Source: Bilabrum cf. latius (Eukaryota). From it: a stretch of 64,000 bases of DNA. Positions 1 through 64,000 of the stretch are shown here, in pieces (position 1 is the stretch's first letter; each line of letters opens with the position of its first letter). Below the pieces are notes generated by a model, which searched no databases, had not been told where the DNA came from, and saw nothing but the letters and a program-made list of their open reading frames with translations. The stretch spans positions 1,550,001-1,614,000 of the forward strand of contig OZ237737.1 of the NCBI GenBank assembly GCA_965178125.1. Direction: 5' to 3'. Both the position numbers and the translations under genes were made by a program.

Positions 1-1716
1 CTTGACGTTCTGGATCGTGATTGTCACGGTGGCGACGGTGCTGCCCCGGCACAGCCTGGGGAACTAATCCGCAGGCAGCTCGCAGGACTCCGAAATGCGC
101 GACTGGAATGCCTCCGGACTGGTCCTGACCTCCCCTGTCCTGAAGTTCTCCCACATCGCCAGGGCTGTGTCCCAGCAGCACTCTGCCTCCTCGGACCACT
201 GCTCCATCTGGTTGGCGCACTGCGCCGAGCACTGGGGGGACGCTACTTCCGGGTTGAGCGGGCTCCGGGTCCTCCTCCCGCACGACCCCGTGATCTCGTA
301 CGTGGCGTAGAACTGCACGGCCAGGCTCTGGCTGAACACGAGCGCGCAGTACTTGTCGTCAGACGGCCGCTTCCCGCAACCGTACTGGGCCATCACGCTC
401 ACCCCGAGGAGATCGACGTGGGCGGCCTGCTCCGCAAACGAGAAGAATGCGCGGGCGCAGGGGATGCAGAATTCGTCCAGGAAAGCCTCGCTCAGCTGGT
501 TCTGCAGGGCCTCTTCGTCAGCGTCGGCCAGGAAGAGCTCCTCCGTCAGCACCTGCGGGAGGCAGAAGTCGGCCGGCACCCCGGCCTTGAGGCACACGAG
601 GTCGTAGAGCACCTCGATGTCTTCCACGTTTGCGACCAAGTCGCCTGCGCCCGCCGCCACGCCCGCGGCCTCGAGGACCACGGAGGTAGTGGACTGGATA
701 TTCGAAGAGATCAGGTTCCTGCACTCGTTGTTGCCGCACGCGTCCGTGACGAGCGCCCTGACGTTGTCGGGCAGGGGCGTATCCGTTGAGTTCCCCACCA
801 GGCCGAGGTCTCGCATGATATCGGTGATTTCCTGGAAGCAGTACTCGCCCCCCTCGTTCTGCGTGCAGAGCACGTCCACCACGGTCACGGCCTGGGCCAG
901 GGCCGCGGGGCACACGCCGCCTGACAGGCTGCCGTCCTCGATGGCGTCCATCGTTGACTGCATGGAGGCGTAGCATGCGGAAGTAGTCACGCAAAGCTCC
1001 CCGGGGTTCAGTTCGATGTTGCTGGAGAACGTCTGCTCGCAGGCCCGGTCCATGTCCTGAATCAGTGAGCAGCACGCAGTCGAATTGTCCCGATCGCAGA
1101 TGCTCTGGACCGGATCGTCGTCGATCTGGAGCCTCCGGCCCGGCAGTATAGAGTAAGACTGCAAAGGAATAGAAAAAGAAGCGTCGTGTGGCGTTGCCAT
1201 GGGATCACATGACTGTTGGGTGCTCGAAAGAGGGCCACAGAAGAACCCGACAGGATCCACCGGTAGGTGCCGCGTGCCTCCTCAATATCCACTGCCAGTG
1301 CTTGCATTCCGGGCACCCAACGCGCTGGCGGAGTCAATGGTAAACGACTAGAATGGTGGTATCAGTTGAGGGCAAAATTGGCTGCCATGATCTCATGGGT
1401 TTGCCTAGTTTTCTTTTGAGTCTGACCCGCCGACCGATTCGGTTTCCCCGCCGTTGTCCGGGGAAGCCAAATACAGCGGCACATACGGCAAAACCAAGGC
1501 CCACATTAGACAATTGCTATCGGAGTTTTCATCAGGTGGTGCACTCACACTGGGATTTAGAACGCGGGCGGCGGTTTGGCCGACTAATTGTCTGGCTTGC
1601 TGCACAGCATCTTTTGCGTCGCTTAGTAGGTGCTCCCCAAAAGATGGAGATGATCCGACAGCGCAATTGGCAAAGACAATTGCGGTTATCATAAATGATA
1701 CTCGTCCGGTCTTCAT
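1..1716 (-). CDS. Cysteine-rich secreted/surface protein of unknown function; runs off the left edge; 5' exon structure unresolved
   Basis: ORF 64..1260 is Cys-rich with repeated CC/CxxC patterns and ends at TAG (64-66). The frame stays open to base 1 (FPRLCRGSTVATVTITIQNVK). A candidate signal-peptide exon starts at ATG 1716 (MKTGRVSFMITAIVFANCAVG) and is followed by a GTGAGT donor. The introns between about 1160 and 1550 could not be resolved. Confidence 0.55.
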
Positions 1717-1944
1717 GGCTTTCAGGCGGAGTGCTGTGGTGGAAACGAACACCCACAGTCCACTGGTAGGCGCCGCGCGGACGAGTTGGCGGAACCACTG
1801 CTGTTGCACACGAGTGCAATAAAATTGAATTTGCCAAGAGAACAGACAACTCTGTTCAGTGTACGTTTGCTTGGGGTGATGCTTGTTTGAGTCTATGAGA
1901 AGGCTCAAGCCTACGGCGCCTCATTGGTTCGTACATTGGCTGTC

Positions 1945-3360
1945 ATGAACAGAGCGTGGAAGCGACAATGGCTGGAACGAGCGTACAACAGAGGCGGCGA
2001 GTCACTACGGGCATGTGCCAGTTGGGTATTGGACTCGCATAAACTGTCCAGCGTTGATGCGGCGGAGCGTGCCTTGCGGCATTTGCTAGTCAAGCAGCCC
2101 GTCCAGCAGGTGCTCGGTAGCTGGCCGGTCGGAGGGCTTCCGGCCGACGTGCACGTGGCAAGCAAACACGTGCTTATCCCTCGGGAAGACACGTACTCAG
2201 TAGCAGCAGTGGCGGCGCGATATGCGCTGGATATCCACGGCAGCCCCGGCCGCGCCATCACTCTGCTTGATTTGGGATGCGGCAGCGGCGTCCTCGGGCT
2301 TGCAGTCGCGGATCTGCTGCAGCGCTCTCGCGCCGGAGAGGACTGCCTGGACATGTACTCCGACTGCATGCAGCCGGCTCGAGAGTTTGCTGCGCCCAGC
2401 TCAGGTGCTGCTCGCCCTCAGAGTACGCAAACCAGCTAGGCGAGCAGCCGCACACTGCGGAGGGACCACAGGCGCACGCACAGGCACAGGCAGGCAGGCT
2501 TGCACCTGGTCGGGGTGGACAAGAGCCGGGCAGCTCTCGCCGCCTTCTCTAAGAACGCTGCGCAGCTCGCATCCGAGTCGGGGGCTCCCTGCGGCACCTG
2601 CTCTTCTTCGTCCCGGCCGTACACATGGCAGGCGGTGGCTGGGGACGCCTCGATGCCTGCCAGCGGCTGGGTCGGGTGGGAAGAGGGGGCCCAGGAGCAG
2701 CACACCGGTAACGCGGCCTCCCTTTTCACCCATCGAGGTCACGCCGATCTTCTCCTGGCTAATCCCCCGTACATTCCCTCGGGGGGTTGGCGTGCGGGGT
2801 GGCTGCGTGAAGGACTTGCGGGCAGCAGCAATAATGAGTCGGGTGCCCTGGCACAGCCGGGAAACGGTCGCCGGTCCCAGGCAGCAGATGAGCCGGGCAT
2901 GTGTTCCCTAGATCCGAGCGTGTTGGCGTACGAACCCGTGGGCGCTCTGGCGGGCGGGGGCATCGACGGTCTAGACTGCGCGAGGGCCTGGATGGAGGCC
3001 GCTGTGGGACCTGCCCCCCCCATCAGGGAACAAGGGAGCCCATCTCGATCAGGACGGTAGGATGGTCACGGCACTGCTGCCAGTGATTCGGCGGGTGGCG
3101 TCGTGAGGGAAGGCACCGTGGCAGTGCTGGAGCTGGACCACGGCCAGCCGGCTGAGCTCGCACGGTGGGCAGACCGCCGGCGGGCATGGAGGCATTGGAG
3201 GGCCACACAATGGGAAGAGGAAGGAGAGGGAAGGATGGGTGTCGCTGAGTGTGCGATGACTCGAACGCTGGGAGCCGTGCTTGCATGGGCGCCCATCGCC
3301 TCCCACAGAGACATGTTCGGGGTGGAGAGGATTCTAGCCATGCGGGCTGTGGAGGTGTGA
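1945..3360 (+). CDS. HEMK1: HemK/PrmC-family release-factor glutamine methyltransferase (organellar HEMK1-like), 2 in-frame TAG
   Basis: Motifs VLIPREDT, LLDLGCGSG, LVGVDKS, ANPPYI, YEP..AL.GG.DGLD and RDMFGVER lie in three same-frame ORFs separated only by TAG (2437, 3058). Ends TGA 3358-3360. Confidence 0.85.
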
Positions 3361-3515
3361 GGGCATGGAGCCATTGCCTGGCTTCCATAGGCGTTGTTGG
3401 TGCGAATGCAAAAGTTTACGCTCAGTTGCAATGCAATAGCAGCGCATAAGCTAGCTGCCCCTGCACAATGCAATAGCAGCCCCTGCACACGGCTACAACG
3501 CCCTGTGATTCAGCC

Positions 3516-4886
3516 TCAGGACTGACAGACAGCCCCGATCACATCCACCGCAGCGATGCCCTTGTTCCCTGGCAGTGGGGCCTGAAATGCCGTCATGAGG
3601 GCAACCGGCGGAGACATGGACGAAGATGACGGTGACCCGCCGGCGCTGGAGTTCCGTGCACCTAGCCCGCCGCTGCTGCTGCTGCTGCTGCTGCCCGCCG
3701 CACCCATGTCCGTCGATGGCGCCTGCATCGGCACCGGCACCATCTAAGGCCAAAGGGAGGGAACGGCCTCTCCCACAGTCACCTGCGGCCGTTCAGGAAA
3801 CGAGAGGGTCTGGTCTGCCCGTAGCAGCGGCTCTTTGGACACCATGGCGCGGACCTGGCACGCCTGCGTGTACGCCACCGGCGGCGTGCCATCGAAGGCG
3901 TCGTCGGTGATGAAGGCCACGGCCAGCCTCCCGCTTCCAGGGCACACGGCCACGGCGGGGGACCCGGCCTTGCGACCAAGAGTACCGGGGAGGTCCCCGG
4001 GGGCATACACCAGGTGGCTGTGCACCCACCCACCGGTGGCCGTGGGGTCGGACGTGATCGCGATCTGCACAGTGAATGAACCCCACCCGGCCTTGCCCCA
4101 GAAGCCCTCGAACCCGCACACCCACCCACCGGCAGGCCCACCCTGTGCACTCGTCACACCGCCCGAGAGGGTCCGTGCCACGCCTCCAAATGGCACACAC
4201 TGCGGCATCCCATTCCTGGATCCGTTGGTGGTCTGGATCTGCGCGAACCCGGGAGCCCAAGTGCGCCCCCCGTCCGCGCTCACGCGCTGCACCACGTCCT
4301 GCGCGTACTGGCCGGGGTACCCGGGGCGAGGCCTCTCGCGGGAATAGGCGACGTGCAGCTCCAGGGGAGATGATGTGCTGCTGCTCGACGCCGGCGCGTG
4401 GAAGAGGAAGGGCTCCCACACGGCGTGCGTGCGGTTGTGGTCCGCAATCGTGGAGCGGAGTGACCACGTGTGCCCGCCGTCCACGCTTGCATGAACGCGC
4501 AACCGATAGTGCGAGCACAATGGAATCGGTCCGCCCGTGTTGGTACAATTTACGTGGTGCCTGTAGGCGACCACGAACTCATCCTGGTCCTCGGTGGACT
4601 GCGCAATGAAGCAGTTCGCTAGATCCACACCTTTCCAGGTATCTTCGACAACCACACCACGATTATACCAGGTCTACCCCCCATCATGAGACGTAAACCA
4701 CGAAATTTGATGCAGTTTACCGATCTGCGGCGTTTCTGCGCATGCGATAAGGGTGCCGTTCTGCAAAGAAGAGACACGCGGGTAGTACGATGCCGGCGGG
4801 GCCATCACGTGGGTCTCGAGTCCTCTAAGTGCAAACACGTCGAGGAAAAAACATGATAGTACAAAAACTAGTAACAAGGCCGGCAT
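3516..4886 (-). CDS. Secreted BNR/Asp-box beta-propeller glycoside hydrolase (GH93/sialidase-like), 2 in-frame TAG
   Basis: Signal peptide MPALLLVFVLSCFFLDVFA. Asp-boxes SHDGG*TW, SVDGGHTW and SADGGRTW. Motifs YPR, WEPFL, RNGMP and GSP. TAG at 4674-76 and 3744-46; ends TGA at 3516. Confidence 0.75.
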
Positions 4887-5068
4887 ATCTTGAAAAGCAA
4901 TAAGCAGTTTCAACAGCAACTAGGTTTGCGGAACCATGAATTGCGCGGCGTCGAGGCCGTTGTTGCAGCTGGAAGTGCGGTCGAATAGCACGACAAGCAC
5001 TCTTTGATTCGCGTCATAAATTTTATTAGCGAACGCAATCAGGCGCATTATCTCCCAGACGGGCCGAC

Positions 5069-8000
5069 ATGGGCGATGTTTTGAATCTCATTGTCGAGTA
5101 CGCCAGGCTAGGTCTCTACCGCCACATTCAGACCGTATGCACAGAAGTACGCAAGAAGAAAGGAAAGGACCCGAACCTGATCTTCTGGGGCGCTTATGGA
5201 TAGGGATATGAAGGTGAGCCTCGATTGATCCTGCGTACAGGGGCACCATGTGCTTCGCGCAACAGATTTTAGTGAGTGTTGCAAATGTTGCCAGCCGACC
5301 ATTTCTCGCAGGGAATCCAGCCGAAGCAATCCGAGAATTGGATTCTTTGCGGGGCCGGCGAGAGGCAGAGCTCCCCGCCCTCGTGCTTGCGGCAGATCTG
5401 CACAGGAGAGCCAAAACTGTGGACCGAGTTGCGTTGCGAGCTGTCGAAGACGACATTCCCAGGGCAGAATCGCAGGCCGGGGAGCGCGGCCGTGTGCTCA
5501 ACACGCACTACTTGCTCTTGTCGGGAAACGTGCAGGCCGCCATCAAAAACGCCGAGGCCGCGATCACGGCGTCGGCCGAGAGCCCGGCGGCTCACGCCGC
5601 AATGGGGTGGTGCCTTGTGGCCCAGGCCCGCGGCCTGTGCGACAGCGAGGCTCAAGGGGGTGCCTCCAGGGGGCACGTGAGCAGGGGGGTGGTGCAGCTG
5701 GCCCAGCGGGCTCTCGATTCGTTTCGACGCGCCGCCAGCCTGGTGGCCTCTGGGGGTGCCGGCGGGGGTGCGGGCGCGGGTGCGGGTGCAGGGAAGAAGG
5801 ATCTAGGGGTGGAGATGGGCATGTCGAACGCCCTGGTGGCCTGTGGGAAAGCTGAAGAGGCCGTGGGTGTGCTGGGCGAGCTGCAGGTGCGCGCCCCTTG
5901 GTTCATGCCGGCGTACGGCGCCCGGGGCCGCATCCTGTCTGTGGGCAGGCAGTGGGGGGCTGTGCAGGAGCAGGTGGACAAGGCCCTGGGCCAGGACCCC
6001 TTGGACCTGGAGTCTCTGCGGCTCGCAGTCCTGCGAGGGCTCCTGCAAGAAGGGGCCCAGTCGGCCATGGGAGGCACCGTGGGCAGACTGGAGAGCCTGT
6101 GCAGGGCCATCAAGAAGCACGAGCCGGCCAACGTGGAGCTGCTGCTGCGCGTGTGCCAGCCATTCGCGCGGCTGTCGGGGGGCGCGGCCTCTATCCTCAA
6201 GCTCACGCTGGAGCTGGCGCGGCTGGCGCGCACCGTGGACCCGGGATCGTCGGAAGCGGCGGCCGAGTGCGGCCGTCAGGAGGCGCTGCTGGGGAGCTAC
6301 GCGGCCGCGGCAGGCAGCTTCCGCGAGGCCGCCAAGCGCGATGAGGGGAACGTGGAGGCTCTGTGGGGCGCGATCTACTGCCAGATCAAGCTGGGCGACC
6401 TGGAAGACGCCGCGGCGCAGCTGGAGCTGTTCCGCATGGTGCAGGCGAGTGGCGGGCGCAGCTCCAAGGTGGCTCTGCTGGACGCTCTGCTGGCCTGGCA
6501 CAAGGACAGGGATGCGGTGGCGCAGCTCAAAGCACTCGACGAGACCAGAGCTCTCCTGCGGCAGGAGCTTGAGGGGGCGAGGGCGCGGGCGCTGGTGGGC
6601 AGCACGACCATCTTCGAGCTGCTGTCCATCTGGGACCCCCAGCTGCGGCTTGAGGTGGCGGGGGAGTACCTTTAGCACGCTGAGGTCGAGGACGACGACG
6701 TGCACGCGAGCAGCGCGGGGGGCGGCGCGGGGGCGGGCGCGGACGACGAGCTCGGGTTCGCGGGACCCGCTGCGGGCGGCTCCCTGTCCGACTCGGCGGG
6801 GGCAGCGGCCCTTCGGAAGCGAGCGCTGACCGCCGGCCTGGAGCTGCTGTCCGAGGTGTCGGACCTGGCCCCCGGCCTGACGCAGGCCCGCCTCATGATG
6901 GCGCAGACGCACTTCAGGAAGGGCAACCTTGACGAGGCACAGCGCGCGCTGGTGTCCTGCCTCAAGGTGGACCCCTCCTTCGCCGACGCGCACCTGCTCA
7001 TGGCCCAGGTGGCGCTGGCCAAGGACGACGTGCAGGGCGCCAAGGCCTCGCTGGACGAGGCGGTGGCCTACGAGTTCAAGGTCAGGCAGAGGCCCGCCTT
7101 TCAGATGGTGCACGCGCGGGTGCTCCTCGGGGAACAAAAGTTCGCGGAGGCCGTGGACGCGCTGGAGGCGGCCAGGAAGGCGAACCGCGGGCAGATTGAC
7201 GCGGCTCTCGAGGCGGCTCGAAGGGCGGCCGAGGACAAGAAGGCCGGCCGCAGCAGTGGCGGTGGCAGCAGGTCGGGGCCGGCGAGCGGGGCGGGCGCGG
7301 GCGGCGGTGCCGCTGCTGGAAGCGGTGTGACGAGCGCGGGCTCGCTGAGTCGCAAAGAGCTGCTGGAGCTGCTGGTGCTGCTGGCCGAGGCGCTCACGGC
7401 CCTGGGCAAAGTGGACGAGGCGAGCGAGGTGGCCAGAGAGGCTGCCGTGCTGGGCAAGGGGAGCGGCTCCGAGGTCAAGGTGCTGGTGGCACAGTCCAAG
7501 ATCGCCCTGGCCAAAGGGGACGTGGACAGGGCGCTGAGAAAGCTCGGCTCCGTGCCCTACACGGACCCTGCCTTCCGCACGGCGCAGCTCGTACGCGCGG
7601 AAGTGTACCTGCGCTACCGAAGGGACCGCAGCCGGTTCGTGCGGTGCTACTCGGAGCTGGCCGAGAAGCGGCCGGGCCCTCGCAGCCTCGTGGCCCTCGC
7701 GGGCGCGTACCTGCGCGTGCAGATGCCGGACGAGGCCGTGGAGGCGCTGCACAAGGCGCTGGCCATGGCTCCCGACGACCCCGTGCTGGTGCGCAAGGTG
7801 GGCCGCGCGCTCGTGGCCACGCACGACTACCGCGGGGCGGCCGAGTACTACGAGACCGCGCTGGACCGCCAGCTCACGGGGTTTGGAGGGGAGGGCCGGG
7901 GACCCTCGGCCATCGCGGCGGCGGCGGCGGCGCTGGTGAAGCGGAGGGGCGCGTCCCTCGACGCCCCTGTGCGCGCCTCGCTGCGCACCGAGCTGACCGA

Positions 8001-9735
8001 GCTGTACGTGAAGATGAGGCGGTTCGAGGAGGCGGCCGGGCTGGTGGCCGAGGCGCTGGCGGATGAGGCCACGGGCAGCGACGCGGCGGCGCTCGAGGGA
8101 ACCGTGCGCGCTCTGAGGCTCATGGCCCGGGTGCAGCTGGGCGTGGGTGACGCGCCCGCCGCGGAGGAGACCCTGCGGCAGGCTCTCACGGTGCAGGACA
8201 AAGTCTCGGCGGCTCTTCGGGAGGACGCCCCGGAGCTCGTGCAGGGGGCGCGCCGCACGGCCGCCGAGATCTGCCATGAGGTGGGTCAGCTGTGCGAGGA
8301 GGCGGCCGACGGGGGCATCTCCAGCGCGGCTGCACCCCCCGGCGCGGCGGAGACGGCCGCCACGGAGGGCGGCGGCTTCGAGCAGCGGGCGCTGACCAAC
8401 TACAGGGATGCTCTGCGACGAGATGAGACGCACCAGGAGTCCATGCTGGCCCTCGCGCGGCTGCTGATCCGGACGCAGGAGCTGCCCGAGGCTGAGCTGG
8501 TGCTTGGCCGGCTGCAGGCAGCGGCCCCCGGCCTGGAGGAAGCCGGCATCCTATTGGGCGACCTCAAGTTCGCGCAGGGGGAGCCCAGCGAGGCCGTGGT
8601 GCGGTACCAGAAGGTGCTGGAGGAGCACCCCACGAGGTACGACGCGCTGTCCAAGTTCATCGTGCTGCTGCGGAGGAGCTCCCGCATCGAGGAGGCCAAG
8701 CGCTTCATGGACCTGGCCAAGGCGGCGAGCCCACGGGCGGAGAGCGACGCTGGTTTCTGCTACTGCCAGGGCCTGCTGCACCGTGCCAGCCGCGAGCCCA
8801 CGGAGGCCATCTCCAGCTTCAACTAGGCGAGGCACTCCGGTAGGTGGGGCCTGCAGGCCATCGAGGCCATGGTGGACGTGTACGTGTGCCCCGAGGGGGA
8901 CGACCTGTGGGCGGACGCGGGCACAGTCGCGAGGCAGGAGGCCGAGGACGGGGCGCAGGCGGGGGCCGGGCGCGGGGGGGTGCAGGCCCGGGGCGGGGCT
9001 GGCGCTGGGGCTGGGGCAGGGGCCACCAAGGGCGAGGCCCGAGATGCCGAGCAGCGGCAGGCACGTTGGCGCGACAACAGCCGATCGGCCCTCGCCCTCC
9101 TGCGGACCATCCCCCCTAGGATGCGCAAGGCGCACCACGACGTGCTGGCTGCCCTTGCCACGATGGTGCCCCGGAGCAACGAGGCCCTCGGGGAGGCGCA
9201 GGGACTGCTGGAGGGAGTGCTCGCCAGACAGCCTCAGAACGTGCCGGCGCTGCTGGGGCTGGCCACGGCCCACCTGCTGGCGGGCCGCGTGCCCAAGGCG
9301 AGGACGGCGCTCAAGACGCTGGTGGGCGCCAAGTTCGACGCAGAGTCGGCGGACTACTTCGTGCGGGCGTGGCTGCTGCTTGCGGACCTGTTCATCGGGC
9401 AGGGGAAGCACGACCATGCGCTGCAGCTGTGCCAGCAGGCACTCAAGCACGACAGCTCGAGCGGCAAGGCGTGGGAGCACCTCGGGGCCATCATGGAGAG
9501 GGAGGGGGCCTACGCTGACGCGGCGGGGCACTACGAGAGGGCGTGGGCGCTGGAGCAGGAGCAGTCCGCCCAGGTGGGGTACAAGCTGGCCTTCAACTAC
9601 CTCAAGGCAAGGCGGTTCACGAGAGCCATCGACGTGTGCCACAAGGTGCTCAAGACGTTCCCCGACTACGGCGCCATCAAGCGGGACGTGCTTGACAGGG
9701 CCAGGGGGAATCTGAGGAACCCAAAGCCTGAGTGA
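5069..9735 (+). CDS. IFT139: Intraflagellar transport protein IFT139 / TTC21B (TPR protein); intron 5214-5311; 3 in-frame TAG
   Basis: N-terminus MGDVLNLIVEYARLGLY..DP.LIFW.AYG*GYEG|NPAEAIRE; internal KVGRALVATHDY; C-terminal VGYKLAFNYLKA..AIDVCHKVL..FPDY..IKRDVLDRAR. TAGs at 5201, 6673 and 8824; ends TGA. Confidence 0.93.
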
Positions 9736-9894
9736 TTTGTACCGTCGCCATTAGTTTGCGAATTCATCCTCATATCATACTGCTGCCAGTGGTCTCAGCG
9801 CCGACCAGTAGTCACACCACCGGCGAGGCCGGATCGCTCGGACGCCCTCTCATTCGACAAACAGCAAGGCGCGCACGCCCAAGCTCGCTCTGGG

Positions 9895-11649
9895 ATGGAT
9901 GTTCGGCAATCTTTTCGGTTGCGTCATGCCTCTAGGCAGTTTCGCACTGGGCTCGCAAGATCACTTGGAGGGGCTCCTCGAAGGCCCCTGCTGTCGCCTG
10001 CCATGAAGAGATCCCTGTCTCTGAACGACGCAGATTCGGACGGATTTGGTGTGGAGGACATGTCACAGTCAAATATATCTGACACATCGTCGACGGACAC
10101 TGAGCCAGGTCGTTCGAGTAGGGCAGGAAGCGCTGCGCTGGTTCGATCCGCATCGGCGACTGAGGCGGGAGGCCTCCAGGCGGCCTCTAGAGTCGAGTTG
10201 GTCGGAACATTGCGCGAGCCACAACGTTGCTTTTCTGTTTCAAGCAAAAGCAAGGCATCTTGGTCTTCTGAATCGCTCGGGTTGGCAGCCGGTGAAACCA
10301 AGGATGGAGATTCAAACGACGAATCTGAGAGGCGCGGAAGAAAACGCAAACGACAACATGCATGCCCGCCGACTCCGAGCAAGGCGGGAATCAACTTTCA
10401 TGTGCGCGCTTAGAGGCTTGGAACGTCGGTCTGCATCGTGTTTAGGATCTTGAAGTCGAAGCTCACTGAGCTCGTACGGAACTCGAACGCCAGGCATATT
10501 GGCATTGCCGCAAAGGCATCCCAGGATCAGGCACGCCCTGGTGAGTTTTGGGGCCTCTCGTCTCTCGATTCCGATGTCTTGGAGAGGCAACTGGCGTACT
10601 CGGTCGCTGGGTGTGTCACGCCAGCAGGCGAGTGCGCCACGAGACTGGGATCCAGCCATTCAGACGCGGCAATGAGGCATAGGAGGGATGACGCGGCCTT
10701 TGCCATGGATGATTTCTTGCGTGGAACAGGTCTGGGGCATGCTGTCGAGTCCGCTTGCTCGGGGGCAGCACCAGCCGCGGCACGTGCTAGTACCGGCACC
10801 AGCACACCTCGTGCTCGCCACTGGCACACCACTGGTGGCATAGGAACGCTGCCGCCGGCACTGGTGGGGCCTAGCCTCAGTCGGTCGCGGCGCCGTCTGG
10901 CTGGACAGGATCACGATGATCCCATCCGGGCGGCGGGTGCGGCGCTCGCTGCCGCTGGAGCAGCCGGCCGGCGTGGCGCGAGCCGGCGGGAACTGCGGTC
11001 GGCCTTGTTCCGAGGCGGTGTGACGAGTGCGAGCGAGCCGGCGCAGGGCCTTGAGGTTGGCAGCGAGTGCCTGTGCGCTGCTCTGAGGGCTGCCGGCCCG
11101 CTGCAATGGGAGGGAAAGGGGCAGGAAAGGGCTCGGGTCACTACGGTGGGGAAGGGGAGGCCGTCGGAGGCCGGCAGCCGGGTGGCGGTGCGGCTGGTGC
11201 TGGAGGTGGTTGCGCTGGGGGATGGTGGGACAGATGGGGCCGGGGGCACGGGAAAAAAGAGGCGGAGGATTGACGAGGGTGGACTATCGGCGACTGTGAA
11301 ACCGGAAGGGGCTCGGGAACAGGGCGAAGGTGAGACCGGACCGCATCCAGATCCAACTACGAGTCCTGGGAGTCCTGCGAGTCCCACCGGCACTGGTCTC
11401 GACGAAGGCCCGGCCATGCGGCTGGTGCTCGCTGGATTTAGTCCGAGCAGGGGTGTGGCTCTGTTTGGGCCTGAGGGGGGCACCGGGCCTGGATCCGCAG
11501 AGGGGGGAGCGGCCTCAGTGACCGACTCGGTCTCATCAAGCAGCAGCAGCAGCAGCAGCAGCCGCGCCCAGACTCCCGGTGGCATATGCGCGACCGCTGA
11601 GCTGTCTAGGCGGATGGGGGCTCTGTTTGGGAACCCCTCGATGCTATGA
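9895..11649 (+). CDS. Hypothetical low-complexity protein; 1 in-frame TAG; start uncertain (9895 or a downstream ATG near 10003)
   Basis: ORFs 9895..10413 and 10438..11649 share a frame and are separated only by TAG 10411. Ends TGA. No recognisable domain. Confidence 0.55.
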
Positions 11650-11806
11650 CTGGGCGCTTGGTCGCTGGCAGCGCCCGGAGCCCCCCCAAGGTGCGGTACG
11701 ACCCGGCGGCTCTTTTCGCCGGCACCCGTTAGTCGCACGTGCGGTTGCACTTTCGTGCCCTGACGCCGACACAATTTCTTCCAATAAATAGAAGGAGCTA
11801 CTCTCC

Positions 11807-13567
11807 ATGACTAAACCAGAAGCTGATAGACCTTTCGATGAGTCTCTGCCGGAGCAATATCGCCTCAAACACATTCGGTCGGGCTACAGGCGGGAGACAA
11901 ACAAGGGGTCATGCGGTGATGTTCTAGCAAGCGCCGTGACCTGCCACAACGAAAGCGGCAACATATTCACGCACCTGCTAGCATTTATGATGTTTGTGGG
12001 TTGCCTCGTGCTTGTCATCACCCAGGTAGACTCTGCACAGAAGCACAGCAACGGGGCCCGCGCGCTCAGCGTGGTGCGTCACCGGCTCGACGGGTTCGCA
12101 CGCATGTGGGGCCTACGGCTCGGCGGCATGGAGCAGAATGGTTCGATGGATCACACCCAAGATTCAACGCTCGGTGGGTCCGGCAACGAAGGCCATGGCG
12201 CGGTTGCGACGAACACTTCACCTAACGTAACCAGTATTCCAGCGCTTGGAGGCATGGTGGACACGGCGTCTCGCCTCGTTTGCTTTTCTGGGCATGATGA
12301 TCCTGGAACTGATAGCACCGGACATGGCCCGTCCTGCACGTCGCTCCCGGAGGCGGTAGAATCCGGTGAAGTCGCCGGACTATCTTCTGACCGGCCCGCG
12401 ACTGGCCTCGCGGCCTACTGGGAAGGCATCCGCGAGGGGGCTGACAACACAATTCATGCGTTTGAGGAAAGATTAGAAACGATCGGCCGTGCTTTGGCGA
12501 CCGCGGGTCGCGACGTCTCCCGCCAGGGCCTCCTGCTCCGCGCCGCCGCGATTGCTCGCCTGGACGAGGCCGGCAAGTACGTCGAGCTGGCGACGAGCGT
12601 GGCCGGGGCAGAGGTCGAGGGCGTGCTTCGGCGGGCCGACGAGGCCGTGGAGGCAGCCGTGGATGCCGCCACTCTGGCGCTGGACGCCCGCCTGGGCACG
12701 CACCTGACCATGGAAGAGGCCAAGCTGCAGCAGGAGCAGCAGGAGCGGAACCAGGCGCGGGAGGGGTCCGGTGACGTCGGAGTCGCCGAGGTGGGGGTGG
12801 ATGGCACCATTGTCGCAGGAAAAGATGGTCAGCCGAGCGGCGGTGCATCGCACGACAGCGCAGAGGACTCCGCCGCCGTGCATAGGGGACTGGGAACGAG
12901 GCGGCGGCTGTCTCGCTGGCCGCTCGTCGTGTTCGTGCTCAGCGCGATGGTGTGTCTTGGATGCAGCGTGACGTACCACCTGTTCTACGTCGTGTCCGAG
13001 GAGTGGTTCGGGTTTCTTCAGAGGCTCGACTACAGCGGGATCGCAGTTTTGATCTTCGGGAGCAACATGCCCCCGCTGCAGTACCTGTACTACTGCAGGC
13101 CAGAAGAAAGGACCATTTTCACGGTGGTGTCGCTCGTGTCCTGCGCCGGCTGCCTGTGCATGGGGCTGCTGGAGTTTTTCAGGCATGCGAAGTGGCAGGC
13201 GCCTAGGGCTGGCGTGTTCGTGCTGACGGGGCTGGTGGGAGGGGTGGCGGTGGTGTACGGGTGGCAGCTGTCGGCTGCTGAGCATCCTTAGGTTAGGGAG
13301 GCCCTGTGGAGCGTCGTGATCATGGGGGGCCTATACGTGGGCGGGGCGGCTCTTTACGCGCTGCACATCCCGGAGCGGTGGAGCCAGACGGGTTACTTCG
13401 ACCTGGTGGGCAACTCGCACAACATCTTCCACGTGTTTGTGGGGCTTGCGGCACTGCTGCACTTTAGGACGTCTCTGTTGCTCTTCGACTGGAGGAGGGA
13501 GCACCTGGAGTGCCCCGCCGATGGGTACGAGGGCCTGGGGATGGGGATGGGGATCCACTAGCAGTGA
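11807..13567 (+). CDS. PAQR / adiponectin-receptor (haemolysin III) family membrane protein; 2 in-frame TAG
   Basis: Motifs HIRSGYR, HNESGNIFTH, SVTYHLF, RLDYSGI, IPERW..G.FDL.GNSHNIFHVFV. The last TM helices and the HxxxH motif lie beyond TAG 13289. The terminus is TAG-CAG-TGA (13559-13567). Confidence 0.9.
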
Positions 13568-13868
13568 GCTGGCAGCATTGGAACCAGTCGGTGAGACCGA
13601 TGGGACTGCTGGCAGGCGCTGGACTGGAGCGAGCACGCGCGCAATCGCACCCTAGCGGCCTCGGCGGACCTTACACGGGTCTAGGCGCGGCCCTCGGGCG
13701 TTCTAGGCGTGCTCTCTGGGAGCATCCATTTTGACACTGACACTTTGCACGCAAATTGTGTGTGGTTCCGACAGAACTATGTCTCTCTGCTCCCTCCCAG
13801 CGGTTCGTCGTGGTTCCTAGCGAACCTCACATTGCTGGACCGAGAAATCGCACCTAAATCTGAGCGGT

Positions 13869-16800
13869 ATGCTCAACTCTGCGACTCGAAGCCTGTCTTA
13901 GGATGTTCTAGAAACTAGACGGGACAGAGCTAGGCGTGCCCTCCTCGCTTTTTCGGACGGTAGACTTGGGCAATACTCACGCCAACCTCGACCTCATGCA
14001 CCGAGGCAACAGAGAGCAGGCAGTGAGGAAAAGACAACCGCAACGAGGCACAGCGATGTTGAATCTGGGCTGGTTGAAGGCCGTCAGGCTGTAGCGCTTC
14101 CTGGTCTTCCGTGCACCGTTGTGAAGCCGAAAGGGAGATCGGGCAGCGCGCGGTACGAGAAGGCCTTGCTGGACCGCGGCATCGTAGATTCCAGGATCTT
14201 CGTGTGTCCAAGTGGTGGCGATTAGTACAGTGATTCCGCCAGCACGGTGGGCCGCGCATATCCGATGTTTTCGTTCTCGGTGCTGGGCTACGACCCACAC
14301 GAGGACGAATACAACCACAAGCGAGCGCAGTCCGCCCCCCAGCTGGCCAAGCAGAGATTTGGGGAGCACTTGGTGAGTGCGGCAATACAAGCCGCTGGTG
14401 GCTCTAGCTCTGCTCGGGCGGGGAGTGCGGTGACCGGCACGGGCGGCAGCTCGGCCATGCTGGACGACGGCACGTCCTGGATGCAGTTCGGCCGCAAGCA
14501 GGTGTCTTTCCGGGACCTTCTGTACCCCACCTGGGGCGCGCTCACCGACGAGCCGGACGACCTGGAGCATGGGACGGACCCACCATGGGAACGGGGGCAC
14601 CCGGGGGGCGCAGCGGCGGCCAGCGCTGGCCGTGTTCTCACAGTGCCGGGCGCTCCTGGACCCGGCGGGTACAGCGATGGCGGAAGCAGTGCCGGTCGAT
14701 TTGGAGCGGGCGTGTCTGGCTGGACCGGCGCGGGAGCGGGAGGTGGCCCCGGGCTGCACCTGGAGACGGAGCTCTCGAGGATGGGGGCCGCCGTCAGGGC
14801 CGTCCGGAGGGCAATTGCGCGGCGCCTGCGGAACCGAGCAGGGCCGGCATCAGGTCCTGTACCCGGATCGCTCTCGGGCGGGCCCGTGCTCCGTCTGCGG
14901 AACCTCGATCGGGACGCGCTGGCAGCCGAGGAGTCTGCCCGTCGTGCACGCGTGGAGTGGGGCATGGGCACGGGTTCGCTGCCCGCCTCTTTGGACTCTG
15001 CAGAAGCGATGCGAGCGGCGGCCGATGGGATGCTGGCCTCATCTCCTGGGCTGCTAGAGCTGGTGTCTGCGCGTGCCGCGGCCCAGCGCGCCCTAGGCAG
15101 GCCAGAGGCATCGGGGGAGACCGGGGGCCTGCAGAGGGGGTGCGCGCGCGTGTCGGAGACGGGGTATCGGGTGTCCGTGGTGCCCTTCCAGCCCTGGGGC
15201 CAGGCAAAGCGTTCCTCCAACGAGGCCTTTCTGTCCAACCACGCCTGGCTCCCCCGGGAGCTGGGTCTGACCCACAGCAAGCTGCAACGGCTGCGCAACG
15301 TGCTGGTCGGGGTGGTTCGCAGACTGGACGTCGAGCTTGCGGTGGCAGCGCTGGCTATCATGTACCTGCAGCGGCTGGTGTGGCTGCGCGCTGTCAACAA
15401 GGGGAACCGGAAGGTTGTGGCTGCGTGCTGCCTGCTTCTTGCGCACAAGTTTGCGGCCCCGCAGCCACCGGCCGAGGGCGTGCGTGCGATGATGCTGCCA
15501 GCCCAGCAGGGCGTGCCGCTGGACGAGGAGGAGGAAGGGGAGGAGGAGGGTGGGAACTAGGTCGAGGAAGATAGTTCCTTAGGGAGAGGATGGGGCGAGT
15601 CGAATGGACAGGGGAGTGGCAGCGAGCATAATGCGGCGCAGGCGAGCGAAGTCGACCTGCAAAGCGGAACAGGGCATGAGATGGGGGCTGGCGCAGATGG
15701 AACGGGCGTGAGCGAAGCCAGCGAAGCAGATGTTGAGCGCTAGCCGACTAATTCGCTTGCACCAGACTAGTTGCAGGGGGAGCTAGCACCAGACTAGTTG
15801 CAGGGGGAGCTAGCACCAGACTAGTTGCAGGGGGAGCTTTCGCCGGAAAGTGGCGTGACAGGGCCGGGCCAGCATGTCAGCGACGACAGAGCTGCCACGG
15901 GTGCACCAGGGCCATCTTCAGGGCAGCCCGATGCTCCCTTGTAGCAGCAAGAGGAGGAGGAGGACGAAGAAGAGGAAGAGCAAGAGCTAGAGGGTCAAGT
16001 GAAGGGTGCCGCATTGGGCCCCGCTGAATCGCGGGGCTGGCCGGGCGCCGACGAGGGTTCAAATGGACACGGCAGCGATGACGATGACGCCTCGGACGGG
16101 GCATCCCTCGCGTCTGTCCAGGGCTCCGACTCGGAATCGGAAAGCGACGGCAGCCCCTTGATGGGGGCCCAGGGCCCCGCCCCGGAGCTGAACATGCCCG
16201 GCCCGGGCGTGGTGCTGCGAGCGGCCTGCGAGGCTCTTTAGGTGACCCGCTCCGAGGTGCTGTCCTCGGAGCTGGCAGTGCTGTCCATGCTCGGCTTCGG
16301 GCTGCACGTGCTGCGGGGGCCCCTGGAGCGGCAGCTGCAGCTGATCTGCGAGGACTTTGACGTGGACGCGGCGCAGTATTTCGACGGGGCGGCGGTGGAT
16401 GCCTCGTTCGCGGGGGGTCTGGCGATGGGTGCTGATAGAGGGGGGGGTGCACCTGGGGGTGATGGTGGCGGGGGTTCTCTCATCCGCGGTGGTGGGAGGG
16501 GTGATGGATCGGGTGAGAGGGGGACGTTCGCAAGTGCTCAGAGGAGAACTCAGTAGCAAGGAGCAGCAGCGGGTGTTGCCTCTAGCGTGTCTGCGCATGG
16601 CCTTTAGGCCGGTGACCGGGCTGCAGGTGCCATGCTGCAGGCTGCCATCGCTGCTGGGGAGCACGGATCGAGTGCAGACGCTGATGCAGGGGTCAGCCAC
16701 GGCACAGCTGGGTCCTCGAAGGGGCCCACTGAGGGAGATGCCGCGGGAGAGGCTGGCCCCTTGTCATCAGGCCCTAGGCACGTCGATGAGTGGGCGGGAG

Positions 16801-17354
16801 GAGGCCAAAGCGATGCGATTGCGATTGCGGAAGAGGCCAGAGCGGCTGGTTTGAGCGTGGAGAACGCACAGGATGCGAACGATTTGCTCCGCGTGCTTGG
16901 AGTGCGGGGGGCGAGTATTGCGGGCTAGGGCGGCGATGGCGATGGCGCAGCGGGGGAGGAGGCTGAAGGGGAGGGCGAAGAGTGGGAGTGGGGGGCGCTC
17001 GAGGATGGTCTCCGGGAAGAGGAGGAGGAGGATGGGGTGGATGATGAGGATGAGGGGGGTGATGAGGATGGTGTGTCCGATGAGGATGAGGAGGAGGAGG
17101 AGGAGGAAGGCAGGTATGAGGAAGACGAAGAGGACGAGGCTGCTGGTACATACCAGTAGGTGGACGATGAGCAATAGCATTGGGGCGGTAGCGAGGCACC
17201 GATTGTCGATGAAAGGGATCCGCTAGGGGAAGATAATATGGACGCGCGAGCTAGTCCGGGGCTAGATGACACTGCTGCTGCCGCCGCCGACGCGATTCTC
17301 GTTGCTAGCACCAGCGTGCACGCAATGACCGATGCGGACCTGTCTATACCCTGA
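13869..17354 (+). CDS. CABLES-like cyclin-box protein with long acidic insertions; 14 in-frame TAG; start may be 13779
   Basis: Cyclin-box-like LTHSKLQRLR..LAVAALAIMYLQRLV..VNKGNRKVVAACCLLLAHKF ... VTRSEVLSSELAVLSMLGFGL. One frame with no TAA/TGA from 13869 to TGA 17352-54. Confidence 0.75.
15759..15839 (+). repeat. 27-bp tandem repeat x3 (GCACCAGACTAGTTGCAGGGGGAGCTA), in frame, one TAG per unit
   Basis: Read directly from the sequence; encodes APD*LQGEL three times. Confidence 0.95.
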
Positions 17355-17714
17355 GGCGCATATGACCGAGGTGTTGGATCATCACATGTCATCACGTCTG
17401 GACTGTTTTAATCTCCCGTAGGACTGTAGCCTCCGCCAAGCTTGATCGTGTCTATTTGAGTAGTTGAGGGCCTTCTGGGCCGCATACTGACCGTCATGTG
17501 CCGTAGGTCGTACTCGAAGCTTGGATGCCAGAGCTCGTCTCCTACCATGTTCTATGCCGCAGCTGAGATCAACTCTGCGGCTGGATTCAAAGCGCCTATT
17601 GACACTTTTGATTATTATCTATCACCCCCGCTCATTGTGGCTTCCACAACACCTCAAAATTTAGCAGCAGGAGGCATTTTTGTATCTTGTTACACTTGCG
17701 ACAGTTGTTACAAA

Positions 17715-20700
17715 ATGGCTCCGGGCGGGCGTGGATTCGGTGTGCCTGCCAGTGTGCAGTGGTGTCCAGTCCAACACACTTGCCCGAATTGCACACGATA
17801 TGCATCACAACGAATCTACGGCAAGCAGTTGACTTTGAGTAGTAGCATGTACAGCCACTGTCCCATCTTCACGTCATGGAGAGCCCTGCCTCTCTAGTGC
17901 CTGTTGCAAGGTGTGCTGCTCGCGGTCGTTTGGAGCGCGTATCCAGCTTCACAAGCAGGTGGGGCCAATCCAACACACAGCATCTTTGTGGGAGTTATTG
18001 CCGGCGTCGTTGCTGCCTTCTAGACTGTCGTTGGAGTGTGGGGAGTTCTATCCGTGTCTCGTCGTGGGACTCTAGGGGTGCAAGAGCCGCACCGCCTGAT
18101 CGATACGTGGTCGTCGTGGATGGCTTGGGCAATAGCATTTGCCAATGCATATCTCTGCGTGCAGCTGCTCGAGGAGCGCCACGCTGCTTCGGCGTTCATC
18201 TTTCCAGAGCGAAGAAATGGAGGCCCTCCGATTTCTGGTGCTTCCCTGTGGGTGGCCCTGCTGCATTTTTCGGTAGAAACGCAAGCCCTCATTGGTCTTG
18301 GTGATATCCTTTGCGATGGCATTGGCGTTCGTGTATTCGCCAGCCTGCAGCAGGTGGTAGGAATCGCGTTTTCAGTTTTTATCATCCAAGGCACCGTCAG
18401 GGAGATCGTGCAGTCCGCGGCAGAGCAAAGAGAGGAGCGAATCCAGAGGCGAGTACGCCGCGTGTTGCGCCAAGAAGAGGAACGCGCCCTCGAGGACCGC
18501 AGTAAGCTGCAAGATTGGATTCGACTGCAGCGCCTGCAGCAAGCCGACTTGGCCTGGCGCACTCATCCTGCCGCCGATTCGCCGAGCAAGGCAGCGCGCC
18601 CTTCGTCCCATCATGGGTCACCAGTAGGCCGCGCAGCATCAGTCGGCCGACCGGCCCCGCCCTCTCCACAGTGGCAGGACGTGGCCCCCGGCTCCTGGTC
18701 GGGGCCGAGCTCGTCGGAGTCCGAGAGCGGCAGCGTAACGAGCGAGGGCAGCGGCTGGGACGCCAGACGGGACAGGAGGCGCGGCAGCTCAGCGTCCCCC
18801 AACGGCGGCGATGATGATGGCGGCGACGACTGGGACCGGCTGGCTGGCTGGGCAGGCGCAGGGGCAGGGGCAGGCGGGGCTGCCAGCAGCAGCGGAGCGA
18901 CCGGTTCTTCCGATTCGGAATCGGAATCAGGCGGCAGGCAGGCTCGGGAAGAGCTGAGGAACAGTGGGGGCGGGCCACTGGTCCCGCCTGTGCTCGCTCT
19001 CCCCGACTCGGCCGCAAAAGCAAGTGGAGACCCATCAGGTGGAGTAGCAAGCGGACTAGGCGCTAATACCAACGGCAGCAGCAGCAGCAGCAGCGGCATC
19101 GTTGGCTCAAGCCCCTCTAGAGGCGGGAAGGAGAAGGCCACCGAGGTGGAGCAGGGCGACATGGCCCCCGGCCCCTTGTTCCCTGGCTCCCCCACGACGG
19201 CCCCGTTGAGCTCCTCGATGGTCGTGCAGCCCACAGGGGCACTGGCAGCGGCGGGGAACAACGGGGCGGGGAACAGGATGAGGGGAAGGGGCAGTAGCAG
19301 CAGCAGGCGCGCGGGCCTGAGTTTGTTGGCTCCCATGTCGCCCCGGTCTGCGGGCGGCAGCAGAGGGGCCACTCGCGGCAGCCACAGCATGCGGGTGGTG
19401 GGCACTAAGCGGAGGCCGAGCGAGGGCAGCACCCACACGCCGGCACGGCGCAAAGGCTCCACGTCTTCTAGAGATGGAAGGCAAGGAGGATGGGGGGATA
19501 TAGGTTCGGTGGTGAGCCGGGTCCGCAGCGCGCGAGCCCCAGGGAACAAGAGCAAGAGCCAGAGCCGGCTGGGAGCCCTCGCCTTCGAGCGGGTGCAGTC
19601 CATGCGGCTCATGCCCAAGCCATCTCCCGACGGGCAGCTGCTCTCGTCGGAATCTGATTCCGAGTCCGGGTCCGAGGGCGGAGGGGCGATCGCGCGCGGC
19701 ATCAGCGACAGGGGCTCGGCCCGCTCGGGCTCCGTGGGCACGGGCCGGAGCCGGGGAGGACCGGGCTCTAGCTCCAGGGGGGCCGCCTCCAGAAGTCTCT
19801 ACGCTCCCGGGGCAGCAAGCATGCGGTCCGGGACGGATGGCCTCGTGCACAGCTCCACTCTCGGCGTGGGGGCCGGGGCCCAGTCGTCGCAGGGCCGCAG
19901 CCAGCTGCCGGTGCGGCGGTGGGTGGGAGCAGCGCACGGAGACGATGGGCCCGTGGCTGCCTCGCCGCTGTGGCGGGCCCGCGGGGGCAATGGACGACTC
20001 CCCGGGTCTCCTGTGGGGAACAGCCCCCTGGGGGTGGGACCGTTGGGGCGTGCTGGTGTCGGTGGGGGAGTGCATGGGGCTGGCATTGGGGTGGATGCGG
20101 ACGGCCGGCCTCCTCCTCTATCGCTCGCTGGCAATGGCACGGGGCGTGGCTCGCGTGTGACGAGTGCAGGGCACGATGGAGGCGCCGGGGCGGGGGTCGG
20201 GCTGGGTGGCGGGTACGCGGGTGCAGCAGCACAGGTGCAGGCAGCACCGGCGGGCGCGGGGGCGACCAGGCGGCGCGGGAGGGGCTGCTGCGCCAGCTCG
20301 TGCCGGGGCCTCGCCCTGATTCTGTGCTGCCGTTGGTGTGACCTGCTTGCTCTGTGGGTAGCGGAGGACTAGGAGAGGGAGTGGGAGGACTCGAGGGTGG
20401 CCTGGGTCACCACGGGGGAGGGGTCTCCCAGGCCCGGGCCCGTGGACGTGCAGCCGCAGCTACAGCAGCGCGGGGGGGGTCTCGGGGCCCATGGACACAC
20501 CGTGGGGGGTGGCGCCTGGCGGCCTGGCCCCGTGGCGAGGACCTCATCTCGGTTTGCGCTGCTGCTGGACAGCGACGAGGAGGTCGAGGACGAGGACGGC
20601 GAAGGGGCCACTGGTGGGACCGGGAGCGGGCAGGATCGTGGTGGCAGCAGCACACCCACGGCGGTAGCTAGCCGCAGCGATAGCGTGGCAATGCGCAGTA

Positions 20701-21770
20701 GCGCGCTGGGCCCCGTGCCCCGACTCCTCTAGCCGCAGGCTCAGGCACAGAGACACGGACAAGGACTTGGCCCGGCAGTGACCCCGCACATTGCAGCGTC
20801 AGGGTCTTCCAGCGTCAGCATCGCCGGCTACCAGACGCTGCCCTTCACACCACCCGTCTCTGGAGGCGTGCGTGGGTCCAATCACCGGCAGGGCGGGCGT
20901 GCACAGGCGCAGGACGACTAGAACGGGGGTGGGTCGTGCCGCTGGGAGTGCTGCGAGCTTGCGTACGTGCTCGAGGGAACTGCGGTGGATGCCGGCGAGT
21001 GCGTGGACCTAGGCTGCTGCCGGCCCTGCGGAGAGGCATGGAGTAAGTGTACCAAGAGTCCTCAGGTCGTGTCGACCCGGCGGCAGGCCAGGCGGAACAT
21101 CTGCTGCGTCTCGGCCGTGCTCCAGGCGCTGCTGCTGACCTCCCTGCTGCTGGCGGGGCATTCCACCGCGCAGGCCCTCGTGGCCCGGCAGGCGTCTTCC
21201 CGTGAGACGATCGGGCTCTGGATCGGGGTGGTGGTACAGGCGCTGCAGGTCGTGCTACTGCTGGCCACTGCGCTCAAGTTCATCCGGCGCGCCTGGCAGC
21301 TGACCGTGTGCTTCGTGCTGCAGAGCTACGTGGCCCTGGTGTTCGCCTTCGCTGGCGTGTACCTGCTGCTCTTCTTCGTAGACCAGGACTCGCTCTTCGT
21401 GCCCAGGAGGGCGTGGACGAACCAGCTGGACATCCCGCTGGCAGCCGCGCCGCACCCCGCCTGGTTCGCAGTATCCCTGTACAGCGAGTTCGCGTACTTC
21501 GCGCTGGTGGTACAGAGCAGCGTGGGCTTCGGGGACGTGTACCCGCTGCTGTGGTGGTCCAGGCTGGCGTGCACACTGCACATGATCGTCGCGGTGGTGG
21601 CCAATGTGGCGCTGCTGGGCTTCGGGCTGACGCACGTCGGCGAGGCCGTGGCGGCTCGTCGCAAGAAGCAGCGGGACCAGCAGCAGGGCCAAGGGCTCAG
21701 CGGGATCGTGCAGGTGATGCAGACGGCTGGGTGCCTGGATGCAGAGGGGAAGTGTACCCAGGGGGGTGAG

Positions 21771-21801
<31 letters not shown>

Positions 21802-22409
21802 TGGGCTCACGTGCGTGCGGAGGGGAGGGGTAGGATGCAGGTGGTGGTGGTTCGTCGGGTGGGCCTGGTGGCAGGGCGCCCGCCCGCCGCGGCTCCCGCA
21901 GGAGGGTGGGGCATGAGATGGGCCAGGGGCAGGGGATGCACGGGAGGGGGGGCTCTGCCCCTGGCAGGCCCGGCGATGGAGGAAGCGGCACCAGTTTTCA
22001 GAGCCTGCTGTCAGACCTCGCCCAGGAGGAGGAAGGGGAGGAAGAGGGGGAGGGGCAGGGGCAGGGCACTGGGCTGGGCAGCTCGAGCCAGCCTGGAGGC
22101 GGTGGTGGAGGGAAAGGGGACGCCATCGGGGCCGGTGCAGGCGCGGGTGCTGCCTCCCAGCTGGCCCTGGAGCAGGCGGCGCTGAGGCTGGGCGGGGAGC
22201 TGCTGCGGACGGGGCCCAGGCTTCGCGCACGGGTGCCGCGGCGGCGGGAGCTGGCACGCGATGGTGGTGCTGGGCCAGGGCGGGTGGGAGTGCAGGTTGG
22301 GGTGGGGCCGAGCCGCAGCAGCAGGAGGGCAAGCGCGGGGGACGGGCTGCTGCGGGCGCCGGGCGTGCGGCTGTCTCCATCCTTGCCCCCGCGGCCGTAC
22401 AACGGCTGA
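17715..22409 (+). CDS. Potassium-channel-like protein with two pore (Ion_trans_2-type) domains and a very long low-complexity linker; 6 in-frame TAG
   Basis: Pore 1: LHFSVETQALIGLGDI. Pore 2: AYFALVVQSSVGFGDVYP. Each pore is flanked by hydrophobic helices. TAGs at 17895, 18021, 20370, 20730, 20919 and 21831; ends TGA. Confidence 0.75.
21771..21800 (+). repeat. (TGC)n microsatellite encoding a 10-Cys run
   Basis: tgctgctgctgctgctgttgctgctgctgc, in frame in the channel C-terminal tail. Confidence 0.9.
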
Positions 22410-22634
22410 GGGCCGTTCGAGGAAATCGATTATTGATCGTGCGTGGTTTCGGTGAGGCGCAGGTTTATTCATAGGCTATTTCTACACGCTTTACACCAAG
22501 CGCCTTGGCCAGACTTCGTGTGCAGAGTCTATCGGTACAGGCGCCAATTGTATGGTCAAGCCACCAGCACCAGCACCAGCACCAGCAATCCAAAGTAGAC
22601 CAGCCAGCAACCCTCCTTGCTTCCCAACTCAACC

Positions 22635-23890
22635 TCACTGCGGCCCCAGCGCTCGTCGCAGCAGTCCCTTCTGCCCCTCAGACAAGTGCGCGGGGTACTG
22701 CACGTCGAACTCGATGACCAAATCGCCTCTGCTGGCGGGGCTCTTGCTCAGCGGCATGCCCTCGCCCCTCTTGCGCTTGCTGTACCCGGGGGCCACCACC
22801 TCGTTGCAGGCGACCGGCACCTGCCGCCCGTCCAGCGTGGGCACCGTCACAGTGCAGTCGGTGAGTGCCTGCAGCAGCGAGATGCGAGCCGTGTACACTA
22901 GGTCGTTGCCCTTGCGCTTGAAGTGCGCGTGGGGCTTCTCCCCGATGACAAACACCAGGTCAGCAGGGATGACCCCGGGGGCCTCGTCCCCCTCCTTCGG
23001 GAACGTGATGGACGTGCCTGCCTTCCAGCCGGGCTTGACTTTGATCTCCAGGATCTTGGGCTCCGACCGGGGCTTCCCGTCGGACCCCACGCGCTTCCTC
23101 GTCACACGGATCCTCTTGGTGGCCCCGTTGAAGAGCTCCTCCAGCGTGCAGTTGAGCTGCGTGCGCACCGGCTTGGCCTTCTTCGGGCCGCTGCTGGCGC
23201 CGCCCATGGCCGCGCCACCCATCCTAGCAGCCATGCCGGGCATGCCTCCCATTCCCCCGAAAATGCCAGCCATGCCAGTGCCGTCGTCCTCCCCCATGAA
23301 CGAGGCGAACGGGCTGTCCGTGCCAAACACTCTCTTGAACACCTCATTCGGATCGCCCCTGAACTAGTAGCCTCCCTTAAATCCGCCACCAGCACCTCCT
23401 GTCGGCGGACCGCCTTGCAAGCCCGCCTTTCCGTACTTGTCGTAGACGGCTCGCTTTTCCTTGTCGCTGAGAACGTCGTAAGCTTCGCTAACCTTCCCAA
23501 ACATCTTCTTGGATTTCTCCTGCGGCGATACAAACAGTGCATTCAAACATAGCGTGAGACTCATCGTGCTGATGCGGACCACGAGACACACTGTCGGCGT
23601 CTGCCCAGGTGCCGCATCCCAGCTGGCATTGCGAGGCCCGCAGACCAGCAGGAGCAGTGACAGCTAATCTTACCTAGTTATCAGGATTCTTGTCCGGGTG
23701 CCATTTCAATGCTAACTTCCTATACCTGCGAAGTTGCAGAGGTGCGATATGAAACGGGGGAAACTTGTAGAATCAGCGCGAAAGAGTACGGGTTGCTTGT
23801 CGAGCCGATCTTCTGTGCTCACGCTTTCTTGATCTCCGATTCACTAGCTGATCGAGAGACTCCAAGTACCTTATAGTAATCGTCTGCCAT
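22635..23890 (-). CDS. DNAJB: DnaJ/Hsp40 class B (Sis1/DNAJB-like); introns 23726-23822 and 23520-23673; 2 in-frame TAG
   Basis: [45 protein letters not shown], then a G/F-rich region, then a C-terminal domain ([23 protein letters not shown]). Ends TGA. Confidence 0.93.
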
Positions 23891-24028
23891 GTTGGGGGGC
23901 TTTTGCTCGGAGACGTGTGCAGTATTCGCACTTTCAGAACGAACAAACCGATACATTTTGAAATAGAACGTTACAAACAACTGCAACTCCGGTTTTGGCG
24001 AATCTCCTCAGCTGTTCTGATCAGGATC

Positions 24029-24390
24029 ATGGAGCAAGGGTCCACTGCAGACGCTGGAACATCAATTTCATCTAGAAAGGTGTGCTACGGCACGCGCGAC
24101 GTGTACTTTGCGTGCTTGGGTGAGGAAACTGTGCCGGATTCATGGAAGAGTTGCAGTTGGCGTTCAGCTTCGAGCCTTTCAGCCTGTCGCTGCACTCGAT
24201 CGCAGACAAGTTCAACGATGATAAGAGCCGATGCGCATCAGAGCGAGAAGCCTACATCGGCACGTGCCGCAAGTCATGGCGCAAGTACTTTAACGAACGG
24301 CGACGAGTGGGCAAGAAGCCACCAGTCACTGCAGTATTTCCCAATGGGGCTGTCAAGGTGGATAAATCGCAAAAAAGAACCTACTTATGA
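24029..24390 (+). CDS. COA6: COA6/COX6B-family CX9C-CX10C small mitochondrial protein, copy 1; intron 24120-24205
   Basis: Spliced product SRKVCYGTRDVYFACLDKFNDDKSRCASEREAYIGTCRKSWRKYFNERR. G|GTGAG donor and CAG acceptor; ends TGA. Confidence 0.8.
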
Positions 24391-24580
24391 TGTAGACTCC
24401 GTGAAAATGCGCAGAGAGCACGAAACTGGTGCAGACACGTGTGACGATCGACCGCGCTGGTGCTCCAAGGCAAAGCTACATTCGAGCTGAGCACAACACA
24501 GCGCACAGCGCCAATTCCGAGTGCGTGACACACATACTGTTCGTAGGTCAAGCTCATTGCCGCTGGATTCTGAGGAGTCC

Positions 24581-24814
24581 ATGTCCACGTCAAATCCAGC
24601 GACTGGCCAGTCTGCCAGGCAAGCCTGCTACGATGCGCGCGACGCGTATTTCCAATGCCTGGACAAGAAGTCACCAAGCTGCGAGTCCCTGGACGTCGTG
24701 TTTCGGACAAAATGCAAGCCGTCCTGGGCAAAGTATTTCTTGCAGCTACGAAAGGGTGGCAAGCGGATCCTGCAGGTAGATACGTACAGCCAAGGCAAGC
24801 GAACAGGGAGCTGA
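24581..24814 (+). CDS. COA6: COA6/COX6B-family CX9C-CX10C protein, copy 2 (intronless)
   Basis: ARQACYDARDAYFQCLDKKSPSCESLDVVFRTKCKPSWAKYF; ends TGA. Confidence 0.8.
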   Translation: MSTSNPATGQSARQACYDARDAYFQCLDKKSPSCESLDVVFRTKCKPSWAKYFLQLRKGGKRILQVDTYSQGKRTGS

Positions 24815-24976
24815 AGAAACTTGATGGGCGATGCCAGTCCATTTGTTGAATAGAATAATCATTCTTGCCTTGAATTTGTCGCCGTCATAAACATAAAGCA
24901 GTTGCAACCGGAACCACCTTATCGGCGGGCGCCTTCGCCAATAGATCTATCCATAGAAACATCAACTAGATAAGGG

Positions 24977-27205
24977 ATGGCAGGCCCAGGATAGTTGCAA
25001 CGCAGGGTTGTTCATGGCGGCCCATTGCGCGGAAGCCCTGTCGGGAATCCGTTCTTGGCACCACCGAGCGGCTCTCCTCAACCATTTGGGGATCCGGCAG
25101 GGCAACGAAGCGATTCGCCAGCTATTGGCCAAGCGCGTAGCACAAAATCGACCACACAGCCTACCCGGGGGGTTGCTGCGAAGCCCATTCCGAGTGATAT
25201 AGAATCACTCGTGACTGCCATGTTGTCGAAGGCGGCTGGGGTTCTGTCACGGCTTTCCTCAGCTACAACCTCGGGCAATGAAGACGTAGTGGCTTCTAAA
25301 ATTGTGCAATCTTCTATGTCTGGAGATGCTTCCAAGGTGCATGCCCCGCCAGAGCTGCCATCGCATTCACTCGGTGCGTCCAGCTCGACTGCGACGCATG
25401 AAGCCATGATGCGGGCTGCAGCAGCATCCATTCGATCTGCATCGTGGACGGACGCAGCAGCGCACTCACAAGAAGCAGAACACAAGCTAGAATTGCGTGC
25501 CACTGGCACGCTAGAGGCAGACGCCGGCCCCGATTCGGACAAGACAGCAGCCGAGGCGGCGCTGGTAGCGGTGCGCTTCGCGAGGTGCGTGGCCCTTCTG
25601 CGGGCGGGCAGGGGCGCCGCGGCTCTGGATGCCGCGCGCCAGCTGCAAACATGCCTGTCCGCAGCTAATGAGAAGTCAGGTGCCGGCAGTGACTTGCCAG
25701 AAGTGCTCGCTCCTGTGCTCCTCGAAGCATCTGCTTGGCTGAGCCAGGGCCGCCCTGCCGACGCGGCCGCTGTGCTCGCCCTCGCGGCCTGGCAGGCGAA
25801 TGCGCTGCGCTCGGGAGGCAAGGAGGGCACCGGTGTGACGAGTGAGGTCAAGTCGAAGGCATAGGCTGCGAGCGGGGGAACCGGTGCTGCTTCGGGCACC
25901 TCCGCCGACACAAATGCACCGCATTGCAAGGCACCCCTTCTGGCCGCGCTGGGGAGGGCACTGCTGGAGCTTGGTGACCGTGTGACGGTTGCACCCAGCG
26001 ACGCCTACCAGCTGCTGAGCGGCGCCGTGGAGGGGGCCCGTGCCAGACGCGCGGTGGAGGGCAGCAGCAGCAGCAGCAGCAGCGGCAGCGTGCCCGCCGC
26101 CCTGGTGGCGCGACTAGCCACGGATCCGCACGATAGCGCAATGCAGTGCATGGTGTCCGCCGCAGAGGAGCTGGACGGAGAGAGGCGCGCCTCGAGCTGC
26201 GTGCACCGCATTGCGGCGTGCCTGTGTGGAAGTGTGCTCGCTTGGTCGCAGGCGGGCCGCAGTGCGCTGCAGGCCAACCGGGTGTCTGCGGCGGAGCGGT
26301 GCATGGGACGAGCCAGGGAACTAGCCGTTGAGTTTAGGAGTGCAGGCTCGGGATCGAAGAAGGGGACGGGTGACTTGGAGGCGGCGGAGGGGGCGGCGCT
26401 GGGGAGGGTCATCGAGTCGCTCCCGGCCCTGAGTGGCGGTGCATCGCACGGTGGTGCACCCGAGGTGTGGGGGAAGGACGTGCTCGTGCTTGGACGGGAT
26501 GCAGCCTCTGTGGCGTGCTGCCTGTGGTAGGACGCCGGTCTGTGCATGGTGCGGCGCGGGCTCGACTCCGAGGCCGCCGAGTGCTTCGACCTGGCAGCGG
26601 CGCTGGCAGCACGGGCCATCGGGGCGGGAGTGGGGGCGGGCGAGGGGGAGGGGGAAGGGGAGGGTGCGTTGCAAGATAGTGCTGCCGCCGCGGCATCTAG
26701 AGCCGGGCTGCCTCCGTGGGTGGGTGCAGGCCTGGGCCATGGAGCGAACAAGGCTGAGGAGGGGAGCTAGGGGGGCGACACTGCGGGCCTGCGCTCGTAG
26801 GCTAGGGGCCTGCTGGCGGCGGCGGCGGATGCTCACGCCTGCTGCGGTACCGTCGGTGTGACGAGTGCGCTGGATCTGCAGGAGCAGCTGTCGACCAGCA
26901 TGGGGAACTCGGCCCTGGCCCACGTGAGGCGGGGGGAGCTGCTCGCGGGGGTCGCTCGGCTCGAGGCAGCACTGTGCATGCACCCGCCCGTGGGCTGCAC
27001 CCCCACCCGTGCGACCAACCTGCGCACCCTATACGACCTCACGAGGACGCCCAGGAGCGCGGCGGCGCAGAAGGCGGCTGTGGCAGCGCTGGCCCGCAGG
27101 TATCGGATCACCGCGCCGGCGGCCCCTCCCAAGGAGCCGGGTGCTGGCACTGCTGGCGGAGCTGCCGCTCGCGGCGGGGCGGCGACTGCCGCTGGTCGCA
27201 GGTAA
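24977..27205 (+). CDS. TPR-like protein, possibly TRAPPC12/TTC15-related; 5 in-frame TAG; ends TAA
   Basis: Single frame with TAGs at 24992, 25862, 26528, 26768 and 26798. The C-terminal GNSALAHVRRGEL..VARLEAAL..P..NLRTLYDL resembles the TRAPPC12 C-terminus as I recall it. Confidence 0.6.
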
Positions 27206-27303
27206 TGCAGTGGGATTGGTCCTATGGTATACAAATTAGCCAACTACTGCTAGACGTCAGGTTATGTGTTTGCTTCAAGTCATGCACGGAACCGCGGCCA
27301 GAA

Positions 27304-27870
27304 TTACCCGATGAAGTTGAAGGCCGCAAAGAACAGCAAAATTGAGCAGAAGATATACTCATAAAGTCCTTGATACGAAGCAGATTTCGTATCGTATTGC
27401 TCCTTGTCTGTCATCTGGATTCGTAGCGAGCCTGCGGGAGTCGGACAAGCGTGCGATCATCAACAAGCACCGGATTGCAGGAGGTGAACGGGGCTGCGCC
27501 GCTTTGAAGGTCAACGAAACTGGCCAGTTGACTCACCTGTCAACACAAACATTCCTATCGCGCAAAAGAATGCACTTAAGAACGCATTGAACGGGAAGGT
27601 ACCGAACAGCATCATGTATCCAAAGAGCCCCACGGCAATCACGGCGCAGAACGCCATGAAGCTGTCAAGAGCCATTACCCTCGCAGATGTTTCAGATGCA
27701 TATGAGGCCCTGAGCTCATCCAAGATTCCAAAGACCTGCTGCGGCACACTCAATGCTTTGCCTACCACGCCGGAATCGGCAGGAGACGCCCTGACTCCAG
27801 GCTATGACTTGGAAGGGGTCTTGTTCGCAGCAGAGGCCGAGGACTTCTTTTTACCAGACCTTGGCGGCAT
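27304..27870 (-). CDS. DAD1: DAD1/OST2 oligosaccharyltransferase subunit; intron 27432-27536; 1 in-frame TAG; ends TAA
   Basis: LFGTFPFNAFLSAFFCAIGMFVLT|GSLRIQ...IFCSILLFFAAFNFIG-TAA. TAG at 27802-04 in the N-terminal extension. Confidence 0.92.
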
Positions 27871-28045
27871 GTTGCAATGTATATCCGCCTGGAGTGGATC
27901 AGAAATAGCTACTATCACGCGCTTACAGCTGGCCGGATCCTTTCAGCACCTTACATTGACGGAAATACCTACTGACTTCGGACCCGTTGATTGCTCTATG
28001 CAGCTTTGATTACTGCTGTATGTGCGACCGTATGCAGGTATTGTA

Positions 28046-31000
28046 ATGGAGTTAGTACACAAAAGCTGGAGGCGCGATGTTGAAAACGGTTACTGCAGAG
28101 AATGCCTGACTTTTTCAACCAGCAACGATCGAGTGGTACTTGGCAGGTAGAGGTTGCAGCTATCAGGCAAGGCCATAGAATCAGTATCTCGTAGCCACGT
28201 TGAAATTAAGCGTTCAACCGCGTGCCTCGAAGTTACCTAGCTTGGGAAGCACACGGCGACATTCATCGTGCCATCCGAATACTCAAATCGTACAGTGCCG
28301 TCCTCAGCTTTGAAACCTGTAAAGCACGGAGAATGTGAACAAGTTCCATGGGGTTCTTGTGTGATACTTGGTCTGAAGGGAGACAGCCTTCTGTTCTAGA
28401 TCCGGCGCAAACTTCCTCAAACTTCGGCGGAGGAGCCCGGTAGATTTGGACAGCAGCCAGCGTCTGCGAGTGCTGCAACGGCCGCTAGAGATCCTGGTAT
28501 GGTGCCCCCACAGCTCCCAGCGACGTAGTCTAAGAAGACTTCTTCACCTCGGAGATCGTCTGGCGTCTCCTCAAGCGCTGCTCCGCAGCCAAACCGAGAC
28601 ACCACTGGCATGCGCTCTCCTGGGTTGTCGCCAGTTGCTCGCACAGCTGTGCCAAGCGCAGCGAGCCGACCCAGTGGCACTACAGCCCTTCAACGAGCAC
28701 AAGCAGCAGCAAGGACAGGCGGGACCACCTCGGCGCATTAGTCGTCCACCGGCACGGCGAGGAGGCCAAGCACGCAGCCAGGCATTGGCCCTCACTCACA
28801 CGCACTCGATTCTGAGCCGGGATAGGGACCTCCTGTGGCGGAAATCGCATCTCATGGCGCCAATAGCATCTACCTGCATAGCCATAGTGACAGCCACGGC
28901 CACAGCCTCACCCGCGATCGCGACCGCCCAACCAGTGCTTCCGGACCTAGCGCCGGCCCCTCGCACGCCTCGCCCGCCACCAAGGCTGGTATACTTGGGC
29001 GAGTGCGGTTGTCCCTATCCCAAAGGTAGAGGGTGGTAAGGCGCAGTCCAGCGAGCCCAGGTGCAGTTGGAGCCGTTGCATTGGCATCGGCAGGGGCAGG
29101 CTCGGGCGCGGCGGTAGGCGCAGGTGCAGGTGCAGCTGCAGCAGCCGACGCCGGGCCGAGGGATCCTGTAGGTGAGGCCCAGCAGCGGCCTACTGATGTG
29201 GAAGCGGATGGGTAGTAGTCTAACTCATCGGTGCATAGTTCCCATCCACGCCGGGGCGAGTCATCGTAGGCCGGTGTCGGTATCGCTGCGTCAGGCAAGC
29301 ACTAGGCGCAATCGCCTTGCGGGCACAGCTCGGCCCAAGCCATCTGCACGGTCTGCATGCAGGAAGTGGACGAGGGCGACGAGGGCAAGCTCCCGTGCGG
29401 GCACAGCTTCTGCCTCGATTGCATCCAGACCTGGGCCAAGTGCGCCAACAAGTGCCCCAACTGCAACGAGCAATTCTTCCTGATCGAGCACCGGAAGGGC
29501 GGGGTGCTGCACGACCAGCTGCCGGTCGTGGAGAAGAAGATGCGGCTGGACGAGGAGGAGGACAGGCGGGAGGCAGAGAGGGCACAGCACGAGGAACACG
29601 CGCTGGCGTTTGCCGAGCTAGAGGCGGGGTTTGGTGGGATCGACCCGAGGGTGCTGGCGGAGGGCGTGTGCAACGTGTGCCAGTCGGGCGACCGGGAAGA
29701 AGTCCTGATGCTGTGCGATGCGTGCCAGCGAGTGTGGACGCACACGTACTGCCTGGAGCCGCCCCTCCCCGCGGTACCCGAGGGCGAGTGGGTGTGTTCC
29801 GAGTGTCTGCAGGCCAGGGCCCGGGACGAGGAGATGCGGAGAAGGGAGGCGGCGCGGCAGCTGCGGGCCCGCGCCGTGCTGGACGATGACTCGAGCGATG
29901 GGGAGGTGGAAGAAGGAGGGCTTCGAGATGGAGCCACACGCAGCAGCAGTAGCAGCAATGGAGCTGTTGCAGCTGGCAGGGGGCGTGCAGCTGGCAGTGC
30001 AGCGAGAGAACGGACGAGAGCAAGGGCGGGAACCGGCAGGGTGCCTCGATCGATTGACCTGGATAGCAGCAACGACTCTGAGAGCGAGGATGACAGCAGC
30101 ATGATGATCGTCCCGGGCGAGAGCAATCGAGGCCAAGGCCGGGCCCGAGCTGGTGCGGCAATGGTAAGAAAGGCGAACATCAGTGCCCGCGGTGCTGCCT
30201 CACTGGCGCAAGAGCACCCAGCTGGCTCGGGGGCAGTGATCGATCTTGACTCAGATCTGCTGGAGGATAGCAGCACAAGCATAGGGGTTCCTTCAGGCCG
30301 ACATGTTCGTGGTAGTAGCGGTGCTATGGCACCGGGCACATCGGCAGCATCCTCCAGACTGTCTAGGCTGAGTCGAGCCCGCGCCATGGTTAGGCGAGGC
30401 CGGACTGGAAGGCAGCCACAGCCACAGCCACAGCCACAGCGAGGCATAGCCGCTGGGGAATCTAGCAGATCGAGTCGGGTGGTCATGATCGAAGAAGACG
30501 AGGAGGAGGAGTAGGAGGAGGAAGGCAGTGATGGCGGGAAGCCGCAGCACGCTGTCAGTAGCATTCATCGAGACAGCGATGATGACGATGATAGTGGTAA
30601 TACCAGCGTGTCACGCCCCGTCCTCCACTCACGGTCTGCTGCAGCTGAGGCAGACCGTGCAGGTGCCCGGCGTACAGCTCTGCGGAAAGCAGCCCGGGCC
30701 TCCTCTGCTGCCAATATTCTGTCGCAGTCGCAGTCGCAGTCGCAGTCGCTTGATGCCTCGCAACCCTCCCCCGATAGATAGTAGCAGCCAGTCCTCAACG
30801 CCTCCGTACTGATGGGCCTCGAGACTGACACAGACTCGGACAACGACAGCTCTGACGGTCAGCGGCTGCAATCAGCGCTCGGTGGCAAGCGCAGGCGGCG
30901 CGGAGACTCCCAGCGCCGAGGCGATAGGAAGAAGAGGCTGAGACCCAGGTCGGGCTCAGCTGGAAGGCCGGAGCAGGCTGCCAAATCCAGCAGCGGCAGC

Positions 31001-31684
31001 ACTCATGCGGCCGCAAGCAGACCTGTGGGACGAGCAGTTTCTAACGTTGCGCCTCAGTCTGACCCCACAAACCTTGGCTCAGACTCGGACAGCTCGCTGG
31101 CGGCTGCTTTATACTAGATAGCGGACGAGATGGACCAGGAATACGAAAAGCAGTCGTCTAGTTCACATGTCCAGCGCCCCTCACGAGGTGGTCGTGGCCC
31201 GATTCGGTCGGCATGGGGCCAGGGTGTTGTGCCTAGACCAGTGCCCAACCAACTTGCAGCACAAGCATCCAGCGGGACGAAGCCCGGTGCACACGGGATC
31301 CAACCAGGCCAGGGCGGCTGGTCCCGCTCAGCGCTTGCTGGCCGTTCTGTGCGCCGCGGTACAACTGAAGGCTACGAGTCCTCCGCGCCCTCATCACAAA
31401 ACCGCACTGGCAATGCCGGCAAGGATCTGATGGAACGCTTCGGAAGGAGGGAAGGGGTCGTCCATGCGCAACCCCACCGGGGCAGGCCTATTCAAGTGGC
31501 ACCAGGAGGGTGGAGCCTGGCCATGGGGGGCGCCCGCGCAGCCGCTGCCGGTTAGCGGCGAGGTGGTGTGAGGGTCAATGCGGCGCCTGCCAGGCGGCGG
31601 CGGTCTGCACTCGGGGCGCTGGGGCAGGCGGGAGCGGGTGGAGTGTCCAAACCGTTTCAAATGCCGCGCCGTGCCGGCTCGTGA
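28046..31684 (+). CDS. FHA-RING-PHD domain protein (1212 aa), 16 in-frame TAG
   Basis: FHA: VVLGR*..VSRSHV..LEVT*LG. RING: CTVC..LPCGHSFCLDC..W..CPNC. PHD: CNVC..LMLCDAC..HTYCL..VPEGEWVCSEC. No TAA/TGA between ATG 28046 and TGA 31682. Confidence 0.85.
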
Positions 31685-31938
31685 GGATCCGGGTTGCGGG
31701 AAAAGTAGCCTTCCCCTCGGGGCAGGCATGCGAGGATTGAGCGGGGTACGCACTTCAGGTGGATGTACTTGTAGAGCATAGGAAGAAGTGAAACATAGAT
31801 CAAGCAATCTACAGAGTAAGAATACAGGCAGGCACGCCTTGCCCTCGCACACACCTGCCACTGTTCCCCCACACACGGTGGGGGTCGTCACCCACCAGCA
31901 ACAAACAATATCCGCCAGCGCATCAATCAACGGATCAA

Positions 31939-34900
31939 TCAGTCCGCGAGGGCCTGGTCGCGGTGCTCGAGCAGCGCCTGGAAGGCAGCCATCATGCCGC
32001 GCTTGTGGCCCTTGTTGATGGTCTCGAGGGCCAGCACGGGGCCCGCCGGGCTCTCGAGGAAGAAGCTCAGGTCCGCCTGGGAGGCCGCCGTGTGGTTCTT
32101 GCCGTCCAGCCCGTCCTTGATTCCCGTGACGCTGCTAACCGGAATGGAGCCCATCTTGGAGTGGGAGCTGTCGGCCATCTGCCACACAATGGACTGCAGG
32201 TCGTCCGTCACCAGCACCTGGTACTTGATCTTGCGCCCCCGCATCCACACAAACATGATCTTGCCGGCCGTCAGCGTGTGCCGGTGCTGCCCCAGCGCGT
32301 CCTCGACGTGCACGTTCCGCTTGCCCAGCTGGGCCTTGCGGGCGGCCTTGGCCGTGGTGGCGGCCGATGCGCTCATGCCCACGAGGGCGTCCATCATGGA
32401 GAGGGCAGACTTGGAGTCCCTCACGATCTTCTGCCTGGCCTTGCCCCGCTCCAGGGCGGGCCCGAACTCGTCCTGCACGGCCTGCCACTTGACGTCCTGC
32501 TCCTCGACGGCCTCCATGCCCTTGCGGTTCTCCTGCTGCACGGCCCGGTCGAACTTCTTGGCGAGGTCCTCCCGCTTGGCGCCCACCGACTCGACGAGCA
32601 CCTCCTCGAGCAGGTCCTGCAGGTCGTCCAGGCACAGCTTGTCCCCCTTGAGCGCCTCGAGGGCCACGGCGGGGTCCTCCGAGGTGTACTCGTCCAGCAC
32701 GGGGTCGTCCTCCGAGGCCTTGGCCGGCTCCTCGTACTCGGTCATGACGTCCCGGAGCAGCACGTCGGCGCCCTCGATGTTCTTCATCACGTCCGCGAAC
32801 TCGGTGTCCGAGGTGGCCACGGTGGACAGGGTCACCACCGCCTCGAGGATGATCATGATGTCCCCGTCGTAGATCATGAAGAGGTCCGTCAGCCTCGTGA
32901 TGCCGTCCGCCTGGATGAGCAGCGAGATGTTCTCGCGCACCAGGCACAGCAGCTTGATGAGCCTCAGGATCTGGAACGTAACGCCGCCGTCCTCCTTGTG
33001 CTTGGTCATGGCCTCGCAGATGATGTGCATGCCCTGCTCCGCGATGCTCTTCGCCGCGTCGTCCTCCACGGCCATGCTGCCCAGCGCGGCCGCCACGGCC
33101 TGCACCGCCGGCGCGCTGCTCATGTTGGTCTCGAGGACGGCCAGCAGGGACCTGGGCACGTCCAGCGAGGTGAAGGACAGGTGCACCTCCGGCAGGTAGG
33201 CCATGGGCACGGCCTGGTTCTGGTACTTGCCCAGCACGCAAAGGGCCCTGCACATGCCAGTGACCACCTCGATCTCGGTCGAGAGCGTCTCGAGCGACTG
33301 CACCAAGAGCCGCATGCCGTTGAGGGCAAGGAACTGCTCCACCGACGGCTTGGGAGGGAGGAACGTGAGCATCTCGGCGGCCTGCGCGAGGAGCTCTGCG
33401 TCCCAGTCGTGCGCCTTCATGGCGCGCACCAGCAGCTCGACGATGTCCGTCTCCTGCAGGTCCGTGGCCACCGTCTCGTCGGCGAGGAGCGCCGTCAGGA
33501 AGAACATGCAGGCCGTCTGAATGGGCGCCGAGTACGTCTTGGATCGCATGACGTCGAGGGCCTTCTCCGAGGCGGCGTCGAAGTGGATGTACTGCTGGAC
33601 GCTCATGTCGTCCTTGACCTCGCACTGAGTGGCCTGCGCGAAGTTGCCCAGCACCTCGAAGGCCAGCGCGACCGTCTCCTCGTCCTTCATGTTGGCGTCC
33701 ACGGCCTCGGCGATCTTGCGCACGGCCTCATGCTCGTACACCAGGAAGCCCACGACGGCGTCCTCGGCCGAGACATTGCCCAGGGCCCGCAGCGCCATCT
33801 GCACCAGGTCCTTCTCACCGGGGAAGTCGCGGAGCACCTGCGCGATCTCGTCTCCGCACGTGTTGCCGATGACGAGCTTGTTGTGGGGCGACTCCCAGGT
33901 GAGGCTCGACAGCGCGTTCATGGCATTCTCGAGGACCTTGATGTTTCGCTGGTGGGCCTGCATGCAGCCCTCCACGGCGCTCACGCCCTCGCTGTCCACC
34001 ACGAGGTTCACGTTCTTGCGGCTCTCGAACACGAGGTTGGCGATGGTGGCGAGGATCTTCTCGGCCACGATGGGGTCTTTGACGCAGGGGCCCTGGCACA
34101 GGCCCACGAGGACGGGGACGGCGCCAATGTCCACGATGGACTGGCGGAACTCCAAGGAGCGGCTGATGCGCTCCAGCATGTCGACGAGGGCGCGCACCAG
34201 GTCGAGGTTGTCCGGCTGCGACTTGACCGCGTCGATGATGGCCTCCACGCCGCCCGACCGCGCGATCTCTCCGCAGTTCTCTTCGTTGGACGACAGGGCC
34301 GAGAGCACCTTGGCGGTGCGCGTGGCCACTTCTGCGCTCTCCTTCTGGTGGCTGAGCACCTGCACCATGCTGGCGAGCTGGGGCTGGTCCACCCTGGCCA
34401 TGTTCTCCTCCGACTGGCCCTGCACGGACTGCGCCACCTGCTCGAGGTTCTGCGAGATGGCCGCCACCTGCGCCTGGTCCACGTGGGCCCCGCCCTGCAC
34501 CGCCGTGGCGAACTGCGCGAGGGACGCCCCGGCGCTCTGCACGGCGGCCATGACCTTGGCCTGCGCCTTGGAAGAGAACTTGAGGTCCATCACCTTGAGG
34601 GCGGCGCGCGCCTCGGCCGAGACCTCCGCATCCGCCCTCCACCTGGCCTCGATGGCCTGGAGCTGCTGGAAGCAGTGCCGGTTGATGTTGGCCTCGTTGT
34701 GTCCCTTGACCTCGGCCACGTGCTTGAGGATGCGGGCCACGTGGAGCGCCACCTCCCGGATCTCCGGGTGCACCGACACGGAGCTGGCGATCATCCACGT
34801 GTCCTCCTCGTTGGCCAGCGAGTCGATGACCTTCGCGTCCCGGTGGCGCACCACCTGCTCGATCGACTTGAGCAGAAGCGGTGCCACCTCGGCGTCGTCC

Positions 34901-37900
34901 ACGTCCACCTCGAGCAGCTGCAGGAGGTTCTCCAGTCCCTTGCTCGCCACAAAGGCGCCCGCCGCCCTGGCGTCCTGCAGCTGCGACGCGGCCACCAGCA
35001 CCACGGCGTTCCTGTTCCTCTCGATGGCGTCGATCTGCTCCGCCTCGGTGGACGTCTCCTTGAGCTTGGACCGCGTCGAGATGGCCGACTGCAGCACCTG
35101 GGCCAGGGCGCCCGCCCGGCCGGCGTCCGCCGCGTACCTCGTGCCCTGAGAGATGGCCTTGTTCGCCAGCGCCTTGAGCGCCTCGAGGCTCACGATGCTC
35201 ATCTGGCTTTCGCCGCTGCCCTGCTGCTACGAGCCGGCCGAGCCAGGGGGGCGGGGCGGGCCCCCGGCCCCGGAGGCCGGCGGCGCGGGCGGGCCTCCCA
35301 CCCCCGACCCCGCGGCCATCTGCTTCTGCAGCGCCGAGAAGAGGGCGTGCTCGCCCCCGTCCACGGCCGCGATCTGGCTGACAATGCTCTGCGCCTGCGA
35401 GGCGTCCGTCGCGTTGGCCGCCAGCAGGCCCGTGAGGAACTCGGAGCCGCTGGCCGAGGCCGCGAGCTTCTTGATGTCCTTCTGGGTGCTCTTGGTGACC
35501 GTGTCCACGCACGCCGCGACGGCGTCCTGCAGCCGCCGCGAGCCCGCGTGCTTGCGGCCCATGCGCGACAGCTCGGTCACCACGTTGAGCTCCACCATGG
35601 CGTCCACGGCGCTCGAGTCCTGGGCCATCTGCCCCATGCACTCCGCCGCCGCCTCGGCCACGACGGCCTGGTCCTCGTACAGGGCCAGCGTGTCCAGGGT
35701 CACCTCCACGGCGTCCTTGAGGTTGATGCTGCCGGGCTCGGCAAGGGCGGCGAGCCTCGACATGGACCGCAGGCCCTGCGAGATCTGGTCCGGGGTGGCC
35801 AGCTCCGACTCGGCCACGAGCCCCACGGCGTTGGACACCGTCTCGAGGAAGGTGGCGGCGTTGGTCTTGGTGACCACGCCGTCCACCACCATGTAGTTGC
35901 CGACCTCCTCGAGGGCCGCCAGCGCCTCGTCCACCGAGTCGCGCATCTTCTGGCCCCCGATCTCGTCCAGCTCCTCGAGGGCCTTGCACGCCTGGGCCAG
36001 CTTGCTCGTCAGCTCGCCCGCGTCGCGCTTGGCGCCGAACGCGCGCAGGGCGTTCTGCGCCGCGGCGATGACGCCCTTGTCCGTGCCCGAGGCGTTCATG
36101 CTTGCAAAGATGAAGCCCATGGCGCCCGCCTGGTTGACGTCCTCGGCGGCGTCCGCGTCCTGGCAGGCCAGCGACACGAGGTTCATCACGTCCGTGGCGC
36201 ACCCAGAGTCCTGCAGGTACTCCTGGTGCTGCGCCACGGCGCGCATCACGCGGCGGAACGCGCCCGCGTCCGAGAGGGCCTTGGCCTCCTGGGGCCCCTG
36301 CGCCGCCAGCCCCGCCAGCACGCCCACGGCCGAGCGCAGCACCTCGGTGTTGGCATCCTCCATGCAGATCTTGGACAGGGCAGACTTGGCCGCGTCCACG
36401 GCGCCCACCTTCTTGGCCGACTCGGCCCCCTCTGGCCCGCTGCACAGGCCGCCCAGGACCCCGAGGGCGGACGCCACGGCCTGGGGCGCCCCGTCCTCCA
36501 TGTTCTCCTCGAGCCACTCGGCCGCCATGGCGCCCGCCTCGGTGGCCGCCACTTGCTTGCGGCCCTCGGGGCCCGATCTGGCCAGAGACCCCAGCGCGGC
36601 GAACCCAGCCTTGGTGGCCACCTCGTCCTGCTGCAGGACCTTGAGCTGCTCCACCATGGTCCCCGCCACCTTGCCGCCCAGAGAGCCCTGCACCGCCTGC
36701 GCGCCCTTGACGTCCGAGGCCGCGATGGCCGTGATCGCGTCGAAGCACTCCTTCACCGCGAGCCCGCGCTGGAGCGTCTCCGAGACGTCCGTCACGGCGC
36801 TGACGATGGCGTCCGTGGAGCCGATGGCCGAGGCCACGTTGGCCACGGCCTTGATGGCCATGGGCAGCATCTCCTGGCACTCGACCGCCTCCTTGGCGCG
36901 CTTCTCCTTCTTGGCGTCCGACTCGGAGCCCTTGGGCACGGTCTCCGCCTTCTTGAGGCGGTCCATGACGGAGCGGGTGACGTCGGCCAGCTGCCTGTCG
37001 CCGCCCCCCTTGGCGATCTTGGCGGCGTTGGAGCCGACCGAGGACACGTGCCCGATGCGGGCCAGCACGGGCCGCATCTTGTCCGCCTTGGTCTTGCCCT
37101 TCTCCTTGGCGGCCGTGCCCAGGGAGGTGAGGTCCTGGAGGTAGGTGTTCACGTCCGTGTCCACGACCAGCTTGGAGAGGACCTTGGTGGTGGCCTGCGC
37201 GACGCTGGACCCAGAGGCGGAGAGTGCCTCGGCCGCGTCGATGATCGTCGACACGCCGTCCTGCTGCCGGAGGGCCTCGGCGCCCTCGGTGGTCATGGCC
37301 ACCCGCTGCATCACGCTGAGCATGGCCTCCATGGGCCGCTCGAAGGTGGGCGTGCTCAGGTTGGCATTGATGGTCTCGATCACCTGGCGGGAACCGCCGT
37401 CCCTCGCGATGGCCACTGCGCCCGCGTCGGTCGCCGAGATCTGCAGCAGCGTGTTGGAGGCGTTGAGCACCACGGCCGCGCTCGAGGCGTTGACGCGGAG
37501 GGCGCGCGCCGCCGCCTCGACGCCCCCCGACCTGGCGATCTCGTTGGCGTCCAGGCGCGCCATGTCCTCGATGACCCGCATCGAGGAGCGGACCAGCTTC
37601 TTCTTCTTGGGGTGCAGCTTGACCGCCTGCACGACGGACCGCACCACGCCCGAGGACTTCATCATGCCCCACACCACGGGGTTCTCCTCGGCCAGCGCGT
37701 GGAAGGTGGAGCCCGCCACCTGGCACAGCCCGTTGAGCAGGGTGGCCTGCTTGGGCAGCTTGCTCGCCTGGGCCACCTTGGTGGTGGCAGCCGACAGCAC
37801 CTTGAGGTTGTCCTCCGTGGCGATCCTCTCGGCGTTGTGCGGCAGCACCATGAGCGCGCTCAGGCAGCTCACCGCCTCGGCCGCGGCGCGCGAGTCCTCC

Positions 37901-40029
37901 GCGCTGGCGCCCTCCACGGCCCTGTCCACCGTGCCCTCCAGGTCGGCCAGCAGCCGCATGACCTCCTCGTCCGTGGACACGGCCTCGAGGAGCTCCCTGG
38001 CCGTCTCGCGCATGCTGGCCTCGTTGCTGAGCCTCGACACCGCGGGGAGCAGCTTGAGCAGCCCCGACTCGTCCTCGTCGCTGAGCCGAGAGACGTTCCT
38101 GGGGTCCAGGAAGACCGAGGCCAGCAGGTACAGCGTCGTCTCGATGGTCTTGCTGGCCGTTGCCACGGCCTTCTTGCCCTGCTTGCTCGACAGGAACTGG
38201 GCAGAGGCCGAGTTCTCGTCCTCGTCCTCCTCCTCGCCCCCAGCGGCCGCGGCCCCGCTCGAACCCCCCGCCCCCGCCTGCGCCCGGATCTTGGACGTTG
38301 CCAGCCTCGCGGGAGTCATGGCGATGGTCCGCATGAGGTGCGGGACGACGTCGGCTCGCACCATGACGGTGAGGTTCCGCTGCGAGCTGGCCAGGTAGAT
38401 GAGGAGCTGCGTGGCGGCCAGCTGGATGGCCACGTTGTCGTCGTGCCCGTTCATAGCCACGCACACCGCCTCGATGATGCCGTCGCCAGTGAGTGCGTCG
38501 AGGTCGTAGTCGAACACGGCGGCGGTCTCTAGCAGCTGCATGGCAGCAAGGGAGTGGTCCTCGTGCTCGGGGTACTCCTTGAGCACTGCCAACGTGCGGT
38601 GGTACGCGCGCGCCATGGCCAGCCGGCGCACCGCGTCGGGGCCCGTGGCCATGCGGTTCAGCGCGTCCGTGACAGCAAAGGCCGTGTCGGCCTCGGCGGC
38701 GTTGTCCGTCAGTGTCTTGAGCATCTGCCGCAGCGTGGCGTCGGACCCGTCCTGCTCGAGGAAGCTCGACTGCGACTCGGCGATGCGGCCGATGGCGCGG
38801 GCGGCGCCCGCCGAGGCCTTGGCGATGCCGGAGCCCAGCATGGTCTGCAGCGCGGAAACACCTCCCTCCTTGACGATTCTCTCCACATTGTCCTCCTCGG
38901 TGGCGAGGTTGGAGAGCAGCAGGGCCAAGAACTCCTGCTTCTCCTTGGGCGTGGAGGGATTTTGCATCTCGCGGAGCAGCTCCGAGACGTTACCCGAGGC
39001 CAGCTTGGTGAGCACGCGTCCTCCAATCTTGGACACGCGTTCGTTGGCCTGGAAGGACTCGGACACGCGGGCGATGCGGTCAAGCGCCGAGAACTCGCCG
39101 CGCAGCCGGTCCGCCCCGGTCTTGTCCTTGGACATGCGCTCAAAGGAGCGAAACATGGACTGCGCCACGTCGGCACGGTCCTCGTACAGCTCGTCCTCGA
39201 GCGTTTCGAGCATGATTTCAACGCCGCCGGCGTCCATCACGGCCTGTGCCCCGGTGGCCGTCTTGGTGAGGCGCTCGACCACGCGGGCCATGCCGAGCAC
39301 GACGTCCGGGCGCGTCTCCTTGAAGGCCTGCATGATGTGCAGCACCTCGCCGATACCACTGGTTTCCTCCTTCACGTTCTTGCGCAAGCTCTTGCGCGTT
39401 TTGAGAAGCCCTTCGGGGGCCTTCTGGCTGATGCTCATGAGGAGCTGAATGGTGTCGTCCAGCTGCTTGCTGGCCTTCCCGCTCTTTCCCGACATGGAAT
39501 CCAGGGAAGCGCACATCACACCAACTACATTGCGATCTACCAAATCGCTTGCGTACTTTGGGTTGCTTGAAAATCCAGAGAGGCACGCGATAGAGGCTTC
39601 CTGCACGGCCTCATCAGCGGGATGCAGCTTTAGCACGTCCAGCACCGCGTTTGCGGCCTTGTTCTCGAATGCCTGCGAAGAAAAATTGAACATACCGATG
39701 TTAACATAATGAAAACTGGGAGATGTTGGGCCGTGCGCCTGTGGTTGAGGGTGAGCGATTCATGACTCACATCCTTCAGGTTGCGCTCCCATCCGATGGC
39801 AGGCGGCGTAATCACCTGTTTCAGGCACTGAACAGAGTAGCTGGCAAGCTGCCTGAACTTTTTATGCTTCTTCACTGAAGCGACCTGTTGGGATAGGTTT
39901 ATAGTACTTATGGGCGAGTGGGAAAGGCGTCCGCGCACGGGACTGAATCATGATCGGGAAGCGCAGCTTCTGTTGGAGCCTTACCAGTCCTTTTACGCCT
40001 GATGATACGCCCCCACGTCTCGAAGACAT
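31939..40029 (-). CDS. Giant armadillo/HEAT-repeat protein (~2630 aa) with a C-terminal PH-like domain; introns 39885-39984 and 39673-39770; 1 in-frame TAG
   Basis: ORFs 35227..39693 and 31939..35202 are in frame, joined by TAG-CAG-CAG at 35229. ARM-like repeats (GGVEAII.A, ALGN). Strong GC3 bias and canonical splice sites; ends TGA. Confidence 0.82.
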
Positions 40030-40405
40030 GATTGTTAATCACTTAGAGTGTGGCGTTTGCTGCAGACTGCGGTCGACTGCAACGAAACAATGCGAGGAGT
40101 CAGGTCGTGAGGTGAGCGCAAAGGCGCCGCGCACTGGCAGGCGCCGCCTCCTCTGCACAGGTTCCGCAAGCGGGAAAGCAGACGCAACAAGGCGATACGA
40201 AGGCTTTTTGAGGACACATGAGGGATTCGCAAAAAACAAAACAAAAAAGGATGAGCCATTAAGACCAATTCCTCTTTGCTAGGCATGAGCCGATTTGTAC
40301 CGCAACGGAGAGCACTGCAACACCCGGCCCGCTACTTGGGCACCCGCGTGTAGCATCGCATTGAATCCGTTCGAGCAGGCGACGGCCCACGGCCCACGGC
40401 CCCAC

Positions 40406-41416
40406 TCAGTTGGTCTTCTTTTTCTTGCCACCGCCGCGCTTCCTCTGCCTAGTCACAGAGTTGGGCGCACTTCCCTTGCCCGCCCTGCTCCGCTTGGCCT
40501 GCGCACCCTCGGGCACCTTGAGGTTCTGTCCGAAGCCCTGCTCGGAAGCAGCCGCGCCGGCAGCCGACTTGGAGGGAGAGATAAACTCCATGACGCGCTC
40601 CCCGGCCAGCACCATGACCACCACTCCGATGACGCCCACGGCGAAGAGCACCTGGAAGGTGGACTCGACCGTCACGCTCCCCTGCAGCGGGTTCACCAGC
40701 TGCACCGTCTCGTTGAAGAACAGGTTAGAGTACAGGCGGTCGTCGTCTCCCTCTTCGAAATACAAGACCCTCATCTCCATCTGCACCGGCTGCGACAGCA
40801 CGTTGCCCATGTGGAAGTTGTAGCTCAGCGAGGCCTCGCTGTAGTGCTCGACGCGCTCGTTGATAGACTGGAAGGTCAGGTTCATCAGCACCTGAGATGT
40901 ATCCATTGGGTTGCTAAGCTGTCCCAGGATCCCAGTCACGTTCTGATACTTGTTGTTCTCATTGATGAACGCGCACAACAGAGTAACGCGCTCGTTTGTA
41001 GGGATATCTGCGCAGACATGGATCAAGAAGCACATACACGAACAATTATGGGCGCAAATCAAACATCCAACAGAATGGTCCCACTGTGATCGCAAGCATG
41101 GATTCCAAAAGGATGACGATCGTGACAAAACAGCGCAGCACAACGTGGATCGGAGCAGGGCAGCAGCTAGTACCGTCCAATCAACCCTGAAAGACACACG
41201 AGTGGAACTTTGGATATCCTCACTATTGTTCAATACACCAGGCAGATGAGAGCGGGTATAAACCTTCGTGGCTGGGGGCGGGGGGTTCTGCATGGCCCGG
41301 TGCGTGATCATGAGCTGTCCGTTGCGCGGCGGCTGGTCAGCAGGCACGATAACTTGCTCCGAGAGGCATCCTACCATTCCACACACAACTGCAAGCGCCC
41401 CTAAAGCCAACTTCAT
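40406..41416 (-). CDS. SSR1: Translocon-associated protein alpha (TRAP-alpha/SSR1)-like; probable intron 41008-41223
   Basis: Signal peptide, lumenal domain (NVT.I.G.L..P.D...NLT..EASLSY.F..FFNETV), one TM helix and a basic tail. GTGAG donor and CAG acceptor; ends TGA. Confidence 0.75.
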   Translation of the reverse strand: MKLALGALAVVCGMVGCLSEQVIVPADQPPRNGQLMITHRAMQNPPPPATKVYTRSHLPGVLNNSEDIQSSTRVSFRVDWTVLAAALLRSTLCCAVLSRSSSFWNPCLRSQWDHSVGCLICAHNCSCMCFLIHVCADIPTNERVTLLCAFINENNKYQNVTGILGQLSNPMDTSQVLMNLTFQSINERVEHYSEASLSYNFHMGNVLSQPVQMEMRVLYFEEGDDDRLYSNLFFNETVQLVNPLQGSVTVESTFQVLFAVGVIGVVVMVLAGERVMEFISPSKSAAGAAASEQGFGQNLKVPEGAQAKRSRAGKGSAPNSVTRQRKRGGGKKKKTN

Positions 41417-41573
41417 GGCGGAGTCGTTGCGTTAGGTGCCACTAATTGCTGTGCCTGGCTTGCCGTGGTTCCGCTGATGCTCATTGAAACGTGTGGTTTT
41501 ACCGCGCAAACATGAATACAGGATTCTGCGGCGAATCTGGCTGCAAAGCAACACTGCTGGAACGTCTGCTCCA

Positions 41574-43337
41574 ATGCGACTCACCGCGAGCGCATGCTGT
41601 TTGTTGGGCAGTGTAGTACTGGCGCAGTCCGATGCCCCGACACAGATTCACATTGGTCTGGCTGGGCAGGACGCCCAGGGCAGGTGAGTGCTGACTGTAC
41701 TACTGAGCGAAACACGCGACTGAAGGATGCTTTCGCTCTAGCACCGTTCCAGTTGTTAAGTTGTGCTGTCGAAGTACTTGTTGAGGTTTGCCCATCGCCA
41801 AAGTTTCTGGTTGGGCGTAAGGAGCTGCCGAAGTGCAAGCGAAGATGCAGCCTACCGAAAGTCGGTGCTCCCCACGTGTGTCTCGCCGTGTCTTGGACTC
41901 GCCCGTGCTTGCAGGTCTGACGGAATGGTTGCTAGCTGGTAGACCAAGGGGGCCACCGATACTTCCATCGTAATGTGGGGAGAGAGCCCGCAGTCGCTGG
42001 ACAAGACGGCGTCAGGCACTTGCGCAACCTACCTGCCCGGAGACGATGAAGGCAGCTTCTCGCACCACGCGATCATGACAGGGCTCAGTCCTTCGACCTC
42101 GTATTTCTACAAGGTGGGCGATGCCACCGCGGGCTTCTCGGACGTGATGCAGTTCAAGAGCTCCCCCGCCGCCACGGACGACTCCACCATTTCCTTCATG
42201 CTCTGGGGCGATATGGGCGCTGCCAAGCCATCTGAGTCGAACCAGTCCATCGAGCTGATCCGTCAATTCCACAAGGAAGGACGCGCGGATTTCATGCTGC
42301 ATGTCGGCGACGTGAGTGCGGAGTGACTGGAGCGATGGCTTTCCCACCCACCCGTAGTCTAGTCAGCTGCCCCTGCACTGCACCTCTCCTCACTCTCTAC
42401 ACCCCCTTGCCCCAAGTCTTGGCTTCCATTCCATCCCCCCTCGTGCATTGCATTGCAGATCAGTTACGCGGACGACTACTTGCTGGTGGACCCCCTCAAG
42501 TTCGGGTACGAGCAGACCTGGAACACCTTCATGGACGAGATGAGCCCCGTGGCCAGCAGGCTGCCGTACATGGTGCTCCCCGGCAACCACGAGGCCCAGT
42601 GCCACAGCCCTTCGTGCATCCTCGAGACGTCTGACAGGGGACAGCGGCTGACGAATTTCACGGCCTACAATGCGCGCTTCCGCATGCCTTCACCCGAGAC
42701 GGATGGCGTGATGAACATGTGGTTCTCGTACAACTACGGGCCCGTGCACTTCGTCCACATCGACACCGAAACGGATTTCCCGGGGGCGCCCATGGATTCG
42801 TACGTGGGCCTCGAGACGGGCGGGTTCGGCAGGCAGATGGACTGGCTGGCCGCGGACCTCGCCAAGGCCTCCTCCCCCGAGGAGAGGAAGCTGCGCCCCG
42901 TGATCATCGTGGCGGGGCACAGGCCCGTCTACTCGGTGGACTCCACCGACGGGCACGGGAATCCCGCGGGGTCTGCCAGGTCGCTGCAGGCGGCCATCGA
43001 GCCCTTGATGCTGCAGCACAACGTGACCCTCTACCTCTGCGGGCACAAGCACTCGTACGAGCTGCACTGGCCCGTGGCAGACGGCCAGCTTGTGCAGCGG
43101 TCCTTCTACAAGCCGAGGACCCCCGTGTATATGGTGCAGGGAGCAGGAGGGAACATCGAGTCGTACACGAGTTATTCTAACGACCCAGCGCCGTCGTGGG
43201 GCCGCTACTGGGAGGGCACCTACTGGGGCGTGGGGCTCATGACCGTGAACCGCACCGCCGTCTCTTGGGAAATGTACTCGGCCGCGAACGGGTCGGTCAC
43301 GGACACGATGCTGCTCACGCTCCCCTCCGGGCTGTGA
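41574..43337 (+). CDS. Secreted purple acid phosphatase (metallophosphoesterase); introns 41684-41914 and 42312-42458; 1 in-frame TAG
   Basis: Signal peptide; FN3-like N-domain (PTQIH, MVASW*T, YFYKVG); metal motifs GDMG, GD|ISY, GNHE, GHRP and GHKH. TAG at 41940; ends TGA. Confidence 0.92.
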
Positions 43338-44076
43338 GCTGATTGGATATCTCCGTGTAATTCACCCGGGTGCTTGCGGGCGCGTGGTCGCTTCCCTCCA
43401 GGCAACTAGGTGCTTTGGGGGATCCGACCGCGAGCGAGGAGCCAAACCGGGACGTTATAGCTGCTGATAGTCTGTGAACTGTTGAAAAGGAATAAGGGAT
43501 TTCGTACGATTAACTGCTTGAAATTTCAAAGGAATCGTGTTCAGAGCTTAAATACAAGCAAGAGATCTTGGAATGCCTTGCGAAGTCCCGCCCGCCGCAA
43601 GATTCGCCCATGGTTTGCAGCGCACCAGCCCAGCAACACACGGCTGACGACAGGATCGGCTGCGCACCCATGACCCCGGCCCCGGCTCACGAATTCCACG
43701 CGCTCTCGCTCGGCCTAGGCCATGCAATTGCGACGTGGGATCGCGATAATGGGGGAGGGGATACAGGGTGCGCGGCCGTCCGCGTCCGGCCGAGTTGTGG
43801 CCAGGCATCGGCGATGCAGGCGAGCCTTGCGGTCGGAAACAAGTGGAGACCCCAGCAGGCCGATCTCCGAATCAATCGACCAGGAACGAACAGGAAACGC
43901 CATAGCTCCGAACCTATGGGGAAGAGATAGGAGGGTTCGGAAAGGGGGGGAACAGGAACGCGGGGGGAGAGGCAACCGCGCCGCCCGCCGCCATCCACCG
44001 AGCTTGGTACTCGTGAGCACCGGCCGGGCAGCCAAGTGGCGGTACGCCTGGTTGCCAGTGCGACGCCCTTCCTCTA

Positions 44077-46351
44077 TCAGTAGTAACCGCCAGCACCGGA
44101 CTGCTGGGCAGCCATCTCGCTGCCAGTGATCTGCCCGTCGGTCGGTGCCGACCCGCCGGTCCACTCGACGTCCTCGTACTCGCCGGGGCCCTCGTCGGCG
44201 ACGCCTTCGTCCAGCCACCAGGGGACGTCGGTCGGGTCACCACCGACGTTCCCCGCCGCATCGCCGCCGGAAGCGTGCGCGTCCTCGTGCGAGACCTGGG
44301 CCCCGCCGGTCTGAGAGTCGTGCTTCAGCAGAGAGGCCTAGGCCCCATCCCCGGCCGCACCGTCCGAGCCCGCGGCCCCGTACGAATACAGGGACGTCGG
44401 ATCCCCCCTGTTCCCTCCGTTGAGGGAGGTCACGGAGCTGGCGTCCTCCCCATCGCTGGTCTTGCTCTCCTGCGCGTCCTTGGCCTCCTGCTCCTTGAGC
44501 TCCTAGTAGAAGCGGCTGGTCTTGAGCTGCTTGGAGGACATCTTGAACAGGTTCACGTCCTGGCCGCGCGCCTGCAGGCCCACGCCGTCCCCTGGCTGCA
44601 CCATCACCATGTAGCCCACTGCGGCCACATACACGATGCCCACGATCACGGTGCCCGCGATGGTGCCTCCCTTGCTCCAGTCGAAACCCTCCACGACCGA
44701 GTAGATGTTGAAGCCCAGGATCATGATGGTCATGAGCCACAGCCCGATCTGCACCCACCACGGATTCGCGTACGGTCCCATGATCTTCTCGCTGCACGTG
44801 ATGCGCACCAGCGGGACGACAGCGAAGGGCAGCAGCAGCGACTGCGCCACGTTGATCCACTGGTTGAGTCCGTCCATGTTGGAGGCGAAGGCCAGAGCCA
44901 CCACCATGGACGGGATGACCGCCACGGACCGCGTGATGAGCGTGCTCTGCCACAGGGGCAAGTCCAGGTCGAAGAAGCCGCGGAAGACGGCCTGCCCCGC
45001 GTACGTCCCGGTCATGGTGGAGGACTGCCCCGCGGCCAGCAGACCCACGGCCCAGAGGTACTTGCCCGCCGAGCCGAGCTGCTGGTCCAGCACGATGTGG
45101 GCTTGGGACAGGCCCACATTCACGCACAGGAAGTCGGGGTTCCCGGGGACGGGGCACACCCTGTCACCGTGGGGCGAGTAGAACGCCTTGGCGAACGCGC
45201 CCACCACGGTGAGGTTGATGATGAACGAGACGAAGAGGGAGAGGCACGTCTCGATCGTGAAGTAGGCAGACGCCTCGTCCAGGCCCGCCCTCGAGGAGCG
45301 GGTGATCTTCCGGCTGCGCACGAGGGCCGAGTGCAGGAAGAGGTTGTGCGGCATGATGATGGAGCCCAGGATGCCAACGGCCACGAGCGCCGTCCCCTTG
45401 GGGAGCCTCGGCACGATGGTGCCCTCGGCGATGGCGGCGTTGTCGGGGTCCGACATGGCGTACACGGCCACGAACGACACGGCCATGGTTCCCACCAGCA
45501 CGGCGAAGAACGCCTCCAGTTTCTGCATGCCGAGCTTCTCCAGCGCGAGCAGCGTGAAGGTGTCCAGCGTCGTGATGAGCACGCCGATCCAGAGGTACTT
45601 GCTCGAGAGCCCGAACAGGATGTTGAACGCGATCGCCGAACCGACCACCTCCTGCACGTCAGAGGTGATGATGGCCAGTTCCATCGCGGCGAACATGCTA
45701 TAGGCGAGCACGGGAGGGTACTCGTCCCTGCAGATATGAGCGAGGGACCGACCGCCGACGATGCCGGATCGAAGCGCGAGGATCTGCACCAGGGCTCCGA
45801 GCACCGTGGACCACAGGAGCACCCACAAAATCGGATTGCCTGCCTGGATTCCGCTCTGAAGATCGGCTTCGAGATTTCCCTGCAGGGAATGGGTAAGCCT
45901 GGCCGGTATTCGTCAAGAGTGTAGCTTTGATGCAGCGGACATTAACAAATGCAGCCTAGAATAGGTCATTGCAGGCATGAAACCAATACACTCACTGGAT
46001 CTAAGAAGGCAATGCATACCAGTAGCTGCGCGTGCGGGCGGATCAACGCGTGGGCAGGGGAGAAAGCAGCTGACGCAACACCTTGGCTGACAATACGGTC
46101 ATGGTACCATCGTTCCAAAACCGCGGCAACAGACACGTGAGAGCAACAGAAGCATGAAGCTATCTCACACCGGGGCCTGCGTATGACCAGAAACGATTGA
46201 AGCTCCACTGGAAAGAGCCGTCCTTTCCGACTGGGGTCCCGTCGACAACTACATTCCCCTCGATGTCGTGGTTGAACATGCGCTCCACCCAGTTCAACTC
46301 TTTGTCAGTTTCTCTCTCAAAAGTATTGGGGGTCATCTCAGCGGTCGACAT
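44077..46351 (-). CDS. NRAMP: NRAMP/SLC11 divalent metal transporter; introns 46026-46168 and 45880-45995 flank a 30-bp micro-exon; 2 in-frame TAG
   Basis: YAGPG|LLVCIAFLDP|GNLEADLQSG, IIMPHNLFLHS and GQSSTMTGTYAGQ. TAGs at 44503 and 44338 in the C-tail; ends TGA 44077-79. Confidence 0.93.
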
Positions 46352-46520
46352 GGCAGGTATCTGCGCTATCCCGATATCAAACCGAGCTTGACGGTACCTC
46401 AATGCGCTGACGCCGTCACACACTCAAAACGAACCTTGCTGGAGGTTCGGCTGGGGTTCGTCATTCGTGGCGGTGCACTCTGCCACGTATTCATTCGATC
46501 ACAGAATTGATTCCTTGGAG

Positions 46521-47099
46521 ATGGCCGTTTCGTCCGTGCGCCGAGTTTCGAATCTGATGTCACGCACGCTTCAAATCGCTCGAGGAGGCAGGCGGCTCTT
46601 CCATGTGTCTGGGGGATCCAAGATCGCCGTTGGCGACGCGATCCCTGCGGATGTTCCTGTCCAGGACGGTGCTCCGGGTGAGACAAAGCCGCTTGGAGAC
46701 CTGTTGGGAAAAGGAAAGAATATCCTTACCGGCGTACCGGCTGCGTTCAGCCCAACGTGTAGCGAGACTCACATTCCGGGATACATCGAGCATGCGGATG
46801 CTATCAAGGCGAAAGGGGTCGATGAGATCTACGTGCTGAGCGTGAACGATGCGTTCGTCATGTAGTAGTGGGGGAAGCAATTGGGCGCGGATGGCAAGGT
46901 GAAGATGGTTGCGGACGTGGACGGGGCCGCAACAGCGGCAATGAACGAAGGGTTCGTTGCGGAGGCCGTGTTCGGGAAGTCACCCAGGTCAACGCGGTAT
47001 GCCCTGCTCGTGGAGGACGGGAAGGTTACCCAGGCGCTTCTTGAGGGAGGCCCCGGGTTCGAGAAATGCTCCGCGGAGGAGATGCTCAAGCTGCTTTGA
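46521..47099 (+). CDS. PRDX5: Type II peroxiredoxin (PRDX5-like) with a mitochondrial-type presequence; tandem TAG TAG in frame
   Basis: GVPAAFSPTCSETHIPGY..SVNDAFVM**WGKQLGA..RSTRYALLVEDGKV. TAGs at 46863 and 46866; ends TGA. Confidence 0.93.
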
Positions 47100-47188
47100 A
47101 TGAATCGGGGCGTGCATGACATGCCAGGATGATATTCCGTATACAATGGGCTACCAGAACATCAATGAAGTGGATCCAGCGCATACCT

Positions 47189-50100
47189 TTATAGCACTGG
47201 TGCTGGGGGCAGCATGCTCGACCGCCCCGCTTGTCCCTGCCCCTGCTGTTGCCCCAGCCCAGCACCCGCACCAGCACCAGCACCCCCACCCCTCGCACTG
47301 CCTTTCCGACTCGCCGTGCCGTCGCCCATGCGATTCGCATCTGCAACTGCCGACAGCCCAAATCGCCGACTTCCGTAGTTGGATCCCGCCGCAGACCCGG
47401 CGCTGCTGCTGGAGACCTGCTGCACCACGCCCCCGGTACCCAGCGAGAAGCCACCTCCGCGGGACGAAGAAGCACGGCTCCCAGCCCCCGGCTGGACCGA
47501 AGACTTCCCGGTGCCGCCGCTCCCGGGGAAGAACTGAGCGGCCTGGCTCATGGTGACGGCAGGACCTGCAGACCCACTTCCCGTGCCTCCATGAGCGCTG
47601 CTGGCACCGCCGCGGCTGCCACCGCTGCTGCTGAAGGCTCCATTGGAGCCTTTGCTGCTTGGGCCGTCTTGCACCGAGCTCTCCCGCTCGTCCTCCTCGA
47701 AATCGTCATCTTCCTCGTCGTGCGCCCCGCCCGGCTTGCTACCGCTCCCGGCGTGCGCTTCATCAAAGGCCGAGAAGTCCAGGTTGAGAGCCTTGTAGTG
47801 CGAGGTCAGCTTGGGCAGGATGGCCATCAGCCTCGAAGCACGGCCCCCGATGTTGGGGATGGAGCTGAGCTCCTGCAGGTTGCGGGGCGCGAACCGCGCG
47901 ATCGCGTTCCGAACTCGCGTGGGCGCCACGTTCTGCTGCAGGAGGGGCTTCTGCCCCGGCTTGCGCTTGCCGTTGAGCTCCTGCACGAGCTGGGAGATGG
48001 CCCCGTCCACGATGGTCTGCAGCACCGCCTCCAGGTGGGCGGGCACGCGACAGGGCACCTCGATCTCGTCCTCGTCGGCCCCCAGCGCGGCCTGGCTCGG
48101 CTGCAGCATCTCCTCGTCCTCGAGCAGGCCCAGCGCGGGGCCGTCGTCCGCACCACCCCCAGCCCCACGCTGTCGCTTGCGGCTGCCAGCGGGTGCCGCC
48201 CCGCCCGCGCTCCCAGCGCCCTGCATCTTCGCGAGCTTCCTGGCGCGCATGAGGGCGCTGTTCACGTCCATTGCGCTGCTCCCGTCGGGCCGAGGGGGCG
48301 GCTCGTACGAGTAGCGGCTGGCACGGGAAGTGTCTTTGCCAGCGGGCACCGGGGCGCCCGCCAGCGTTGACTGGGTCGTCTTCCTGGCGGGCCTCGCTGG
48401 ACCAGCACTGGCCCCCGAGGACGGCGGGCCGATGGATTCGTTCCCATGCCGCATGTGCGCGCTGCTACCGCCGCTGCTGCCGCCGCTCGAATCCAGGCTC
48501 ATGGCAGCGATGCCCCCGCCCAGGGCTGGTGGACCCGGGGGCGCGAAGCTGCCGGGTCCAGGCCCAGGTCGGGCTTGCTCCGTGGAGTCTAACGCATCCG
48601 CCAGCGCCTCCAGCTGAGCCGCCTCGTCCTCCTCAAAATCACCTGCCCCCGATGCCGCCTTGGACTGGGTACGCCTGCGCTTGGCCGCCTTGGCCTTGGT
48701 CTTGGACTGCAGTAGCCTGGGCGTGAACCTGCGCCTGCCCTCCAGCAGCCCCCTGACCGCCCGCCGCTCCCCGAGTGCCACGTACTGGTTGTAGTAGCCC
48801 GCCCCGTTGCGAGTCTGCTGCTCCCTCAGCAGCCCGTCCTAGAACAGCTGGTTGATTAGGCGCTCGGCGTCCGCCTTGGCGCGCACGACCGACTTAGCGC
48901 ACCCGTAGCACGGGTCGTGCGCCACCTCCGGCACCCGCTTAAGCACAGATGCAGAGAGGTTGCCCAAAACAACGTTGGCCAGCTGCTTGCGGGTGAACCG
49001 CTGGCCGAACTGCTCCAGTCCTCGCAGCAGCGTGGTGGCGAAGTCGGTGCAGTCAACGTTGTTGAACTCGTTGCCCCGCCTGCAGTTGTCGCAGGTCGAG
49101 TTGCAGAGCTCCTTCGAGAACGGCTCCCCGAAGTGCGCCAGCATCAGCTGCCTGCGGCACTGGAAATCGTTCTCGCAGAACTGCATCATCGTGTCCAGCT
49201 CCTGCATCTAGCGGCGGTACTCGCGGTCCCCAGGCCTGCTGGCCCTGTCGCTCACCATCATCTCGATCGTCTTCTTGTCGCGGTGCGAGTACAGCAGCAC
49301 GCAGTCGGCGGGCATGCCGTCTCGCCCCGCACGCCCCGACTCCTGGTAAAAATTGGTCACGCTCTTGGGCATTGCCGTGTGTACGACAAACCGCACGTCG
49401 GGCTTGTTCACGCCCATCCCGAAGCTGATCGTGGCGCAGATCACGCTGACGTCCCCGTTGCTCCACGCCGTCTGGTTGGCCTCCTTGACGGCCGTGTCAG
49501 AGATACCGGCGTGGTAGAAGGTGGCGAACCCCGAGCCCATCCTGTCGCAGAGCGCCTCGGCGTACCTCTCGCAGTCCTTCCTCGAGAGGCAGTACACGAT
49601 CCCCGACATCCGACGCTGCTTCTCGCAGAGCTTGATGATCAGGTCCACGGTGGACTTGAATGATCCGCGCTTGGCGACCTCGTACCGGAGGTTGGTTCGG
49701 TTGAAGCTCTGCGTGAAGATGCGCGGAGCCCGCATCCCGAGCGAGCCGACGACGTCGATCACCACCCTCTCCGTGGCAGTCGCAGTCAGCGCCATGATGG
49801 GCACGTCGTGGAAGCCCTCCTTCAGCTTGCCCAGAGCTGCGTAGTCCGGCCTGAAGTCATGGCCCCACTGCGATACGCAGTGCGCCTCGTCTACCACGAA
49901 GCGAGTCAGCTGGCCACGCCTGTGCAGAGCGCGCAGGATGGACCAGAAGCGACCCGACGCGGCGATCTTCTCCGGGGTCACGTAGAGAAGCCGCAGCGAG
50001 CAATCTGCGGACACCAGAGATGCCGTCACCAGGTCCCTCTCCTCGTTGGTCTGGTCCGAGTTGAGCGTGGCTGCCTCGACGTCCACGGCCTGGAGCTGCT

Positions 50101-51720
50101 GCACCTGGTCCTGCATGAGAGACAGCAAGGGAGACACCACCACCGTCACGCCGCCCTGTACCACGGCAGGCAGCTGGTAGCAGAGGCTCTTCCCGCCCCC
50201 CGTGGGCATCAGGCAGAACACGTCCCTGCCGCACAGTGCCGCCCTGACCACCTCCTCCTGCCGCCCGCGGAAGTTCCTGTGTCCGAAGGTCTCCTTCATC
50301 TGGTCTCGCACGTCCTCAAGGTCCATCGACCCCTCCTCGGCGCTGGGGCCAGACCCGTGTCCCTCGACCTGCGCCCGCGCCCGGCTCGCTGCATCCCCGC
50401 TGGGAGCACCAGCAGCAGCACCAGCAGCAGCAGCAGCCGCTAGATCCATGGGTGCCGCCGATGCCGAGGCTAAGCTGCGACGCGAGGCAGCAGCAGGAGA
50501 CCGCACCCGTTGGCCGCCTGACGAGTATGCGGATGAGGACGACGACGGTGCGGGAGCTCCACTCACCCGCCCGCTCGCCACCGCCACCGGGGCTAGAGCC
50601 AAGCTGCCGCCCGACACGCTCGCAGCTGGGCCGGACCCGTGCGAGAAGGAGCCACGATGCGGCTGGGCTTGCGCGCCGTGGGGCCCAGCGCGACCACTTC
50701 CCGACCTTTGGGACCCACTATTCTATGACCCTCCCTGCCATGCAGAACCTCGTTGTTCCCCAGAGGAGTGGGAAGGGCCCCAGCTGCTGCCTGACTGCGT
50801 GCCGGCCACGCCCCTGTCTCTGCCCTGCCACCCCGGGCCATCTCCGTGCCGTGCAGTGGCAGCTGCTGCCGGGCTGCTTCCCTCCACGAGTGCACCCGAT
50901 TCTCTGGCTGCCCGCCGCTTCAGCGCCTCCAGCTTGCGGCGCGTGGCCTCCACCTGCTTGGTCACCTGCGCGTTGCGCTGGCCCAGCTCTGATATGTCCG
51001 CCCCGCTGGCCATCGCGCTGACGACTTGCTCCTGCAGGGACGATCGCAGGCCGGTGAGACGGTCCAGCTCTTTCTGTGCGCATGCAATGGCTTGGGCGGG
51101 GCCTGTGCCGGTGGGCCGCGCACGAGACGAGCCCGTGCTTGGCCCGCTGGATGATAGGTGGGCAGGCGGTGCGCGGTTCCCGGCCGCAATGGCAGCATCA
51201 CTACTAGTATCATCGTCATCTATGAGAGCTGCAAGGTCTTCCATCGGTATATCAATGGAGCTTGAGTGTGCCGGGCGGTGAACCGCTCCAGACCTGCGCT
51301 GAGATCCAGACGCTGCAGTCGCCGAGGCATCATAGCTCGGGCGCGGAGCAGCTGGTAGTTGTGGTGGCACTGGATTAGCAGATCCGGCAGAATGCTGCTG
51401 GGGCTTTGGCTGCCGCGCAAGCTTGTCGGGGAAGTGCCGCCTGATTCCTGACTGTGCTTGGCGTCCAGCAGCGAACGACTTCAGGATGCCGAATGAAGCT
51501 AGAGGAGCGGCACATTTACTATTGTATACTGCTATGTCCAATCTACGATGATATTGATACAAAGGCCTCGCATTCCTTGCAAAATACAGCTCGATGAATT
51601 CGAATTAAACCACTCCATTTCGGTGCACTATTCTCACGTCTACGCTCGGTCTTTTACAAACTAGAACGACTGCAACTACGCCTAAGACAAATTATCGTCT
51701 ACCCACTGCCTATGCTGCTG
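47189..51720 (-). CDS. RECQ: RecQ (BLM/Sgs1-like) DNA helicase with RQC and HRDC domains; at least 3 in-frame TAG; ends TAA; 5' end unresolved
   Basis: MPTGGGKSLCYQLP, VDEAHCVSQWGHDFRPDY, YQESGRAGRDG, Zn-binding CRR..HFGE..C..CDNC and an HRDC-like PRNLQELSSIPNIG. TAGs at 50723, 49208 and 48839. Tentative upstream mini-exon ~51638-51720 (QHRQWVDDNLS*A*LQSF*FVKDRA*). Confidence 0.9.
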
Positions 51721-52331
51721 CATGCATCCGTGAGATTAGCGCCGGACAAACTGCCAAACTTGTGCTCGGTTTCGGCCCCACTCAGTCGCCGTGCGATGAC
51801 GAGTGCGTCCAGACAGAGTGGTGTGTGTGCAGTGCGGCCTGGTGGCTCAGTGGGGATCCACGTAATGCTGTCACCACTGGTGGTGGCGCGGTACCCGCCG
51901 TACAGGAGCCCTGAGCATGCATGGGCGAGGCAAGAGGCGAGTACAGTGCCTCTAGAAGCTCAGGGTGGCTGTCGGAATCGCCTTGCGCAAGCTGTCGCTC
52001 TGGTGACTTGCAGCTCGACGCGCGGGATGTGTTGGTTCTGACAGCTGCCATGTTGACTGCCAGGGGGAGGTTGCGCATAAATGGTAAGGTCGTGTTGCCA
52101 AGTAGCAGAGCGGGGTATGGCGACCGCCCGTCAATCCACTGGCAGCGACCAGAGACCACAGTGGCCACGCGACCGTATCCGGCACGAGGTTCCGCAAAAA
52201 TTGCGCGGCACGACGTTCCGTTGAATGCAGGACCCGGCCTTACAATAAACAAACAAATATTCCCTTCGTGATAATTCTTGGGATTACGTAAAGTTAGTAG
52301 CTTTGTCTGGCGTTGACGTGTTGCAGTAAGG

Positions 52332-55300
52332 ATGGCGTCCCCATCCGGTCGAGCAGGGGGGGATCTCCATCTCGGTGCGCCAACCGCGAAGTTGTCTTCC
52401 ACTGCGAGTCGTATCCGAAGACGATCGATCATCCGCGGCGACAACTTGGAGAGTAAGCGTGAGGCTGCGCAGCTCGCTGGTGGCGGGAAGCTGTCAGGCA
52501 TGGGCAGGCACAAACGAGATGCCCGTGGTCGACGGCAGTCACTTGCCGCCGAGGAAATGCGGGACCTGTTTGACGACTATCAGTCAAAAGAAGCGAGAAA
52601 TACTCTGCTAGGACACTTGAAGTGAGCAATGCAGAGGCTCAGACGTCAAATCATAAACACAGAGCTTCCAAGCGTCTCAACCGTCATGGTGCCGTTGATA
52701 GTATCGATTTGCTTGCATGGTCCGTTCCAAACCTGTCCCGTCTTTCGCAGAGTACTTCGGCAAAAAACCAGGCCGAATGAGACGGAAGAGTACACCGTTG
52801 CTAGCATCACAAAGAGGGACCTCCAGCAGCTTGCCCTGTACTGGAAGCTCCCAAACTAGCAGAAGGGGTTCTGGGCCGACAACACAAAAGAGGAGCAACT
52901 ATTGATGACGCTATACAGACACGCGCGCAAGATGGCACCTGCCCATGCCGTCGTTCAGCAGCAGCAAGAGGATCAAAATGCCGATGATGCTGGTGCAGCC
53001 GGGGGCATGCCCGGTCGCCGGGGGAGGCGCTCTAGCCTGCTTGGTCGCAGAGGGGAGGCGGAGGCTCTGGAATCGCGGCTTCGCTCCACCGCCCGCAAGG
53101 ACTGGCGCGGCCGCCTGGCCGAAGCAAAGGAGGAGGAGGCAAGCAGGAGGAAGGAGGACAGGGCCAGGGCGGCAGCGGAGATGATGGGCACCTCGAAAGA
53201 GGCGGCGGCGGCGGGGCTGGAAGGAGCCACGGGGCTGAGTAGGAGGTCCAGGGAACTAGAGGGGCAGCAGCTTCCCGAGGAAGTGACTCCAGGGGCCCGC
53301 GAGGGCCGCCTCGGCGCCCGGATGGCCTTCTCTCCCTCGGGCAAGGTGGTGGAGGAGCAGCCCCTCGGGCGGGATCCCTTCGGGCAGTACTTCCTGGGGT
53401 CTCTCTCGCTCTCCAGGACGGCCTTTGCGGGCAAGGCGGCCGACATGCGGGTGGGGGACGAGGACGAGGGCGGGCAGCAGGCGGGGCAGGACGAGGAGGG
53501 GGACGGGGACGGCAGCACACAGTCCAGCGAGCCCACGGATGAGGCCGCGGAGGCCTTCAAGGCACTTCGCCTGTCCAGCACCGCGACTCTCGCCGGCCTA
53601 ACGAGGCAGCCGTCCCTCCGTTAGGAAGTGGCTCGGTCCTCCCGGGCCCTGCAGACCCTCTTCGACACGTGGCACAAGAGCGAGGACCAGGAGGTCAGGA
53701 GGAACTGCGCGCTGGCTCTCGCGAGGGTGCACGCGCAGTACCCCATGAAACACGACGACGCGGTCCTGCCCGTGCTGGGTCTGTGCGTGGCCGAGAACGG
53801 CGCGGGGGTCATGATGTCGGCCATGCGCGCTCTGCGACTGCGGCTCTCGGACAGCACTCGGGCCCTGGACCTGATCTTCCTGCCGGGCATCCTCGCCGCC
53901 GTGCAGTCCGTGGTGAATTTCCAGGAGACCACGCTGCGGCTGCGACAGGCCTGCGCCGAGGTGCTCTACCTGGCCCTCCAGCACTCGGCCGACACCCGGA
54001 TCGGAGACATGGACTCGGAGGGGAGGACCCCGTCCTCCACGGCTGGCAGGGGCAGGCTGCCTTCCACCACGGTGGGATCCGCGGGGGGACACAGGGGGCA
54101 GGGGCCTTCCCCCCGTGTGCTGGCAGCAGACAGCGCCGGTGGAGAGGACGGGTCCCCCGGGAATCCCCCGTCCACCACTCGCATTTCACACAAGGACAGG
54201 CACAGGATATTGAGGGTTACCAGCATGCGGCTGTCCTCACCGCAGCAGCAGGGGGCCAAAGGTCCCACCCCCGGTGGACCCGGGTCTGCCAACAGCGCTC
54301 AAGGCGGTGGCGGCTCTGCCCCTGTCTTCGGCAGCATGGGCGGGGACGGGCCTTACGTGGCCTGCCGCATCGCGATGGACAACGGCCTGCTGGCCATCGT
54401 GACCCGGCTGATCCGATCCCCGCCACCCACCGAGGGCCCTGCCGGGTCCGTGGTGCTGCGCGCCCGGCGCGCCTTGGACGCCATCGCCAAGTACAAGCAG
54501 ACCAGAGCCGACCTGGAGAGGCAGCTTCGGCGGGTGACCAGGGTGATCCGCAAGAGGCAAAGAGAGCAGGAGGAGGAGGGCGGCAGCAAGGGCAAGCAGA
54601 GGAGGCGCGGGAGCAGGAGCCGGCGGGCGTTCGGCGGGGCCTCCGATGGCGAGTCCAAGACGGCCTCTGGCTCGCAGCAGTCCCAGTCTCAGGCCATGGA
54701 TGGGGAGGATCTGCACTAGGGCAGCGGCGGGGCAGGGCTGGAGGTAGGGTCTAAGGCCTCCATCGGCAGCGCGGCGGGAGCCACCAGCCCGGTTAGTGAG
54801 GCTGGCAGCAGCAGCAGTAGCAGCAGGTACGATGGGATGACGCTGATGGAAGCTCAGGCCGAAGCTGACCGCATCGAGGTGGAGCTGGAGGACCTAGGTG
54901 ACGAGGAACCCGTGAACCCGACCTCTTTGGACGAGGATGCGCTGGAGGAGCTGGGGTCCGAGGGCGGCGAGGAGGAGGACGACGCGATGAGGGAGGCGTG
55001 CACACACGTGCTCGTGATGATCGCGCAGGTGCCGGGGGCCGTGGTGGGCGTGGCGGACGGCGACAGTGACGACGACATGAGCCGAGAGAGTCGTCCGTAG
55101 GAAGACGAGGGCGGCGTGCTTGCCCTCCTGCTGTCTCTGCTGGACGCAAGGAGCACCACCACCCGAGACATCGCGGCCTCGGTCATGTTCGGCCTCGCTG
55201 CCTCGGATGGACCCGTGTCTCGAGCCATCCAGCGGAGGGACGGCATTTCCAGGCGGCTGGTGCACATCGCGGTGGAGCAAGGCATGCGGTATTGCCGCGA

Positions 55301-58300
55301 GACGGGACGCGACCCCATGGACGTGATGGAGCGCGGGACGGTGGCTGCCAACTCATTCCATTTCGGACATGCCGCGGGGGAGGCGGGTGTCAGCAGCCTG
55401 GACCACGAGCTGGGGGAGGGCATGGAGCACGTGGTGGAAGAGGGATCCAAGGGGCAGTCGTCCACCGAGGGAGGCACCGGCAGCATCGGCGGCCGTCCTT
55501 CCACCGAACTGGACGATGATCTGCTGGAGGGACAGCGGCCCAAGCGGCACCGCTCCAGGCCGACCCCCATCGACGCGAAGCAGAGGGACCACGAGAGGCA
55601 CGCGCCCCTGCAGAAACAGGGCCTTGCCATGGGCCGTGCCGTGACTGCCGCGATGCTTCGGCTGTCACGGCAGCCGTCTCTGGTGCCCATGATGGTGCGG
55701 GCGGGGGCGGGCAAGGCGCTCAAGCTCTGGTTCGAGTGCGGAGACACGGTCATCCGCAGGCGTGCGCTGCTTGGGCTGACCACCCTCTTCGAGTCGGGGG
55801 AGCAGCAGCGGCCAGCACTCCTGGAGCTGGGATTCGTGCGCGTCATGATCGACATGGTGCGGGACGCCTACGGCAAGTACGCCACGGCCGTGTCTCAGCA
55901 GGCGCTGCAGGACGCCGAGGCGCTGTCCACGCGTGCATCGTCTTCGACAAGCAAGCGGCCCTTTGGGTCCAGAATCGAGCAGCAGAGCTAGCGGCCGCTC
56001 GGGGATGCACTGGGCGGAAATGGCCAGGGGCAAGGAGGGACGACAGCCCCGAGCCCCAACGCCGAGGCCGAGGCCCGCTCCCCCACCGACCCAATGGAGG
56101 CAGTGGGAAAGCAGGTGCTCGAGGGCGAGAAGAAAGCGCTGGCATCGATCGACAGGGAACTAGTGGCGGACCCGCTGCTCAGGCGGGCCTTTGACGCCGC
56201 GGCCGGCGCCCACCACGCCGCCGTGCATGACGAGCCTCCTGGGCTCGCCGCTGCTGCCGCGGGGTCTCGCAGCCCCACGCTGGAGCTGGCCTCGGGCGCC
56301 GCCCCGGCCCGCCGGCGGGAGGCCAGAGACGAGTCGAAGTCGCTGTCAGCCGGGCAGCACGCCATCCTGCACCTCCTGGGCCGACCCGAGGGACAGGACG
56401 GGCAGGACCCGTTCAGTGACCAGAAGCCTGACACGAGCGCGGCGAAGCGTCTGTCTTCCATCATGCGCCGGGTGAAGGAGGCAGGCGGCAAGAAGGAGGG
56501 CGGGGACAGCGCGCGGGACTCTCTCCAAGACTCCTCCGTGTCGTCGCTGGGCCTCGAGGTGGGAGGGCCCGCGTCTGCCTCTGCTTCATCCTCCCGACAA
56601 GGCCCCAAGAGCGCAAAGCCTGGCCTTGCGAGCCTTAGCAGCGGTGGGGCTGCGGGCGGGGACACGGCCCGCAGCGTGTTTGAGGAGGCTTCCGCAGCGC
56701 TGGATGCGAACGACCCCGGCCTGGGGATGGCACTGGCTGGGCACGGGTCTGCCTCGAAGCGCATCAGTCTTGACGAGGTGAACGACAGGTGTGCGCAGGC
56801 GATCTGTGGGCTCTCCGATGCGGGACCTGACGTGGCCATGCACCTGCTGTGGCAGGGTGTGGCCGAGGCGCTGGTGCTGCTGGCTCGGGGGTCCTCCTCG
56901 AGGGCTCGGCGGGACAGCCTGCGTGCCATGAGGAACCTCTGCTCCTTCCCGGACCCTGTGCAGCCAGTGGAAGAGGGCCTCGGCGGGGGCTCGTCTACCG
57001 GTCTGGGTGGGGAAAGGATGGCATGCGGTGCCCGTGCCGCAGACACGGTCCGTCGCACGGCCCTCTCTGCCCTGCTGCACCAGGACGCTGTGCCGCTGCT
57101 GGTCAGGGCCGTGTACGCGGCCGCGCTCACGCCGGGTGAGGCCAAGCGACAGCCGAAGCTGCCCCAGGTGCGAGGATCCGGCGGTTCTAGTGGTGCCGGC
57201 GGCGCGACGTTCATGGGAATGCACATCGCGAACAGGTCCGAGGTGATGGCCTCGCTGATGGGGCAGGTGGCGGACGCCGCTGACCATTTGGCCGATGAAG
57301 AGACCAGGCGCAGCGTTGTGTCCGATGGTGTGTTCGTGCTGGCCTGCATGGCCGGTGCCCCGGAGGCGCACGCCGCAATGCTGCGCGTGGGCTCGGGCTA
57401 CTCGATGGAGCTAGAGGAGCGGTCCGCTGCCCTGCTGTCGGGGGATGCATCGGCTCGATCTCCTCTCGCGTGGGAGACCTCTCTGCAGAACAGGCTCGAG
57501 GCCACGCTGGACGAGCTTGACGGGAACCAGGCAGGGGAGGACAAGGATAATGGGGGAGGCAAGGCAGGAGGGCAAGCCGCCGATGCTAGCGGAGAGATGC
57601 CCGGCGGCATATCCTCCACAGAGACTGCTCTGACGGGGGATCGGCGAGGCGATATCAGGCAGCTGGCCGCTCGCCTCCTGCGGCTGAGAAGAGAGAGATT
57701 GCTGCGGCAAGCATGCGGGAAAGCCATAGTGCTCGCCGGAACGCTTGAGACGCTTCTGCTGGTGGCCACGAGGAAATCGGACGAGCGAGCTCGGTGCATC
57801 GGAGCCGTGTGCGAGCTGTCCGTGCACGCGTCCTCCCACGCGCACCTGATGCACCACGGCCTGCTGCCCCTCTTGGCAGCATACGCGCGGGCCGTTGACT
57901 CCACGCTGCGGTATGAGTGCGTGCAGGCTGCCTACAACCTGACGGTGGTGGCGCACGGAGGGGCCGTGCCGCTGCGTGAGGACGATGATGCCATCGCTGA
58001 GGCGGCCGGCAAGGGGGCGGGCGGGGACGGAAAGGGCCCACGAAGCGGTGGCAGTGCCGTGGCTGGCATTTCCTACGGTGCTCTGTCCATGTCGCCCGGT
58101 TCCTCTCGAGAGGAGCAGATGGTGGTGGCAGGCGTTGCCTCTGCACTCACCATCGGCTCTTTGTTCCGTTCGGATGACCCCGTCATCATGGACCTGTCGT
58201 GTCTGGCGCTGCTCAACCTGGCCTACTGCCCGCGTGCGAGGCACAGACTGCTGGAGGAAGGGGTTCTCTGGGCGATGGTGAAACTCGGCGCGGACGGACG

Positions 58301-61300
58301 CACCGAAGCGGAGCGAGCGCAGGAGGACGACGCCGAGCAGCGGGTCATGGCGGTCGCTAGGTCGAGGCACGCCTCCAACGCAGGCTCCAGCAGCCCCAAT
58401 TCCGACGTGGTCGGGATCCGAGGCGCTAGCCCTTCCAGCACAGGATCTCAAGAGGGCGGACCAGACGGCCGCGAGCAGCCCGATCGCTTCGTGTCCGGTG
58501 GTGGGCGAGGTAATGGTGCCGGTCAAGGAGGGGACCGGCAGGGCAAGCCCAAGCGGGGCCACTCCTTGCTGCAGTCTCCGCACGGCATCATCAGCCGCCG
58601 CCGGTCGGTCCGCACCCTTAAGGCCGGCCCCAACAGCAAGGGAACCGCAGCCTCCAGCCGGAAGGGAAGCCCGCTCAGGCAGCCCGGGCAGTCCCCCATG
58701 AACCCCGCGGTGATCACGCTGCAGGAGGGGGGCGACCCGCGGGCCGGTGTCTCTCCACCACCCGAGCACGCCTTCGATTTCGCTTCGCTTGAAGGCGCCG
58801 GGAGCGATTACGCAGGTTCTCCCATGTCGAAGTCTGAGACAGCGGCACGAGAGGTCATGGGCGAGAGCACAACGGCCTCGGAGGCGCTCCGGCTGCTGGC
58901 GGCGGACCCGTTCGCGAGGACGCACGACCGGCAGCTCACGTGCACCCGCTTCCTTCGCGCCCTCGCTGCGTCTGGCTCCTTGGAAAGGAAGGCACTGTCG
59001 GACAAGCGCACGCTGGACGCCATCGTTGCCTTTGCCACCTCTCCTCACCCGCTGGTGCGCGTGGATGCAGGCATCATCGTCTCGGAGCTGGCACGGGACT
59101 CGGCCGTGGCGGGGCTGGCCGTGCGGCGAGGCGCGGTGGCGGCTGTCTGGGAGCTCATGCTGCAGCCAGACCTGCCGTGCGCCGTGCGGGCTGCCGCCGC
59201 GCTGCTACGGATGTGCTGCCAGCCGAGCGCAGCCCTCGCCATCGCCACGACGGGGAACACGGCAGTGCCGCTGCTCACGTCATTCTTCTCGTACGCGGAC
59301 AGGCTGCTTCGAAGGGGTGCCGACCACGGCGCGCTGGCGAGAGGAGAGACGGGCACGGTCAGCACGCCCCAGGCAGCGGGCAAGCGCACGGCCCCGCAGC
59401 CATTCGCTCCCGCGCCGGTGATGCTGGCAGAGGCGCCTAGGGGCAGCTCCCAGCGGTCCATGGACGCAGAAAGCCCCACCCAGGGAACAGGCAGACTAAG
59501 CCCCACCAGGCCGCGGTCCCGCGCCGCCTCGGTGGCCAGCGGGGCGCATCACCTGGCGGAGGCGGCGGCAGATGACCGCGTCACTGCGGAGGATGCGCAG
59601 GCCCTTGCCATCGCTGCGGCAGTTGACCCCGCGGCAGCCGCCACCGAGGCCACCATGCTCTTCGGGCGGCACGTGGGCGTGGGCGGGGGCGGCTGCCTCC
59701 CCGGGGAGGCACGGGCCTTCCGGGACAAGCAGTACCGGAGGGTGCGCGCCCGTCGGATGGTGACCCGGCTAGTCGTCACTGCGGCCCGCTCGCTTGCCCT
59801 GCTGTCTGCCGTGCGCAGCGAGCGGAACCAGATGACCTCTCACGGGGCCCTTGAGCTTGTGGCCCGACTGTGCGTGCTGGCCGAGTCTGCGGGCAGCTCG
59901 TGGGACCGTGAGGATGACGTGCTGCGGCTGGAGGGTGACCAGGCCGCGGATGACGAGTGGAGGGCAAGGCAACTGAGGGAACACCCCGTTTCCTCTTCTT
60001 CTTTTTCTTCTTCTGCTGCTGGCTCTGGCTCTGGCTCTGTCTCGAGCAGCCGGCCGTTCCGCACCACGAGCGGGGGCGGGGGTGCTGCATAGGGCACCCT
60101 GCAGTCCCCTCCCAACACCGCGCGGGTGTTGGAGGGGGATGAAGCCGAGCCCGAGGGAGCCGGGCGCTGGCAGGGCATCTTGCGGGGCATGGGCAGGGAG
60201 CCGCCGACCCTGTGGAGGGACTGGGCCTCAAGCGTGGAAGACGAGGGGGTACACGTCAGGGGGTCGGGCACGGAGTCGCCTGCGCCCGCTACCAACGGAC
60301 AGCTGCCCCCGCGGCCCCGCGTGGTTGCAACCCGTAGAGGTTCCGCAGAGATGCTCTCGTTGCGCGGCGCCGGTCCCGAGGCTGACTGGGTGGGTGGGTA
60401 CAGCAGCGCGCACAACTCGCTTCGGCTGGCGGCAGGCGGCCTGGCGAGCCTCTGTGACACGGTCAGGTCGATGCCCTCCGCCTCGGTGCGGGGGCAGGAC
60501 GCCAAGGGAGAGGCATCGGGGCGCAAGCGGCGGGTCACCACCGGTGACCTGGGCGAGACCGTGGCCCCCCCTGCGGTTGCAGACGAGGAGGTCATGGGCC
60601 CCGCGGGGCAGAGAGCGGGCCGGCTGGCGAGCGTGCGGCGGCTGCTGACCGACTCGGCCGTGTCCTCGGCTCTCAACCTGGTCGCGGACCCAGAGAGGCT
60701 GCACGCGGCACCCACTGATGCCGCCCTCCCCGACTGGCTGGGCGGTGCCTCGACTGCCCTCGAGGCCACCACACCGGGTGTGGCGCTGCTCCTGGTGCGC
60801 TCCCTCCTTAGGGTGGCCCTAGGGTCGGACGCGCCGGAGATGTGCGCTGAAGTGGCCTCGGCCGGGAGGCTCTACGGGCAGGCTATCGTGCACGGCCGTG
60901 GGTCGCTCCGGAGCTTCGAGGAAGGCAGGGCGTCCGCGCCGAGCACAGTTGTGGCTGTGGCCGTGTCTCTCTCCAGCGACCCCCGCCTCGCCCGCGCGCT
61001 GCACTCGGTGGACGTGCTGGACGCGCTGTCCTGCATCGCGTCACTGCCAGCCACTGCCGTGGCGCCGGTGGTGCGAGAGGGCGCATGCACCGCCTTGGCC
61101 CAGATCGTGTGCGCGGCACCTTCCAAGCCGCTGCCGTCCGCCACGCTGACCCGCGTGTCCTGCGTGCTGGCGGCCTCCTGCGAGCGTTGGATCCTGAGGC
61201 CCCCATAGCCTGCATTCCTGCAGAGCGTGCTGTCGCCCGAGCCTGCCGCGATGCCTTCCCCATCCCCGCCCAAGCGCCCCGCCGCACCTGGCAGCACCGC

Positions 61301-64000
61301 GGGCGCGGCGCGAGAAGGATCCTCCCCGAAGCGGACTGTCCCGAGGCTCAGCATCAAGGCAGGCACAGGCGCGCAGCCGGCACAGCGCAGAGGCATGCGC
61401 GCCGTATCTGGGCGCGCATCGATCGCTATCGACGTAACAGCAGCGGACGTGACGCCGCAGGCTCGGGCACAGCTGGTTCGGCTGCTCCACGCGCACCTGT
61501 CGGCCCGCCCCGAGGAGGACGGCTCCTTCGGGTCCAGTGGGCCGGCCATGTGGAGCACGGGCGGGCCCGGCGACATCGAAGGAGACTCGATGCGCGGCGG
61601 GGGAGACCCCCTGGGTTCCTCTGGGTTCCTCTCGAGGGGCCCCGCTGCGCTGGAGGCGGCCAAAGAGGCGGCCACGACCAGGGAAGCGGCCATGGGGATC
61701 GGGCAAGCGCTGGGGCGGGGCACGCAGGGGAAGATCAGGCGAGAGGACGGGGGGTCGCTGGCTAGCGGGAGCCCAGGGCGGGGCGCCGATATGGAGACGG
61801 GCGAGGGCAGCGACGTCCCAGGTGGGCCCGAGGGAGGGGCTTCCCGCAGCAGCCTGGTGCAGACCATGGCCGAGGGATCGGAGCGGGTGGCTGCTCCCTC
61901 GGACCTGCTCCAGCACGGGAGCGCGATCCTGCAGCCGGTCAACAGGGTGAGGCCGCCCCCGGGCTCCGAGGTCGGGGCCAGGCCGCGAGTGATGGTGCGG
62001 CCGGGCCAGCAGAGGCGCGCATCCATCGCCCGCATGCAGCGCTCCACGCAGTCCAGGAGAGAGGCCGTGGCCAGGGCGGGAGGTTTGCAGGCGCTCGCTG
62101 CGGTGGCGCTCGGCTCCACTGGCCTGCTTCGCAAGGCCATCAACGCTGTGAGCCTGAACCGTGCCAGGCCCAAGCGGAGGGTGTACCGGGCCCCGGGAGT
62201 GGGGGTGCAGGACATGCCCGCGGTGGGCTCACCGGGCCGCATGTCGCCTGGCCGTTCGTCGTTTGCCGTGACAGGAGGCTCCCCGACCATCGGGCCCTCG
62301 GTGTCCGGTGCGGTGGGCAGGGCGCCTGCCCTGAGTCCCGGGCGGGGGGGCAGGCCCCACCGCCACTCGATGCACGACATGTCCGGCCTCAACCTGACGG
62401 CCGCGGCCATCCAGGCGCGGTCGGGGCAGGAGACCCAGCACTTGCTTGTAGCTGGCAGCAGCTCCAGCAGCACCGGCAACCAAGGGGCCAGGGAGCGGCC
62501 CGTCTCCGGTGCTGCCAGGGGCCGCCGGGTCCAGCCTGGCTTCGTGGCGGGCCCCGGCGCAGATGGCCCTGCCGGCGCCGCCCCGGAATCTCGCAGCCAG
62601 GGGGTGATGGTGAGCGAGTCCACGGTGGAGTACCTCAAGGGCCTCGAGGCGGTCGCGGGGGACGCGCTGGCCTGCGCCTCGAGGACGGAGAGCGTGCGGT
62701 CCTTCCTGGTGAGCCCGTCGGTGGAGAGGGACCTGGACAAAGCGTGGCAGCACGCCCGTATCACGCCGAGGGCAGAGTCCACCGGGGCTGCGGCGGCTGC
62801 GGCAACGGCTGGCGGCGCTAGGGGGACCTCTGTGGCTGGCCAGGACGGCCGTCCCGGCACTGCCGACAGCATCATTGACACGGGCAGGGGAGGCGCCTCG
62901 GACGGGAGCAAGCCGGTGGGCGTGGCCCGGATCGACCCCTCCATGGCCCCCGTGTGTGTCCGCGCGGCCATCACCCTGGTGCGCACAAGCCGGGTGGGCG
63001 TGCAGAGCAGCGGGGCAGAGATCTTGGCCAGCCTCTCCGAGCAGGACGACCACCGTGCAGTGTTGCTGCAGCTGCCCACCGTGCCGCTGCTGGCCAAGCT
63101 GGCTAGCAGGCCGGGTGTGCTGCCGCAGGTCAAGGCGTTCTGCGCCAGGACGCTGCAGCACTGCTCGGCGGACAAGAGGCTCCTTGCGGCGCCCCCTGCT
63201 GAGGATGGAAGCGGCAGTAGCGGTGCGGTCGCTGGAGCCGGGTCTGGAGGGGAGGAGGGCAGCAGCAGCCCGGGCTTCAAGGCCGGGTCGGATGGCGCGC
63301 AGGGTGGCGGCAGCAGCTCCTCAATGGGCGCGAGCATCGTGCAGAGCATCCTCATGCTGCTGCCCGCCGCTGATGACGCCGATGAGGCCGACCAGAACGG
63401 GGAGGGTGCTGGCGACGAGGAAGACGAGGACGAGGAGATAGACGATCTGGAGCAGATCGAGACCGGTCCTCTCATGGCAGGAGGCGGCGCTGGGACGCCC
63501 AATCCGGGCGATGACACGCCCGGCGGGACCTCGTACTCGCCCTCGCCCAAGCCGGCCGTGCAGCTGCCACCCGAGGTGCTGGCCAAGCACAGGCAGCTGT
63601 TCCGGCCGCAGATCGCGCAGCTCCACGTGCCGCAGAGGGGCTGGAGGGACAGCAGCGTGGAGCTGCCGGCAGTGTTCGGGGGCCGCGGACCAGACGAGTC
63701 ATCGCTGGACGAGTTTGCCCAGTGTGCGTCTGGCCTGCTGTACCCAGCCAGCGTGGTGACTCGTCTGGTGGAAGGTGTGGAGCTGATGGAGCCCGAGGGC
63801 GGCACCAGTTCTGCTGGCTCCAAGTAGGCCGGCGTGCTTGCAGAGTCGTCTGGGATCTTGGGAGACGGGGAGGAGGGTAAGCAGGCAAGCGGAGTCGAAG
63901 CCGAGCAGGGGCAGGGCGAGGGCAAGGAAGGGGACGAGGACGACGACCTGCTGAGCATCCCTGGCGGCAGCGATGCCGGACTCGGGGACGATGGTGGGGA
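52332..64000 (+). CDS. Giant armadillo-repeat protein (>3800 aa, runs off the right edge); intron 52622-52750; 8 in-frame TAG
   Basis: All large plus-strand ORFs (52902, 53628, 54837, 55116, 56094, 60126, 61227) share one frame and are separated only by TAG (52857, 53622, 54717, 55098, 55989, 60090, 61206, 63825). ARM-like segments include CALALAR, AMRNL, AAYNL and ALLNL. Confidence 0.82.

What the first reader, a model, noticed from the sequence alone, without database searches (positions are those of the whole stretch)
64..63827. Non-canonical nuclear genetic code: UAG is a sense codon throughout the window
Seen in the sequence: about 72 in-frame TAGs (manual count) interrupt 18 gene models. 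At each one the frame continues with no frameshift, and at many of them a recognisable domain continues straight across the TAG. No internal TAA or TGA occurs in the spliced models, and the read-through frames close at TGA (16) or TAA (3). Conserved housekeeping genes (IFT139, RecQ, DnaJ, PRDX5, DAD1) are affected, so mass pseudogenisation is implausible. Established knowledge: UAG and UAA almost always change meaning together in nuclear codes. UAG-only reassignment is known from few lineages (the fornicate Iotanema spirale, an uncultured rhizarian, some phyllopharyngean ciliates). Inference: this GC-rich flagellate may be a further independent case. I am not aware of one reported for a stramenopile, but the taxonomy and novelty need checking.
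Basis: partly seen in the sequence, partly recalled or inferred. Interest (0 to 1): 0.97.

Follow-up and report, generated by a model that had tools for sequence, protein, structure and literature searches.

The report
UAG read as glutamine, nuclear genome
In this GC-rich eukaryotic genome the stop codon TAG sits inside almost every gene and is most likely read as glutamine, while TGA and TAA still end genes: a rare kind of genetic-code change in a lineage where it seems unreported.

Summary
In 19 coding segments of 17 genes (17,608 codons) there are 68 in-frame TAG and no internal TAA or TGA. Eight TAGs lie inside Pfam domain matches of IFT139, RecQ, PRDX5, PAQR and a purple acid phosphatase.

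Contigs from three further public runs are spliced, so they hold RNA. They keep 16 of the 22 TAGs in the stretch laid, unchanged; four of these sit on contigs that also carry splice joints.

TAG most likely encodes glutamine:
- A metagenome contig from a relative (86% protein identity) has six in-frame TAGs of its own. Of the 7 TAG sites in the pair, 6 face CAG in the other sequence.
- The nearest PRDX5 relative has Gln-Gln where the window has TAG-TAG.
- TAG use follows CAA use and falls with GC3.

Genes end at TGA (13) or TAA (3).

This is a UAG-only reassignment of the NCBI table 15 type, known from Iotanema and some phyllopharyngean ciliates. The organism is not placed and "stramenopile" is not shown. 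The suppressor tRNA and eRF1 could not be examined. Four literature searches found no report of this case.

The parts
1..1281 (-). Unknown Cys-rich protein gene (runs off the window start); in-frame TAG at 64-66
   Evidence: GC3 0.85 frame; no Pfam match; TAG position
1891..3360 (+). HemK-like methyltransferase gene (the HemK label and its NPPY motif rest on recalled motifs); TAG at 2437 and 3058; ends TGA
   Evidence: Only a weak Pfam methyltransferase match, below cut-off; NPPY seen in the translation; positions
3516..5087 (-). BNR/Asp-box (sialidase-like) gene; TAG at 4920, 4674 and 3744; ends TGA
   Evidence: Weak BNR matches below cut-off. The TAG at 4674 sits in an S-x-D-x-G-x-T-W box (motif recalled) seen in the translation. 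Positions
5218..9735 (+). IFT139/TTC21 gene, one exon of about 1,496 codons; TAG at 6673 and 8824; ends TGA
   Evidence: Six TT21 Pfam domains in one frame on both sides of the TAGs. 120 homologues aligned. Relative L001 has CAG at 8824
11807..13567 (+). PAQR/haemolysin-III family gene; TAG at 13289 inside the domain and at 13559, one codon before the terminal TGA
   Evidence: HlyIII 1.7e-49. The AdipoR alignment continues across the TAG to the downstream IPERW and SHNIFHV stretch
14397..17354 (+). Cyclin-domain gene, start uncertain; 12 TAG counted: 15558, 15741, 15768, 15795, 15822, 15942, 16239, 16554, 16605, 16926, 17157, 17175. Three (15768, 15795, 15822) lie in the 27-base tandem repeat at 15755-15838; a fourth TAG 27 bases upstream (15741) lies just outside it
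   Evidence: Cyclin_N match; positions; tandem repeat
17496..22409 (+). Ion-channel (Ion_trans_2) gene; TAG at 17895, 18021, 20370, 20730, 20919 and 21831; ends TGA
22635..24007 (-). DNAJB13 / radial-spoke-protein-16-like DnaJ gene, at least 3 exons; TAG at 23364 between the J domain and the C-terminal domain; ends TGA
   Evidence: Pfam DnaJ and DnaJ_C; PDB best hits are DNAJB13 and RSP16; first exon seen
24977..27205 (+). Unknown protein gene; TAG at 24992, 25862, 26528, 26768 and 26798; ends TAA
   Evidence: no Pfam match
27304..27870 (-). DAD1 gene, two exons (27536-27870 and 27304-27426, approximate; GT..AG intron read from the sequence); TAG at 27802 in the N-terminal extension downstream of the only usable ATG; ends TAA
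   Evidence: Translations and splice context. The DAD1 identity is recognised from the sequence and was not scanned against Pfam
28046..31684 (+). RING + PHD finger gene; 16 TAG: 28148, 28238, 28397, 28526, 28739, 28823, 29027, 29213, 29216, 29267, 29303, 30512, 30779, 30782, 31115, 31553; ends TGA
   Evidence: Pfam. 10 of the 16 are covered by listed pieces of RNA-run contigs with 0 other letters
31939..39983 (-). Giant ARM-repeat gene (about 2,585 codons in the main exon, GC3 0.95); TAG at 35227; introns 39672-39769 and 39883-39982; ends TGA
   Evidence: Pfam. An 8,060-base spliced contig of run X5 covers the TAG with 0 other letters
41558..43513 (+). Purple acid phosphatase gene; introns 41680-41910 and 42312-42458; TAG at 41940 in exon 2. 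The TAG at 42360 is intronic. Ends TGA
   Evidence: Pfam; a spliced contig of run X7 keeps the TAG; PDB alignment
44077..45995 (-). NRAMP gene; intron 45879-45994; TAG at 44503 and 44338 in the C-terminal tail; ends TGA
   Evidence: Pfam 7e-106; a spliced contig of run X5 covers both; relatives P0241 and P0242
46521..47099 (+). PRDX5-type peroxiredoxin gene; tandem TAG TAG at 46863-46868 inside the Redoxin domain; ends TGA
   Evidence: Pfam; PDB; nearest relative P0361 has Gln-Gln there; contigs of X5 and X6 keep both
47189..51244 (-). RecQ/BLM-type helicase gene; TAG at 50723, 49208 (RecQ_Zn_bind) and 48839 (RQC); ends TAA
   Evidence: Pfam; BLM alignment; 120 homologues
52629..63998 (+). Second giant gene (at least 3,790 codons, runs off the window end); TAG at 52857, 53622, 54717, 55098, 55989, 60090, 61206 and 63825
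   Evidence: the coding-type base pattern continues after 63825
40406..41442 (-). TRAP-alpha gene (intron 41008-41223): the one gene examined that has no in-frame TAG; ends TGA
   Evidence: Pfam; spliced contigs of X5, X6 and X7

Best explanation
[quoted passage not shown] TAG behaves as a rare synonym of CAG and CAA. It makes up about 8% of presumed Gln codons, and is commoner in genes with weak GC3 bias. Shown here: in-frame TAG in nearly all genes; retention in mature mRNA; homology continuing across TAG; TAG facing CAG/Gln in close relatives; and no sense use of TAA or TGA in this window. Inferred from the known cases, not seen here: a tRNA-Gln with anticodon CUA (one change from CUG) decodes UAG, and eRF1 has lost or weakened recognition of UAG.
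For: (1) 68 in-frame TAG and 0 internal TAA/TGA in 17,608 codons of 17 genes. Eight TAGs lie inside Pfam matches above cut-off: IFT139 x2, PAQR, RecQ x2, PRDX5 x2 and the phosphatase. (2) Runs X5, X6 and X7 carry GT..AG or CT..AC joints that the DNA-like run X1 lacks, so they hold RNA. Of the 22 TAGs in 28001-48000, 16 are covered by listed pieces with 0 other letters. Four of them (35227, 41940, 44338, 44503) are on contigs that also cross introns. No base difference and no joint is listed at any TAG. (3) Relative L001 matches at 629 of 732 codons. Its frame has 0 TAA/TGA and 6 TAG, at other positions than the window's. Of the 7 TAG sites in the pair, 6 face CAG and 1 faces ACG. With TAG counted as Gln, 8 of 25 conserved Gln sites differ in codon (32%), close to Glu at 27%, Lys at 25% and His at 38%. 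(4) PRDX5 TAG-TAG faces Gln-Gln in the nearest relative P0361 (66% identity). In the family, Gln is 9 of 148 and 2 of 148 at these two columns. (5) RecQ TAG 49208 column: Q 77, K 31, H 7, N 3, D 1, G 1 of 120. (6) The TAG share per gene falls with GC3 (rho -0.77, p 2e-4) and rises with the CAA share (rho 0.61, p 0.007). (7) If TAA were used like TAG, about 10 TAA would be expected and 0 are seen; 3 genes end at TAA and 13 at TGA.
Against: Not every comparison gives Gln. L001's TAG at its base 721 faces ACG (Thr, window 8188). NRAMP TAG 44503 faces Lys in a 99%-identical strain (P0241) and Ala in the 84% relative. Distant homologues show other residues: IFT139 8824 column K 75, L 17, M 6, A 5, Q 1 of 120; IFT139 6673 column V, L, D in the only 3 rows with a residue; RecQ 48839 column S 44, F 28, G 10, Y 8, L 6; PAQR faces Thr; the phosphatase faces Thr or Val; DNAJB13 faces Val; BLM faces His and Leu. 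CAG to TAG is also the commonest route to a nonsense mutation, so facing CAG alone does not prove Gln. There is no tRNA gene in the window, and no eRF1, peptide or ribosome data. Only 64 kb was seen, so use of TAG as a stop elsewhere is not excluded. The run kinds are guesses by the tool; RNA is inferred from the splice joints.
Confidence: 0.87

Rival explanations
1. UAG is sense, but the code is ambiguous or context-dependent: UAG also ends some genes (as UAA does in Blastocrithidia, or all stops do in Condylostoma), or it is read by near-cognate tRNA-Gln(CUG) with incomplete efficiency.
For: In PAQR a TAG lies one codon before the terminal TGA (13559), so it could be the real stop. Only about 17 gene ends were seen. 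No suppressor tRNA was seen.
Against: No gene in the window needs TAG as its stop. Conserved C-termini (IFT139, PRDX5, DnaJ, the phosphatase, DAD1) run straight to TGA or TAA. There are 68 internal TAGs, including two in tandem in PRDX5 and up to 16 in one gene, which inefficient read-through could hardly tolerate. The coding-type base pattern continues after the last TAG at 63825.
Confidence: 0.08
2. UAG is sense but encodes another amino acid (Lys, Leu, Glu or Tyr, as in other variant codes).
For: Lys is second in the RecQ column (31 of 120), first in the IFT139 8824 column (75 of 120, mostly vertebrates), and faces TAG 44503 in the 99% strain. Leu or Val face TAG at a few sites.
Against: In close relatives, 8 of 9 IFT139 and PRDX5 sites face Gln and none faces Lys or Leu. 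The TAG/CAG exchange rate matches synonymous rates of other two-codon amino acids. TAG use follows CAA use.
Confidence: 0.04
3. The TAGs are not translated at all: assembly errors, RNA editing, tiny introns, or decaying pseudogenes.
For: Some TAGs lie in low-complexity regions with no homologues.
Against: The DNA-like contig of X1 and the RNA contigs of three runs from two other studies agree with the window at the TAGs. No other letters and no joints are listed there. The genes are conserved, spliced and free of frameshifts. A relative at 76% DNA identity keeps an open frame with six TAGs of its own.
Confidence: 0.01

Closest known systems
Iotanema spirale (Fornicata) nuclear code: UAG = Gln, UAA and UGA stops (PMC5304391; abstract and section 9 read)
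   Same: Only UAG is reassigned, to glutamine; UAA stays a terminator. The proposed mechanism is tRNA-Gln(CUA) derived from tRNA-Gln(CUG), plus a change in eRF1.
   Different: In Iotanema UAA is the primary stop. Here TGA ends 13 of 16 complete genes and the DNA is 65% G+C. In the IFT139 tree the window groups with a Symbiodinium-labelled record, but no fornicate sequence was in that tree.
Hartmannula sinica and Trochilia petrani (phyllopharyngean ciliates): UAG = Gln (PMC11687900; abstract and introduction read)
   Same: UAG-only reassignment to Gln, with widespread use of UAG as a sense codon.
   Different: Those are ciliates in which UAA is the preferred stop. This window is a 64-kb, multi-gene, GC-rich stretch with 100-230 base introns, and TGA is the main stop.
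Rhizarian exLh and uncultivated TARA phyllopharyngeans: UAG = Leu (PMC5304391, PMC11687900)
   Same: The meanings of UAG and UAA are uncoupled.
   Different: The amino acid differs: here close relatives show Gln at 8 of 9 IFT139 and PRDX5 sites and Leu at none.
UAR = Gln codes (NCBI table 6: many ciliates, hexamitins, ulvophytes, oxymonads, Amoeboaphelidium)
   Same: A stop codon reassigned to glutamine, probably by the same tRNA route.
   Different: TAA is not a sense codon here: 0 in 17,608 codons against about 10 expected, and it ends 3 genes.
Oligohymenophorea sp. PL0344: UAA and UAG code for different amino acids (PMC10553269; title and start of abstract seen in a listing only, the residues Lys and Glu are recalled)
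   Same: UAA and UAG have different meanings.
   Different: There both are sense codons; here UAA is a stop.

Membership tests
UAG-only reassignment to Gln (NCBI table 15 type; Iotanema type) | In-frame UAG inside conserved protein-coding genes, with homology continuing in the same frame | tested here: met
   68 TAG in 17 genes; 8 lie inside Pfam matches above cut-off
UAG-only reassignment to Gln (NCBI table 15 type; Iotanema type) | UAG is kept in mature mRNA (not edited, not spliced out) | tested here: met
   16 of 22 TAGs in 28001-48000 are covered by contigs of spliced (RNA) runs with 0 other letters; 4 are on contigs that cross introns. These are contigs, not raw reads, and the other 6 are not covered by listed pieces
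UAG-only reassignment to Gln (NCBI table 15 type; Iotanema type) | UAG positions correspond to Gln in homologues | tested here: met
   6 of 7 sites face CAG in the window/L001 pair. Gln-Gln in the nearest PRDX5 relative. Q is 77 of 120 at one RecQ site. Other sites are variable and show no Gln
UAG-only reassignment to Gln (NCBI table 15 type; Iotanema type) | UAA is not used as a sense codon and is used as a terminator | tested here: met
   0 internal TAA in 17,608 codons against about 10.5 expected; TAA ends 3 genes. This covers only this 64-kb window
UAG-only reassignment to Gln (NCBI table 15 type; Iotanema type) | UGA stays a terminator | tested here: met
   0 internal TGA; TGA ends 13 genes, including those with conserved C-termini
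UAG-only reassignment to Gln (NCBI table 15 type; Iotanema type) | A cognate tRNA-Gln with anticodon CUA | not testable with these tools
   No tRNA gene in the window and no whole genome held
UAG-only reassignment to Gln (NCBI table 15 type; Iotanema type) | eRF1 changed in its stop-codon recognition motifs (GTS, NIKS, YxCxxxF) | not testable with these tools
   eRF1 is not in the window and the genome is not held
Context-dependent stop/sense codes (Condylostoma, karyorelicts, Blastocrithidia UAA) | The reassigned codon also terminates genes near their 3' ends | tested here: inconclusive
   No gene needs TAG as its stop. One TAG lies one codon before a TGA (13559). Only about 17 gene ends were seen
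UAR = Gln code (NCBI table 6) | UAA also used as a Gln codon | tested here: not met
   0 in-frame TAA
Site-specific recoding or programmed read-through | Rare events at a few genes with special sequence contexts | tested here: not met
   17 of the 18 genes examined carry TAG, up to 16 per gene, and two are in tandem in PRDX5

The most novel reading that the evidence does not exclude
This is an independent and so far unreported origin of the UAG-to-Gln code in an unplaced, flagellated, GC-rich eukaryote lineage, possibly near myzozoan alveolates by one gene tree. The lineage holds at least two species-level members and a near-identical strain in public data. Unlike every described UAG-only lineage, where UAA is the preferred stop, UGA is the main terminator here. 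That would show that uncoupling UAG from UAA does not depend on an AT-rich, UAA-terminating background.
Probability: 0.55. Interest if true: 0.85.

Novelty: new member of a known kind. Interest (0 to 1): 0.8.

Why it matters
Nuclear code changes outside ciliates are very rare. Cases where UAG and UAA differ in meaning are rarer still: the two papers read name only a handful of lineages. A new case with a contiguous genome, RNA data in three studies and environmental relatives would give a tractable system. It could be used to find the UAG-decoding tRNA, the change in eRF1, and the adaptation of glutaminyl-tRNA synthetase that PMC5304391 (section 9) names as unknown.

There is also a practical point. 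Standard-code gene calling breaks this organism's genes. Public protein sets already hold a 71-residue fragment of its PRDX5 that starts just after the two TAGs (P0364). The assembly should be re-annotated with table 15.

Tried and rejected
- No tRNA and no Rfam family were found in the window.
- The look-up of sequencing runs listed no holder on record as RNA. RNA was inferred only from splice joints after laying.
- Six TAGs of the RING/PHD gene (28148, 28238, 28397, 28526, 29027, 30512) are not covered by the listed RNA-contig pieces. One of them lies in a repeat that the tool skipped. 461 further pieces were not shown.
- PDB alignments for PRDX5, RecQ, PAQR, the phosphatase and DnaJ were too distant to settle the amino acid.
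- An early lead that TAG might be Leu or another hydrophobic residue came from IFT139 6673, the BLM alignment and apparent membrane helices of the channel gene. I dropped it after the close-relative comparisons.
- Placement by best hits failed. IFT139's best named hit is a Symbiodinium-labelled record at 42%. RecQ's best named hits are diatoms and Triparma at 38-42%. NRAMP hits beyond the two close relatives are scattered over many groups.
- The trees used 34 of 120 IFT139 hits (quick tree, the careful search did not finish) and 30 of 120 RecQ hits. In both I chose the rows for having names or high rank.
- The listing of cluster members gave no organism names for the close relatives.
- Supplementary files of the papers were not open; the eRF1 alignments and tRNA tables of PMC5304391 are in them.


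Full report
**What the window is.** The 64-kb window is 59-72% G+C. It carries about 20 eukaryotic nuclear genes on both strands. No whole genome is held for it. Coding frames stand out by third-position G+C of 0.7-0.95 and by Pfam matches:
- IFT139/TTC21, PAQR/haemolysin-III, a cyclin, an ion channel and a RING+PHD protein.
- A BNR protein, a purple acid phosphatase, TRAP-alpha and a RecQ/BLM helicase.
- Two giant ARM-repeat proteins.
- NRAMP, a DnaJ and a PRDX5-type peroxiredoxin.
- DAD1 was recognised in the translations.

The DnaJ is closest to DNAJB13 / radial spoke protein 16. Together with IFT139, this says the organism builds a flagellum.

**Checking the observation.** Read through TAG, the long frames hold 77 TAG. 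I dropped nine before counting:
- 5 in the uncertain first 359 codons of the cyclin frame.
- 1 in a frame with no coding signal (9736-11649).
- 1 upstream of the PAQR start.
- 1 upstream of the last DnaJ exon.
- 1 at 42360, which lies in an intron.

The remaining 68 lie in 17,608 codons of 17 genes, and these frames hold no internal TAA or TGA. Across all six frames of the window, TGA is twice as common as TAG (1341 against 668 of 128,000 triplets; TAA 226). Frames of this total length would therefore carry about 216 TGA or TAA if they were not coding. Eight TAGs lie inside Pfam matches above cut-off (IFT139 twice, PAQR, RecQ twice, PRDX5 twice, the phosphatase). Others lie between two domains of one protein, as in DnaJ. 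Thirteen genes end at TGA and three at TAA.

**Are the TAGs real and in the mRNA?** Eighteen public runs from 12 studies hold parts of 40001-50000. I laid four of them on 28001-48000.
- Run X1 gives one unspliced contig identical to the window, so it is DNA-like and may be the source.
- Runs X5, X6 and X7 come from two other studies. They give contigs that skip 98, 100, 216, 231, 147 and 116 bases with GT..AG ends (CT..AC for minus-strand genes).
- Depth in these three runs varies about 80-fold between genes. They therefore hold spliced RNA, although the tool only guesses their kind.
- Of the 22 counted TAGs in this stretch, 16 are covered by listed pieces with no other letters and no gaps.
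- Four TAGs are on contigs that also cross introns: 35227 in the giant ARM gene, 41940 in the phosphatase, and 44338 and 44503 in NRAMP.
- No base difference and no joint is listed at any TAG.

This rules out assembly error, editing and tiny introns for these sites. The same data showed that the TAG at 42360 is intronic.

**Which amino acid?** Distant homologues gave a mixed picture:
- IFT139 TAG 8824: K 75, L 17, M 6, A 5, Q 1 of 120.
- IFT139 TAG 6673: only three rows have a residue there (V, L, D).
- RecQ TAG 49208: Q 77, K 31, H 7, N 3, D 1, G 1 of 120. RecQ TAG 48839: S 44, F 28, G 10, Y 8, L 6.
- PDB alignments face T, V, H, L, G-E or D-A.

Close relatives settled it.
- A scan of metagenome contigs with IFT139 returned L001, a 2,199-base contig that matches at 629 of 732 codons. 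DNA identity is 75.8%.
- The L001 frame has no TAA or TGA but six TAGs of its own.
- Of the seven TAG sites in the pair, six face CAG in the other sequence, including the window's own TAG at 8824. One faces ACG.
- If TAG is counted as Gln, 8 of 25 conserved Gln sites differ in codon (32%). That is like Glu (27%), Lys (25%) and His (38%), so the TAG/CAG exchange behaves as a synonymous change.
- Among 148 of the 150 listed PRDX5 representatives (two rows over 400 residues were dropped), the nearest one (P0361, 66% identity) has Gln-Gln exactly where the window has TAG-TAG. In the family, Gln is found in only 9 and 2 of 148 at these two columns.
- A member of P0361's cluster sits on a contig of the same length (3,751 bases) as the 84% NRAMP relative P0242. 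This suggests, but does not prove, the same NRAMP-PRDX5 neighbourhood as in the window.
- Within the window, the TAG share per gene falls with GC3 (rho -0.77, p 2e-4) and rises with the CAA share (rho 0.61, p 0.007). That is the behaviour of a non-preferred Gln codon.

Some comparisons run against a simple picture. NRAMP TAG 44503 faces Lys in a 99%-identical strain (P0241) and Ala in the 84% relative. Both sites are in a fast-changing tail.

**TAA, TGA, and TAG as a stop.**
- If TAA stood to TAG as CAA stands to CAG, about 10 in-frame TAA would be expected; none is seen.
- TAA ends RecQ, DAD1 and the gene at 24974-27205.
- Conserved C-termini run straight to TGA or TAA.
- One TAG lies one codon before the TGA of PAQR (13559) and could be a real stop.
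- After the last TAG (63825), the coding pattern of the giant gene continues.

A dual stop/sense role for TAG cannot be excluded from 64 kb.

**Mechanism.** Shown: UAG is read through in nearly every gene, and its sites match Gln. Inferred by analogy with section 9 of PMC5304391: the only anticodon that reads UAG but not UAA is CUA, one change from tRNA-Gln(CUG), and eRF1 should have lost affinity for UAG. The window has no tRNA gene, and eRF1 is not in it.

**Who is it?** This is not resolved.
- IFT139's best named hit is a Symbiodinium-labelled record at 42%.
- In a quick tree of the query plus 34 of the 120 hits, the window groups with that record and two unnamed ones (SH-aLRT 100). The tool flagged these rows for unusual composition, and the careful search did not finish.
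- In a RecQ tree (30 of 120 hits) the window sits with two unplaced sequences (support 90), outside Triparma plus diatoms.
- NRAMP hits beyond the two close relatives are scattered across many groups.

"Stramenopile" is therefore not shown, and an alveolate affinity is only a lead.

**Comparison with what is known.** UAG-only reassignment is described for:
- Iotanema spirale (Gln) and the rhizarian exLh (Leu) (PMC5304391; abstract and section 9 read).
- Phyllopharyngean ciliates (Leu once, Gln twice) (PMC11687900; abstract and introduction read).

In those cases UAA is the preferred or primary stop. Here TGA is, in a 65% G+C genome.

Four full-text searches found no report of such a code in a GC-rich non-ciliate flagellate or a stramenopile:
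- UAG, nuclear genetic code, reassignment, UAA, stop codon.
- genetic code, UAG, stramenopile, glutamine, tRNA.
- UAG, glutamine, genetic code, protist, from 2024.
- UAG, sense codon, UGA, termination, flagellate, transcriptome.

The library lacks most subscription journals, and supplements were closed.

**Verdict.** The finding is real. It is a new member of a known and rare kind: the UAG-to-Gln, table 15-type code. At least one related organism shares it. The amino acid is well supported but not proven. The tRNA, eRF1 and the organism's place in the tree remain to be found.

Noticed in passing
window 15755-15838: A 27-base tandem repeat (3.1 copies, 98% matches) inside the cyclin-domain gene. 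Each unit carries an in-frame TAG, giving repeated ..PD-TAG-LQGELA.. units.
   Followed up: partly
window 46521-47099, with proteins P0364 and P0241: Public protein sets hold a 71-residue, 99%-identical fragment of this PRDX5 that begins just after the two TAGs. It comes from a contig of the same length (4,137 bases) as the 99% NRAMP relative. Standard-code gene calling has evidently cut the gene.
   Followed up: partly
window 38237-38285: In the giant ARM gene, an RNA-run contig (X5) replaces 47 bases of a low-complexity stretch with 5 other letters, a net loss of 42 bases (14 codons). Many loose ends pile up at 38215-38241. This looks like a length-variable repeat or strain difference, not an intron.
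   Followed up: no
window 39852 and 39854: Two base differences (C>A, T>G) are seen in one contig each of X1 and X5. The contig aligns for only 64 bases with 9 other letters, so it is probably a paralogous or repeated element rather than an allele.
   Followed up: no
window 30407-30528: read laying skipped this stretch of the RING/PHD gene as a repeat. It contains the TAG at 30512, which therefore has no RNA check.
   Followed up: no
window 22635-24007 and 5218-9735: The DnaJ gene is closest to DNAJB13 / radial spoke protein 16 (PDB hits at 1e-66 and 1e-45), and IFT139 is intact. The organism therefore has a motile flagellum with radial spokes.
   Followed up: partly
window 31939-39759 and 52629-63998: Two very large, single-exon ARM-repeat genes (about 2,585 and at least 3,790 codons) with only weak ARMC5-type matches. 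The first has extreme codon bias (GC3 0.95) and high depth in the RNA runs. Their function is unknown.
   Followed up: no
L002 (metagenome contig, 4,004 bases): A second IFT139-like contig, only 29% identical to the window. It comes from an unrelated organism and was not used.
   Followed up: no
window 24491-24814 and 23852-24490: Two neighbouring short frames with CHCH/COX6B-like Cys motifs (weak Pfam COX6B match, 19 bits, below cut-off). These may be small mitochondrial intermembrane-space proteins; gene models were not worked out.
   Followed up: no

Follow-up and report, generated by a model that had tools for sequence, protein, structure and literature searches.

The window, the whole stretch of 64,000 nt analysed here, comes from a genome of about 65% GC and carries genes for an IFT139/TTC21 protein, a two-pore K+ channel-like protein, DnaJ, DAD1, an FHA-RING-PHD protein, a purple acid phosphatase, peroxiredoxin-5 (Prx5) and a RecQ/BLM-like helicase, among others (Table 1). 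Several of the genes that bear in-frame TAG codons have full-length Pfam support. Over 13 gene spans (16,266 codons) the reading frame holds 64 TAG codons and no TGA or TAA; the +1 frame of the same spans holds 71 TAG, 245 TGA and 14 TAA, and the +2 frame 84, 182 and 31, respectively. TAG counts in and out of frame are similar (64 vs. 71 and 84), and TAG is a sense codon here, far above chance expectation. UAA and UGA still act as terminators: of the 16 gene ends, 13 have TGA, the main terminator, three have TAA and none has TAG, a sample small enough for rare dual use of UAG to be possible. A glutamine meaning for UAA as well does not fit these genes, three of which terminate with it; about 11 in-frame TAA codons would be expected if TAA were read like TAG (from a CAA:CAG ratio of 111:657), and none was observed.

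Table 1. Codons discussed in the text (x, residue at a TAG; flanks, identical residues among the ten flanking the site).
Feature	Position	Strand	Relatives, homologs or context	Pfam score (bits)
In-frame TAG, BNR/Asp-box repeat (SHDGGxTW)	4674..4676	-		BNR: K 28.3, E 28.1, Q 27.8, L 27.0, Y 26.0, S 24.2
In-frame TAG, IFT139/TTC21 (SSFNxARHSGRWG)	8824..8826	+	L in 8bda_E; K in 8fgw_D, 8hmc_C	ARM_TT21_5th: K 157.3, Q 156.8, E = S = 156.4, L 155.8
In-frame TAG, two-pore K+ channel-like protein, first half	18021..18023	+	Pairs with Q of second half
In-frame TAG, DnaJ (GGYxFRGDP)	23364..23366	-	Lys in P0005 (82% identical), 9/10 flanks
In-frame TAG, DnaJ J domain (HPDKNPDNx)	23674..23676	-	Final codon of exon 2, then GTAAGA
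Window CAG, Gln 345 of ORF 24977-27205	26009..26011	+	TAG in L001 (757-759), 5/10 flanks
In-frame TAG, ORF 24977-27205 (CCLWxDAGL)	26528..26530	+	Met in L001, 6/10 flanks
TAA terminator	27203..27205	+	End of ORF 24977-27205
TAA terminator	27304-27306	-	End of DAD1
Window CAG, Gln of DAD1 (SLRIQ)	27415..27417	-	TAG in L001 (2323-2325), 8/10 flanks	DAD, L001 exon: Q 30.9, K 28.5, E 28.2, R 28.1, S 27.7, X 27.4
In-frame TAG, FHA region (LGRxRLQ)	28148..28150	+	Ser in L001/P0269, 6/10 flanks
In-frame TAG, FHA region (VTxLG)	28238..28240	+	His in L001/P0269, only 2/10 flanks	FHA (weak): Q = E = 13.4, S 13.8
In-frame TAG, FHA region (SLLFxIRRK)	28397..28399	+	Also TAG in L001 (4058-4060), 7/10 flanks
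Window CAG, Gln 569, PHD finger (LCDACQRVWTH)	29726..29728	+	TAG in L001 (5363-5365), 10/10 flanks
In-frame TAG, FHA-RING-PHD protein (AAALYxIADEM)	31115..31117	+	Q in P0246, 9/10 flanks
In-frame TAG, purple acid phosphatase N-terminal exon (VASWxTKG)	41940..41942	+		Pur_ac_phosph_N: Y 71.3, Q 71.2, K 70.4, E = S = 70.2, L 69.4
Two adjoining in-frame TAGs, Prx5 (FVMxxWGK)	46863..46868	+	QQ in ortholog P0125
TAA terminator	47189-47191	-	End of RecQ
In-frame TAG, RecQ/BLM-like helicase RQC domain (NQLFxDGLL)	48839..48841	-	L in human BLM	RQC: S 42.1, Q 41.4, K 41.3, E 40.8, L 40.7
In-frame TAG, RecQ zinc-binding region (EYRRxMQELD)	49208..49210	-	H in human BLM	RecQ_Zn_bind: Q = E = 54.8, K 54.3, S 54.1, L 52.9

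If the code were unchanged, these TAGs would have to be explained by introns, RNA editing, pseudogenes, assembly errors or occasional read-through. Spliceosomal introns do exist in this organism, and TAG 23674 lies exactly at an exon end. However, the transcript contigs of runs X5-X7 are RNA-like, with a poly(A) trace (the poly-T loose end at 22532) and four spliced joints (154, 97, 86 and 105 nt), and they cover 16 TAGs with no base difference at any of them. The only two differences listed are at 17623 and 17683, neither at a TAG, and none of the splice joints in these contigs excises one. Positions 17769-19990, including the channel TAG 18021, are spanned unchanged, as are 30825-31297, including TAG 31115, and the spliced contigs join 23518 to 23673, so that TAG 23674 of DnaJ is retained in the mRNA. 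Conserved genes and mature mRNA both carry TAG. An unchanged code is also at odds with the absence of TGA and TAA beside the 64 in-frame TAGs, and with an independent metagenome contig from a relative (L001) that behaves alike (16 TAG, 0 TAA and 0 TGA in 920 codons) and has kept a TAG at the orthologous FHA site; we regard it as hardly credible.

To read the residue, the window and its relatives were aligned under a fixed rule, with no gap two or fewer positions away from the site, a set number of identical residues among the ten flanking it, and comparison in both directions (window TAG against relative residue, and relative TAG against window residue). With at least seven identical flanks there are six informative columns, five with Gln and one with Lys (binomial P = 8.5e-7, for a background Gln frequency of 4.3%). 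With at least five there are 12 (P = 4.7e-6), six with Gln, two with Ser and one each with Lys, Arg, Met and Ala, three of the Gln matches being TAGs of L001, which is assumed to use the code of the window. The non-Gln half of this looser set counts against glutamine. In BLOSUM62 log-odds, Gln leads the next residue by 7.5 bits over the six columns and by 10 bits over the 12. In three cases DNA was read for both partners, and each time the window has CAG opposite an L001 TAG. The one in the PHD finger is also Gln in a 90% relative (P0245), and at the 'LRIx' TAG of the L001 DAD1 exon Gln beats any other residue tested by 2.4 bits in Pfam DAD. L001 also holds the run CAA-CAT-CAG-TAG-TAG-CAG-CAG.

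In the FHA-RING-PHD protein, the Gln match at TAG 31115 is to an 82% identical fragment of 247 aa (P0246). It also has the one FHA position (28397) at which TAG is common to the window and L001, which argues that both share the code; another fragment, P0269, terminates exactly there. At least two related lineages share this use of UAG. Close relatives sharing the code are the decisive evidence for glutamine, rather than the motif hints of the initial annotation, whose proposal that UAG most likely encodes glutamine is nonetheless the best-supported reading, mostly through relatives outside its list.

In Prx5, the TAG pair at 46863/46866 had been thought to fit a polar residue, and both codons exist and are QQ in P0125, the sister of the window protein in the tree (support 100/97), with KA in outgroups. 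At the second column Ala is found in 116 of 120 homologs and Gln in P0125 only. The tree-aware normalised site likelihood is best for Gln, which exceeds Lys by 4.0, Ala by 7.4, Glu by 8.5 and Ser by 11.7 bits.

DnaJ is the main counter-example, and from it a lysine reading, in which a tRNA-Lys with anticodon CUA would decode UAG, draws much of its support. At TAG 23364, which is Lys in the 82% relative, the tree-aware likelihood places Lys above Gln by 4.7 bits. The J-domain TAG 23674, also cited as fitting a polar residue, is on the minus strand, and its column leans towards Arg/Lys: among the nearest 25 of 120 homologs, 23 align, with Arg in eight, Lys in seven (15 together), Gln in three and other residues in five, and Lys exceeds Gln by 2.2 bits. 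The two columns sum to 6.9 bits in favor of Lys, and Lys is still ahead by 2.9 bits when DnaJ and Prx5 are pooled. Pfam likewise prefers Lys to Gln at the fifth ARM of IFT139 and at the BNR repeat, and Lys is present in two of three structure sequences for IFT139. Against this, Lys occupies only one of the six high-confidence columns and one of the 12 looser ones (Gln, five and six), trails Gln by 8 to 10 bits in BLOSUM62, 4.0 bits in Prx5, 2.6 bits in the Pfam sum and 2.4 bits in Pfam DAD, and is contradicted by CAG in all three window codons opposite L001 TAGs. To our knowledge, such a code has been reported for no nuclear genome, and we consider lysine very unlikely.

Summed over eight Pfam families with nine TAG columns, Gln scores 806.1 bits, Glu 804.1, Lys 803.5, Ser 799.3 and Leu 790.7, so that Gln ranks highest, by a narrow margin of 2 bits over Glu and 2.6 over Lys. 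Single columns favor other residues, namely Lys in IFT139 and BNR and Ser in RQC. UAG has been reported to encode glutamate in one ciliate, and UAR to do so in Blastocrithidia; here, a glutamate reading can point to that small Pfam difference, to the second-ARM column of IFT139 where Glu is best (195.6 bits), to TAG 30512 within a GAG run, and to one L001 TAG opposite a window Glu with just 2/10 flanks identical. Glu is, however, absent from the relative-aligned columns (0/6 and 0/12) and lies 7.5 to 10.5 bits behind Gln in BLOSUM62 and 8.5 bits behind in Prx5, which makes it less probable still than lysine.

Serine has a reported precedent in the green alga Scotinosphaera, with an identical stop pattern (PMC8271138). 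Two of the 12 relative-aligned columns have Ser, RQC favors it, and the channel repeat pairs TAG 17895 with it. Serine nevertheless falls short of Gln by 6.8 bits in the Pfam sum, 12 to 13 in BLOSUM62 and 11.7 in Prx5, and the DnaJ tree places the organism among stramenopiles and not green algae; the chance that UAG means serine here is slight. Leucine (the reading in a rhizarian and some ciliates), tyrosine and tryptophan have a negligible probability. Two sites had been described as tolerant of Leu, and this residue does occur there, at 8824 in Chlamydomonas IFT139 (8bda_E) and at 48839 in human BLM, but Leu has the lowest of the listed Pfam scores at both; a third such site, TAG 5201, belongs to no supported coding sequence, as it precedes the start codon of IFT139. 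Tyr is marginally the best residue in Pur_ac_phosph_N. Over the eight families Leu is 15.4 bits below Gln, and Tyr, tested on five, is 8.1 bits below (275.8 vs. 283.9); Leu, Tyr and Trp are 16.5 to 30 bits behind in BLOSUM62 and occur in none of the 12 relative-aligned columns. A leucine code was rejected on these grounds.

The domain motifs first put forward for glutamine give it weak support. The halves of the channel do self-align (score 71; 200 shuffles gave at most 54) with TAG 18021 paired with Gln as claimed, yet the same alignment supplies the Ser at 17895. For 'VTxLG' (28238) and 'SWxT' (41940) the codons are real, but Pfam slightly prefers Ser in the former and Tyr in the latter. All of the cited TAGs exist, most of them where they were reported, on the plus strand at 28238, 18021, 41940, 46863/46866, 15942, 30779/30782, 52857, 13559, 30512 and 8824, and on the minus strand at 48839. 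Those given as 16551, 17154 and 17172 are real, although these coordinates mark the preceding CAG or CAA and the TAGs start at 16554, 17157 and 17175; likewise, 35229 is the last base of a minus-strand TAG (35227-35229). The adjacency of TAG to CAG/CAA holds at the listed sites but does not exceed chance overall (P = 0.07): 9 of 122 TAG neighbors are Gln, and 2000 within-gene permutations gave 5.1 on average.

Taken together, UAG is most probably (a probability of roughly 0.9) an ordinary sense codon for glutamine in the nuclear, GC-rich genome of a stramenopile. Its decoding would fall to a tRNA-Gln whose anticodon, CUA, differs by a single base from that of the CUG isoacceptor, alongside an eRF1 that would no longer recognize UAG; both a tRNA-Gln of this kind and a change in eRF1 have been described for other lineages with UAR-to-Gln reassignments. 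No tRNA genes were found in the 64-kb window or in L001, and no eRF1 gene is encoded within the window.

In the DnaJ tree, the nearest named relative of the organism is Cafeteria. UAG for glutamine is an already known type of code change, here in a lineage for which no report was found, and our literature search retrieved no published case of a nuclear code change in stramenopiles. We lean slightly towards the view that this is the first, and that UAG means glutamine, with UAA and UGA retained as terminators, throughout an undescribed clade of flagellates related to Cafeteria. The proposed clade would comprise the window organism, a relative at 82-90%, and another, less close, with 58% GC and conserved gene order. 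If true, it would represent another independent uncoupling of UAG from UAA, in a GC-rich genome with UGA as the main terminator.

A sense UAG for glutamine with UAA and UGA stops corresponds to NCBI table 15, and UAR for glutamine is of the table 6 type. The latter is found in many ciliates, hexamitid diplomonads, some Ulvophyceae, Streblomastix and Amoeboaphelidium (PMC11687900). As here, a UAR stop is read as Gln, presumably by an anticodon-changed tRNA-Gln, but those codes also reassign UAA, which in the window has no in-frame occurrence and ends three genes. UAG is the sole reassigned codon in Rhizaria sp. exLh and some phyllopharyngean ciliates, where it is listed as Leu (PMC11687900), the residue rejected here. 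TAG alone is also reassigned in Scotinosphaera sp., with TAA and TGA remaining stops (PMC8271138); that organism is, however, a green alga using Ser, which fits the present stramenopile poorly in both Pfam and BLOSUM62. Iotanema spirale (Fornicata) is described as reading UAG as Gln and terminating at UAA and UGA (Panek et al. 2017, PMC5304391; PMC11687900). By that description it matches the present case in that UAG alone has changed meaning, to glutamine, and UAA stays a terminator, although it is an unrelated anaerobic metamonad, and the organism here is a stramenopile of about 65% GC with UGA at 13 of 16 gene ends. UAG, and not UAA, is likewise given as Gln for Protocruzia tuzeti and two phyllopharyngean ciliate lineages (PMC11687900); these are ciliates (alveolates) and ours a stramenopile flagellate, but the code variant is the same, having arisen repeatedly and independently.

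The eukaryotic genes of the window were recognized via Pfam and are listed in the table below. The 64-kb stretch is GC-rich (0.59 to 0.72 in 4-kb bins), and its long ORFs are broken by TAG only. A 27-nt tandem repeat at 15741-15830 encodes three copies of LAPDxLQGE (x, here and below, marks a TAG), with one TAG per copy, and its copy number varies, as one contig of sequencing run X8 is without one unit (missing at 15759). The TRAP-alpha ORF contains an in-frame segment that is predicted from its sequence to resemble an unspliced intron, and the DAD1 transcript extends over 26671-27894, into the 3' end of ORF 24977-27205, which converges on it.

Table. Genes of the window, and TAG codons covered by transcript-like contigs.
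Feature	Position	Strand	Remarks
IFT139/TTC21	5248-9735	+	Pfam
PAQR/HlyIII protein	11807-13567	+	Pfam
Cyclin-like protein	end at 17354	+	Pfam
Two-pore K+ channel-like protein	17496-22409	+	Pfam
Class-B DnaJ, with introns	22532-23890 (region noted: 22532-24813)	-	inside spurious + ORF 22443-23660
ORF 24977-27205	24977-27205		convergent with DAD1; ends in TAA
DAD1 (OST subunit)	27307-27870	-	one 105-nt intron; inside spurious + ORF
FHA-like/RING/PHD protein	28022-31684	+	Pfam
2584-aa ARM protein	31939-39693	-	Pfam
TRAP-alpha ORF	40406-41416	-	Pfam
Purple acid phosphatase	41760-43337	+	at least two predicted exons, 41760-42326 and about 42450-43337
NRAMP			Pfam; predicted ORF without N-terminal exon
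Peroxiredoxin-5 (Prx5)	46467-47099	+	Pfam
RecQ/BLM helicase	47189-51562	-	Pfam
3790-aa ARM-like protein			Pfam
Covered TAGs	13289, 13559, 13899, 14223, 17895, 18021, 20730, 20919, 23364, 23674, 29213, 29216, 29267, 29303, 31115; 26768/26798		26768/26798 in part

The in-frame TAG codons reported in the initial annotation are real. Across 13 gene spans (16,266 codons) there are 64 TAG, no TGA and no TAA in frame, compared to 71 TAG, 245 TGA and 14 TAA in frame +1, and 84, 182 and 31 in frame +2; TAG is thus as common in frame as off frame, while TGA and TAA are barred from the coding frame. The 16 gene ends use TGA (13) or TAA (ORF 24977-27205, RecQ and DAD1), and never TAG. If UAA also specified glutamine, about 11 TAA codons would be expected in frame from the relative use of CAA and CAG (111:657), and none was observed. 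Where the 'cyclin' ORF extends 5', TAGs 13653, 13704 and probably 13818 are non-coding, since the PAQR mRNA ends near 13723, and were left out of later counts. The density of TAG differs strongly between genes and drops with rising GC3, from 16/1220 codons in the FHA-RING-PHD gene (GC3 0.62) to 8/3790 in the 3790-aa protein (0.81) and 1/2584 in the ARM protein (0.94). In its usage TAG resembles a rare synonymous codon rich in A/T.

Contigs from three sequencing runs (X5, X6 and X7) were placed on positions 11700-31699. No run with the window sequence (X9-X13 contain small shares of it) is recorded as RNA, and the transcript nature of these contigs was judged from their behavior: they skip introns of 154, 97, 86 and 105 nt, have a poly-T loose end at 22532 that corresponds to the DnaJ poly(A) site, and differ in depth about 40-fold between genes. 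Sixteen TAGs are covered, with zero base differences at any of them; the contigs list just two differences, both elsewhere (17623 and 17683). Neither splicing nor RNA editing therefore takes these TAGs out. For example, TAG 23674 is the final codon of DnaJ exon 2 and is kept in the mRNA, and the joints 23518>23673 and 23723>23821 are CT..AC, i.e. GT..AG on the minus strand. A third joint in the DnaJ contig (24118>24205, 86 nt) is GT..AG on the plus strand, the opposite orientation. No strain variation at TAG codons was seen among the contigs of X5-X8.

The top-scoring named sequence for DnaJ belongs to Cafeteria roenbergensis (58% identity), and further stramenopiles come next. A tree of 54 DnaJ sequences, the one gene on which the stramenopile placement is based, groups the window and P0005 (a database protein 82% identical to that of the window) with Cafeteria (P0007), P0008 and P0009 at 93/85, nested in a 100/99 clade that holds all six named stramenopile sequences. 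A green alga had been considered, as the top PDB match of IFT139 was Chlamydomonas and the nearest NRAMP cluster was rich in Streptophyta, but the DnaJ matches and tree overturned this. The relatives' fragments retrieved by database searches share the code, with predicted proteins that begin or end at TAG positions. Public entries P0246, P0247 and P0269, from the organism or its relatives, are fragments ending at TAG (P0246 immediately before window TAG 31553); P0245 (a 90% relative) is also a fragment. The first residue of P0005, another such piece, is a Met that lies five residues past TAG 23674, and P0006 starts 12 residues past TAG 23364. The latter is 99% identical to the window DnaJ, with one F/Y difference, showing that a second strain exists. 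Identical sequence (0 differences in the listed pieces; 11700-31699, X5-X8) is found under three coded organism labels (B, C and D), which would fit a co-cultured bacterivore that may travel with other cultures.

The initial annotation had read UAG as glutamine, in part because TAG often sits beside CAG or CAA, an argument that does not hold up in a permutation test: 9 of 122 neighbors are Gln versus 5.1 expected (P = 0.07). A likelihood that compared the residues around TAG to those around each amino acid was uninformative and was dropped, as R, P or G scored best depending on how wide the context was set. The domains were also rescored in Pfam, each candidate residue in turn being put in for TAG; the score difference is the residue log-odds at the aligned columns. 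Summed over eight families (nine TAG columns), the scores were Q 806.1, E 804.1, K 803.5, S 799.3 and L 790.7 bits, and in the five families tested with Y, Y reached 275.8 versus 283.9 for Q. This rescoring excludes hydrophobic residues, but the lead of Q over E and K is only 2 to 2.6 bits. In PDB alignments the Prx5 TAG pair is GE in human PRDX5 and DA in 2wfc, the BLM columns are H and L, and the IFT139 column is L in 8bda_E and K in 8fgw_D and 8hmc_C. Judged from these aligned sequences, TAG columns vary among distant homologs, and PDB alignments alone are of little use. An IFT139 search of a word-indexed protein library gave three matches only, low-complexity words having crowded the candidate list.

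The glutamine assignment is supported, mainly by comparisons with close relatives, which lay outside the evidence of the initial annotation. In the Prx5 tree the window and its ortholog P0125 are sisters (100/97), with P0127, P0126 and P0130 forming the next clade. P0125 reads FVMQQWS opposite the window TAG-TAG, where outgroups have KA; at the second column 116 of the 120 homologs have A, and P0125 alone has Q. The site likelihood on this tree, normalized for amino-acid frequency, favors Q over K by 4.0, A by 7.4 and E by 8.5 bits. DnaJ points instead to lysine: TAG 23364 is Lys in P0005, with 9/10 flanking residues identical, and the two DnaJ columns, evaluated on the tree, favor Lys over Gln by 6.9 bits, or by 2.9 bits when combined with Prx5. 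The balance shifts from Lys to Gln only after adding the P0246 column and three reverse comparisons, in which a relative has TAG where the window has CAG. P0246 (82% identical over 245 residues) reads SLAAALYQIADE opposite SLAAALYxIADE of the FHA-RING-PHD protein.

The reverse comparisons come from L001, a metagenome contig of a relative (6405 nt, 58% GC) with the same gene order as the window: the ortholog of ORF 24977-27205, DAD1 (minus strand) and FHA-RING-PHD. Its proteins are about 38-39% identical overall to those of the window, and its DAD1 lies at 2215-2740. TAG in L001 faces CAG in the window at LCDACxRVWTH (10/10 flanks identical), at SLRIxMTD in DAD1 (8/10) and at xLL in the ORF 24977-27205 ortholog (5/10). 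Against Pfam DAD, the L001 exon scores Q 30.9, K 28.5, E 28.2, R 28.1, S 27.7 and X 27.4 bits; a PDB search with this 42-aa exon gave no match. These comparisons assume that both organisms read TAG alike and that the exon boundary of DAD1 corresponds in the two, L001 being known from DNA only. A shared reading is supported by an FHA TAG that is TAG in both (7/10 flanks identical) and by the common TAG-only pattern, the L001 FHA-RING-PHD gene having 16 TAG, 0 TAA and 0 TGA in 920 codons. L001 also carries CAA-CAT-CAG-TAG-TAG-CAG-CAG. ARAGORN found no tRNA genes in the window or L001, and metagenomes searched with the 3790-aa protein yielded no relative.

All pairwise alignments were then held to one inclusion rule, with no gap within 2 positions and N/10 flanking residues identical. 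At N >= 7 there are six informative columns (Q 5, K 1) plus one TAG-TAG column, at N >= 5 twelve (six Q, two S and a single K, R, M and A), and at N >= 3 twenty (Q 7). The binomial tails at 4.3% Gln are 8.5e-7, 4.7e-6 and 1.3e-5, and the BLOSUM62 log-odds of Q over the runner-up are 7.5, 10 and 9 bits, respectively. The non-Gln scatter (K, R, S, M, A; with lower confidence E, H, N) matches the substitutions that would be expected at Gln sites. Of the three other meanings graded here, lysine is very improbable, glutamate more so and serine the least probable. We put the probability that UAG encodes glutamine at about 0.9.

The standard code chops the genes of the organism and of its relatives into fragments, so the correct code is needed for annotation and phylogenomics of the lineage. 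The full-text literature searched contains no account of a stramenopile with a changed nuclear code, the most promising papers carrying the terms in their reference lists only, although most subscription journals and supplements were beyond reach and such a report may exist. The case adds a member to the known UAG-only to Gln variant and probably marks a clade of Cafeteria-related stramenopiles. It gives studies of code evolution another independent change of this kind, in a lineage and a compositional setting (65% GC, mostly UGA stops) that differ from those of known cases. UAG and UAA usually change together, and there are few cases in which they differ in meaning; the present one bears on why the two mostly shift jointly. 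UAG alone is reported to be read as Gln in Iotanema spirale (PMC5304391; PMC11687900), Protocruzia tuzeti and two phyllopharyngean ciliate lineages (PMC11687900), as Leu in a rhizarian and some ciliates (PMC11687900) and as Ser in Scotinosphaera (PMC8271138), while UAR is read as Gln in many lineages (PMC11687900). The code of the window agrees with the Iotanema/table 15 pattern (UAG as Gln, UAA and UGA as stops) on every feature tested, namely in-frame UAG in conserved genes and in mRNA, its alignment with Gln, and termination by UAA and UGA but not UAG.

Follow-up and report, generated by a model that had tools for sequence, protein, structure and literature searches.

To our knowledge, the stop codons UAA and UAG are nearly always reassigned jointly. 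The code in which both UAR codons specify glutamine (NCBI table 6) is used by many ciliates, by Dasycladales, Cladophorales and Trentepohliales, by hexamitin diplomonads (Hexamita), by Streblomastix and by Amoeboaphelidium. Ambiguous codes, in which one and the same triplet can be stop or sense, are found in Condylostoma, in karyorelicts and in Blastocrithidia.

The first published cases in which UAG is decoupled from UAA date from 2017: UAG was reported to specify glutamine in Iotanema spirale (Fornicata), and in exLh, a rhizarian, it stands for leucine (Panek et al., 2017; PMC5304391). According to that paper, UAA and UGA are stops in Iotanema spirale, UAA ending 104 of the 119 scrutinised transcripts and UGA 15, and the eRF1 of this organism carries a T32G change in the GTS motif; the authors argued for a tRNA-Gln with the anticodon CUA together with an altered eRF1, and the reading of the tRNA/eRF1 basis awaited genome sequences (PMC5304391). 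In Scotinosphaera sp. (Ulvophyceae) UAG specifies serine and UAA is a stop (Li et al., 2021; PMC8271138). A more recent survey describes UAG as glutamine with UAA retained as stop in Protocruzia tuzeti and in two phyllopharyngean ciliate lineages, and lists also UAG as serine in Scotinosphaera and a ciliate with UAA as lysine and UAG as glutamate (McGowan et al., 2024; PMC11687900).

The stretch of DNA analysed here, which is called the window throughout, has a length of 64,000 nucleotides. In its coding frames UAG is used as a sense codon and UAA and UGA as stops. We consider it very probable that the code follows the pattern of NCBI table 15, as in Iotanema spirale, with UAG most likely specifying glutamine. 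Compared with the table 6 codes, UAG is likewise glutamine and TGA likewise the commonest stop; the difference is that TAA ends the DAD1 gene of the window and does not occur in-frame in 17,467 coding codons. A ciliate macronuclear genome would look unlike the window, with its long open reading frames (ORFs), few introns, an ordinary 105-nt GT..AG intron and a GC content of ~65%. The assignments are the same as those of Iotanema spirale, namely UAG at glutamine positions, UAA as terminator, and no in-frame UAA or UGA, and so is the predicted mechanism, which would here, too, consist of an altered eRF1 and a tRNA-Gln of anticodon CUA (PMC5304391). They differ in stop usage and composition: in the window TGA ends 12 and TAA 3 of 15 ORFs at ~65% GC, whereas Iotanema mostly uses UAA (104 of 119; PMC5304391). 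Protocruzia tuzeti and the phyllopharyngean lineages share the code pattern (table 15 type; PMC11687900). In Scotinosphaera and exLh, UAG is likewise decoupled with UAA and UGA still being stops, but the amino acid is serine and leucine, respectively, whereas the two best-conserved sites of the window pair TAG with glutamine (PMC8271138; PMC5304391). The first-pass annotation, from which this analysis started, had noted that UAG and UAA are decoupled within one gene. The novelty thereby implied was set too high, a decoupling of this kind being already on record in the 2017 paper (PMC5304391). Because it has been published since then, the present case is probably a further example of a known code variant and not a new principle.

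The DAD1 Gene and Its Family

A gene of two exons, with a product of 153 aa, occupies the minus strand of 27304-27870; by its profile matches it is a DAD1/OST2 gene, both exons scoring above the curated (gathering) cut-off of 27 bits of the Pfam family DAD (PF02109). Exon 1 (27537-27870, minus strand, 334 nt) begins with the ATG at 27870-27868 and encodes a 45-residue N-terminal extension followed by the DAD core; codon 23 is the in-frame TAG (27802-27804, minus strand). The sole intron (27432-27536, minus strand, 105 nt) is of the GT..AG type (GTGAGT...CAG), and its removal gives the spliced frame LTGSLRIQ. Exon 2 (27304-27431, minus strand) encodes the C-terminal ...AAFNFIG, which is followed by TAA (27304-27306, minus strand). 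In exon 1, residues 49-111 correspond to profile positions 4-66 of 109 (61.4 bits), and in exon 2, residues 1-41 correspond to positions 68-109 of 109 (32.2 bits). Since the exon 2 match reaches position 109 of 109, the TAA stands directly after the C-terminal end of the family, immediately 3' of the last Pfam DAD position. If it were read through, the protein would end at the next in-frame TGA (27280-27282, minus strand), which comes 8 codons later.

A search of the PDB with exon 1 gave human DAD1 (6s7o_D) with E 2.4e-10, matching from query residue 46, and yeast OST2 (6c26_2) with E 1.6e-4. With these proteins the product of the window shares the core, profile 4-109 of 109, with NF[IV]G at the profile end; it differs from them by the 45-residue N-terminal extension, which is basic and rich in serine and which holds the TAG. 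Exon 2 (41 aa) had no match in the PDB, and in a library of 1.84 billion representative proteins it had two, a 36-aa post-TAG fragment, whose sequence recurs without change in exon 2 of the relative locus described below, and one repeat protein. Because these searches gave too few homologues, the C-terminus of DAD was judged by the end of the Pfam profile in place of a protein-by-protein survey. A protein collection holds a DAD1 (P0002) that is 97% identical and has Q at codon 23; being a protein record alone, it was given no weight for the assignment of glutamine.

The DAD1 Transcript

Four runs (X1, X5, X6, and X7) from 15 listed runs, none of which is recorded as RNA, were aligned to 26800-31800. 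One contig each in X5, X6, and X7 has a joint that skips 105 nt (27430->27536, cut +1, CT..AC on the plus strand). The joint does not occur in X1, the 24-kb contig of which is colinear with the window. That X5-X7 are RNA we infer solely from this joint. The spliced contigs are drawn from two studies, X6 and X7 from different ones. Record 14 of X6 covers 27258-27430 and 27536-27889, and record 22 of X7 covers 27251-27430 and 27536-27894, both with no other letters and without a further joint. Being colinear over 27536-27889 and 27536-27894, respectively, the two contigs indicate that the mature RNA keeps the ATG at 27870 and an unedited TAG; no splice that removes the TAG is present in them. 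The in-frame TAG at 27802-27804, which the first-pass annotation had located 22 codons past the ATG, is thus found again as codon 23 in the spliced contigs. There is no ATG in 27871-27894, and the DAD1 ATG is preceded by an in-frame TGA at a distance of 24 codons.

The spliced contigs extend on the minus strand over 27251-27894, and their ends, which are a weak hint of the RNA ends, lie 46-53 nt past the DAD1 TAA, so far as this goes suggesting short UTRs. The 8-residue tail that read-through of the TAA would add would still fall within the contigs. The region 27895-28023 is without cover in X5-X7, to which no evidential weight was given.

A Relative Locus and Constraint Across the TAG

A scan of metagenome contigs with DAD1 exon 1 gave one locus, L001 (6,405 nt, 58% GC); its synteny with the window extends over the RING/PHD gene, DAD1, and the neighbour ORF convergent to DAD1. 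Its DAD1 starts with an ATG at 3624, has a 97-nt intron and ends with NFVG-TGA. The position of the stop codon is common to both genes, being occupied by TAA in the window and by TGA in L001, in each case after profile position 109 of 109. The claim that the TAA of ...AAFNFIG-TAA is a true stop is borne out by both observations. The extension of the L001 protein contains three in-frame TAGs, at codons 23, 25, and 35, and exon 2 holds a fourth within LRI-x-MTD, opposite a CAG of the window, with 11 of 12 flanking residues identical. The N-terminal extension is common to the window and L001 in kind, but poorly so in sequence.

When the two genes are compared codon by codon, residues 1-22 show 2 identical, 2 synonymous and 18 non-synonymous codons, residues 34-65 show 8, 17 and 7, and residues 46-153 show 31, 59 and 18, respectively. 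The excess of synonymous changes indicates that residues 34-65 are clearly under protein-level constraint (purifying selection). There is no ATG between the TAG at codon 23 and codon 66 of the window gene. Because the constrained residues 34-65 lie past the TAG and before this next ATG, the TAG must be decoded. In L001 neither an AUG nor a one-off near-cognate codon is present between the last TAG of the extension and the conserved SVVGSALSVPQQ block, and therefore translation of this gene, too, must run through TAG. The combination that the first-pass annotation had itself held against its reading, a DAD1 start downstream of the TAG together with read-through of the TAA, is contradicted by the constraint on residues 34-65 and by the position of the TAA at the profile end. 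The L001 orthologue of the neighbour ORF (24974-27205) shows 35% identity and ends with TGA ~10 residues earlier.

Stop Codons in the Coding Frames

Triplets were counted in 15 coding frames with together 17,467 codons. TAG occurs in-frame 70 times and TAA and TGA not at all, these two zeros following in part from the method, in which TAA and TGA set the limits of the ORFs. Off-frame, TAG, TAA, and TGA are found 86, 17, and 273 times in the +1 frame and 90, 41, and 199 times in the +2 frame; TAG is thus about equally frequent in all three frames, and TAA and TGA are missing from the coding one. The weight of the zeros lies on the length of the ORFs and on their complete domain architectures: with TAG as sense codon the ORFs are very long and none of the architectures is split. 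It should be kept in mind that a gene truly ending in TAG would go unrecognised, because the ORFs were delimited by TAA and TGA.

The expected number of TAA codons can be estimated from codon pairs ending in A or G. If TAA stood to TAG as CAA stands to CAG (113:640), ~12 TAA should be present (Poisson P of zero ~4e-6), and four other such pairs give 9-18; none was observed. In L001 there are 20 TAG and 0 TAA in 1,603 codons, where a CAA:CAG ratio of 17:33 leads to an expectation of ~10 TAA. No in-frame TAA was found at a conserved internal position in the 15 coding frames of the window. When the ORFs were extended past the flanking TAAs, only short segments of lower GC3 were gained (for RecQ 0.33-0.45 versus 0.78).

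Twelve of the 15 ORFs end with TGA and three with TAA (DAD1, RecQ, and 24974-27205). Among the three, only DAD1 has a conserved C-terminus. The conserved C-termini, of which just two are informative, end with TAA (DAD1) and TGA (IFT139), none with TAG. At the codon level the annotation's reading of UAG as sense and of UAA and UGA as stops accordingly holds, given the 70 in-frame TAG versus 0 TAA, the constraint past the TAG, and the end of DAD1. In the window, with ~65% GC, TAA trinucleotides number 111 and 115 per strand. TGA comes 8 codons after the TAA of DAD1 and 9 codons after that of RecQ. An enrichment of TGTAA after the stops was not seen, the motif being present in 1 of 15 ORFs.

Other Open Reading Frames of the Window

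Convergent to DAD1 lies an ORF of 743 codons (24974-27205, plus strand) with 5 in-frame TAG, and the ORF of a RecQ/BLM-like helicase of 1471 codons (47189-51604, minus strand) has 3 in-frame TAG and the Pfam domains DEAD, Helicase_C, RecQ_Zn_bind, and RQC. The first-pass annotation had both of them ending in TAA, and both do so (at 27203-27205 and 47191-47189, respectively); its label 'TPR gene' for the former is a different matter, since no Pfam family was found in 24974-27205. The RecQ protein is ~45% identical alike to those of animals, fungi, diatoms, and Klebsormidium. Three further long ORFs, all on the plus strand and all ending with TGA, encode a protein with RING and PHD fingers (28010-31684, 1224 codons, 16 in-frame TAG), a cyclin-domain protein (13320-17354, 1344 codons, 17 in-frame TAG) and an IFT139/TTC21 homologue (5218-9735, 1505 codons, 2 in-frame TAG). 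The TGA of the latter falls not more than 4-5 residues from the C-termini of the homologues. There are in addition ORFs for an ion channel (1649 codons, 6 in-frame TAG), a giant Armadillo-repeat protein (2606 codons, 1 in-frame TAG), an Nramp protein (611 codons, 2 in-frame TAG) and a HlyIII-family protein (681 codons, 3 in-frame TAG, one of them two codons before its TGA), and an ORF of 3791 codons with 8 in-frame TAG that is open at the window end.

The best structural match of the IFT139 protein is 8bda_E (E 7e-160), with human TTC21B close behind; its matches that carry a name come from Pedinophyceae sp. (33%) and from a contig of 5.4 kb with the label Symbiodinium sp. KB8 (41%). Because an IFT139 gene is present, the source organism presumably builds a flagellum or cilium.

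The Amino Acid Read at UAG

The three genes that the window and L001 have in common were aligned, and the partners of TAG were scored, with conservation measured by 12 flanking residues. At both of the two best-conserved sites TAG pairs with Q, namely in the PHD finger, where TAG in L001 stands opposite Q in the window (12 of 12 flanks), and in the DAD1 core (11 of 12). At one site TAG is present in both the window and L001, with 8 of 12 flanks identical. Where 6 or more of the 12 flanks are identical and the partner is not itself TAG, it is Q in 3 of 8 cases. In less conserved contexts the partners vary (M, S, A, R, Q, N, and others). Most likely UAG specifies glutamine, as suggested mainly by the two strongly conserved sites.

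Two other genes were uninformative for the assignment. The TAG columns in the RecQ domains are variable among 120 homologues, with K 51 and Q 35 in column 799 and F 38 and S 36 in column 922, and both TAGs of IFT139 are in variable columns among 4 homologues. TAG is adjacent to Q in 8 of 70 cases and Q is adjacent to Q in 83 of 753, a comparison that does not separate amino acids.

Alternative Readings

Two readings would deny that DAD1 contains both a decoded UAG and a terminating UAA. In one of them UAA and UAG both specify glutamine (table 6), TGA alone is a stop, TAA owes its rarity to the 65% GC, and the DAD1 protein carries an 8-residue tail down to the TGA at 27282-27280. That TGA closes 12 of the 15 ORFs, that TAA trinucleotides are rare overall (111 and 115 per strand), and that a TGA follows the TAAs of DAD1 and RecQ within 8 and 9 codons would all fit this reading. 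It does not explain, however, why TAA stands exactly after position 109 of 109 of the DAD profile, why the L001 orthologue has TGA at the very same codon, why not one TAA is found in-frame in 17,467 codons where five codon pairs lead to an expectation of ~9-18, nor in the 1,603 codons of L001 where ~10 are expected, and why GC3 falls beyond the flanking TAAs. We hold it to be very improbable, and the table 6 code was rejected for the window on the TAA at the DAD profile end and on 0 in-frame TAA versus ~12 expected. According to the other reading, the DAD1 TAG is untranslated, as part of a 5' UTR or of an alternative intron, and translation starts downstream at Met66 or at a non-AUG codon. Residues 1-22 are indeed poorly conserved relative to L001 (2 identical, 2 synonymous, and 18 non-synonymous codons), and homologues of DAD1 are usually shorter, the homology starting at residue 46-49. 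Against this stand the spliced contigs of X6 and X7, in which the TAG is kept, and the constraint on residues 34-65 before Met66 (17 synonymous versus 7 non-synonymous codons), which include positions of the profile and positions homologous to the human protein. Moreover, in L001 the interval from the third TAG to the SVVGSALSVPQQ block is free of AUG and near-cognate codons, a TAG stands also inside the DAD1 core of L001, and 69 of the 70 in-frame TAGs in the 15 frames are outside DAD1. A start beyond the TAG is thus extremely improbable.

The preferred reading, with UAG as glutamine codon and UAA as stop, could also be right in its stops and wrong in its amino acid. The weaker contexts, which pair TAG with S, M, A, R, or N, the RecQ column 922, in which F and S dominate, and column 799, in which K exceeds Q, would agree with another amino acid, the sample of informative sites is very small, and there are precedents with serine (Scotinosphaera) and leucine (rhizarian exLh). 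Yet both sites with 11-12 of 12 conserved flanks pair TAG with Q, although Q makes up only 753 of 17,467 residues; TAG and CAG are one transition apart; and UAG to glutamine is the commonest reassignment of this kind in the literature (PMC5304391; PMC11687900). We give an amino acid other than glutamine a small chance. A context-dependent, ambiguous code as in Condylostoma, the karyorelicts, or Blastocrithidia, in which TAG or TAA would be sense internally and stop near the 3' ends of mRNAs, is a further alternative, to which an ORF-based analysis is blind as far as TAG terminators are concerned. The TAG two codons before the TGA of the HlyIII-family ORF and the UTRs, which look short from the contig ends (a weak hint), would be in keeping with it. 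The conserved C-termini of DAD1 and IFT139 end, however, with TAA and TGA and not with TAG, two L001 orthologues (those of DAD1 and of the neighbour ORF) end with TGA, and no in-frame TAA is seen in 17,467 codons, so that we judge such a code to be very unlikely. Another amino acid and an ambiguous code are both possible at low probability.

Predicted Mechanism and Meaning

If UAG is a glutamine codon and UAA a stop, translation of the DAD1 mRNA would start at the first AUG (27870), the ribosome would decode UAG at codon 23, within the poorly conserved basic and serine-rich extension, would proceed through the DAD core and would terminate at the UAA right after the conserved C-terminal NF[IV]G. 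DAD1 carries a decoded UAG and a terminating UAA, and therefore both facts are seen in one and the same mRNA. The decoder would be a tRNA-Gln unable to pair with UAA, the predicted anticodon of which can only be CUA because UAG is read and UAA is not. The eRF1 of the organism would have a weakened recognition of UAG while keeping that of UAA and UGA. Neither the window nor L001 contains an eRF1 gene or a tRNA (ARAGORN; Rfam at gathering scores), and Rfam found no other RNA family in them.

In the main texts of the literature searched, we found no report of a code with UAG as glutamine and UAA as stop in a GC-rich non-ciliate. It is conceivable, although we would not call it probable, that a GC-rich, intron-poor, compact, and flagellated lineage, which has not been described as a code deviant, gained the reassignment of UAG to glutamine independently and kept UAA. 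If this is true, there is a non-ciliate case with a genome assembly, from which eRF1, the glutaminyl-tRNA synthetase, and the tRNA(CUA) are directly readable. Because the genome is GC-rich and has TGA as the main terminator, opposite to Iotanema, the reassignment does not hinge on AT pressure. Each lineage that separates UAA from UAG is a natural experiment on an eRF1 losing one purine-ending stop, and shows also how a tRNA with the anticodon CUA becomes established. The present case is of value as a new data point and for its tractable genome. It has a practical side as well: annotation of this genome and of its relatives with the standard code truncates proteins, as exemplified by P0003 and P0128, two entries in public collections that are post-TAG fragments of the DAD1 of the window.

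Distribution of sense TAG codons

The density of TAG codons, which are read as sense in the window, differs markedly from gene to gene when all coding frames of the window are compared, and genes with a strong bias in GC3 (third-position GC content) seemingly avoid TAG. For example, the cyclin-domain ORF (13320-17354, plus strand) has 17 TAG in 1344 codons at a GC3 of 0.67 and the RING/PHD ORF 16 in 1224 codons at a GC3 of 0.62; the IFT139 gene has 2 in 1505 codons (GC3 0.87), the giant armadillo-repeat gene on the minus strand only 1 in 2606 codons (GC3 0.94), and the TRAP-alpha gene none in 341 codons. In the region of the armadillo-repeat gene (31792-39759), a frame of 2592 codons is open on the opposite (plus) strand. 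This is the type of long antisense ORF that is produced by strong GC3 bias, and the length of an ORF alone therefore lends no support to gene status in this region.

It should be noted that the TAG codons of the cyclin-domain ORF include four (codons 808, 817, 826 and 835; 15741-15824) that follow each other at a constant interval of 9 codons and fall in a tandem peptide repeat, the unit of which is APDQLQGEL if TAG is translated as Q. From this spacing within the repeat it follows that the TAG was duplicated together with the repeat unit.

Gene ends and stop contexts

The HlyIII-family ORF (11522-13567, plus strand) ends with ...GIH-TAG-CAG-TGA (13556-13567), i.e., with a TAG two codons upstream of the TGA stop. 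This near-terminal TAG may be there by chance; the end of this ORF is the sole site in the window at which a TAG terminator and a sense TAG are indistinguishable. Among the stops of the window ORFs, TGA is followed by G in 8 of 12 cases, and the three TAA stops are followed by T, T and A.

DAD1 and its neighbours

The arrangement of genes around DAD1 is very compact (27203-27306 and 27889-28046). The stop codons of DAD1 and of the convergent ORF at 24974-27205 (plus strand) are separated by 98 nt, and the first ATG of the divergent RING/PHD ORF lies near 28046. DAD1 transcript contigs end 46-53 nt past the DAD1 TAA, and one contig from the public sequencing run X5 unites DAD1 with the 3' region of the convergent ORF. 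The latter, labelled a TPR gene in the first-pass annotation, matched no Pfam family at E ≤ 0.01. Despite this, it is a genuine, conserved gene: it shares 35% identity over 681 columns (E = 2e-83) with its orthologue on the syntenic metagenome contig L001, and conservation is high in the C-terminal ~60 residues.

Fragments of DAD1 from the lineage of the window are present in public protein collections. One of them (P0128) is identical to part of exon 2 on L001 (L001 4081-4195) and starts at the Met directly after the core TAG of L001; the N-terminus of the other (P0003) is the Met corresponding to residue 66 of the window's DAD1. Both, known from protein records alone, are consistent with truncation by standard-code gene calling in these organisms.

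Within the RING/PHD ORF, a stretch of 26-32 nt at 29110-29141 recurs with 2-3 differences at the termini of several unrelated contigs from run X1, and 30407-30528 was treated as a repeat and left out when sequencing-run contigs were aligned to the window. Both segments probably represent short repeats of the dispersed or low-complexity type.
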